DNA from: Pseudomonas sp. 14P_8.1_Bac3
Lineage (GTDB): Bacteria; Pseudomonadota; Gammaproteobacteria; Pseudomonadales; Pseudomonadaceae
Direction of reading: 5' to 3'
DNA length: 30,000 nucleotides
Assembly: GCF_025466085.1 (NCBI RefSeq)
Contig: NZ_JANLOD010000032.1
Coordinates: 166,482-196,481, forward strand
Shown: piece by piece, positions 1 through 30,000 of the stretch
Position numbering within the stretch: the first letter of the stretch is position 1
How the letters are laid out: the number at the start of each line of letters is the position of its first letter
Position numbers and translations under genes: made by a program
Notes under the pieces: generated by a model
What the model was told of the DNA's origin: nothing
Seen by the model: the letters and a program-made list of their open reading frames with translations, nothing else
Databases searched by the model: none

Positions 1-2781
1 GCAGGATGGAACGGCATCGGTTTCGTGATCCAGGCCTACCAGAAGCGTTGCCCGTACGTGATCGACTACGTGATTGACCTGGCGCGTCGCAGCCGTCATC
101 GCCTGATGATCCGCCTGGTGAAGGGCGCGTACTGGGACAGTGAAATCAAGCGTGCTCAGGTTGAGGGGCTTGAAGGTTATCCCGTCTATACGCGCAAGGT
201 GTATACCGACGTTTCCTACATTGCGTGCGCACGTAAGTTATTGACTGTTCCTGAAGCCATCTATCCGCAATTTGCGACCCACAATGCCCATACCTTGTCG
301 GCCATTTATCACATCGCCGGTCAGAACTATTACCCCGGCCAGTACGAGTTCCAGTGCCTGCACGGCATGGGTGAACCGCTGTACGAGCAGGTTGTAGGCA
401 AAGTTTACGAAGGCAAGCTGAACCGCCCATGCCGTGTCTATGCCCCCGTTGGCACCCATGAAACGCTCCTGGCCTATCTGGTTCGTCGTCTGCTCGAAAA
501 CGGCGCGAACTCCTCATTCGTCAACCGCATTGCTGACCATTCCATCACCATCCAGGAACTGATTGCAGATCCCGTGCTGACAGTAGATGCGATGGCTTTT
601 GAGGATGGCGCTTATGGTCTGCCTCATCCAAAAATTTCGTTGCCTCGGGATTTGTATGGTGCGGACCGGGCGAACTCTTCCGGGATCGACTTGGCGAATG
701 AGCATCGCCTGGCTTCACTATCCTGCGCGTTGCTCGCAACCGCGAACGCTGAATGGACGGCTGCGCCTATGTTAGGCGGCGTGGGCCGCCCCGGTGATCT
801 AAAGCCAGTCTGCAACCCTTCGGATCTGCGTGATGTGGTCGGTCACGTGCAACCGGCTGATCTTGAGGATGTTGAACAGGCACTTGGGTATGCCATCAGC
901 GCGGCCCCTATCTGGCAGGCAACACCGGTTAGCGAGCGTGCTCAAATACTGGAGCGGGCTGCAGATCTGATGGAGGCAGAAATTCAACCTCTTATGGGAT
1001 TGCTGGTGCGGGAGGCCGGTAAAACATACGCCAATGCAATTGCCGAAGTGCGAGAGGCCGTCGATTTTCTTCGATATTACGCTGTGCAAGCGCGCAGGGA
1101 TTTTACCAATGATGCCCATCGGCCATTGGGCCCGGTCGTTTGCATCAGTCCCTGGAACTTCCCGCTGGCGATTTTTACCGGGCAGGTTGCTGCCGCATTG
1201 GCAGCCGGTAATCCGGTGTTGGCCAAGCCGGCGGAGCAAACTTCATTGATCGCTGCACAAGCTGTTCGCATCTTGCTTGATGCCGGTATTCCAAGGGGTG
1301 TGCTGCAGCTGTTGCCTGGTCGTGGCAGTGTGATTGGTGCCGCTCTGATCAGTGATGACAGGGTGAAAGGTGTCATGTTTACCGGTTCGACGGAGGTAGC
1401 CCGCCTGCTGCAAAAAAATATAGCCGGGCGCCTCGACGCTCTGGGCCGTCCAGTTCCGTTAATTGCGGAAACGGGTGGGCAGAACGCAATGATCGTTGAT
1501 TCATCTGCTCTGACCGAGCAAGTCGTCACTGACGTGGTTGCTTCTGCGTTCGACAGCGCTGGTCAGCGATGCTCTGCGCTGAGAGTGCTGTGCCTGCAGG
1601 ACGATTCGGCAGATCGAGTGATCGAGATGTTGAAGGGCGCGATGGCTGAATGCAGGCAAGGCAATCCGGACCGGCTATGTGTGGATATCGGGCCAGTCAT
1701 CGATGCCGAGGCGAAAGCGGGGATCGACAAACACATTGAGAGCATGCGTGCCAAAGGCCGCCCGGTGTACCAGACGTCGATCATGGCGGGGGAGGATGTT
1801 CGTCGAGGAACATTTGTCCAGCCAACACTGATCGAGTTGGAAAGTATCGACGAACTGGAGCGAGAAATTTTCGGGCCTGTACTCCACGTAGTTCGTTATA
1901 GCCGCAAAAATCTGGATCAATTGATCCAACACATCAACGGTTCAGGGTACGGGCTGACCTTGGGCGTACACACTCGCATCGACGAAACCATCGCCAAAGT
2001 CGTTGGCAATGTTCACGCGGGCAACGTCTATGTAAACCGTAACATCGTGGGCGCAGTGGTCGGCGTTCAGCCATTCGGTGGGGAAGGGCTATCGGGTACG
2101 GGGCCGAAGGCAGGAGGGCCGCTCTATATGTACCGCCTTCTGTCGACAAGACCGGAACACGCTTTATCTAAGGCATTTATTGCAGCAGACGAGCAAAACC
2201 CTCCTGAGCAAAGTGGTCGGGAACACTTGCTTTTACCACTGAAGTCCCTGGCCGACTGGGCTCATGCCAACAAAAACGAAGAACTGCATACCCTGTGCAG
2301 TAAGTTCGAAACCGAATCGCAAAGTGGACGGACGCGCGTGCTGACCGGGCCGACAGGGGAGCGAAATACCTACACCATACTGCCCCGGGCGCGAGTCCTT
2401 TGCATCGGCGATACCGAAGCCGATCTGTTGGCGCAACTTGCGGCAGTGCTTGCAGTCGGCAGTAAAGTCTTTTGGGTCGATAGTCCGCGAGTCAAAGCTC
2501 TGTTTGGCAAGCTTCCTGAGGCAGTGCAACGGGCTATATGCAAAGCCGCTGACTGGAGCAGTGGGACTGTGGAATTTGACGCGGTTCTTCATCATGGGCA
2601 TTCGGACCAGTTGCGTCATTTGTGCCAGATGATCGCTTCACGACCGGGGGCAATTATCAGTGTTCACGGCCTGTCTCCTGGTGAGAGTGATATTCCCCTT
2701 GAAAGGTTGGTTATTGAGCGGGCTGTCAGTGTCAACACGGCTGCGGCAGGTGGTAACGCAAGCCTGATGATGATCGGTTAA
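1..2781 (+). CDS. putA: Bifunctional proline dehydrogenase / 1-pyrroline-5-carboxylate dehydrogenase PutA, C-terminal part (5' end lies outside the window)
   Basis: Frame 1 is open from base 1 (AGWNGIGFVIQAYQKR...). It contains the end of the PRODH barrel and then an ALDH-type P5CDH domain with ETGGQNAMIVDSSAL and the catalytic-Cys motif GQRCSALRVL. The long C-terminal domain ending at TAA 2779-2781 is typical of long PutA proteins. Confidence 0.95.
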   Translation, partial: AGWNGIGFVIQAYQKRCPYVIDYVIDLARRSRHRLMIRLVKGAYWDSEIKRAQVEGLEGYPVYTRKVYTDVSYIACARKLLTVPEAIYPQFATHNAHTLSAIYHIAGQNYYPGQYEFQCLHGMGEPLYEQVVGKVYEGKLNRPCRVYAPVGTHETLLAYLVRRLLENGANSSFVNRIADHSITIQELIADPVLTVDAMAFEDGAYGLPHPKISLPRDLYGADRANSSGIDLANEHRLASLSCALLATANAEWTAAPMLGGVGRPGDLKPVCNPSDLRDVVGHVQPADLEDVEQALGYAISAAPIWQATPVSERAQILERAADLMEAEIQPLMGLLVREAGKTYANAIAEVREAVDFLRYYAVQARRDFTNDAHRPLGPVVCISPWNFPLAIFTGQVAAALAAGNPVLAKPAEQTSLIAAQAVRILLDAGIPRGVLQLLPGRGSVIGAALISDDRVKGVMFTGSTEVARLLQKNIAGRLDALGRPVPLIAETGGQNAMIVDSSALTEQVVTDVVASAFDSAGQRCSALRVLCLQDDSADRVIEMLKGAMAECRQGNPDRLCVDIGPVIDAEAKAGIDKHIESMRAKGRPVYQTSIMAGEDVRRGTFVQPTLIELESIDELEREIFGPVLHVVRYSRKNLDQLIQHINGSGYGLTLGVHTRIDETIAKVVGNVHAGNVYVNRNIVGAVVGVQPFGGEGLSGTGPKAGGPLYMYRLLSTRPEHALSKAFIAADEQNPPEQSGREHLLLPLKSLADWAHANKNEELHTLCSKFETESQSGRTRVLTGPTGERNTYTILPRARVLCIGDTEADLLAQLAAVLAVGSKVFWVDSPRVKALFGKLPEAVQRAICKAADWSSGTVEFDAVLHHGHSDQLRHLCQMIASRPGAIISVHGLSPGESDIPLERLVIERAVSVNTAAAGGNASLMMIG

Positions 2782-2864
2782 TCAAGGTAGAGGGGCTGAC
2801 AGGGAACGTTGGCCTCCTCATGCGAAATGGGTGAAACCATAGATATCCATGCGTAGGAGCAGTG

Positions 2865-4850
2865 ATGTTCAGACCCGTTCTAGCTTTGATGAACCGTGCG
2901 CGATACCTGCAGAAGTTTTCGCTGATATTCGCGGTGTTTATGCTTCCATTCTGTTGGTTGTCATTCGATAAGCTGGTGAGTATTTATCAAGAGCGCCAAT
3001 CCACTCAACTCGAATTGCAAGGCCTTGAAGCGGTTGGTAAAGCCTTGTCGGAATACCAGAGTGCCACGGAACTTGTGGGCCTCAGGGTCGTAGCACACGC
3101 ACGAAACAAGCCTGACGTCGCGGCACTCATCACAACGCAATTCGATGCACTCAAAGAACAAACGTCTGGGCTAAATGAATGGCTGGAAAGAAGTCCCTTC
3201 TCTGAGCATCTCGTTAACCCGGAATCCCCGGCGCCGACCACTGACGGTTCACAGCTCTTGAGCATGCAGTACACCGAGCAAGCTCGTGCGCTGCAGATAC
3301 GCTTGAATGCCATTAAGGAAATTGCTGCATCGGCACGCCTGAGTCAGGACGACAACCCGCTTGTCTACCGCAACATGGCGTTGCTACTCGATGAAATTTT
3401 GCCCCTGTACCAAGTCCTCGCGCAGACCCGAAGTTACGCGGGCTATGTCACCGCGTATGGTTATCTCGATTCGTCTACACAGTCGACAGTTGTGAATCAA
3501 CTGAACAACTTTGATCGGTTTGTTCAGGCAGGCAACCGAGGATTAGGGAATAGCGATGCACGTGCACTCATTGCTGATGCCGCTCAAGAAACTGCATCCA
3601 AATACAAATCCAGCATCATTGACCTGTACTCCGTTACGGGCTCGGTTTACCAAAAGTTGATGGGCACATGGCGTGACAGGTTCAACGACTACGCTCCTTT
3701 TCTTGCGAAGCTGGACCATGCCACCCAATTAACGTTGTCGGAAGCTGATGACCAGCTTCATGCTCGCTTGGCAAGCCATCAGCACAAGCTCGTGCTCTGG
3801 GTAATTGCGCTCATGACAACGGTCTTCGCGATTATTTACTTGTTTATCGGTTTTTATCTGTCTGTCCGACAAGCCATCCACGAAATCTCTAAAGCGACGC
3901 GTCTCCTCGCGGGAGGCGATCTGCGCTACACCATAAAATCTTTGGGCCGTGATGAACTGGGGGATCTGGCGCGAGACTTCAACCTCATGCAAGTACGTGT
4001 GCGTGAACTGATATCCGAGGTAAGGACTTTCTCCTCCTCAACGCAAGATAAAGCCGAGCATGTCAGCGAATACGCGCTTTCATCGCAACAAAGCGTAGAG
4101 CACCAGGCGATAAAATTAGGGTTGATTGCCACCTCAATGGTTGAGTTGGTTAGCAGCGTGCAGGAGGTCAGCGCCAGCTCCAACACAACTGCCGACAAAG
4201 CGAGCCAGGCAGGTCAGAAATGCTGTGACGGCAGTATTCAGGTTGGTCGAGCAATGGAGGGCATCAATAATTTGTTCCAGGAACTGAACGACTCGCTCGC
4301 TTCAATCAACGCTGTGGAAAATGAGAGCCAGGCAATTTCGAAGGCAGTAGGGCTCATTAAAAACGTATCAGAACAGACCAATCTGTTGGCACTTAACGCG
4401 GCCATCGAGGCTGCACGGGCCGGTGACCAGGGCCGAGGCTTTGCGGTGGTCGCTGATGAGGTGGGTAGCCTAGCTATTCACTCGCATAAGCTGACGGGAG
4501 AGATCTACGCCAACATTACCCGTCTGCAGCAAGAGGTTCTCAGCGCTGTCGCGACCATTCACAGTTGTCATACCAATGCATCCGCGACAGTTGAGGAGGT
4601 CTCTCGAGCGGCCGGGTTCTTTGACGACATTACCCACGGCATGAATCAAATCATCGATCACAACATCCAGATCGCCTCTGCGACAGAACAGCAGGCCTGT
4701 GTTGTACAGGGCGTTGAGCAAAATACTTTTGAGATTAAAGCTTTGAGTGAAAGCACAGCGAGCCAAGCGAGTAGTACGGTGAGCATCAGCCATGAGGTCG
4801 CTGAGATGACGCGGAAACTACACGGGCTCATTACCAATTTCAAAATGTGA
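2865..4850 (+). CDS. Methyl-accepting chemotaxis protein: two TM segments, a periplasmic helical sensor of about 270 aa, HAMP and an MCP signalling domain
   Basis: AGGAG at 2855-2859 lies 5 nt before ATG 2865; the track's GTG at 2862 is too close to it. TM1 is [17 protein letters not shown] and TM2 is [26 protein letters not shown]. The HAMP region is [29 protein letters not shown]. The hairpin-tip motif is [31 protein letters not shown]. Confidence 0.9.
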
Positions 4851-4911
4851 GTTCGCCATTCTTGCTCGTTCTTCTTTAGTTAGGGGAATTGCGCGGCCAG
4901 GACCCACAGGA

Positions 4912-5169
4912 TTACTCTTTGTTCTGCACTTCCCACCGACACCGATAGAAAAAGCTGACCGACACACCGGCCTTGCGGAATGATATTCGACCGACTAAAT
5001 CGCCATCCTCCTGGAGGATTCGGCCGGCATCGTTGGGAGTCAGCGGCTCGAGTTCTTTGATGGTGATTTTAGTAATGAAACGGACTCCCCTACATTTACC
5101 CCCACAAAAACGTCGGCTCTTGATGGACCTTAATGGACTCTCGTAGACCAGAACACCGCTGGAGCTCAA
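4912..5169 (-). pseudogene. Remnant of a tyrosine-integrase N-terminal arm-type DNA-binding region, truncated after about 60 informative residues
   Basis: The translation ...ITIKELEPLTPNDAGRILQEDGDLVGRISFRKAGVSVSFFYRCRWEVQNKE* follows the pattern of island/P4-type integrase N-termini (L-T-x-x-x-I, D-G-x-L-x-G-R-V, G-x-x-x-F-x-Y-R). No catalytic domain follows. The segment is AT-rich and abuts the MCP 3' end. The call is from memory of the family pattern only. Confidence 0.4.
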
Positions 5170-5235
5170 GTAAATACTCGCTTGGAAGAGTCCAGAGTTA
5201 GGTGTTGGAAGCTTTCAAGAAATATGAAAAAGAAG

Positions 5236-5280
5236 ATGGGGTGCTAGGGGTCGAGTGTTCGAATCACTCCGTCCCGACCA
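5236..5280 (+). tRNA. Partial tRNA-Pro(GGG): 3' half only, from anticodon loop to CCA. Not a functional gene; a probable att core.
   Basis: The sequence reads ATGGGGT (anticodon loop, GGG) GCTAG GGGTC GAGTG-TTCGAAT-CACTC (T arm) CGTCCCG A CCA. The upstream 32 nt contain no CGGGACG acceptor strand, no D arm and no CTAGC stem partner. Confidence 0.75.
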
Positions 5281-5296
5281 TATTTTTCAGTAACTT

Positions 5297-5326
5297 AGCC
5301 GAACTCTAGCCAGTTCGGCTTTTTTA
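5297..5326 (+). terminator. Rho-independent terminator downstream of the tRNA fragment
   Basis: The stem is AGCCGAACT (5297-5305) and AGTTCGGCT (5312-5320), a perfect 9 bp with the 6-nt loop CTAGCC. It is followed by a T-run at 5320-5325. Confidence 0.75.
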
Positions 5327-5349
5327 CGCGTAGGGACTTTTGCGGGGGA

Positions 5350-6546
5350 TCATCCCGTTTTCCTCCTCAAGATGGTCAGTGCCGGCCCTCGCGAATCGGT
5401 AGCTGACACTTTGTTTGCCGCGTCGATCAGTTGCCCAAGCTCTGCGGTAGAATAGTGGCTCGTAATGCTGCCATTCTTATGTCCAAGCAATGCCTTTCGA
5501 TCTTCTTCGGTCACGCCTGCTGCACGAAGCCTTCTGCCAAAGGTGTGCTTCAGGTCGTGGATCCTGATCGAGCGGAATCCAGGGTGTGCCGGCGAGCCGT
5601 GTTCTTTTTCCCACTTTGCCGCTGCTCGCACCCTGGCCTTTTTCCAGGCTGTGTCGTTCATCCGGTGAATCGCAGTAGGCCCAAACTGATCAGGCTGCCC
5701 ATAAGGGAAAACCAGATCACGGTGCAGGCCGCGCTGTCCGTCGATCACCGACATCGCAACCCTGTTCAGCACCACCAACCTTTCATCACCGTTTTTCACC
5801 CCCGCCTTTTCGTGCCGACCGCCAAACCCTGACGGAATTAGAAACACACTCGTTTCCAGCTCTGGCACTCGTATTTCCCAATCCCATCGCAACTTGCAGA
5901 CTTCCTGTTCGCGGGACCCCGTATTCACTTTGTAGAGGGCCATCCTCAATAGGTGATCAGGGATTTCCGCAAACAGCATGGACTGTTCTTCCCATGACAA
6001 TGGGTAGGGCTTCCTGCTTGATCGCTTTTCCTCCAGCATCGAGATCATCGGCACGCTCTCAAGCCACGGCCGCTTTTCTGCATCTCGCCACTTCCTGTGG
6101 CACAGGTTCAAGATTCGGACGACCCGCTGTAGGGCGATGTTGACCGTCCTGTTCGACACGCCCGGCTTTACTTTGCCGGTTGATGTCTTGCTGGGCTTCT
6201 GCCGATCTCGCTTGAAGGCGGAAAGCGTTCCGTCATCAATGTGCGTTATCGGCAAGTCGCCGATGTACGGGTCCAGCTGCTCGATGTGGGATGCGGACAA
6301 GGCAATTGACGCCTGGTCCTTGAAGTCCACCAGAAACTTCGTGGCAGCCTCCCGCCAGGTTCGCACCTGGCGCACACCGTAGACCTTTTCCTGTCGGAGC
6401 TTTTCCAAGCGATGAATCAGGTATTGCTCTGCTTCCTCCCTTTCGCTTGATCCAGTGCTTTCTTGAAGTCGCTGACCTCTGACGACTTTGTCGATGTGCC
6501 AAATCCCGTTCCTCTCGTAGAGACCGGAGATTGTTTTTCGCGCCAT
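5350..6546 (-). CDS. int: Tyrosine recombinase / phage-type integrase
   Basis: 398 aa. The C-terminal catalytic motifs are HDLKHTFGRRLRAAG (H-x-x-R) and LLGHKNGSITSHYS (H...Y). It reads toward the att fragment in a lambda-like arrangement. Confidence 0.92.
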   Translation of the reverse strand: MARKTISGLYERNGIWHIDKVVRGQRLQESTGSSEREEAEQYLIHRLEKLRQEKVYGVRQVRTWREAATKFLVDFKDQASIALSASHIEQLDPYIGDLPITHIDDGTLSAFKRDRQKPSKTSTGKVKPGVSNRTVNIALQRVVRILNLCHRKWRDAEKRPWLESVPMISMLEEKRSSRKPYPLSWEEQSMLFAEIPDHLLRMALYKVNTGSREQEVCKLRWDWEIRVPELETSVFLIPSGFGGRHEKAGVKNGDERLVVLNRVAMSVIDGQRGLHRDLVFPYGQPDQFGPTAIHRMNDTAWKKARVRAAAKWEKEHGSPAHPGFRSIRIHDLKHTFGRRLRAAGVTEEDRKALLGHKNGSITSHYSTAELGQLIDAANKVSATDSRGPALTILRRKTG

Positions 6547-6818
6547 TTATTGACTCCTTGGCGCCCACTGCGGGGCTGATTGTTGTCCTGATTGGCTGCT
6601 TTTTCAATTGCCATCGCCTCAACCCAGGCGTCCGCCCACTGGTCGAGCTCGATCCGATCGAAGCCGATACCCTGTTTTCCAATCGGGAATTCCCGGACAT
6701 TCGGCCGGACCGTTTTGTTGAATTCGTCCCGGCACATACCGAGGTAGCCGTACGCCTCACCGGCGCGAATGAAGCGCGGGAGGATGGGCGCGACCTGGGC
6801 CGCGCTGCGATTTGACAT
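6417..6818 (-). CDS. Xis/AlpA-like helix-turn-helix DNA-binding protein (putative excisionase) with a long basic tail
   Basis: GGAG lies 7 nt before ATG 6818. The N-terminal FIRAGEAYGYLGMCRDEFNKTVRPNVREFPIGKQGIGFDRIELDQWAD matches the prophage excisionase/AlpA pattern. The gene sits directly upstream of int. Its 3' 130 nt overlap int out of frame, so the true stop or extent is uncertain. Confidence 0.6.
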   Translation of the reverse strand: MSNRSAAQVAPILPRFIRAGEAYGYLGMCRDEFNKTVRPNVREFPIGKQGIGFDRIELDQWADAWVEAMAIEKAANQDNNQPRSGRQGVNKWREKQSPVSTRGTGFGTSTKSSEVSDFKKALDQAKGRKQSNT

Positions 6819-6855
6819 AGGGGAACTCCATGCCGCGCGTGGCGGCAGAAGGTGG

Positions 6856-7467
6856 TTATTGGGTGGCTTTGGCGATGGTTTGCTCGAAGCGCAAAGCGAG
6901 ATCGGCGTTTATCTCGGCCTTCTCCAAGCTTTCGGCGGTGCCCTTGGCGCGATGCAGTTGCTCGTATCGACGCAAGGTAGCGACAACCTCCTGCAGGTCG
7001 GCCAGCAATTCGTCGCGCTCGGCTGTGAGCCTGATCGCGTGCTGGCGCAGGTTGTCGGCATCATCCATCCACTCCTGGGCCATGATCTCGAAGTGCTCAG
7101 CGGGCTCCCAAGGAGATGGAATTACGTTCGTTACCCAGTCGCTCCACATCTCGACGCTTTCGCCACGGGCGATACGCTCGGCTTTCATCTGGTCGCCGCA
7201 TTCACGGATTTCTTTCGCGCGCCGCTCTGCATCCTCCTTGTCCATGCAGGGGTATTCCTCTCCTGGCCCTACGCTGTGAATTGCCCGGAGCTGCAAGGCT
7301 GGCTCAGCAAGGATGCCGCGGAGTTCGAGGATGTTGCTGGAGCACGCGCCCGTTTGCTCAAGTGCTGCCAGGCTTTGCTCTGCCAAGGCGCGCGGCATTG
7401 AGACAACCTCAATCGCAGGAGCAGACGGCGCGGTGAGGATCGCGATTTGTTCTTCAATTGTGAGCAC
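6856..7467 (-). CDS. Hypothetical prophage protein with a coiled-coil C-terminus
   Basis: 203 aa. GAGGA lies 6 nt before GTG 7467. The acidic, helical composition looks natural, whereas the opposite-strand ORF 6769-7401 has a typical antisense composition rich in L, G, R and A. No family was recognised. Confidence 0.6.
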   Translation of the reverse strand: MLTIEEQIAILTAPSAPAIEVVSMPRALAEQSLAALEQTGACSSNILELRGILAEPALQLRAIHSVGPGEEYPCMDKEDAERRAKEIRECGDQMKAERIARGESVEMWSDWVTNVIPSPWEPAEHFEIMAQEWMDDADNLRQHAIRLTAERDELLADLQEVVATLRRYEQLHRAKGTAESLEKAEINADLALRFEQTIAKATQ

Positions 7468-7606
7468 AGTTCATCCTCGCCCGCCGTACACCGGCAGCTT
7501 CGTAATCGTGGAACTCTTCGGGCCGCGGTTTCTTCTCGCGCCCCCAAGCGTCGTAGCGCCTGTCCCACTCTCGGGCCTGCGCGCCGTCTGCGTAGCTGGT
7601 TGCCAT
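7454..7606 (-). CDS. Small hypothetical protein (50 aa)
   Basis: A strong GGAGG (complement of 7612-7616) lies 5 nt before ATG 7606. The stop overlaps the start of the next gene by 14 nt, which suggests translational coupling. No family was recognised. Confidence 0.45.
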   Translation of the reverse strand: MATSYADGAQAREWDRRYDAWGREKKPRPEEFHDYEAAGVRRARMNCAHN

Positions 7607-7802
7607 GGTCGCCTCCAAGAGTGGCGGGTGTTGATCCAACAAAACTCGGCTGCACTCTTCCGTTCCGCTGGTTGCCGTTGGGCGCGGAGGGGAGTGCGTG
7701 CGGATTTGTTCGGAAGGGGGGGAGATGTAGAACTAAAGAAAACTCACACTGAACCGACAAACAGTTGGGCAATCGGCCTTATCGATCAGTGGAGAATTAC
7801 TC

Positions 7803-8201
7803 ATGGAGTCCAAGAAGGAAAAAGAACCTTGGAACTGGAGCAGAGAAGTCACATCCTGCACGATTGCCGCCATCGTGTTTGGTCTCTGGTACGGGTGGAT
7901 TCCTAATCCATTCAGATCGTCTCCAGACGATGCATTCCGTTCGTACTTGGTAAACACCACATACGTAAAAGACCCAGCATCCGCGCAGCTGAGAGCCGTA
8001 AAATCCAAAGATAATTTAAATTTTTGTGGCCAAATCAACGCAAAAGATGATTTTGGTGCTTACACGGGCTGGACGACTTTTTACTCGTCTTACACAAAAT
8101 CGGAGAAGCAGCTTTGGGTTTTCTTTGATCGTTTTAACGCCCCGGATCGAGTTGCTGAAATCCCGCAAGTCCGTGAAGTGATGAAGCGCTGCGGGATGTG
8201 A
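7803..8201 (+). CDS. Hypothetical single-pass membrane-anchored protein (132 aa) on a low-GC segment
   Basis: GGAGAA lies 7 nt before ATG 7803. There is one N-terminal TM segment (CTIAAIVFGLWYGWI), followed by a soluble domain containing VKDPASAQLR...FCGQINAKDDFGAYTGWTTFY. It is the only plus-strand gene in the element. Confidence 0.6.
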   Translation: MESKKEKEPWNWSREVTSCTIAAIVFGLWYGWIPNPFRSSPDDAFRSYLVNTTYVKDPASAQLRAVKSKDNLNFCGQINAKDDFGAYTGWTTFYSSYTKSEKQLWVFFDRFNAPDRVAEIPQVREVMKRCGM

Positions 8202-8249
8202 TTTTCGGCAGCCAAAAGCTGCATGCAGGTAATTGCAATAGGTCCGCAC

Positions 8250-8435
8250 TCAACCTTCGCAAGACCACTGGTGGTGATTTGCGTGTTCCTCGCTGCAGAA
8301 CGGCAGGGATTGCTGGCGTACGTACTTCTTCTTGCGCACCGGGTCGTACGCCTGATCGATGATGGTTTTGTAAACCGGTGGATCTGCAGGCTTGCCGCAC
8401 CTGGTGCATTTCGTTGGTGTCGCTGACTCATTCAT
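8250..8435 (-). CDS. Small Cys/His-rich (zinc-ribbon-like) protein, 61 aa
   Basis: GGAGA lies 8 nt before ATG 8435. The protein has CTRCG near the N-terminus and FCSEEHANHHQWSC near the C-terminus. The start was chosen at MNESAT rather than at the upstream extension in the track. Confidence 0.5.
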   Translation of the reverse strand: MNESATPTKCTRCGKPADPPVYKTIIDQAYDPVRKKKYVRQQSLPFCSEEHANHHQWSCEG

Positions 8436-8498
8436 GGCTGCTGTCTCCGGTTGTTTTCCCAATGCACCCGTCACCAGGTGCATCAGTGAAAAGGCCCG

Positions 8499-8753
8499 TC
8501 ATGCTGCAAACAGATCTTGCTGATGTGGCTGCGGCATGCAGCGTTGGAGACCGTCGCAGATGGCTGATTCCAGCAGTTCGGCGTCTTGCTCAAGCTCAGG
8601 GAATTCGCCCGCAAATTCACTCACCGCGCTGCGCAGCCCGGCCGCCTCACGCTGCAGAGTTGGAATCACGATGCTGCGCATGTTGCCGATCGTGCGCAGA
8701 TCCAGGCTGCACTCCCGGCAAAGCCGGATGTAGTCGAGCATGTACTTCGGCAT
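8499..8753 (-). CDS. Hypothetical protein, 84 aa
   Basis: AGGAG lies 8 nt before ATG 8753. It is co-directional with the zinc-ribbon ORF and 63 nt upstream of it. No family was recognised. Confidence 0.5.
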   Translation of the reverse strand: MPKYMLDYIRLCRECSLDLRTIGNMRSIVIPTLQREAAGLRSAVSEFAGEFPELEQDAELLESAICDGLQRCMPQPHQQDLFAA

Positions 8754-8961
8754 TTCACTTACTCCTGGTTGTCATCTGTTGGCGCCAGCGCTGAATTGAC
8801 CCAGTTAGCGAGATGCCACTGACCCAGTCTGATTCCTCGCGAACTATTTCCTGTGCTGGTTTTCTGCCGATTGGAGTTGGGTCGGTGTTGCGTCGGCACG
8901 TAGGTCAATTCGGCGTCGGCACCAACAGCTTGGCCAGGGACAGCGTTTACAAGGGGCAAAA

Positions 8962-8991
8962 ACGAGCCCAGCCAATGGTCTCGTTTTTTTT
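8962..8991 (-). terminator. Hairpin flanked by A- and T-runs, probably the terminator of the SnoaL-like gene (possibly bidirectional)
   Basis: ACGAGCCC (8962-8969) pairs with GGTCTCGT (8977-8984) with one mismatch. The plus strand has AAAAA on the 5' side and TTTTTTT on the 3' side. It lies 17 nt beyond the stop at 9008. Confidence 0.55.
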
Positions 8992-9007
8992 GCAGGCAGT
9001 GTTTGAG

Positions 9008-9493
9008 TTACCAACCCAGCTGCTTGTTGAACGACAGCGCGTCATAGTAATCATGCTGCGTCGCGATCTGGCCGTCCTTCAACCGAATGAAACTGACGCC
9101 CTTGAAGGACAGCGGCTTGTTGGTTGCTGGCGTTTCAGGTGCCCAGGCGCCGGTATTATTCCCGTCGAACTGCCATTCAAAGGCAATGTTGTCGCCGTCG
9201 ATGACCGGCTGGCCAACCATCTTCCACTTCAGATCGGGCACCGCATCGATAAAGAGTTTGATGACCTCGACCCTGGCCGCTTCCCTGCCGACTTTAGGAA
9301 CGCCTACCGAGGCGTCCAGAAATTCCCCGTTCTCGGCAAAATATTGTGCCGCCGCGTCTGGGTCGTGTTTGTTCCACGCGCTCATGTAAGCGTTGATAAC
9401 GTCCAAGGTGTTCTGTTTGTCCGCTGCAACCGAAAACTGGGCAAACAACACGAAGGCAAGAATGCTGGCGATGCGTAGCGATATCCGGTGCAT
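9008..9493 (-). CDS. Secreted SnoaL-like / NTF2-fold (ester-cyclase-like) protein
   Basis: AGAGGAAA RBS. The signal peptide is MHRISLRIASILAFVLFAQFSVAA. Composition and length (161 aa) fit the SnoaL-like polyketide cyclase fold: YMSAWNKHD..., ...IRLKDGQIATQHDYYD. Confidence 0.8.
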   Translation of the reverse strand: MHRISLRIASILAFVLFAQFSVAADKQNTLDVINAYMSAWNKHDPDAAAQYFAENGEFLDASVGVPKVGREAARVEVIKLFIDAVPDLKWKMVGQPVIDGDNIAFEWQFDGNNTGAWAPETPATNKPLSFKGVSFIRLKDGQIATQHDYYDALSFNKQLGW

Positions 9494-9562
9494 GGTATTT
9501 CCTCTTCGATTTTTGCTGTTGTGGGAGAGTCGGAAAACAGTTTTGCCCAGGCGTGCAGCTAT

Positions 9563-10298
9563 CTACCGCGGCACCGGCAGCTCAACCAGCGACCACTCGA
9601 TCGACAGAGGTTTGAGTTTGTGTACTTTGGCGGCAACAGGGCGGTTGGCCATGTTGCCGACGAACCAGTTCGCCGAATTAGCCGCGATGATCCGGCCTTC
9701 GCCGTTGATGATGAATGCCTCTTTCTTCATGCACAGCAGGCAACGGGTGAGCAGTTGATCGAATTCGTGCAGGGCGATATCCGCCGCGGCGACGCCAACA
9801 AAATGCCCGCCGGCGAAAATCGGCACGGAGAACGCCAGTATGTAGAGTTCGGTGCCATAGAGATCCACGAACGGCCCTTCGACCGAGGCTTCGCCCGTCA
9901 GCTTGGGGCGCGTGAACCAGGGCATGCCCTGGTAGTTGTAGAAGCTTTCGCTTTGCCGGTTCAGCATCATTGGGGCGACTTTTCCGCTCGAGGGGCGGTA
10001 GAACCATTCCAGGAACAGCTCTTGATCGGCGAGTTCCCCCGGTTCCAGCACGACACCGGTCCCTGTAAAAAAGCCAGGTCCTTCGACGTTGGTTTTTTGC
10101 CTTCGGCGTCAAGCGTGCTCCAGACCGGTGCTTATAGTGAAAAAATCGAGATCTCTCCTTGCCCTCATCAACTTTGACAATCCTGTCCAACTCATGATTT
10201 CAGCTGTAACGAATGTCAAGCGAGCGAAGATGCGTCTGTAACCCGGCATCCTGAATGGGGATCAAAAATGCTTCTTGATCCGACTCGTTGACATTCAC
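9563..10298 (-). pseudogene. Cache/PDC-like sensor-domain protein, apparently disrupted by an in-frame TGA and a homopolymer frameshift
   Basis: The intact distal ORF 9563-10051 has Cache-like motifs (PFVDLYGTELYILAFSVPIFAGGHFVGVAAADIAL). Upstream reading continues in another frame (…NHELDRIVKVDEGKERSRFFHYKHRSGARLTPKAK) and joins perfectly if the T6 run at 10093-10098 were T5. A further 32 codons from GTG 10298 are separated by an in-frame TGA (complement of 10200-10202). Confidence 0.5.
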
Positions 10299-10548
10299 TC
10301 ACCAACACCCGTTGTCCAAAGCGGCCAGAGTCGTGGGGGGTTATGTTCGTGAGTTGTGCCGATCGCTGCTTGTTTAGAATCGCTACGGATGGCGTGTAAT
10401 CACAGTGGCGAAGCTAGCGGAACGCTGAGCGCTGTCCGGGTACACGACAACCAATAGTCACTCAATGGCCCAGGCAAGGTGAAATCAAGATCACCAGCAA
10501 GATGCTCATGAGCACGCCGGTGCAGATATCACCTCTAAGTCGCAATCG

Positions 10549-10968
10549 TCAGTTCGTGGATTCGATGATGTTTTTCAGGTGTTCCAGACCTTCGCGGTAC
10601 AAGTCCTCAAAATTCCGGGCAACCTCAGTTTCATCGGCGTCCTTGACCAAAAAGGTACTGGACCAGCAGACCACTGTTCCGCCCTGAACATCAACCTTGG
10701 CGGACATTCTGCCGACGTAATCAATGACCGGGGAAGGACCTTCAAGCAAGGCGTAGGTATATTGCTTTTGATCTTCGTCAAAGGTGAGCAAGCGCTCGAT
10801 GATGATTGCACCGTCAGCCGTTTTCAGGTGGCGCAGACGCCCACCATCGCTGAGGGTACTGCTCGCGATGACATTCAGCCAGCGTGGCAACCAATCAAAT
10901 CCGCCGAGAAGCGCCCAGACTTGCTCGATGGGGCGTTCAACGGCAATAGAGACGCGGACTTCATTCAT
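10549..10968 (-). CDS. SRPBCC (Bet v1-like / polyketide cyclase-dehydrase) family protein
   Basis: The start is MNEVRVSIAVERPIEQVWALLGGFDWLPRW, and the length and pattern are typical of SRPBCC. AAGGTGA lies 5 nt before ATG 10968, which is preferred over the GTG at 10977. Confidence 0.8.
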   Translation of the reverse strand: MNEVRVSIAVERPIEQVWALLGGFDWLPRWLNVIASSTLSDGGRLRHLKTADGAIIIERLLTFDEDQKQYTYALLEGPSPVIDYVGRMSAKVDVQGGTVVCWSSTFLVKDADETEVARNFEDLYREGLEHLKNIIESTN

Positions 10969-11093
10969 GTACTTCACCTTTGTAAGAGAGGGATTTAATG
11001 GATAACTGACGCCCCCATCACAGATGGGTAATGGTGGTCAGCACCAAAATTGACCAGCCCATCACGGCCTGCCCGGCAACTTCATAAGCAGCC

Positions 11094-12305
11094 TCAACCA
11101 ACAGTGGAGCTTCGGTGTATTTGGCGCTGATCGCCACGATTGCGCGACACCAGCCAAACCAGCGGCAACTGTGCAACGATAACCGTTACAACACCCGCCC
11201 AAGGAGTAAGGGTGATCTGCCCGTTGTTGACCAAAGCACTGCCGCTGGATTCTCCTAAGGCGATACCTAGGTTGAATGCCGAAATGTTCAGCGCCGAAGC
11301 AAACGCGACCGCTTGCGGGGTGAAACGCTCAGCGGTGGCCAGCATCCCCGACTGCGCTGCGGGAGACAGACCGAAGGCCAGCGCGCCCCAGAAAAACAAC
11401 ATCACCACTATCGGCACCTGATAGGGCAGCAACAGCGCGACGGCGGCCAGTACCAATGCAAGCAGTACGAAGATCACACGGAGTGCAGGTTGCCAGCCCA
11501 TTTTGGCGGCCAGACGGCCCCCACCGAGATTGCCCGCCAGTGTCGCGATGCCGAATACGACTAACAGCAGATTAGCGGTTGCGGTTGAAAAACCGCTGAT
11601 ATCAGTAAGGATCGGCGTGATAAAGGTGAATGCCGCAAAGCTTGCGCCGAAGCCCAATACCGTCACCATCATCATCGCCAGGATGGCTGGATGCCTGAGT
11701 GCCGCGAGTTGAGTCAACGCTTTTCCCGATGGCGGCGTTGGCACGTTAGGCAACCACAGGGAGGTAGCCACAAGGGCCAATGCGGCCAACAACGCGACGG
11801 CATAAAACGGCAGTCGCCAGCCCATGCCGTTGCCCAGGAAACTGCCAAGCGGCACTCCAACAACCATAGCCAGCGTCAGACCGGCGAACATCGCTGCGAT
11901 CGCTTTACTTGATTGTCCCTTTGGCGCCAGGCTGGCGGCGACGGTGGCCCCGATAGCAAAAAAACTGCCATGCGCGAGTGCTGTCACAACGCGCCCTGCC
12001 AATAGCGAGCGGTAATCGGTGGACAGTGCCGCCAGCAGGTTCCCGCCCAGAAAGATCGCAATAAGCGTCAACAACACGGGTTTTCGTGGTAAGCGTGCCA
12101 AAGCCAGAACCGTCAATGGCGTACCTATGGCCAGCGCCAGTGCGTACAGCCCGACCAAGCTGCCCGCACGCGCCAGTGGTATGTCGAGGTCAGAGGCGAT
12201 AGCTGGAAGGATACCCACGACAATGAACTCGGCCATACCGATAGCGAAGGCTGTCACCGCCAATGCCAGTACGCCTGGATGAATGCGTTGCATGGCCTGA
12301 CTCAT
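11094..12305 (-). CDS. MFS transporter, DHA1-type (YdhP/NepI/AraJ-like efflux permease)
   Basis: 403 aa with about 12 hydrophobic segments. The N-terminal motif is FAIGMAEFIVVGILPAIASDL...AGSLVGLYALALAIGTP. The ATG overlaps the upstream stop as ATGA. Confidence 0.9.
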   Translation of the reverse strand: MSQAMQRIHPGVLALAVTAFAIGMAEFIVVGILPAIASDLDIPLARAGSLVGLYALALAIGTPLTVLALARLPRKPVLLTLIAIFLGGNLLAALSTDYRSLLAGRVVTALAHGSFFAIGATVAASLAPKGQSSKAIAAMFAGLTLAMVVGVPLGSFLGNGMGWRLPFYAVALLAALALVATSLWLPNVPTPPSGKALTQLAALRHPAILAMMMVTVLGFGASFAAFTFITPILTDISGFSTATANLLLVVFGIATLAGNLGGGRLAAKMGWQPALRVIFVLLALVLAAVALLLPYQVPIVVMLFFWGALAFGLSPAAQSGMLATAERFTPQAVAFASALNISAFNLGIALGESSGSALVNNGQITLTPWAGVVTVIVAQLPLVWLVSRNRGDQRQIHRSSTVG

Positions 12306-12694
12306 GGACGGCCTGCCGCCTGCAGAGCGATCACCTGATCAGCCTCGACAGTGGCACCGGCGACGCCTACGGCACCGATGACCTTGCCCCGCTCATCGTG
12401 CAACACCACGCCACCACCAAAGCTGATCAGACCACCGTTGGTGGCCTCCAGCGAGTAGATGGACCCACCCGGTTGCGCCTGCACACCCAGTTCGGCACTG
12501 TCGGTGCGAAACAATGCCGCTGTGCGCGCTTTCTTGAGTGAAACATCAATGGCGCCGGGCACGGCGTCATCCATACGGACGAAATGGCGCAGAAGTCCGG
12601 CATCGTCGACCACGCTGATGCAAACGGCGAAGCCTTGATCACGCGCCAGCGTTTTTGCACGGTTGATCACTTGCAGGGACAGTTGCTCAAACAT
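12302..12694 (-). CDS. GlcG/HbpS-like (DUF336) heme-binding-type protein
   Basis: GGAG lies 6 nt before ATG 12694 (MFEQLSLQVINRAKTLARDQG...). The C-terminal GGGVVLHDERGKVIGAVGVAGATVEADQVIA pattern is typical of the family. The track's longer ORF to 12772 is an upstream extension. Confidence 0.85.
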   Translation of the reverse strand: MFEQLSLQVINRAKTLARDQGFAVCISVVDDAGLLRHFVRMDDAVPGAIDVSLKKARTAALFRTDSAELGVQAQPGGSIYSLEATNGGLISFGGGVVLHDERGKVIGAVGVAGATVEADQVIALQAAGRP

Positions 12695-12778
12695 TCGGGA
12701 CTCCATTGAGTAAAACGACAGAGCCCCGATGATCCCGATGATTGCTTTCCAGAGGAATATGCCCCAGGCCATTGGAGA

Positions 12779-13498
12779 TTAAAGTTTGAGCATGTCGAAC
12801 ATTTCCCGCATGGCCTGGGTCGCCAGCTTGTGCAGCGCGTTTTTGGGCAAGCGAGACGCCGGTGCCGCGACGCCGAGCGCCGCGACTACCCGACCTTGCA
12901 AGCGCAGGGGCAGTGCTACGCAATTGAGCCCGGCCTCGGCTTCTTCAAGGTCCAATGCATAGCCGGCTGTGACGATGCTTGCCAGTTCACTCTCCAGCTC
13001 CGCAGGTAGCAATTGCGCGCGGCGCAAACTGCGGCGCAAGTCTTCGTCGAAGGCCAGGAATATTTTGCCGATGGCCGAGGTGGTCAGGCCCGCGCGGCGC
13101 CCACGCGGGCTGGCAACACACAGACTGCCGGTGCCTTCAAGGGCGTCCATATAGAAGTATTCGCGGGTGCCGCAAGGTGCCGCGAGAAAACAAGTTTCGC
13201 CACTGCGTTCGGCCAGCGTGCGCAGGGCGGGGGCAAAGGTTTCGTGCAAGTGTGCATCCGCATCGCTCAACGGCTGCGCTATCTCCCGCAGACGCATGCC
13301 CAGGGCGTAGTGCGTGCCGCGACGGGCGATGTAGCCCATGGCGGCGAGGGTATTGAGCAACCCGTGCAAGGTGCTTTTGTGCAAGCCCGACTGCGCCGCA
13401 AGGTCTACCAGACGGATTTCGCCACCTGCCGCCGCGATGGTCTCAAGAATCATCATTGCGCGTTCGACGGACTGTATGCCTTTGTTCTCGTTGATCAT
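12779..13498 (-). CDS. IclR-family transcriptional regulator
   Basis: 239 aa. The N-terminal wHTH is IQSVERAMMILETIAAAGGEIRLVDLAAQSGLHKSTLHGLLNTL, followed by an IclR effector domain. Confidence 0.92.
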   Translation of the reverse strand: MINENKGIQSVERAMMILETIAAAGGEIRLVDLAAQSGLHKSTLHGLLNTLAAMGYIARRGTHYALGMRLREIAQPLSDADAHLHETFAPALRTLAERSGETCFLAAPCGTREYFYMDALEGTGSLCVASPRGRRAGLTTSAIGKIFLAFDEDLRRSLRRAQLLPAELESELASIVTAGYALDLEEAEAGLNCVALPLRLQGRVVAALGVAAPASRLPKNALHKLATQAMREMFDMLKL

Positions 13499-13531
13499 GT
13501 GAGGCGCTTTCGTTTGTCTGAATTGAGACTT

Positions 13532-13562
13532 CGGGCCACGAACAGTCGTTGGCGCGTGGCCC
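13532..13562 (-). terminator. GC-rich hairpin between the MFS stop and the IclR start; a possible terminator or attenuator with no U-tract
   Basis: CGGGCCACG (13532-13540) and CGTGGCCCG (13554-13562) form a 9-bp perfect stem with a 13-nt loop. It lies 18 nt after the stop at 13580 on the minus strand. Confidence 0.35.
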
Positions 13563-13579
13563 GGCCGGAGCCCTGGCGA

Positions 13580-14860
13580 TCAGGACTTCAGGGGTACTTG
13601 AAGCAAGGGCGCACCGCGATTGGCCATCAATCGCATGATTATCCACGCAGTCAAGTAAGAGCTCGCGCACACAATGAAAATCAGGTTGTAGCCGAGGGTA
13701 AGGTTTTCCAGGGCCTTGTAGTGTTGCAGAACGATGCCGACGATCAATGGAAATATCATCCCGCCCACTGAGCCCGCCGTGCCGCCAATGCCCATGACCG
13801 AGGCGACTTGCGAGCGCGGGAAATTGTCCGCAACGGTGGTGAACAGATTGGCTGACCAGCCCTGGTGGGCTGCGGCTGCCAGGCTCAACAGGCCAACCAT
13901 GACCCACATGTTGTCGATATAGCTGGAGAACCCGATTGGCAAAACCAGTATCGCCATGAACAACATCGCGCTATTGCGGGCTTTTGTTGTCGACCAGCCA
14001 GCACTGATCATTCGCGACGAAAGCCAGCCGCCGCCGACACTGCCGATGGAGGTCGCGCAGTAGACAATCATCAGCGGCAGTCCCAGGTGCTTGAGGTCGA
14101 GGTCGAAGCGACTGGAGAAGTAGGACGGCAACCAGAACAGCATGAACCACCAGATCGGGTCGGTGAGGAACTTGCCGGTGACAAACACCCAGGTGGAGCG
14201 CAGCTTTAGCAGATCGGCCCATTTGACCTTGTCGACGGGTTCAATGTGAGTGTCCTGGTTGATGTAGGCCAGTTCGCTTGGGCTGATCCTTGGATGTGCG
14301 GCAGGGCTCTGGTAAAAAATCTTCCAGAAAACCAGCCAGACAAATCCTGTGAGGCCGGTAATGATAAAGGCGGACTCCCAGCCGTACGTAGCGGCGAGCC
14401 ATGGCACACAGGCGGGTGCCAGAATTGCACCAACACTGGTTCCGGAAGTGAGAATGCCTACGGCCAGGGCCCGTTCATTTTTCGGGAACCACTCAGAAAC
14501 GGCCTTGATGGCCGCCGGGAAATTTCCCGATTCACCCAGCCCCAGCAAGGCGCGCATGTACATGAAACTCAAGGTGGACTGGGCAGCGGCATGGCCGATC
14601 GCGGCGATGCTCCAGACCGTGATGCAAAGGCCGTAGCCGAGCTTGGTGCCCAAGCGGTCGATCAGTTTGCCGAAGATCAGCAGTCCGCCCGCGTAGCAGG
14701 CCTGGAAGACAATGACCAGATAGCTGTAGTCCGTCTCGCTCCAATGAAACTGTTGTTCCAGAAGTGGCTTGAGCAGGCCAAGCACCTGTCGGTCGAGATA
14801 GTTGATCGTGGTGGCGAAAAACAGCAGCGTACAGATTTGCCAGCGGTATTGATGTGACAT
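13580..14860 (-). CDS. MFS transporter, anion:cation symporter family (ExuT/hexuronate-type sugar-acid transporter)
   Basis: The start is placed at MSHQYRWQICTLLFFATTINYLDRQVLG (ATG 14860). The motifs LGESGNFPAAIKAVSEWFPKNERA and the overall layout resemble ExuT/ACS-family permeases. The track's 63-codon upstream extension overlaps the preceding gene. Confidence 0.9.
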   Translation of the reverse strand: MSHQYRWQICTLLFFATTINYLDRQVLGLLKPLLEQQFHWSETDYSYLVIVFQACYAGGLLIFGKLIDRLGTKLGYGLCITVWSIAAIGHAAAQSTLSFMYMRALLGLGESGNFPAAIKAVSEWFPKNERALAVGILTSGTSVGAILAPACVPWLAATYGWESAFIITGLTGFVWLVFWKIFYQSPAAHPRISPSELAYINQDTHIEPVDKVKWADLLKLRSTWVFVTGKFLTDPIWWFMLFWLPSYFSSRFDLDLKHLGLPLMIVYCATSIGSVGGGWLSSRMISAGWSTTKARNSAMLFMAILVLPIGFSSYIDNMWVMVGLLSLAAAAHQGWSANLFTTVADNFPRSQVASVMGIGGTAGSVGGMIFPLIVGIVLQHYKALENLTLGYNLIFIVCASSYLTAWIIMRLMANRGAPLLQVPLKS

Positions 14861-14909
14861 TTGGGCATCTCGCTTCTTATTGTTCTTGTGAACTGTGGGG
14901 GTACGGCAG

Positions 14910-15767
14910 CTAACAACAGCGCTGCAAACGTTCGGCGCACACGCGCAAAACCTCGGCTTCGTCACGTTTCCACCAGTTGTCCCGGGAAAAGATTTCGACT
15001 TCGACAGCGCCCTCATAACCGGCCGTTTCAATCTGCTGGCGAATGCCACGCAGATCGATGACCCCGTCGCCCATCATGCCGCGATCCAGCAGCAAGTCCT
15101 GGGTAGGCACCAGCCAGTCGGACAGGTGCAGGCCCAATATTCGTTGTTGTGCACCGGCGCGCTGTATTTGCTCGTGCAGCCTGGGGTCCCACCAGCAGTG
15201 ATAGACGTCCACGGCAACGCCCAGATGCTGGTAGTTTCCAGGCTCGAGCAATTCGCACAAGTCCAATGCCTGCTCCAGCGTCGACAAGCAGGAACGGTCC
15301 GCTGCATACATCGGGTGCAGCGGTTCCAGAGCCAGCGATACCTGATGCTGTTTGGCGTGATCAAGCAGCAAGGCCAAGCCTTCGGCTACCTGATTGCGTG
15401 CTGCCGGCAGATCCCGGGAGCCTGCGGGCAAGCCACCGACCACCATGACGAAGCATTTTGCTTGCAACTCGGCGGCTTCCTCGATGGCTTTGAGGTTGTC
15501 GGCAATGGCAGCGTCGAAGTCCTGTCGCGTGGCTTGCGGGATGTAGGTCGAGCGACAATAAGCGTTTACCTTTAGTCCGCTGTCGTGTAACTGCCGGCGA
15601 ACCTGGCTGAGCGTGCGGCCTTGGATATCCTTGCGCCACGGGGCGACGTAACCGAATCCCGCGTGGGCGATAAGGTCCAGGGTCTGCTCGATAGGCAGAC
15701 GATGGCCGAGTGTGGCGGTGTTGATCGAACAGAGGTCGAGCCGGTTTTCCAGCGTGCGCAATGTCAT
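14910..15767 (-). CDS. Xylose-isomerase-like TIM-barrel protein (sugar phosphate isomerase/epimerase family)
   Basis: 285 aa with a GGAGAA RBS. It has the alternating pattern typical of the AP-endonuclease-2/IolE-like TIM barrel (…FGYVAPWRKD…, …VMVVGGLP…, …LALEPLHP…, …GVAVDVYHCWWD…, …LHLSDW…, …YEGAVEVEIFS). Confidence 0.85.
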   Translation of the reverse strand: MTLRTLENRLDLCSINTATLGHRLPIEQTLDLIAHAGFGYVAPWRKDIQGRTLSQVRRQLHDSGLKVNAYCRSTYIPQATRQDFDAAIADNLKAIEEAAELQAKCFVMVVGGLPAGSRDLPAARNQVAEGLALLLDHAKQHQVSLALEPLHPMYAADRSCLSTLEQALDLCELLEPGNYQHLGVAVDVYHCWWDPRLHEQIQRAGAQQRILGLHLSDWLVPTQDLLLDRGMMGDGVIDLRGIRQQIETAGYEGAVEVEIFSRDNWWKRDEAEVLRVCAERLQRCC

Positions 15768-15834
15768 TCAATTCTCCACGAATGCAGATGGTCCCATCAC
15801 GGAGCGCGGCACAGGCGGCGCTCCGCGTAACACG

Positions 15835-17010
15835 TTAAGCGTCTACGCCATAGAGACCGAGGAAGGTTTTCATTCTGGCCACGGCCAATGCCGGGTCGCT
15901 GAGTAGCCCGGCCTGGTCGGCGAGACGGAAGATCTCGCAGAAGTAGGGCAGGGGACGCATGGCTTGTTGGCCACCGAGCATGATGAAGTGATCCTGATGG
16001 CCATTGAGGTAGGCCAGGAACACCACACCTGTTTTGTAGTACTGGGTCGGGCTGCTGAAAATCAGGCGTGCCAGCGGCACGGTAGGATCAAGCAGGGCGT
16101 GGTAACGCGCCACATCACCCTCTGCCAAAGCCGCCAGTGCGTGTGAGGCTGCCGGTGCGATGGCATCGAAAATACCCAGTAGGGCGTGGGAGAAACCCTG
16201 TTCATCACCGGCGATCAGTTCCGGATAGTTGAAGTCGTCACCGGTGTACATCTTCACCGATTCCGGCAGTCGTCGGCGCAGGAGGATTTCCTTCTCCTTG
16301 TCGAGCAACGAGATTTTGATTCCGTCGACCTTGGCCGGGTTCTCGTGAATGATTTCAAGACAGGTTTCCAGTGCCTGCTCAAACTTCTGACTGCCCCAGT
16401 ACCCGGTTAGGGCCGGATCGAACATGTCACCCAGCCAGTGCAAGATCACCGGTTGCCGGGCATCCGCCAGTACCTTGCGGTAGACCCGTTTGTAGTCCTG
16501 GGCACCTTTGGCAACACGCGCCAAGGCGCGGCTGGCCATGAGAATGATGCGCCCGTCGAGCTTGTCGATCGCGCTGTGTTGTTCGTCATACGCCTTGAGA
16601 ACATCATCAAGACTACTGGCCTCATTTGCCGCCAATTGATCAGTCCCGCAGCCGGAAAAAATCACTGCATGCTTGATGTCGCGAGTATCTGCGAGCGTGC
16701 GTTTGATCAGCTCCAGTGCGGTCGGCCAATCGAGGCCCATGCCACGCTGGGCCGTGTCCATTGCCTCTGCAATGCCCAGGCCCTGTTGCAGGAGGTAGCG
16801 CCGATACTGAAGGGTTTTGTCCCAGTCGATGGCGGCTGTGCTGCCAGGCTGGTTGGCACTGAACGGGTCGGCGACGACGTGTGCGGCAGACAAGGCGATT
16901 CGGTTATTGGGCAACGGTTTAGCCGGCGGTAAAAGAGGCTCGCCAGTCAACGAGTATTTCTGCAGCGGGCGGGCCGCGTCAGAGGTCAACAAATCAATGG
17001 TTAAAGGCAT
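15835..17010 (-). CDS. DUF993-like protein (DHDPS-like barrel family of unknown function)
   Basis: The motifs SAAHVVADP, AIDWDKTLQYRRYLLQQGLGIAEAMDTAQRGMGLDWPTALELI match my recollection of DUF993 proteins, which are commonly encoded next to TIM-barrel isomerase/epimerase genes. ATG 17010 is preferred over the TTG at 17028. The family call is unverified. Confidence 0.7.
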   Translation of the reverse strand: MPLTIDLLTSDAARPLQKYSLTGEPLLPPAKPLPNNRIALSAAHVVADPFSANQPGSTAAIDWDKTLQYRRYLLQQGLGIAEAMDTAQRGMGLDWPTALELIKRTLADTRDIKHAVIFSGCGTDQLAANEASSLDDVLKAYDEQHSAIDKLDGRIILMASRALARVAKGAQDYKRVYRKVLADARQPVILHWLGDMFDPALTGYWGSQKFEQALETCLEIIHENPAKVDGIKISLLDKEKEILLRRRLPESVKMYTGDDFNYPELIAGDEQGFSHALLGIFDAIAPAASHALAALAEGDVARYHALLDPTVPLARLIFSSPTQYYKTGVVFLAYLNGHQDHFIMLGGQQAMRPLPYFCEIFRLADQAGLLSDPALAVARMKTFLGLYGVDA

Positions 17011-17029
17011 GTGCGTGTCTCTTGGCAAA

Positions 17030-17800
17030 TTAGAACTTTGGAATCAACAGGCCGCCGTCTACTGGCACTGCCTGGCCGACGGTGTAGGGCAAGCCACCAG
17101 TCGCCATGGTGATCACGACACGCGCGACATCTTCGGGCAGTCCCCAGCGTTTAATGGCGGTCAGACCATGTTCAATTTCCGCGTCGTAGCGGGCCTTGGA
17201 CGGTGCCGTCATTTCGGTGGCGATCAGCCCCGGTTGCACCTCGTAGACCCCAATGCCTTCATCGGCCAGACGCACTGCGAACAAGCGCGAGGCCATGGAC
17301 AAGCCGGCCTTGGAAATGCCGTATTCGCCGCGCAAGGTCGACACCGCATGCACGTTGGAGGAGGTGATGGTGATGATGCAGCGATGGCGTTCGCTCGGCG
17401 TTTGCGATTTAAGACGGCGGGCAAACGCCTGGGTCAGAAAGAACGTACCGCGGGTGTTGATCTGATGGCATCGATCAAAGCTCTGCGGGGTGACGTCAAG
17501 CAAGTCGCCCCGTGACAGAACCGAAACTCCGGCATTATTGACCAGGCATGTCAGCGGACCGAGTGCTGCCTGGGCAGCATCAAGCAGCGTTTCATTTCGC
17601 TCGATGGCCGCGATGTCACCCGCCAGTGCAACCGCGTGTGCGCCTGCATCTGTGGCGAGCCGTACGGTTTCCTGAAGCGCCTCATCGACCTGCAAATCCA
17701 CCACGGCCAGATCGAAACCGGCTTGCGCCAGGCCCACCGCAATGGCGCGGCCGATACCTCCGCGTGCGCCGGTAACCAGCGCGGTTGGACGCGCAATCAT
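17030..17800 (-). CDS. Short-chain dehydrogenase/reductase (SDR)
   Basis: TGARGGIGRAIA cofactor motif, NNAG, and the catalytic YGISKAG (YxxxK). The start overlaps the ACAD stop as ATGA. Confidence 0.92.
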   Translation of the reverse strand: MIARPTALVTGARGGIGRAIAVGLAQAGFDLAVVDLQVDEALQETVRLATDAGAHAVALAGDIAAIERNETLLDAAQAALGPLTCLVNNAGVSVLSRGDLLDVTPQSFDRCHQINTRGTFFLTQAFARRLKSQTPSERHRCIITITSSNVHAVSTLRGEYGISKAGLSMASRLFAVRLADEGIGVYEVQPGLIATEMTAPSKARYDAEIEHGLTAIKRWGLPEDVARVVITMATGGLPYTVGQAVPVDGGLLIPKF

Positions 17801-18942
17801 GAGCGTGCCCCGTGGTTAAGCAGCTCACGGGCAATGATCGTGCGCTGGATCTGGTTGGTGCCTTCGTAGATCTGGGTGATCTTCGCGTCGCGGTACAGAC
17901 GCTCGACTTCGAAACCACGGATGAATCCGCTGCCGCCGAACAACTGCACGGCATTGGCGGTGTGCGCTACGGCAATGTCTGCGGCGAAACACTTGGCCAT
18001 CGAGCAGGCAATGGTGGCGTTGTCAGCGCGGTCCAGGCGATCCGCGGCATCGAGCACCAACAAGCGCGCGGCACGAATGTCTTTGGCCATGTCCGCCAGA
18101 ATCCACTGCAACCCCTGGTTGTCAGCGATGGGTTTGCCAAACTGTTTGCGTTGCGGCACGTACTCGAGCGCCGCCTCAAGACCTGCCTGGGCAATGCCCA
18201 CCGCCAGCGACGCGATGCCGATCCGGCCTTTGTCCAGGGCGCTCATCATGATGTGAAAACCACGGCCTTCCTGGCCGAGCAGGGCATCGGGAGCGAGTTC
18301 TACGTTGTCGAAATTCAATCCGCCGACCTGCGATGCGCGCTGTCCCATCTTGTGTTCTTTGGGTCCTTTGGACACGCCGGGCAAATGGCAATCGACGATG
18401 AAAATACTCATCCCGCGTTTGCCTGCCGCCGGGTCAGTGCGCGCCAGCACAAACGCGAGGTCAGCCACCGGTGCGTTATGAATCCACAGTTTCGAACCGT
18501 TGAGCAGCCAGCCATTCTCGGTACGAACAGCAGTGGTGCGAATCCCCGACACATCTGAGCCGGCCTCGGCTTCGGTGATGCAGTACGCCGGGTGCTTTTG
18601 TGCGCTCAGCAAAGAGGGCAGAAAACGCTCACGCTGCTCGGCGCTGCCGTGCACCGATAACAAGGTGCCGATGAGCTCCAGCAGACCGCATTGGTCCGCT
18701 ATCGAGGCATAGCCTCGCGACAACTCTTCCATCACCAACGCATAGGCGCTGGTATCCAGGCCGGCACCACCAAACGCTTCAGGCACGGTGATGCCGAACA
18801 GGCCCAGTTCACCCATTTGACGGTACAGCGCGGCGGGGAAGCTTTCGTCGTGATCGAGCTGTTCAGCCAGCGGGCGGATTGCCTGGTCGGCAAAACGACG
18901 GGCCAGATCACGGATCTGCACGTGGGTTTCAGAAAGCTGCAT
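17797..18942 (-). CDS. Acyl-CoA dehydrogenase
   Basis: 381 aa from ATG 18942, with an AAAGGA RBS. It shows the ACAD N, middle and C domain pattern, and the C-terminal IYEGTNQIQRTIIAREL contains the catalytic Glu position of MCAD/SCAD-type enzymes. Confidence 0.93.
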   Translation of the reverse strand: MQLSETHVQIRDLARRFADQAIRPLAEQLDHDESFPAALYRQMGELGLFGITVPEAFGGAGLDTSAYALVMEELSRGYASIADQCGLLELIGTLLSVHGSAEQRERFLPSLLSAQKHPAYCITEAEAGSDVSGIRTTAVRTENGWLLNGSKLWIHNAPVADLAFVLARTDPAAGKRGMSIFIVDCHLPGVSKGPKEHKMGQRASQVGGLNFDNVELAPDALLGQEGRGFHIMMSALDKGRIGIASLAVGIAQAGLEAALEYVPQRKQFGKPIADNQGLQWILADMAKDIRAARLLVLDAADRLDRADNATIACSMAKCFAADIAVAHTANAVQLFGGSGFIRGFEVERLYRDAKITQIYEGTNQIQRTIIARELLNHGARS

Positions 18943-19030
18943 TGTTTTTTTCCTTTCTGTTGCGCGACGGGAAAAGGCCTTCATCGCTTGGGTTGTGTTC
19001 TGTTTTTAGCTGGATTAAAGTGAATCTATG

Positions 19031-19048
19031 TAACCAACCGGTTATTTA
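19031..19048. promoter_or_regulatory. Operator-like imperfect palindrome, copy 1 (TAACCAACCGGTTATTTA), in the divergent ACAD-operon / CoA-transferase intergenic region
   Basis: It is nearly centred in the 192-bp divergent region, 89 nt from ATG 18942 and 87 nt from ATG 19135. In a 20-nt core it shares 18/20 positions with each of the copies at 21488-21505 and 24914-24931. Confidence 0.6.
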
Positions 19049-19134
19049 TTTAATGCGTCCTTTCTGAAAGCGTCAAGCGCTCTCTGAAAAATCTCGGATT
19101 CGATTGCGGCAAACGTATTGATGAGGAAACAACA

Positions 19135-20646
19135 ATGAAAAGAAGCTGTTCATCAGCGTCAGAAGTGGTTAGCAGGATGGGTGACGGGGCCACGATCGCG
19201 GTCTGCGGTTCAGGGACTCTGCTGGAACCTGACGCGCTGCTTGCGGCGATCGAAGCATCGTTTTTGCGTACAGGTCATCCCTGCGGGCTTACCGTGGTTC
19301 ACGCGCTGGGAATTGGTGATGGGCAAGGCAGTGGTCTGGAGCGGCTCGCACACGAAGGCTTGGTGAAAAGGGTCATTGGCGGGCATTGGAGCTGGTCGGC
19401 CAAGATGCAAGCGCTGGCGCGTAACAATGCGATAGAGGCGTACAGCTTGCCTGCCGGGGTGATCATGAGCCTGATGCGGGAGATCGGTGCGGCGCGTCCG
19501 GGCCTGATTACGCATATCGGTCTGGGCACCTTCGCCGATCCACGGGTTGCGGGTGGCAAATGCAACGCTCGGGCGACCGAATCGATCGTTGAGCGTCTGG
19601 ACATCGATGGCAAAACATACTTGCGTTACAAACCATTCAAGGTCGATGTGGCCATTGTCCGGGGCAGCCTGGCTGATCCGAGCGGGAACATTTCCCTGTG
19701 CCACGAAGCGGCGGATCTGGATGCCTATGCGCTGGCGCTGGCGGCCCATAACAGTGGTGGCAAGGTGTACGCCCAGGTTCGTGAGCTGAGCGACAGTGCT
19801 TTTGTTCCGGCGCGGCTGGTACGGATTCCCGGCGTGCTGGTCGATGAAGTGGTCGTTGTGCCCGAGCAACGTCAATGTGTAGCGGCTGATTATGACCCGG
19901 CCATCAGCGGCGAATGCCTGGCGCAATCGGCAGAGGTCGAAACGTCCATTCCAGACGACATCCGTCGAATCATTGCGCAGCGCGCAGCTGACGAATTCAT
20001 GCCCGGCATGTCCTTGAATTTCGGGTTCGGCATTCCTGGCGGCATTCCTTCATTGCTCGCCGAGCGCGGTTTGCAAGACAGTTATTGGGGCAGTATCGAA
20101 CAGGGCATTCATAACGGCCGGATGATGGGCGGTGCGATGTTTGGCGCTGCGCGTTATCCGCAAGCGATTGTCACCTCCCTTGATCAGTTTGATTTTTACA
20201 GCGGTGGCGGGGTGGACCTGGCTTTTCTCGGCATGGGCGAAATGGACAGCCAGGGCAACGTCAACGTATCCAGCCTCGGTGGCACGCTGGTCGGTCCCGG
20301 TGGTTTTATCGACATTACCCAGGGCGCTCGCAAAGTGGTGTTTTGCGGAGCCTTTGAGGCCAAGGGATTGGAGGTGGCGAAGGTCGGTGGCGAGTTGCAG
20401 CTCAATCGGCTCGGCGAGGTTCCCAAGCTGGTTGAAAAAGTCCGTCATATCACCTTCAGCGGGCCGCAAGCCGTACTGGCCGGACAGGAAGTGCTCTATG
20501 TCACGGAGCGCGCAGTGTTCAGGCTTATACCCGAAGGCATTGAGTTGATCGAGGTTGCACAAGGCGTCGATATCCAGCGTGACGTGCTTGATCGCATGGC
20601 GTTCACGCCCATCGTTCGCGATGTGAAAGTGGCAGGGCTGGTGTGA
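19135..20646 (+). CDS. Family I CoA-transferase, fused alpha/beta type (YdiF-like acyl-CoA:acetate/3-ketoacid CoA-transferase)
   Basis: 503 aa with a GAGGAA RBS. The N-terminal GDGATIAVCGSG... and the overall pattern resemble the fused YdiF-type enzymes. A candidate catalytic Glu lies in GSIEQGIHNG. Confidence 0.88.
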   Translation: MKRSCSSASEVVSRMGDGATIAVCGSGTLLEPDALLAAIEASFLRTGHPCGLTVVHALGIGDGQGSGLERLAHEGLVKRVIGGHWSWSAKMQALARNNAIEAYSLPAGVIMSLMREIGAARPGLITHIGLGTFADPRVAGGKCNARATESIVERLDIDGKTYLRYKPFKVDVAIVRGSLADPSGNISLCHEAADLDAYALALAAHNSGGKVYAQVRELSDSAFVPARLVRIPGVLVDEVVVVPEQRQCVAADYDPAISGECLAQSAEVETSIPDDIRRIIAQRAADEFMPGMSLNFGFGIPGGIPSLLAERGLQDSYWGSIEQGIHNGRMMGGAMFGAARYPQAIVTSLDQFDFYSGGGVDLAFLGMGEMDSQGNVNVSSLGGTLVGPGGFIDITQGARKVVFCGAFEAKGLEVAKVGGELQLNRLGEVPKLVEKVRHITFSGPQAVLAGQEVLYVTERAVFRLIPEGIELIEVAQGVDIQRDVLDRMAFTPIVRDVKVAGLV

Positions 20647-20651
20647 TGCTT

Positions 20652-20685
20652 GCCCCTTTTGGCTTGCGTGCGTGCGAAAAGGGGC
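20652..20685. terminator. Hairpin between the convergent CoA-transferase and tetR genes; a possible bidirectional terminator
   Basis: GCCCCTTTT (20652-20660) and AAAAGGGGC (20677-20685) form a 9-bp perfect stem with a 16-nt loop. Confidence 0.5.
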
Positions 20686-20702
20686 GATTGGAGCTGGCTG
20701 TC

Positions 20703-21359
20703 TCAGTCGGGGCGCAGCATGCCGAGGATCGTCTGAATGTTGAAGTCGATACGGGCTTGCAGCGCTTCCGGGGACATCAGGTCGAAGCCGTAGATGATCT
20801 CGCCGGTAAAGCGGTTGTTGAGGTAGTAGTAATTGATCGCGGCAATCGTGATGTTCAGCTGGATTGGATCAATACCTTCGCGGAATACGCCCTGTGCAAC
20901 GCCTCGGGCAAGGATCTCGGCCACCATCGAAACCATCGGTGCATGCATGTCATGCATCTTTTCGCGAGAGCGTTTCAAGTGCGCGGCTTTGTGCAGGTTC
21001 TCGCTGTTGACCAGGGTCAGGAAGTGAGGGTTTTTCAGGTAGTACTTCCAAGTGAAGCTCACCAGTTTGCTGATTGCTTCGACCGGTTCCAGTTCTTCCA
21101 GTTTGAGCTTGCGTTCGGCTTGGCGAATGTCTTGATAGGCCAATTCAAGCACGGCTTCGAACAAGCCTTCTTTATTGCCGTAGTACTCATAAATCATTCG
21201 TTTATTGGATTTTGCTCTCAGCGCGATGCTGTCAATGCGGGCACCGCCAAGCCCCAACTTGGCAAATTCGATTTTTGCCGCATTGAGAATCCTCAGTCGT
21301 GTGGCATCGGAATCGCGAATAGGACGCGCCGACGTGTCGTCGGTAGGTTTCGTGGGCAT
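20703..21359 (-). CDS. TetR/AcrR-family transcriptional regulator
   Basis: 218 aa with the N-terminal HTH RILNAAKIEFAKLGLGGARIDSIALRAKSNKRMIYEYYGNKEGLFEAVL. Confidence 0.92.
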   Translation of the reverse strand: MPTKPTDDTSARPIRDSDATRLRILNAAKIEFAKLGLGGARIDSIALRAKSNKRMIYEYYGNKEGLFEAVLELAYQDIRQAERKLKLEELEPVEAISKLVSFTWKYYLKNPHFLTLVNSENLHKAAHLKRSREKMHDMHAPMVSMVAEILARGVAQGVFREGIDPIQLNITIAAINYYYLNNRFTGEIIYGFDLMSPEALQARIDFNIQTILGMLRPD

Positions 21360-21480
21360 TTAAAACGCTCTCCAGAGCATAGGTGCTGTTACTCATAACG
21401 CTGATATGGCTTGCCACCGCGGCCGGGCGATGAGCTTAGCCGTAGGGTATGCAACTGACAAATAAAGCTTAGCCTGAGGC

Positions 21481-21509
21481 TTGCATGTAAACAACCGGTT
21501 AGTTATATA
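21481..21509 (+). promoter_or_regulatory. Sigma70-type promoter for the ALDH-GMC operon, with the operator filling the spacer
   Basis: TTGCAT (21481-21486), a 17-nt spacer, then TATATA (21504-21509). It lies 79 nt upstream of GTG 21588. Confidence 0.6.
21488..21505. promoter_or_regulatory. Operator-like imperfect palindrome, copy 2 (TAAACAACCGGTTAGTTA)
   Basis: It lies in the tetR / ALDH divergent region and overlaps the -35/-10 spacer. The flanking 26-mer ATGTAAACAACCGGTTAGTTATATAT matches copy 1 (19028-19053) at 22/26 positions. Confidence 0.6.
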
Positions 21510-21587
21510 TCTTTGGCGGTGGGTTCATTTTCCCGGTTTTTTGAATCTTCAACTGCCTGAATCGAACGCTGTACAGAGGACGTTTTT

Positions 21588-23099
21588 GTGAATGACAACA
21601 ATGGCAACACCCGGATCCATCAACTGCCAGTTCAGCCGCGCCACTTTGACATGTTCATCGACGGGCAATGGACCCAGGGCTCGGCAATCAAGCAGGTAAC
21701 GCGACTGAGTCCGGCGCACAATGTTCCGGTGAGTCAGTATCCATCGGGGGGCGTGGCCGATGTCGATCGGGCGGTAGGAGCAGCTCGTCGGGCGTTCGAT
21801 CACGGGCGTTGGGCCAAATCCGGGGCAGACTTTCGCGCCACGATACTGCTGAAAACAGCGGCATTGATTCGCGAGAACAGCGAAGAGCTGGCGCTTTGCG
21901 AGACGCTCGAAACGGGTAAGCCGATCAATCAGTCGAGGGGTGAAGTGCTCGGTGCTGCGGGCATCTGGGAATATGCCGCAGGACAGGCCAGGGCGCTGCA
22001 CGGTGACTCGTTCAACAATCTTGGCGAGAACCTGCTTGGGCTGGTGACGCGTGAGCCGGTGGGTGTGGTGGGTTTGATCACACCGTGGAATTTTCCATTC
22101 TTCATCCTCGCAGAGCGGTTGCCCTTCATTCTCGCCTCCGGTTGCACTGTGGTGGTCAAACCCAGCGAACTGACTTCCGGTACCACGTTGATGTTGGCCG
22201 GACTGTTGAAGCAGGCCGGTTTGCCCGATGGTGTCGTGAATGTGCTGACCGGGCCGGGCTCGGTGGTTGGTCAAGCCATTTCCGGGCATGCGGATATCGA
22301 TATGGTGTCGTTCACCGGCTCTACCGAAGTCGGTCGCCTGACCATGAACGCGGCGGCTGGCAATATGAAGAAAATTGGCCTGGAACTGGGAGGCAAGAAT
22401 CCGCAGATCGTCTTCGCCGACGCTGACCTGGACGCTGCGGCCGATGCCATTGTCTTTGGCATTTGCTTCAACGCCGGTCAATGTTGTGTCAGTGGCAGCC
22501 GTCTGGTGGTCCATCGCTCCGTAGAAAAACAGTTGACCGAAAAAGTACTCGCGCTGATTGGAAAAGTCCGTATCGGTGACCCGCTTTTGGAGTCGACGCA
22601 GGTCGGTTCCATTACCGAGCAGCGTCATCTGGAAAGAGTCCTGGGTTACATCGAACAAGGTCGCAAGGAAGGGGCTGTGCTGGTTCATGGCGGAGCCAGA
22701 ATCGATTCCGTGCAAGGGCTTTATTTGCAGCCGGCAGTTTTCAATCAGGTGACTGCAGACATGGTGATTGCCCGTGAAGAGATCTTTGGCCCAGTTTTGA
22801 CCATCACCGCGTTTGACGATTTCGAAGAAGCCATGCGGCTGGCCAACGACACGCCGTTCGGCCTGGCTGCGAGCATCTGGAGTCGCGATCTGGAAACCTC
22901 ATTGCAGGCGATGCGGGAAATCAAGGCGGGTCGCGTGTGGGTCAATACCACCATTGCCGGCGGCCCGGAGCTGCCTTCTGGCGGCTTCAAACAGTCGGGT
23001 ATCGGGCGGGAAACCGGCCGTTACGGGGTGGAGGAATACACTGAGCTTAAATCCGTGCATGTCCAGTTGGGCGAGCGCTCCCGCTGGGTTCAGGCCTGA
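21588..23099 (+). CDS. NAD(P)-dependent aldehyde dehydrogenase
   Basis: AGAGGA lies 7 nt before GTG 21588. It has VTPWNFP-type (ITPWNFPFF), ELGGKNP and FNAGQCCVSGSR (catalytic Cys) motifs. Confidence 0.93.
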   Translation: MNDNNGNTRIHQLPVQPRHFDMFIDGQWTQGSAIKQVTRLSPAHNVPVSQYPSGGVADVDRAVGAARRAFDHGRWAKSGADFRATILLKTAALIRENSEELALCETLETGKPINQSRGEVLGAAGIWEYAAGQARALHGDSFNNLGENLLGLVTREPVGVVGLITPWNFPFFILAERLPFILASGCTVVVKPSELTSGTTLMLAGLLKQAGLPDGVVNVLTGPGSVVGQAISGHADIDMVSFTGSTEVGRLTMNAAAGNMKKIGLELGGKNPQIVFADADLDAAADAIVFGICFNAGQCCVSGSRLVVHRSVEKQLTEKVLALIGKVRIGDPLLESTQVGSITEQRHLERVLGYIEQGRKEGAVLVHGGARIDSVQGLYLQPAVFNQVTADMVIAREEIFGPVLTITAFDDFEEAMRLANDTPFGLAASIWSRDLETSLQAMREIKAGRVWVNTTIAGGPELPSGGFKQSGIGRETGRYGVEEYTELKSVHVQLGERSRWVQA

Positions 23100-23136
23100 T
23101 CCGCGGCCGTACAAAAACAAGAGAGGAAACATCACC

Positions 23137-24789
23137 ATGTACGATTTCGTCATTATCGGCGGTGGTTCGGCAGGTTGCGTGCTGGCGGCGCGATTGAGCG
23201 AGTCGATCGACGTTCGAGTACTTTTGCTCGAAGCGGGGCCCGCTGACACCAACCCTTACATTCATATGCCGGTCGGCTTTTTCAAGATGACGGGTGGGCC
23301 TCTGACCTGGGGCTATAAAGCCGTGGCGCAGGGTGACATCCAGGATCGCTCGATTCTCTTTCCCCAAGGCCGGGTTCTGGGCGGGGGTGGCTCGATCAAC
23401 GCAATGGTCTATACCCGTGGCAATGCCAAAGACTATGACGATTGGGAGCAGGAGGAGGGCTGCCGTGGCTGGTCTTATCGCGATGTGCTGCCTTATTTTC
23501 GCAAGGCCGAGGACAACGAGCGGTTCTCCAATGAGTATCATGGCACCGAAGGCCCCTTGGGTGTCTCCGATCTGATCACGGTCAACGAGCTGACGAAGGC
23601 ATTCGTGCGGTCTGCCCAGGAGGCGGGTATTCCGTACAACCCGGACTTCAATGGTGCCAGGCAAGAAGGCTGTGGCACCTATCAAGTCACGCAACGCGGC
23701 GGACGCCGTTGCAGCGCGGCCCAAGGTTATTTGAGCAAGGTTCGCAATCGACCCAATCTGACCATTCAGACGGAATGCCTGGTGACGCGGATTCGTATCG
23801 AGGACGGCCAGGCCACGGGGGTGGAGTATGTTCAGGGTAGCGGTTCGCGAGAGGTGAAATTCGTCGCGGCCGAGCGCGAGGTCGTGGTGGCGGCGGGGGC
23901 TATTGGCTCCCCCAAGATTCTAATGCTCTCTGGTGTCGGTCCGGCCGAAGAACTGGCCGGTCTGGGGATCGCGGTCAAGCAGGACTTGCCTGGTGTAGGG
24001 CAGAACCTGCAAGACCATTTTGACATCGATATCGTCTATGAGCTCAAGGGTTCGCAGAGCCTGGACAAGTACGCCAAGCCGCACATGATGTTAATGGCAG
24101 GTCTGGAATATAAGCTCTTCAACAAAGGCCCCGTGACTTCGAACATCGCTGAGGCTGGCGCTTTCTGGTACGGCGACTCACGCTCCAGCACGCCTGATCT
24201 GCAGTTTCATTTTTTGCCGGGGGCAGGTGTCGAGGCGGGTATTCCTCCCGTTCCTTCGGGGGCTGGTTGCACGCTCAACTCGTACTTCCTGCGCCCTCGC
24301 AGTCGTGGCAGCGTGAGGTTGCGTAGCGCTGACCCCTTGCAACCGCCGTCAATTGATCCCAACTACGTCAGCGACCCGTATGACCTGCATGTCTCAGTAG
24401 AAGGTATCAAGTTGAGCCGGGAAATCATGGCCCAGCATTCCTTGAGTCGTTACCTCAAATCCGAGCATTTTCCTGGTACCAGTGTGCGCACCCAGGCGGA
24501 TTACGAAGATTACGCACGACGTTGCGGTCGAACCGGCTATCACCCGGTCGGGACATGCAAAATGGGGGTAGACGAATTCGCTGTGGTCGACCCGCAGCTG
24601 CGTGTGCGCGGCGTGCAGCGGCTACGCGTCATCGACTCTTCAGTGATGCCTCGGCTGATCAGCGCCAACACCAATGCGCCTTCGATCATGATTGCCGAGA
24701 AGGGGGCCGACCTTCTGCTGGGGCGCACCCTGACGCCTTCTGAAGTGCAGACCAAAAGCGGTCTCCAATCCCAGGATCAAACCGTATAA
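23137..24789 (+). CDS. GMC-family FAD oxidoreductase (choline/alcohol dehydrogenase-like)
   Basis: A GAGAGGA RBS precedes ATG 23137. The protein starts MYDFVIIGGGSAGCVLAARLSE (GxGxxG) and has GGGGSINAMVYTRG (GMC signature) and the C-terminal HPVGTCKMG active-site His region. The track's start at 22813 is an out-of-gene extension overlapping the ALDH. Confidence 0.93.
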   Translation: MYDFVIIGGGSAGCVLAARLSESIDVRVLLLEAGPADTNPYIHMPVGFFKMTGGPLTWGYKAVAQGDIQDRSILFPQGRVLGGGGSINAMVYTRGNAKDYDDWEQEEGCRGWSYRDVLPYFRKAEDNERFSNEYHGTEGPLGVSDLITVNELTKAFVRSAQEAGIPYNPDFNGARQEGCGTYQVTQRGGRRCSAAQGYLSKVRNRPNLTIQTECLVTRIRIEDGQATGVEYVQGSGSREVKFVAAEREVVVAAGAIGSPKILMLSGVGPAEELAGLGIAVKQDLPGVGQNLQDHFDIDIVYELKGSQSLDKYAKPHMMLMAGLEYKLFNKGPVTSNIAEAGAFWYGDSRSSTPDLQFHFLPGAGVEAGIPPVPSGAGCTLNSYFLRPRSRGSVRLRSADPLQPPSIDPNYVSDPYDLHVSVEGIKLSREIMAQHSLSRYLKSEHFPGTSVRTQADYEDYARRCGRTGYHPVGTCKMGVDEFAVVDPQLRVRGVQRLRVIDSSVMPRLISANTNAPSIMIAEKGADLLLGRTLTPSEVQTKSGLQSQDQTV

Positions 24790-24800
24790 CGCTTGGGTTT

Positions 24801-24831
24801 CTGCGCATCGATAGCTGTCCTTGATGCGCAG
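24801..24831 (+). terminator. Hairpin after the GMC stop; terminator-like but with no U-tract
   Basis: CTGCGCATC (24801-24809) and GATGCGCAG (24823-24831) form a 9-bp perfect stem with a 13-nt loop. Confidence 0.4.
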
Positions 24832-24913
24832 GAGCTTCATCGCTATCGACCATTCGAGAATTTTTTAACCTCCTCCAATCGCTAACGATTGCATCCTCGC
24901 TGCATTAGATTTA

Positions 24914-24931
24914 TAAATAACTAGTTGGTTA
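24914..24931. promoter_or_regulatory. Operator-like palindrome, copy 3 (TAAATAACTAGTTGGTTA, inverted orientation), upstream of the ABC transporter operon
   Basis: The reverse complement TAGTAACCAACTAGTTATTTATAAAT matches copy 1 at 18/20 core positions. The central CCGG is replaced by the equally palindromic CTAG. It is embedded in an AT-rich, promoter-like stretch 53 nt upstream of ATG 24984. Confidence 0.55.
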
Positions 24932-24983
24932 CTAAAAATACAATAAAGCGCTTATCACCCGGTGAGGCGCGTCCGGAGGTCAC

Positions 24984-26090
24984 ATGAATAACAACAATGA
25001 AAATGATCCAGTTCGGCTCCTCGAAATGAGCCGCCGCAAGCTGTTGTTGGGAGCCGCCAGCCTGGCCGGTGCCGGTGCAGTGGCGGGTTTGTTTCCCACG
25101 ATGCTGTGGGCACAGACAACGCTGACTTTCTCCAACTCCTTCCGTTCGCTGACCAATCCCTACCACGCGATTTTCAATCGTGGCGGTGAAGCCTATGCCG
25201 CCAGCCAGAAGCTGCCGTACTCGCCGCTTGTGACCGAAGGCAACAGCCAGAAGGGCATTGCCGACATTCGCGCCTTGATCGCCAAGACTGACGGCAACCT
25301 GATCCTCAACGTCGAACCGAACGATTCCGCCGACGCCCGGGTCATCATCGAGCAATGCGTCAAGGCTGGCGTATACGTCACAACCATCTGGAACAAGCCG
25401 GATGACATGCATCCCTGGGACTACAGTCCGTATTGGGTGGCACACATGGCCGAGGATGGCCAGGCCGTGGGTGAGGCGGTGGCCATTGAACTGTTCGAAG
25501 CAATGGGTGGAAAGGGCGGTATCGTCGGCTTGGGCGGCATCTTCAGTAACGTTGCGTCGATCGGACGCCGCAGCGGCCTTGACGCTGCCTTGAAAAAATA
25601 TCCAGACATCAAGCTACTGGATTTCCAGGCGGCCGACTGGAGTGCCAACAAAGCGTTCCCGATCGTGCAGTCCTGGCTAACGCGTTTCGGCAGCGAGATC
25701 AAAGGCATCTGGTGCGCCAATGACGACATGGGCATGGGCGCACTGGAAGCGTTACGCGGCGAAGGGTTGGCGGGGACGATTCCGGTGGTTGGTATCGATG
25801 CTATCGAACAGGCCGTGGATGCCATTCGTACCGGCGAATATGTCGCCACCTCCAACCTGGACCCGTACTGGCTCGGCAGCATGGGATTGGCACTGGCGCA
25901 TGCGGCCAAAACCGGCCAGTTCGATCCGGCTAAAGAGCCTCACGAGCATCGCGAGTTCTATGTACGGCCACAGTTGATCACGAAGAAGAACGTCGAAGCC
26001 TTTTATGCGACCAACTTCAAGGGGACGCCGACGCTGGATGTCAGCGATTTCTGGGGTCGAATTGCCGGGCCCATTCGCTACAACTCGTAA
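24984..26090 (+). CDS. Periplasmic sugar-type ABC substrate-binding protein (ribose/PBP1 family) with a twin-arginine signal peptide
   Basis: GGAGG RBS. The N-terminus is ...EMSRRKLLLGAASLAGAGAVAGLFPTMLWAQ (the SRRxLL Tat motif). The rest has a PBP1-like pattern. Confidence 0.9.
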   Translation: MNNNNENDPVRLLEMSRRKLLLGAASLAGAGAVAGLFPTMLWAQTTLTFSNSFRSLTNPYHAIFNRGGEAYAASQKLPYSPLVTEGNSQKGIADIRALIAKTDGNLILNVEPNDSADARVIIEQCVKAGVYVTTIWNKPDDMHPWDYSPYWVAHMAEDGQAVGEAVAIELFEAMGGKGGIVGLGGIFSNVASIGRRSGLDAALKKYPDIKLLDFQAADWSANKAFPIVQSWLTRFGSEIKGIWCANDDMGMGALEALRGEGLAGTIPVVGIDAIEQAVDAIRTGEYVATSNLDPYWLGSMGLALAHAAKTGQFDPAKEPHEHREFYVRPQLITKKNVEAFYATNFKGTPTLDVSDFWGRIAGPIRYNS

Positions 26091-26148
26091 CCCCTCAGTC
26101 ACGAATTTTCCTGTTTCTGCTGCCCTTTAACCAGAGGCGCAGCGGTAC

Positions 26149-27132
26149 ATGAACGCTTTTTCAATGCCTGTTTCCGGAGTTATCGTCATGGTCCGCCTGC
26201 GACGGTTTTCATCGCTTATTGTCCTGCTGCTCATCGGTCTGCTCATCGGTTCGGTCAATCCCAGTTTTTTTGACCCGATGAACCTGGCTCGAATCGCCAC
26301 CACATCGTCAATTCCGCTACTGATGGCGTTGGGGGGACTGTTCGTTATTCAGATGGGAAGTATCGACCTTTCCGTTGAAGGGGTTGTTGCGGTCTCAGCG
26401 GTATCGCTCGCTTTGCTGATCGGCAACTCCATCAATAGCCACGCCATTGGGTTTTGGGCGCTGCCGATAGCGATCCTGGTTGGCGCACTGACCGGTCTTA
26501 TCAACGGGCTGTTGCAAGTCAAAATGCGCATCCCGTCGTTCATGGCCACGCTGGGCGTCGGTTTCATCGGCATTGGCCTGGCCACCGCTTTGCTTGAAGG
26601 CAACACCGTGCGGGTGCTCGACATGAATACCCGGGCGATTGCCTTGACTCGCCTGATGGGGTTGCCGGTATCGGTCTGGATTGTGGTGTTGGCGCTGGGT
26701 GTCGCTCACTTCATTTCCCGGCACACGACGCTGGGGCGGCACGCGCTGGCCATTGGTGGCGGGGAGGATCTGGCGCGACTCAATGGCATCAACGTCAACC
26801 GTACGCGGATCACCATTTTCGCTTTGGCCGGGGCCTTTTACGGGTTGGCGGCGATCCTCGCCGTGGCTCAGTTCGGGCAAGGGCATGCATTGATTGCCCA
26901 AGGCCAACTGTTTACCGCGATCACTGCGATTGTCGTTGGCGGCGCCTCATTGGCAGGTGGCAATGGCAGCCCGTTGGGAACGTTGCTGGGGGTGTTGATC
27001 GTCGTGGTGGTCAGCAATGGCATGGTGCTGATGGGGGTCGCCCCCTACGTCCAGCAAGGTGTGCAGGGCGTGCTGATTATTGCCGCTGTAGCCATCGCCC
27101 TCGATCGTGCGAAAGCACGTGTCGTCAAGTGA
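26149..27132 (+). CDS. ABC transporter permease (ribose/BPD-2 type), first of two
   Basis: It is multi-pass hydrophobic, with the characteristic ...LSVEGVVAVSAV..., ...IPSFMATLG... and ...GGASLAGGNGSPLGTLLGVL... motifs. The alternative start ATG 26188 has a better RBS (GGAG 8 nt upstream). Confidence 0.9.
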   Translation: MNAFSMPVSGVIVMVRLRRFSSLIVLLLIGLLIGSVNPSFFDPMNLARIATTSSIPLLMALGGLFVIQMGSIDLSVEGVVAVSAVSLALLIGNSINSHAIGFWALPIAILVGALTGLINGLLQVKMRIPSFMATLGVGFIGIGLATALLEGNTVRVLDMNTRAIALTRLMGLPVSVWIVVLALGVAHFISRHTTLGRHALAIGGGEDLARLNGINVNRTRITIFALAGAFYGLAAILAVAQFGQGHALIAQGQLFTAITAIVVGGASLAGGNGSPLGTLLGVLIVVVVSNGMVLMGVAPYVQQGVQGVLIIAAVAIALDRAKARVVK

Positions 27133-27141
27133 GGAGGTCCC

Positions 27142-28644
27142 ATGCTCACGCTCAATAATGTCAGTAAACGGTTCAACGGCGTCACGGTGCTGAAGAACAT
27201 TTCGCTTGAAGTGCGCAAACACGAAGTTGTCGGGCTGATCGGCGAAAACGGTGCAGGCAAATCGACGTTGATGAAGATTCTCACCGGTGTCTACCAACCG
27301 GATGAAGGTCATTTGGAACTCGATGGTTCGCCAATCCTGCTCGATGGTCCGCGTGGCGCCACCGCCAACGGCATCGCCATGGTTTACCAGGAGCAATCGA
27401 TCCTGCTCAACCTGTCGGTCGCTGAAAACCTGTTCATGGGGCGCGAGGACGAGTTCTCGCGCTTCGGTTGGCTGAACTGGAAAAAACTGCACAAGGCTGC
27501 TCGCCTGCAATTGGCCAAAGTCAATCTGGATATCGACCCTGGCATGTTGTGCAGTGAGTTGAGCTTCGGTCAGCGGCAAATGATTGAACTGGCCAAGGCC
27601 CTGGCACTGGAAGAGCGTACTGACGGTCATTTGGTGATCCTTCTGGATGAGCCGACCTCGGCACTCGAACAAAAGGAAATTGACACATTGTTCCGCTTGG
27701 TGCGGCAACTCAAGTCCCGTGCTTCGTTCATCTTCGTCTCCCATCGACTGGACGAGTTACTCGACCTCAGTGACCGGGTTTATGTGATGAAGGACGGGGA
27801 AGTGGTGGCGCAAATGGACGCCGCCGAAGCCTCGAAAGACCGCTTGCACACCTTGATGGTAGGTCGTTCGCTGCATGCCGAGTTTTACCGTGAGTCACTC
27901 CAGCAGCCGTGCTTGTCCGAGGTCGTGATGTCGGCGCGCGAGTTGGCGCTCGACGGCCACTTTTCCAGCCTGGATTTCGATTTGCATCGTGGAGAAGTGC
28001 TTGGCATCGCCGGGGTCATTGGCTCGGGCCGTGAAGAGTTGTGTCGGGTGCTGGCCGGTTTGATGCCTAAAAGTCGCGGTGAAATCCAGGTGCAAGGCCG
28101 TCGTTTGGACACTGGAAACCCGCGGGCGGCGATTCGTGCGGGTATCGGTTACATCCCCCGTGAACGCAAGGTTGAAGGCATCGTTTCAATGCTCAGCGTG
28201 GCGCAGAACATGACCCTGGCGCGCATCGGTCAAGTGACCTCGCTTGGGCTGCTCGATGAGCGCAAAGAGCGTTCGATCGCCGAAGACTGGATCAAGCGCC
28301 TGAGCATCAAAACCCCGGGACCGGATGCTTTGCTGCTCAACCTCAGTGGTGGCAACCAGCAAAAAGTGGTGTTGGCCAAGTGGCGCAATGCGGGCTCCAC
28401 AATTCTGATTCTGGATCACCCGACTCGCGGGCTGGATGTGGGTGCCAAGGAAGACGTTTACCAACTGATCCGCGAGATCACCCGCCAAGGCGTCTCGGTG
28501 ATTCTGACCGCCGATACCCTGGAGGAGATGATTGGGCTGAGTCACCGGATTCTGGTCATGCGAGATGGTGAAGTTGCTCAATCCTTCGACTGCCTGCCCG
28601 GCGCCAAGCCGCAGCAAGTAGACCTGATCAAGTATATGGTTTGA
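27142..28644 (+). CDS. Sugar ABC transporter ATP-binding protein with tandem ABC domains
   Basis: GAGGAGG RBS. Domain 1 has Walker A GENGAGKST, signature LSFGQRQ and Walker B VILLDEPT. Domain 2 has the degenerate Walker A GVIGSGREEL, signature LSGGNQQK and ILILDHPTRGLD. Confidence 0.95.
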   Translation: MLTLNNVSKRFNGVTVLKNISLEVRKHEVVGLIGENGAGKSTLMKILTGVYQPDEGHLELDGSPILLDGPRGATANGIAMVYQEQSILLNLSVAENLFMGREDEFSRFGWLNWKKLHKAARLQLAKVNLDIDPGMLCSELSFGQRQMIELAKALALEERTDGHLVILLDEPTSALEQKEIDTLFRLVRQLKSRASFIFVSHRLDELLDLSDRVYVMKDGEVVAQMDAAEASKDRLHTLMVGRSLHAEFYRESLQQPCLSEVVMSARELALDGHFSSLDFDLHRGEVLGIAGVIGSGREELCRVLAGLMPKSRGEIQVQGRRLDTGNPRAAIRAGIGYIPRERKVEGIVSMLSVAQNMTLARIGQVTSLGLLDERKERSIAEDWIKRLSIKTPGPDALLLNLSGGNQQKVVLAKWRNAGSTILILDHPTRGLDVGAKEDVYQLIREITRQGVSVILTADTLEEMIGLSHRILVMRDGEVAQSFDCLPGAKPQQVDLIKYMV

Positions 28645-28656
28645 GAGAGTACAAAA

Positions 28657-29604
28657 ATGCCCATTTCCCTTAGCGGATTTCGCAGTCAGGCGCCTTTGCT
28701 GGCCTTGATTGTTCTGGTTGCACTGATCGGCGGATATGACCCTGGGTTCATTCACCCCGGTGCTGTTCTTGGTCTGCTTGCCGACACCTCGACACTGTTT
28801 GTGATGGCGACCGGCATTACTTTTGTATTGCTCATCGGCGGTATCGATCTGTCTTCCCAGGCCGTGGCTTCCATGGCCAGTGTGATTGTCGCGCTGTTGT
28901 TGCCGGCTTACGGATTCTGGGCTTTCCCGATCGGGCTCGGCTTGGGAATCGCGACCGGCGCACTCAGTGGCTTGCTGCATACGTGGCTGCGACTGCCCTC
29001 GTTCATTGTCACCCTGGCGGTCGGCGGCGTCGTTACCAGTGTCACCATGCTCGCGTCGAACAATCGGTCGATCAATATCGACGGCGCAGAGCGCGATGCC
29101 TGGTTTGGCTGGGTCACTGGCCATACCGCCGGAATTCCCAATGAAGTCTGCGTGGCCTTTGTTGTGCTCATGCTGTGCATTTTCCTGCATCGCAAGACGC
29201 CTTTCGGTCGGTTCGGCAACGCCATTGGGGCCGGTGAGCCCGCTGCCTGGGCGTCGGGTATCAACGTCAATCGCATCAAGATCATGACCTTCGCGATCTC
29301 GGCCGGTCTGGCGGCGTTGTCTGGAATCATCATGGCCGGAAGGCTGTCCAGCGGTTCACCCACTTTGGCCAATGAGTTCCTGTTGCCGGCAATCGCGGCG
29401 GTACTGGTGGGGGGCACGGCATTGACCGGTGGCGTGGGTGGCGTCTGGCGAACGCTGATTGGTGCGCTGCTGGTTTCCGTGGTGCGGATCGGCATGACGT
29501 TCGTGGGTGTCAGCGTGTTTGCCCAACAGATCGTTTTCGGCGTGATCCTGATCATCGCAGTGGCCTTCACCATCGATCGTTCGAAGCTTCCGGTCGTCAA
29601 GTAA
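28657..29604 (+). CDS. ABC transporter permease (ribose/BPD-2 type), second of two
   Basis: 315 aa, with the same family motifs as the first permease (IDLSSQAVASMASV, LPSFIVTLAVGG, GGTALTGGVGGVWRTLIGAL). Confidence 0.9.
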   Translation: MPISLSGFRSQAPLLALIVLVALIGGYDPGFIHPGAVLGLLADTSTLFVMATGITFVLLIGGIDLSSQAVASMASVIVALLLPAYGFWAFPIGLGLGIATGALSGLLHTWLRLPSFIVTLAVGGVVTSVTMLASNNRSINIDGAERDAWFGWVTGHTAGIPNEVCVAFVVLMLCIFLHRKTPFGRFGNAIGAGEPAAWASGINVNRIKIMTFAISAGLAALSGIIMAGRLSSGSPTLANEFLLPAIAAVLVGGTALTGGVGGVWRTLIGALLVSVVRIGMTFVGVSVFAQQIVFGVILIIAVAFTIDRSKLPVVK

Positions 29605-29631
29605 TACATCCCAATACGGTGGAAAACAGCA

Positions 29632-30000
29632 ATGAAAGTCCTTGTGTCAATCAAGCGGGTGGTCGACTACAACGTCAAGGTTCGCGTCAAGGCGGACAAT
29701 TCCGGCGTCGACCTCGCCAACGTCAAGATGTCGATGAACCCGTTCTGCGAAATCGCCGTGGAAGAAGCCGTACGCCTGAAAGAACAGGGGGTTGCCAGCG
29801 AGGTAGTGGTCGTCAGCATCGGCAGCAGCGCGGCTCAGGAACAATTGCGCACGGCCCTGGCATTGGGTGCTGACCGTGCGGTATTGGTCGAGGCCGCTGA
29901 AGACATGGGCTCGCTGGCCGTTGCCAAACTGTTGAAAGCGGTTGTCGACAAGGAACAGCCTCAGCTGGTGATCCTTGGCAAACAAGCGATCGACAGCGAC
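29632..30000 (+). CDS. etfB: Electron transfer flavoprotein beta subunit, N-terminal 123 codons (continues past the window end)
   Basis: This ORF is not in the supplied track because it runs off the window. My translation from ATG 29632 is [53 protein letters not shown]...LGADRAVLV...[15 protein letters not shown], a textbook EtfB N-terminus. Confidence 0.93.

Follow-up and report, generated by a model that had tools for sequence, protein, structure and literature searches.

A conserved gene cluster joining carbohydrate-type uptake and oxidation to CoA-thioester enzymes in Pseudomonas and other Proteobacteria

Genes and operators of the locus

The window, a stretch of 30,000 nucleotides from Pseudomonas sp. 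14P_8.1_Bac3, contains the following genes and operator sites.

12302-12772, minus strand: HbpS-like (GlcG-type) protein (PF03928), cluster membership uncertain
13580-14860, minus strand: MFS transporter of the anion:cation symporter type, 426 aa (Pfam MFS_1, 220 bits)
14910-15767, minus strand: xylose-isomerase-like TIM barrel (AP_endonuc_2; PF01261, 130 bits)
15835-17010, minus strand: DUF993 protein, 391 aa (PF06187, 602 bits)
17030-17800, minus strand: SDR, 256 aa (adh_short_C2)
17797-18942, minus strand: acyl-CoA dehydrogenase (ACAD), 381 aa, with IYEGTNQIQ (three ACAD domains)
19030-19047, unstranded: operator 1, between the start codons of the divergent ACAD and CoA-transferase genes (motif scan)
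19135-20646, plus strand: fused family I CoA-transferase, YdiF/FadX-like, 503 aa (CoA_trans)
20703-21359, minus strand: TetR-family regulator (TetR_N and TetR_C_29)
21487-21504, unstranded: operator 2, between the start codons of the divergent tetR and ALDH genes (motif scan)
21588-23099, plus strand: NAD(P)-dependent aldehyde dehydrogenase (ALDH), 503 aa, GTG start (Aldedh, 557 bits)
23137-24789, plus strand: GMC flavin oxidoreductase, 550 aa (GMC_oxred_N/C)
24915-24932, unstranded: operator 3, 52 nt 5' of the SBP start (motif scan)
24984-26090, plus strand: CUT2-type periplasmic binding protein, SBP (Peripla_BP_4)
26149-27132, plus strand: ABC permease 1 (Pfam)
27142-28644, plus strand: ABC double ATPase (Pfam)
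28657-29604, plus strand: ABC permease 2 (Pfam)
29632-30000, plus strand: etfB, 5' part with the first 122 codons; the window ends within the gene (translation)

All genes listed in a first-pass annotation of this DNA were recovered with Pfam, NCBIfam and PDB matches, with small coordinate corrections, as was the ATGA overlap in which the ACAD stop overlaps the SDR start. The longest ORFs of the MFS, ACAD and GMC genes are too long, and their starts were taken from gene calls in near-identical contigs (426 aa for the MFS and 550 aa for the GMC protein in locus L001). The cluster is larger than that annotation had drawn it, since in a genome with 99.2%-identical DNA (L086) it runs on beyond position 30000 with etfA, oprB, a conserved aldo-keto reductase gene and an HbpS-like gene; the complete EtfB and EtfA there have 249 and 319 aa. 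Only 27 nt separate etfB from the last permease gene, so that it probably belongs to the ABC transcription unit. The HbpS-like gene at 12302-12772, with no operator close by in the motif scan of the window, has a 75% paralogue adjoining the aldo-keto reductase gene at the far cluster end in L086, and HbpS-like genes were found in four other cluster loci. The region has integrase genes and a 410-bp repeat at its flanks.

The three operator-bearing promoters proposed earlier proved to be real: the window contains exactly three sites of an 18-bp operator, TAACC-N4-GGTTA (GTAACCAACCGGTTATTT-like), one per promoter region, against 0 expected from 100 shuffles. Across 84 loci 77 sites were found where 22.6 would be expected; 65 lie between genes, at promoters of the cluster. 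The operator recurs at matching promoters in other taxa; operator 1 keeps its position in L001-L003 and other taxa, and operator 3 has a counterpart in P. daroniae between the GMC gene and tctB. Orthologues of the TetR regulator (41-98% identity) are present in 53/84 loci, including those of a type that lacks the CoA genes. Both TetR and operator are absent from the S. meliloti cluster copy.

Conservation of the cluster across taxa

The gene-neighbourhood comparison covered these 84 loci, which at species level comprise 80: 24 with the ACAD, 9 without it but with the SDR, and 47 others. The units are conserved together in other genomes, with synteny extending across three proteobacterial classes; of the 24 ACAD-type loci, from alpha-, beta- and gammaproteobacteria, 19 keep the collinear order ACAD-SDR-DUF993-TIM. 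In the ACAD-type, ACAD-less and other loci, respectively, the CoA-transferase was counted in 19/24, 9/9 and 2/47, the GMC protein in 18/24, 7/9 and 1/47, the ALDH in 12/24, 0/9 and 0/47, and a 338-aa reductase in 15/24, 1/9 and 0/47. EtfB and the CUT2 SBP each gave 8/24, 0/9 and 0/47, the CUT2 components being found alongside the ACAD-type cluster only. Since these units are conserved together and have one operator in common, the gene set is regarded as a functional cluster, and it very probably forms one co-regulated carbohydrate-plus-CoA catabolic unit.

Genes added in other taxa encode a crotonase, a DkgB-like reductase, a glycerate 2-kinase (10 loci; archaeal npED type) and ETF-QO; the match of the reductase to DkgB, like that of a Zn-dehydrogenase to IolM, is below the NCBIfam cutoff. 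The first-pass annotation had reported neither enoyl-CoA hydratase nor thiolase, and none was found among the scanned window ORFs. The hydratase gap, however, is a feature of lineage: the crotonase is a cluster member in 14/24 ACAD-type and 9/9 ACAD-less loci, and none is encoded in the Pseudomonas, Burkholderiales and Acetobacteraceae versions. Thiolase is missing among the recurrent families and sampled ORFs of the cluster loci. Full clusters of at least 16 genes lie on pSymA of S. meliloti 1021 and pTAV3 of P. versutus, the former making the function open to experiment.

The DUF993 gene adjoins the TIM-barrel gene in 80/84 loci. This pair has a second context, in which an enolase-like protein and a Gfo/Idh/MocA dehydrogenase replace the CoA genes and which accounts for about half of the nearest DUF993-TIM pairs (47/80 loci in the 'other' class).

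Enzymes and transporters

The ACAD (69-98% identity among orthologues from the three classes) scored about 333 bits against short-chain ACAD structures in a PDB search. Its best NCBIfam matches, both below cutoff, are the Clostridium acryloyl-CoA reductase AcrC and, second, cyclohexane-1-carbonyl-CoA dehydrogenase (307 bits); EtfB likewise matches Clostridium AcrB best, below cutoff. The ACAD is accompanied by a dedicated EtfBA, to which some taxa add a dedicated ETF-QO: EtfBA lies directly 3' of the TIM gene in L014, L019, L023, L032, L076, S. meliloti and P. versutus, and is followed by ETF-QO in Gluconobacter and Rhizobium. The CoA-transferase matches YdiF (PDB 2ahu, 371 bits), and the SDR passes NF009386 (352 bits, above cutoff), a model with a generic name. 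The predicted catalytic residues of the cluster enzymes are intact, with ACAD E360 kept in 27/28 sequences, CoA-transferase E322 of the EQG motif in 33/34, SDR S147, Y160 and K164 in 32/32 orthologues, and ALDH E266 and C299 in 15/15.

No named NCBIfam equivalog was reached by the DUF993 protein, the TIM barrel or the 338-aa reductase. In a structure search the DUF993 fold matched DHDPS/NAL class I aldolases (E about 1e-10, TM about 0.8). K232 (DGIKIS), invariant in 27 homologues, aligns with GIKEA of DHDPS, the Schiff-base lysine position; this sequence alignment is weak (E about 5e-4), a profile search from DUF993 did not reach DHDPS, and the relationship otherwise rests on the fold. The earlier reading of a barrel 'dehydratase, isomerase or lyase' is accordingly narrowed by fold and lysine to lyase or dehydratase, and the protein is best read as a putative Schiff-base C-C lyase or dehydratase. 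The TIM barrel (AF2 model, pLDDT 88) has E148, D187, H190, H214 and E258 invariant in 26 homologues, acidic and histidine residues that would be compatible with a metal site. Its top Foldseek matches, 3ju2/3qc0/7vpf, are followed by IolI, E. coli EC1530 (1k77), YcjR and ketose 3-epimerases, with AsbF also among the neighbours, and its best NCBIfam match, to IolO, is weak. It is proposed as a candidate keto-sugar or keto-acid isomerase/epimerase. The solved proteins nearest to the pair are direct homologues and all unannotated: S. meliloti SMc04132 (PDB 4dnh), 58% identical to the DUF993 protein, and SMc04130 (PDB 3ju2/3qc0, 51%) and 7vpf of Paenibacillus sp. R4 (44%) for the TIM barrel.

The MFS, encoded by the last gene of the ACAD operon, matches the D-galactonate transporter subfamily best (218 bits, below the NCBIfam cutoff), has a 61% orthologue in the Acetobacter malorum cluster (L014), and is proposed as a candidate carrier for the acid form of the substrate. 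The SBP, whose N-terminus contains a Tat-like RR on reading, scored 428 bits against PDB 2rjo, and permease 1 matches AraH/RbsC-type permeases below cutoff. An OprB sugar porin gene stands in the same operon in L086; the Gluconobacter cluster has a sugar-porter MFS, and other versions have carboxylate-type transporters in place of the ABC system. The GMC protein falls just short of the choline dehydrogenase subfamily model PRK02106 (604 bits, cutoff 605) and well short of the BetA equivalog (516 bits, cutoff 732). The ALDH reached no NCBIfam equivalog cutoff and scored 461 bits for the BADH model vs 282 for MMSDH. No signal peptide is apparent on reading the N-termini of either enzyme. The porin, the sugar-porter MFS, the carboxylate-type transporters and the lack of an apparent signal peptide are consistent with import of a neutral carbohydrate-like alcohol, its cytoplasmic oxidation by GMC and ALDH to the acid, and direct entry of the acid via the MFS.

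Proposed pathway and alternatives

The claim that no described pathway has this gene combination was borne out, as no curated family, named structure or literature match was found and a full-text literature search returned no description of the cluster, which probably encodes an undescribed breakdown pathway. A carbohydrate substrate is suggested by OprB, the sugar-porter MFS, the CUT2-type SBP, the DkgB-like reductase and the IolM-like Zn-dehydrogenase. It is an even call whether the genes form a catabolic regulon, repressed by the TetR protein, that degrades an alcohol derived from carbohydrate as well as the corresponding carboxylic acid, and in which CoA-thioester chemistry replaces the sugar-acid dehydratase.

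The order of steps is tentative and somewhat doubtful. A neutral compound would cross the outer membrane through OprB and enter by the CUT2 importer; GMC and ALDH (with the Zn-alcohol dehydrogenase in alphaproteobacteria) would oxidise it in the cytoplasm to an acid, which could alternatively enter directly via the MFS. The YdiF-type transferase would convert the acid to its CoA thioester, the ACAD would oxidise the C-alpha-C-beta bond with electrons passing via ETF to quinone, the crotonase, where encoded, would add or remove water, and the SDR would turn the hydroxyl into a ketone. The TIM-barrel enzyme might then epimerise the product or shift its carbonyl, and DUF993 might replace thiolase by Schiff-base retro-aldol C-C cleavage. 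Cleavage would leave a C3 aldehyde or acid alongside pyruvate or acetyl-CoA, the C3 compound presumably reaching glycolysis via ALDH or reductases and glycerate 2-kinase. Against this route, a short-chain-type ACAD requires hydrogens on C-alpha and C-beta, which ordinary aldonic and uronic acids offer only after prior deoxygenation; we know of no natural carbohydrate-derived acid that fits. The crotonase-free versions of Pseudomonas, Burkholderiales and Acetobacteraceae, the DUF993-TIM pairs in CoA-free loci and the S. meliloti copy lacking TetR and operator also speak against the reading.

Several known systems resemble parts of the cluster. Klebsiella michiganensis, in its CoA-dependent oxidation of 2-deoxy-D-ribonate, and Pseudomonas simiae, in its oxidative deoxyribonate pathway, likewise handle a sugar-derived acid as a CoA thioester or by beta-keto cleavage, with SDR, CoA-transferase and glycerate kinase, but those clusters rely either on a CoA synthetase, 3-hydroxyacyl-CoA dehydrogenase and thiolase or on beta-keto acid cleavage by a DUF849 enzyme, and none has ACAD/ETF, DUF993, a xylose-isomerase-like barrel or GMC with ALDH (PMC6365646). 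Among fatty-acid-type beta-oxidation systems, E. coli ydiF-ydiO-ydiQRST is nearest, sharing the YdiF-type CoA-transferase, a short-chain ACAD, EtfBA and, in some taxa, ETF-QO, whereas the present cluster has neither thiolase nor a 3HCDH-type dehydrogenase and couples its ACAD tightly to sugar-type enzymes, porin and importers. The Gluconobacter L-sorbose/L-sorbosone dehydrogenase pair, which converts a CH2OH beside a carbonyl to a 2-keto acid, resembles the cluster in its gene order, with GMC after ALDH; alphaproteobacterial versions of the cluster also have a polyol dehydrogenase upstream. The Gluconobacter genes are not known to be linked to CoA genes.

With non-phosphorylative sugar and sugar-acid pathways (Weimberg/Dahms, npED, oxidative uronate/glucarate) the cluster has in common uptake by an ACS-type MFS or an ABC system, a dehydrogenase that oxidises the sugar, an aldehyde dehydrogenase, glycerate 2-kinase and an enzyme of DHDPS/NAL fold for a keto acid; the CoA-free relatives add the enolase-superfamily protein and Gfo/Idh/MocA dehydrogenase. 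The window type differs in having no canonical dehydratase. A CoA-transferase and an ACAD with a dedicated ETF are present instead, joined by a crotonase in other versions, and DUF993 forms a family separate from KdgD and KDG aldolase. It is nevertheless conceivable, if unlikely, that the cluster is a Weimberg/Dahms/npED-type core (dehydrogenase, dehydration to a 2-keto-3-deoxy acid, DHDPS-fold aldolase/dehydratase, aldehyde dehydrogenase and glycerate kinase) in which CoA-transferase and crotonase replace the enolase- or IlvD-type dehydratase: aldonyl-CoA would lose its beta-hydroxyl, and the ACAD/ETF module would extend the pathway to a deoxy analogue. The mutually exclusive front ends (enolase-like protein with Gfo/Idh/MocA vs CoA-transferase, crotonase, SDR and GMC) favour it, both adjoining the same DUF993-TIM pair with orthologous TetR and operator, as do the lack of a canonical sugar-acid dehydratase among recurrent families of CoA-type loci, the npED-type kinase, and the sugar-acid members of the DHDPS/NAL fold, namely KDG aldolase, KdgD and L-KDA dehydratase. 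However, the window version has an ACAD without crotonase, making a 2-keto acid by ACAD oxidation of a 2-hydroxyacyl-CoA would be unusual, and to our knowledge aldonate dehydration via a CoA ester is without precedent.

Since the DUF993-TIM pair also occurs in CoA-free loci, the two halves could be sequential modules with one common intermediate. SDR, TIM barrel and DUF993 would split a sugar-derived keto acid, and CoA-transferase, ACAD/ETF, crotonase, GMC and ALDH would clear a C3-C4 acid or alcohol, much as in the acrylate/3-hydroxypropionate route of AcuN/AcuK/DddA/DddC, extended by a propionyl-CoA dehydrogenase. The AcrC and AcrB matches, though below cutoff, agree with this, short acids are substrates of YdiF-type transferases, and the Halomonas acu/ddd cluster combines CoA-transferase, crotonase, a GMC-type alcohol dehydrogenase and ALDH. 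Such a division is distinctly unlikely, given that the ACAD is translationally coupled to SDR-DUF993-TIM and not to the transferase, that the ALDH scores place it outside the CoA-acylating MMSDH type, that aldol cleavage of common sugars gives neither propionate nor 3-hydroxypropionate, and that ALDH-GMC lies directly 3' of the sugar importer in alphaproteobacteria.

That the substrate is carbocyclic, a cyclitol or hydroaromatic carboxylate, is very unlikely. Such a compound would be activated with CoA, and its ring desaturated, hydrated and oxidised as by AliB/BadK/BadH; the Schiff-base enzyme would open the ring, and the TIM barrel would act like IolE, IolI or a dehydroshikimate dehydratase. 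The cyclohexane-1-carbonyl-CoA dehydrogenase match, IolI and AsbF among the TIM-barrel neighbours, and the weak best matches of the Zn-dehydrogenase to scyllo-inosose 3-dehydrogenase (IolM) and of the TIM barrel to IolO point towards it, as does a shikimate-dehydrogenase-like gene in two variant loci, but these scores are all far below cutoff, the shikimate-dehydrogenase-like gene is confined to those two loci, and glycerate kinase and DkgB-like reductase indicate open-chain keto acids.

A chance mosaic on a genomic island, in which fatty-acid genes and a sugar importer ended up beside a bet-like pair for alcohol and aldehyde oxidation, could be imagined from the flanking integrase genes and repeat and from the GMC score against the choline dehydrogenase subfamily, but it is extremely improbable, as no BetA, BetB or BetI equivalog cutoff was reached, no betaine-type transporter is present in the cluster, and synteny across three classes and the common operator contradict it.

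Gene content and extent of the cluster

The genes of the window were derived from six-frame ORFs scanned with Pfam and NCBIfam, with start codons set to the gene calls of near-identical contigs. These scans bear out the gene list of the first-pass annotation, including the overlap of the acyl-CoA dehydrogenase (ACAD) and short-chain dehydrogenase/reductase (SDR) genes, as well as its statement that neither an enoyl-CoA hydratase (crotonase) nor a thiolase is found among the window ORFs scanned.

13580-14860, minus strand: MFS transporter of the anion:cation-symporter type, same operon as ACAD
14910-15767, minus strand: AP_endonuc_2 (PF01261) TIM barrel, same operon
15835-17010, minus strand: DUF993 protein (PF06187), TTG start, same operon
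17030-17800, minus strand: SDR, same operon
17797-18942, minus strand: ACAD, its stop overlapping the SDR start as ATGA
19135-20646, divergent from the ACAD operon: fused YdiF-like CoA-transferase (371 bits to PDB 2ahu)
20703-21359, minus strand: TetR gene, divergent from ALDH
21588-23099, divergent from the TetR gene: aldehyde dehydrogenase (ALDH)
23137-24789, after ALDH: GMC flavin oxidoreductase
24984-29604, after GMC: CUT2 ABC system
From 27 nt past the CUT2 ABC system, plus strand: etfB, truncated by the window end

The catalytic residues of the CoA-transferase (E322), ACAD (E360), SDR (S-Y-K) and ALDH (E266 and C299) are kept across orthologues, the ACAD glutamate, which lies within YEG, being conserved in 27 of 28 sequences. 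No signal peptide is apparent in GMC or ALDH.

The extent first proposed for the cluster holds for the genes within the window but is incomplete, as the cluster continues beyond the window end in a complete genome (CP143576.1, locus L086) that is 99.2 % identical to window 18657-30000. Past the second permease, this genome encodes EtfB (249 aa), EtfA (319 aa) and the carbohydrate-selective porin OprB, followed on the opposite strand by a 338-aa aldo-keto reductase and an HbpS-like protein, and then by a phage-type integrase. The reductase, which has no close solved structure, is 62-77 % identical to that of alphaproteobacterial clusters. The same core is present in Pseudomonas sp. GD03860 and Phytopseudomonas daroniae.

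The approximately 31-kb region looks like an integrase-bounded genomic island, given the integrases at both sides and a 410-bp repeat. A phage-type integrase gene (window 5350-6546, minus strand) is situated upstream of the cluster, a second one lies past the far cluster end in the 99 %-identical genome (window region 4879-6546 compared with L086 16179-17847), and the 410-bp segment (window 4879-5289) recurs beyond that end with 86 % identity. In Pseudomonas sp. GD03860, an integrase directly follows the MFS gene. Between the window integrase and an SRPBCC gene (10549-10977) lies a stretch (6700-10200) of ORFs without a Pfam match (six plus-strand and two minus-strand ORFs tested), which in a 92 %-identical metagenome contig is replaced by a LysR gene and fcs/ech/vdh-like genes. 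A minus-strand trio with a 4-nt overlap (11094-13498), encoding an IclR regulator, an HbpS-like (GlcG-type) protein and an AraJ/Cmx-like MFS, adjoins the cluster but lacks the TetR operator; its HbpS-like gene has a 75 % paralogue at the opposite cluster end, next to the aldo-keto reductase. At 25-4850 the window holds ordinary chromosomal context: a gene for a methyl-accepting chemotaxis protein, and putA, truncated at the window start to its C-terminal portion (proline dehydrogenase and ALDH domains).

Conservation and regulation

DUF993 homologues were aligned and one genome per species was scanned, yielding 80 species-level loci with 10-kb flanks, which are the best matches only and not the full PF06187 family; homologues of every window protein were located by tblastn, and all ORFs of the loci were clustered. 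DUF993 and the TIM barrel are adjacent in 80 of all 84 loci compared. The species-level loci fall into three classes, comprising 24 ACAD-type loci, nine ACAD-less loci with an SDR and 47 CoA-free loci.

Occurrence of cluster genes by locus class (ACAD-type; ACAD-less; CoA-free). Counts are lower bounds, since the flanks reach no further than 10 kb or the contig end.
CoA-transferase: 19/24; 9/9; 2/47
GMC: 18/24; 7/9; 1/47
Crotonase: 14/24; 9/9; 1/47
ALDH: 12/24; 0/9; 0/47
338-aa reductase: 15/24; 1/9; 0/47
EtfB: 8/24; 0/9; 0/47
CUT2 binding protein: 8/24; 0/9; 0/47

The first-pass annotation had made its reading dependent on joint conservation in other genomes, and the gene neighbourhoods do keep ACAD, SDR, DUF993 and TIM barrel together, collinear in 19 of the 24 ACAD-type loci. 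This class, with an ACAD orthologue at 69-80 % identity, includes Sinirhodobacter, Shinella, Rhizobium, Mesorhizobium and Labrenzia, as well as Acetobacter, Gluconobacter, Gluconacetobacter, Caballeronia and Paraburkholderia. The ACAD-less loci combine SDR-DUF993 (with the TIM barrel in seven of nine) with CoA-transferase, crotonase and usually GMC. Further recurrent cluster members are a DkgB-like reductase, glycerate 2-kinase (10 loci), a Dabb protein, MaoC hydratases, a Zn-alcohol dehydrogenase, CUT1 ABC systems and a sugar-porter MFS; OprB recurs in the Acetobacter malorum cluster and ETF-QO in those of Gluconobacter and Rhizobium.

The ACAD orthologue is found on 65 plasmids and, at an identity of 73 % or higher, in at least 120 protein clusters. 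On Sinorhizobium meliloti 1021 pSymA (765,131-784,379) and P. versutus pTAV3, the set is complete and arranged in this order: ABC, Zn-ADH, ALDH, GMC; DkgB-like reductase; CoA-transferase, crotonase, glycerate kinase; reductase; ACAD, SDR, DUF993, TIM barrel, EtfB, EtfA. RefSeq gives the genes of the P. versutus cluster generic names. On pSymA (755735-784874), EtfA is followed by a LysR gene and an opine-oxidase-like set of two FAD oxidoreductases, a family-5 binding protein and an amidase. Three variant loci (L006, L021 and L071) join DUF993-TIM to CoA-transferase, MaoC hydratases and an oligopeptide-type ABC system or TRAP DctM; two of them have a shikimate-dehydrogenase-like gene and a LacI-type regulator, and L071 has two copies each of ACAD and CoA-transferase. 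In a Boseongicola MAG, a 3-hydroxyacyl-CoA dehydrogenase fused to a thioesterase domain is encoded upstream of the cluster (L016 2570-4054); its architecture resembles that of carnitine dehydrogenase, and it is probably unrelated to the cluster.

The 47 CoA-free loci (e.g. L015, L017, L022, L027-L035, L043 and L052), which with two exceptions have no CoA genes, are common in Bradyrhizobium, Microvirga, Variovorax, Xylophilus and Polaromonas. Here the DUF993-TIM pair usually stands behind a Gfo/Idh/MocA dehydrogenase and a 476-aa enolase-superfamily protein, for which there is no PDB or NCBIfam match and no close solved structure, and uptake is provided by a NitT/TauT-type ABC system or TctC-type carriers. 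Like the window's type, the CoA-free type is an unassigned cluster. The CoA-gene and enolase/Gfo front ends are mutually exclusive. By inference, the DUF993-TIM pair would form a back-end module that uses a keto acid; the CoA genes would either take over the roles of the dehydratase and dehydrogenase of the CoA-free type or prepare a more reduced precursor for the module.

Three intergenic regions of the window share GTAACCAACCGGTTATTT-like sites, the core of which is the inverted repeat TAACC-N4-GGTTA.

19030-19047: candidate operator site
21487-21504: candidate operator site
24915-24932: candidate operator site

Each region holds one site, and the 30 kb contain no other match (0 expected). 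Across the 84 loci, the core motif with at most one mismatch occurs 77 times, compared with 22.6 +/- 3.2 expected, and 65 of the 77 sites are intergenic. In relatives it marks the reductase/ACAD, DkgB-like reductase/CoA-transferase, ALDH or GMC/TetR and CoA-transferase/ACAD promoters. The CoA-free clusters bear the same motif, placed between the TetR gene and transporter, enolase-like or Gfo genes, and their TetR is 46-53 % identical to that of the window. A TetR_N helix-turn-helix and an inverted repeat in its own and target promoters, the predicted operator, mark a probable TetR-type repressor regulon. The P. daroniae version seems to use a carboxylate carrier, since its third site (L003 1845-1858) lies between the GMC gene and tctB-tctA and no ABC importer is present there. 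The pSymA copy has no TetR homologue and no operator, and a LysR gene adjoins it.

The barrel proteins and known systems

For the AF2 model of DUF993 (pLDDT 83), the first match is the unannotated 4dnh (SMc04132), followed by the DHDPS/NAL family at E ~1e-10. Its (beta/alpha)8 fold is indicated by Foldseek matches at E 1e-10 to 1e-8 to many DHDPS structures, MosA, PhdJ and a hydratase-aldolase, with TM ~0.8 (normalised to target) to DHDPS/NAL structures. A weak phmmer alignment with P. aeruginosa DHDPS (E 5e-4) pairs VDGIKISLLD with IIGIKEATGD and MYTGDDF with VYSGDDA, placing K232 (DGIKIS), which is invariant in 27 DUF993 sequences, opposite the lysine of GIKEA, the residue that forms the Schiff base in DHDPS. 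The relationship is remote: Pfam assigns PF06187 only, and a profile search of the PDB found 4dnh alone and did not reach DHDPS, so that DUF993 constitutes a separate family within the DHDPS/NAL fold.

The TIM barrel scores 130 bits to PF01261 (gathering score 31.1), and its invariant residues E148, D187, H190, H214 and E258 would, by family analogy, be metal ligands. It belongs to none of the characterised subfamilies IolO, Hyi, OtnI, UlaE and QuiC, the best being IolO at 37.6 bits vs 300. The structures nearest to its model (pLDDT 88) are 3ju2/3qc0 (SMc04130) and 7vpf, all without an assigned function; 7vpf, described as a "novel putative sugar isomerase", was discarded as a characterised homologue on account of that description. 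The next matches are IolI, E. coli EC1530 (1k77), the 3-keto-glucoside 4-epimerase YcjR, ketose 3-epimerases and AsbF, so the TIM barrel probably catalyses a shift, epimerisation or elimination adjacent to a carbonyl.

Among known systems, the closest in mode of operation is a non-phosphorylative sugar-acid pathway, fitted here with a thioester/flavin front end. Classical beta-oxidation is similar in having an ACAD with its catalytic glutamate and an ETF partner (EtfB in the window, EtfA in CP143576.1), but enoyl-CoA hydratase is missing from the window, GD03860 and CP143576.1, and no thiolase was seen in the annotated recurrent ORF families or in a non-exhaustive sample of 370-440 aa ORFs, which argues against membership. 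With no thiolase seen there, DUF993 is the best candidate for the C-C cleavage step. Oxidative deoxyribonate pathways use a DUF849 beta-keto acid cleavage enzyme, or CoA synthetase, 3-hydroxyacyl-CoA dehydrogenase and thiolase (PMC6365646), families that are absent from the window and the recurrent cluster genes. The choline-to-glycine-betaine system is excluded, as GMC (516 bits to BetA TIGR01810, cutoff 732; 604 vs 605 for the broad PRK02106 subfamily, approached only), ALDH (461 to BetB TIGR01804, cutoff 668.6) and TetR (26.5 to BetI TIGR03384, cutoff 201.3) all miss the equivalog cutoffs and Pfam scans of the window reveal no betaine- or choline-type transporter.

A possible route and its significance

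The comparisons establish conservation, a shared operator motif indicative of co-regulation, intact catalytic residues and folds; we regard the cluster as a catabolic regulon of known superfamilies in an undescribed combination. A neutral carbohydrate-like substrate is suggested by OprB, the CUT2 and CUT1 importers and the sugar-porter MFS, by GMC and ALDH devoid of an apparent signal peptide, and by the alphaproteobacterial order importer, Zn-ADH, ALDH, GMC, which is reminiscent of the sorbitol/sorbose/sorbosone route to a 2-keto acid. MFS, TTT, TRAP and NitT/TauT carriers point to an acid form of the substrate, and glycerate 2-kinase points to a C3 product, glycerate or glyceraldehyde. The full chain from ACAD through ETF to ETF-QO is encoded inside some clusters.

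Tentatively, and with less than even confidence, the cluster may be proposed to encode an undescribed 'sugar-acid beta-oxidation'. A carbohydrate-derived acid would be activated by CoA transfer, its C-alpha-C-beta bond would be oxidized by the dedicated ACAD/ETF/ETF-QO chain, and a predicted Schiff-base enzyme would perform cleavage in place of thiolase. The main weakness of this proposal is that, to our knowledge, no natural carbohydrate-derived acid has the CH-CH beside the carboxylate that an SCAD-like enzyme needs.

The first-pass view that this is not a described pathway agrees with NCBIfam release 20, Pfam, PDB titles and the searchable literature, none of which holds a description, and its interest in the cluster is justified. 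The searchable literature yielded nothing functional on DUF993/PF06187, on the solved structures 4DNH, 7VPF, 2RJO (probably a Paraburkholderia phytofirmans protein), 3JU2 and 3QC0, on SMc04129-04135, on etfA2/etfB2 or on the pSymA cluster genes (SMa139x-143x, a locus-tag range estimated from coordinates), and the GapMind paper does not mention these gene families (PMC9007349). The cluster is found in many plant- and soil-associated proteobacteria, and for two of its families crystal structures have been available for more than 10 years with no function assigned. If correct, the proposal would provide first functions for DUF993, SMc04130-type TIM barrels and the highly conserved pair of ACAD and aldo-keto reductase, and would explain the ETF system inside a sugar cluster of acetic acid bacteria. 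Solving the cluster would reveal a common, unrecognised carbon source and might also uncover a new thioester- and flavin-based mode of cleaving carbohydrate-derived C-C bonds. It would also allow correction of generic labels such as "dihydrodipicolinate synthase family protein" and "3-ketoacyl-ACP reductase", and of the automatic UniRef name "3-sulfinopropanoyl-CoA desulfinase".

S. meliloti 1021, a model strain that has the full cluster on pSymA, allows the finding to be tested directly. Replicon curing has shown that pSymA alone is required for D-fucose, 3-O-methylglucose, D-ribono-1,4-lactone and L-homoserine phenotypes, and both replicons for those on beta-D-allose, L-glucose and 5-ketogluconate (PMC4207669); these substrates serve as leads only, with no link to this cluster. 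S. meliloti carries an additional, chromosomal DUF993/TIM pair, SMc04132/SMc04130.

Follow-up and report, generated by a model that had tools for sequence, protein, structure and literature searches.

Three predicted operators of a cluster-encoded TetR-family regulator in a catabolic gene cluster of Pseudomonas sp. 14P_8.1_Bac3

Three 20-bp elements in the promoter regions of a catabolic gene cluster are probably the operators of the TetR-family protein encoded in the same cluster (20703-21359; PF00440 + PF17938), as judged from sequence comparison. The system is best described as a conventional autoregulated local TetR regulon, with binding, sign of regulation and inducer predicted. The predicted regulon comprises five units: transporter plus ETF, ALDH-GMC, tetR, CoA-transferase, and ACAD-SDR-DUF993-TIM-MFS. 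Throughout, the window is the whole stretch of DNA that was analyzed (30 kb).

Predicted operator sites

The sequence GTAAmCAACyrGTTAkTTAT is present in three copies in the window, all of them in intergenic promoter regions. O1 (GTAACCAACCGGTTATTTAT, 19030-19049) lies where the ACAD operon and the CoA-transferase gene diverge, O2 (GTAAACAACCGGTTAGTTAT, 21487-21506) in the divergent tetR / ALDH-GMC region, and O3 (GTAACCAACTAGTTATTTAT, 24913-24932, reverse strand) upstream of the ABC-transporter/etf operon. O1 and O3 were identified by motif search and conservation, O2 by these and by a Gibbs search. The three sequences listed in a preliminary description of this DNA were confirmed by reading the positions concerned, and position-wise comparison gave the same 18/20 identity of copy 1 with copy 2 (mismatches at positions 5 and 16) and with copy 3 (positions 10 and 11). 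With three mismatches at most, the degenerate 20-mer GTAAMCAACYRGTTAKTTAT matches O1, O2 and O3 and no other site in the 30 kb, and gave 0 matches in 100 dinucleotide-preserving shuffles of the window. A search with the bare dyad TAANNAACNNGTTNNTTA, allowing two mismatches, found the same three sites and nothing else in the window, where 0.26 matches were expected.

The dyad frame proposed earlier, TAA-N2-AAC / GTT-N2-TTA, was recovered by the unbiased Gibbs search and is also that of the perfect palindromes found elsewhere (see below). The CCGG and CTAG centers had been described as a symmetry-preserving pair; the copies do carry these centers, but asymmetric CTGG and CCAG forms also occur among the orthologues, so the operator center is specified as just y-r. 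The idealized operator is an 18-bp palindrome, TAAC-yAAC-yr-GTTr-kTTA.

Predicted promoters

Core 1 is separated from the ACAD start by 86 nt and from the ATG of the CoA-transferase gene (19135) by 85 nt. All orthologues retain the ribosome-binding site and ATG at 18943, so the ACAD start was placed there and not at 18984. No promoter recognizable by consensus was found around O1, and a consensus promoter scan called none of the three promoter regions. Read from the sequence, the predicted ALDH-GMC promoter is TTGCAT-N17-TATATA (21481-21509, plus strand), with core 2 filling the 17-nt spacer between TTGCAT (21481-21486) and TATATA (21504-21509). It was missed by the consensus scan because the -10 hexamer has a final A; the -35 hexamer is TTGCAT or TTGTAT in 8/11 Pseudomonas sequences. 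Core 2 precedes the tetR start by 127 nt and the ALDH GTG by 81 nt. A possible tetR promoter, TTGTTT-N17-TAAGCT (21466-21494, minus strand), would have its -35 within O2, and its AGCTTA block is kept in 11/11 Pseudomonas sequences. The predicted promoter of the ABC/etf operon is TTGCAT-N17-TATAAA (24889-24917, plus strand); GATTGCA(T/A) and TATAAA are kept in 10/10 aligned sequences. Both the -10 and the expected start site of this promoter overlap with O3, which ends 51 nt 5' of the ATG of the gene for the ABC substrate-binding protein. These distances and the spacer fit match the earlier placement of the three copies in three promoter regions.

Conservation in Pseudomonas

The comparison covered 10 orthologous Pseudomonas loci, and the spacer alignment contained 11 sequences. 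O1, O2 and O3 are found at syntenic positions in all ten loci, while their flanks drift. Phylogenetic footprinting of the three spacers, as suggested in the preliminary description, singled out the cores (94-97% conserved vs 66-75% elsewhere in the spacers): conservation was 0.97 for the O1 core against 0.75 in the remaining spacer, 0.94 against 0.68 for O2, and 0.97 against 0.66 for O3.

The TetR protein and its orthologues

The predicted cognate regulator TetR (20703-21359, minus strand) has 218 amino acids and contains the Pfam domains TetR_N (PF00440, 35.6 bits) and TetR_C_29 (PF17938, 136.6 bits), i.e., an N-terminal TetR HTH followed by an all-helical C-terminal ligand/dimerization domain. 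A Pseudomonas multispecies protein has the identical sequence (100%). The HTH motif AK(S/A)NKRMIY is invariant among TetR orthologues.

Orthologues with 60-68% identity were found in alpha-, beta- and gammaproteobacteria, where the catabolic genes are retained alongside them and tetR is preceded by a related palindrome. The locus set consisted of 79 loci of 20 kb each (10 Pseudomonas and 69 others). Among the 69, the orthologous tetR is linked to the transporter in 57, to GMC in 51 and to ALDH in 42; the DUF993/TIM modules also stay linked to it. A strict motif match lies within 330 nt upstream of tetR in 54/79 loci, compared with 1.8% of control windows, and the loci contain 283 motif matches against 18 after shuffling. 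The Gibbs search of the regions upstream of tetR returned rAAGTAACy|rGTTAGTkm in about 64/70 non-redundant loci and selected O2 in the window. Some ortholog loci, e.g. L011, L046, L051 and L077, showed no clear site 5' of tetR.

The motif in distant bacteria

The predicted operator motif turns out to be common to related regulators in very distant bacteria. In a metagenome motif scan, a TetR-like ORF adjoins the motif in 45/72 high-GC contigs, and nine further high-GC contigs are the catabolic cluster itself; among low-GC contigs with the motif, the figure is 1/48. The motif-adjacent metagenome TetRs have the recognition-helix signature xNK(R/A)(M/L)(I/L)Y.YF in common, which the helix of the window TetR, SNKRMIYEYY, also fits, and 6/8 of those tested exceeded the PF17938 cut-off well. 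Three Terriglobales PF17938 genes (L200-L202), picked regardless of the motif, have a perfect TAACTAACyrGTTAGTTA just 5' of them. In Burkholderia pseudomallei, the ChIP-seq motif of the PF17938 regulator BP1026B_II1561 is TATnnGAACTAACTAGnT (PMC11358695).

It is conceivable, though we lean against it, that the whole PF17938 clade uses one code, TAACTAAC-yr-GTTAGTTA, from Proteobacteria to Acidobacteria, with specificity frozen while ligands and targets diverged, and that this code marks an undescribed route here. If true, the operators, and hence the regulons, of thousands of uncharacterized TetRs would become predictable, and one would have to ask what prevents cross-talk between paralogues of the same genome.

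Gene cluster and proposed pathway

The operon downstream of O1 on the minus strand (13580-18943) encodes, by Pfam and NCBIfam, an ACAD (17797-18943), an SDR (17030-17800), a DUF993 protein (15835-17028), a xylose-isomerase-like TIM barrel protein (14910-15767) and an MFS transporter (13580 to about 14900). The DUF993 protein matches PDB 4dnh, and its DHDPS match is weak. All ten Pseudomonas loci show synteny for this operon, and 10-11 of the loci outside Pseudomonas have the DUF993-TIM pair. The other enzyme and transporter genes are on the plus strand. A fused family-I CoA-transferase (YdiF/FadX-like by Pfam and NCBIfam; 19135-20646) is transcribed away from O1. Downstream of O2 are ALDH (21588-23099) and a GMC flavoprotein dehydrogenase (23140-24789). 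Downstream of O3 are the genes of a CUT2-type ABC transporter, namely the substrate-binding protein (24984-26090; 1.9e-127 against PDB 2rjo), permease (26149-27132), ATPase (27142-28644) and second permease (28657-29604). The etfB gene, previously assigned to this operon, indeed follows the transporter genes, starting at 29633 and running past the window end (30000).

Taken together, the genes under predicted control resemble a single catabolic system. The ABC transporter would import a sugar- or polyol-like compound, and GMC followed by ALDH would convert alcohol to aldehyde to acid. The CoA-transferase, ACAD and EtfAB would carry out CoA activation and ETF-linked dehydrogenation, and the SDR, DUF993 and TIM-barrel enzymes might catalyze later steps. 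Such a route, with the DUF993 protein as a DHDPS-like enzyme, would fit a sugar- or cyclitol-like substrate.

Proposed regulation of the cluster

In the proposed mechanism, TetR dimers would sit on the operators when inducer is absent. Occupancy would cover the -10/+1 of the ABC-etf promoter at O3 and fill the ALDH-GMC spacer at O2, where it would probably also mask the -35 of the divergent tetR promoter; O1, when occupied, would be central to the intergenic region that separates the ACAD operon from the CoA-transferase gene. Up to five units, tetR included, would in this way be silenced by one protein. Binding of a pathway substrate or intermediate to the C-terminal domain might then displace the repressor. 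Operator/promoter overlap of this kind is typical of repressors and suggests repression here. The preliminary description had proposed a single repressor, most simply this TetR, for at least four co-controlled units. The former proposal gains support from synteny, from the link to tetR across classes and from the association of the motif with PF17938; the count is reasonable, with three predicted operators serving up to five units.

The regulator could differ from the one proposed. The same 18-bp operator serves TetRs whose identity is just 25-58% and whose target operons differ widely. Many PF17938 regulators have the motif in common, so another paralogue could bind O1-O3 too, or instead, and two TetR paralogues do occur within one locus in some genomes (L012, L048). 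Nevertheless, almost all loci have the motif 5' of the orthologous tetR and beside the linked genes, domain annotation of the 30 kb revealed no second TetR gene, and TetR regulators usually control their own gene and its neighbors. It is thus unlikely that a PF17938 paralogue elsewhere in the genome is the main binder, or that several bind with cross-talk. The IclR-family protein (12779-13498), offered earlier as the alternative, is the sole other regulator gene near the cluster. Its orthologue adjoins the cluster in just two of the ten Pseudomonas loci, all of which have the three sites, and in 0/69 of the others; no site was found near its own promoter (13499-13579), and the motif follows TetR genes across phyla. 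Binding of the three palindromes by IclR is hardly credible on these grounds, and an IclR-controlled regulon was rejected.

The nature of the sites and the sign of their action were also considered. The motif runs at its 3' end into -10-like hexamers, and chance matches occur in low-GC metagenome contigs, as might be the case for a dispersed intergenic repeat (REP/MITE-like) or for AT-rich promoter sequence kept for RNA polymerase. Such an origin is highly improbable: just three copies are present in 30 kb, each at a syntenic promoter region; no copies beyond the cluster promoters were found in the 79 × 20 kb of related loci, and REP/MITE was discarded on this evidence; dyad symmetry is enriched (31/46 TetR-adjacent matches are perfect palindromes vs 25% expected); and ChIP-seq supports the motif in a relative (PMC11358695). 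An activating or dual role of the local TetR, in place of simple repression, is quite unlikely. Positions such as that of O3 over the conserved -10 and expected start, or of O2 in the -35/-10 spacer, block RNA polymerase, and characterized TetR-family proteins are mostly ligand-released repressors. In favor of activation, O1 lies about 85 nt 5' of both flanking start codons, which could suit it, and overexpression of BP1026B_II1561 mildly raised (log2FC 0.5-1), and did not repress, the genes next to its ChIP peaks (PMC11358695).

For the local TetR regulon as preferred here, the predicted co-regulation is the best current functional clue to DUF993 and to a widely conserved, uncharacterized gene set, and the predicted operator/repressor pair is ready for inducer screening and biosensor work. 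One operator travelling with the PF17938 TetR clade across phyla would, if true, provide a simple target-prediction rule for orphan TetRs and give the single published B. pseudomallei ChIP-seq motif a general context.

Comparison with known systems

BetI controls the choline-betaine regulon betIBA from one operator in a divergent promoter. The cluster is like betIBA in that a TetR-family gene lies beside ALDH, followed by a GMC 'choline-dehydrogenase-like' gene, and the divergent promoter region contains a single predicted operator. It differs in adding a sugar-type ABC transporter, CoA-transferase, ACAD, ETF and DUF993, and its TetR has TetR_C_29, whereas the BetI type has TetR_C_6. BetI identity was rejected (26.5 bits vs a 201.3-bit cut-off), as were BetB identity of the ALDH (461 vs 668.6 bits) and BetA identity of the GMC protein (516 vs 732 bits), both below the equivalog cut-offs.

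The best NCBIfam match of the window TetR is RutR of E. coli, with a weak PDB match in addition and a related recognition helix; with 47 bits against the 368-bit cut-off it is nevertheless not a RutR. RutR binds a 16-bp palindrome built around ACCA-nn-TGGT, which resembles the GTAACCAnnTGGTTAC variants of some ortholog loci. RutR differs in its YcdC-like C-terminal domain, operator sequence and pyrimidine-utilization regulon. TetR repressors of the KstR/PsrA type are acyl-CoA- or lipid-responsive and control ACAD and beta-oxidation-like genes. Their operator cores (AAC-N2-GTT for KstR, AAAC-N-GTTT for PsrA) resemble the operators of the window; the flanking operator positions differ, and the match of the window TetR to the PsrA profile (E = 1e-4) is far below the cut-off.

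The 18-bp site consists of four tetramers in 4-bp phase (TAAC TAAC / GTTA GTTA), in which two overlapping dyads can be drawn. Regulators of the QacR type place two dimers on one long operator. By purely structural analogy the window-type site could hold two dimers as well, and its four phased TAAC tetramers could then mark the offset at which the dimers bind, though 4 bp may be too short for this.

A further parallel is BP1026B_II1561, the one relative studied by experiment, which like the window TetR combines TetR_N with PF17938 (Front Microbiol 2024, PMC11358695). Its targets differ (shikimate dehydrogenase, dehydroquinase and MFS permease, plus a porin) and are not adjacent to its own gene, and its reported effect when overexpressed was mild activation (PMC11358695). 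Its ChIP-seq/MEME motif TATnnGAACTAACTAGnT has the same AA-ny-AAC-y|r-G half-site as the window operators, and agrees with GTAACTAACTAGTT-type sites at 11/12 defined positions.

Putative operator sites and gene context

The three sequences of the preliminary description, which had read them as one operator repeated in the promoter regions of a catabolic cluster, are all present at their positions. Together they probably mark a conventional TetR local regulon, previously uncharacterised. The 20-nt cores are located at 19030-49 on the plus strand (O1), between the ACAD and CoA-transferase genes, at 21487-506 on the plus strand (O2), between tetR and the ALDH gene, and at 24913-32 on the minus strand (O3), between the GMC gene and the gene for the substrate-binding protein of the ABC transporter. 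All three are intergenic. With up to three mismatches allowed, the 20-mer GTAAMCAACYRGTTAKTTAT matches only these positions in the 30 kb window, and it was found in 0 of 100 dinucleotide-preserving shuffles. The bare dyad TAANNAACNNGTTNNTTA gives three matches in the window against 0.26 expected; the looser pattern GTAACYANNTRGTTAC adds a single weak match, in a coding region. Two more blocks, GGGTTGTGTTCT and CGTCAAGCGCTC, are seen in the ACAD/CoA-transferase spacer (18990-19001 and 19071-19082) and are mostly kept across the Pseudomonas orthologues.

The minus strand carries the genes for ACAD (17797-18943), SDR (17030-17800), DUF993 (15835-17028), a xylose-isomerase-like TIM barrel (14910-15767) and MFS (13580 to about 14900). 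The longest MFS ORF, 13580-15049, overlaps the TIM-barrel ORF by 140 nt, and the true MFS start is probably further downstream. Located on the plus strand are the genes for a fused CoA-transferase (19135-20646), ALDH (21588-23099), a GMC dehydrogenase (23140-24789) and a CUT2-type ABC transporter (24984-29604), followed by etfB from 29633. The TetR protein (TetR_N and TetR_C_29; 20703-21359, minus strand) matches a multispecies Pseudomonas entry at 100% identity.

A tyrosine integrase gene (5350-6546) is followed by five ORFs without Pfam match; the stretch 5350-11000 also holds a SnoaL-like gene (9008-9493) and an SRPBCC gene (10549-10977), both on the minus strand, and no tRNA was found in it. 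It may be an island junction, with putA/MCP on one side and the catabolic cluster on the other. A plasmid origin was rejected, as a PLSDB megablast gave no match.

Conservation in Pseudomonas

A scan of species-representative genomes with TetR alignment yielded 79 loci. The full gene set is kept in all ten Pseudomonas loci (TetR identity 75-95%). Phylogenetic footprinting, proposed as a check in the preliminary description, found the three sites in the same places in 10 of 10; the exception to the count of three is Phytopseudomonas daroniae (L010:2593-6319), which has a fourth copy at 6302-6319. Mean column conservation over MAFFT alignments of the spacers from Pseudomonas orthologues was 0.97 in the core of O1 vs 0.75 in the rest of its spacer, 0.94 vs 0.68 for O2, and 0.97 vs 0.66 for O3. 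The centre of the core takes four forms in these alignments, CCGG, CTAG, CTGG and CCAG.

The fourth copy in P. daroniae precedes a TctB-TctA-TctC tripartite carboxylate-transporter operon, inserted between the GMC gene and that of the substrate-binding protein. This suggests that the same regulation also covers import of the substrate in an acid form.

Probable regulator and dyad axis

Of the two regulators initially considered, TetR is supported by its linkage to the cluster and by a related motif upstream of tetR across loci. Conservation of the TetR is striking, with 60-68% identity for its counterparts in Rhodobacterales, Rhizobiales, Marinobacterium and beta-proteobacterial MAGs. Among the 69 loci outside Pseudomonas, tetR is linked to the transporter in 57, to GMC in 51 and to ALDH in 42; a subset also keeps DUF993/TIM, ACAD, SDR and CoA-transferase, and alphaproteobacterial loci additionally contain a Zn-ADH gene. 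In 54 of the 79 loci the 330 nt before tetR contain the strict motif, compared with 1.8% of control windows. The IclR orthologue, on the other hand, adjoins the cluster in just two of the ten Pseudomonas loci and is next to it in 0 of the other 69; IclR was rejected as the binder on synteny and on the absence of sites. The iclR gene (12779-13498), the HbpS-like (haem-degrading-like) gene downstream of it (12302-12772; the pair spans 12302-13498) and a second MFS transporter gene (11094-12305), all on the minus strand, look like a separate small unit, restricted to L001 and L002, the closest relatives. A bet regulon was ruled out by equivalog scores.

From the regions upstream of tetR in 70 non-redundant loci, an unbiased Gibbs sampler returned rAAGTAACy/rGTTAGTkm in about 64, and places the Pseudomonas O2 in the dyad frame originally proposed, TAA-N2-AAC / GTT-N2-TTA. 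In Marinobacterium, Pleomorphomonas and other loci, full sites GTAACTAACTrGTTAT also stand before the genes for GMC, ALDH, CoA-transferase and the substrate-binding protein. Four phased tetramers (TAAC and yAAC / GTTr and kTTA) make up the site, so that a second dyad, TAAC-N6-GTTA, can be drawn through it. GTAAC-N6-GTTAC was considered as the axis because alpha/beta loci have such palindromes, GTAACCAnnTGGTTAC, with N6 rather than N2 spacing, ahead of ACAD, ALDH and GMC paralogues (L011:11195-11210; L077:12519-12534; L034:4043-4058 and 18732-18747; other loci). It is disfavoured by the Gibbs sampler and by perfect palindromes elsewhere, both of which favour the original axis. In L034, one of the N6 palindromes is immediately next to a LacI-type box, TGAAACGTTTCA, and to a LacI gene.

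Predicted promoters and pathway

A predicted plus-strand promoter of the ABC/etf operon, TTGCAT-N17-TATAAA (-35 at 24889-94, -10 at 24912-17), is kept in all aligned sequences; O3 would overlap its -10 and expected start site. O2 fills the spacer of the predicted ALDH-GMC promoter, TTGCAT-N17-TATATA (-35 at 21481-86, -10 at 21504-09, plus strand). The -35 of a divergent tetR promoter, TTGTTT-N17-TAAGCT, whose AGCTTA block is conserved, probably lies within O2 as well. None of the three was called by a consensus promoter scan, the -10 hexamers ending in A, so the assignments rest on sequence reading and conservation. No promoter was recognisable around O1, and a hairpin in the 5'-UTR of the gene for the substrate-binding protein was no better than shuffles. 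Most likely, TetR would be a ligand-released, autoregulated repressor over up to five transcription units.

Close PDB relatives are 2rjo for the substrate-binding protein and 4dnh for DUF993 (which also has a weak DHDPS match); both are unnamed. Searches on the substrate (DUF993, 2RJO, 4DNH, TAACTAGTTA with TetR, quinate with TetR) gave nothing usable. Taken together, a sugar-type ABC transporter, MFS, TctBAC (in L010), GMC and ALDH, CoA-transferase and ACAD/ETF suggest that oxidation would turn a polyol- or cyclitol-like alcohol into the corresponding acid, which would then be broken down as the CoA thioester.

The motif beyond the cluster

A metagenome scan for GTAACYAACYRGTTAKTTA matched at least 120 contigs. 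Among the matches listed, 72 contigs have a GC of at least 0.5; a TetR-like ORF lies directly beside the motif in 45, and nine are the cluster itself. The remaining 18 have mostly perfect palindromes without TetR within 400 nt, several near contig ends, and these may be target operators. Of the 48 low-GC contigs listed, just one pairs the motif with a neighbouring TetR-like ORF; in the rest, AT-rich DNA appears to have produced the match by chance. The perfect dyad TAACTAAC-yr-GTTAGTTA occurs at 31 of the 46 TetR-adjacent sites listed, the scan pattern permitting four combinations. The motif-adjacent TetRs are merely 25-58% identical to the TetR of the window and have in common with it an unusual recognition helix, xNK(R/A)(M/L)(I/L)Y.YF. 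Six of eight tested well exceeded the cut-off of PF17938 (TetR_C_29).

For a check that did not start from the motif, homologues of one motif-adjacent TetR, from Terriglobales, were collected and three genomic contexts fetched. In all three (L200:2979-3003, L201:2981-3003, L202:2981-3003) a perfect TAACTAACyrGTTAGTTA stops 3-4 nt short of the annotated tetR start (ATG), which implies leaderless mRNAs or mis-called starts. Two of the three sites fall outside the scan pattern and would have been missed. The PF17938 tetR heads an operon with an HlyD-like adaptor and an ABC-2 exporter. The operator appears to be conserved clade-wide across phyla, which adds modestly to the interest of the regulon.

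Comparison with a published relative

ChIP-seq of BP1026B_II1561 from B. pseudomallei (PF00440 and PF17938) gave two strong peaks, the MEME motif TATnnGAACTAACTAGnT and a reported effect of mild activation (PMC11358695). Its targets are unlike those predicted for the TetR of the window. The half-site, AA-ny-AAC-y/r-G, is the same as in the window operators. BP1026B_II1561 provides in-vivo evidence that a member of the clade binds DNA bearing this motif.
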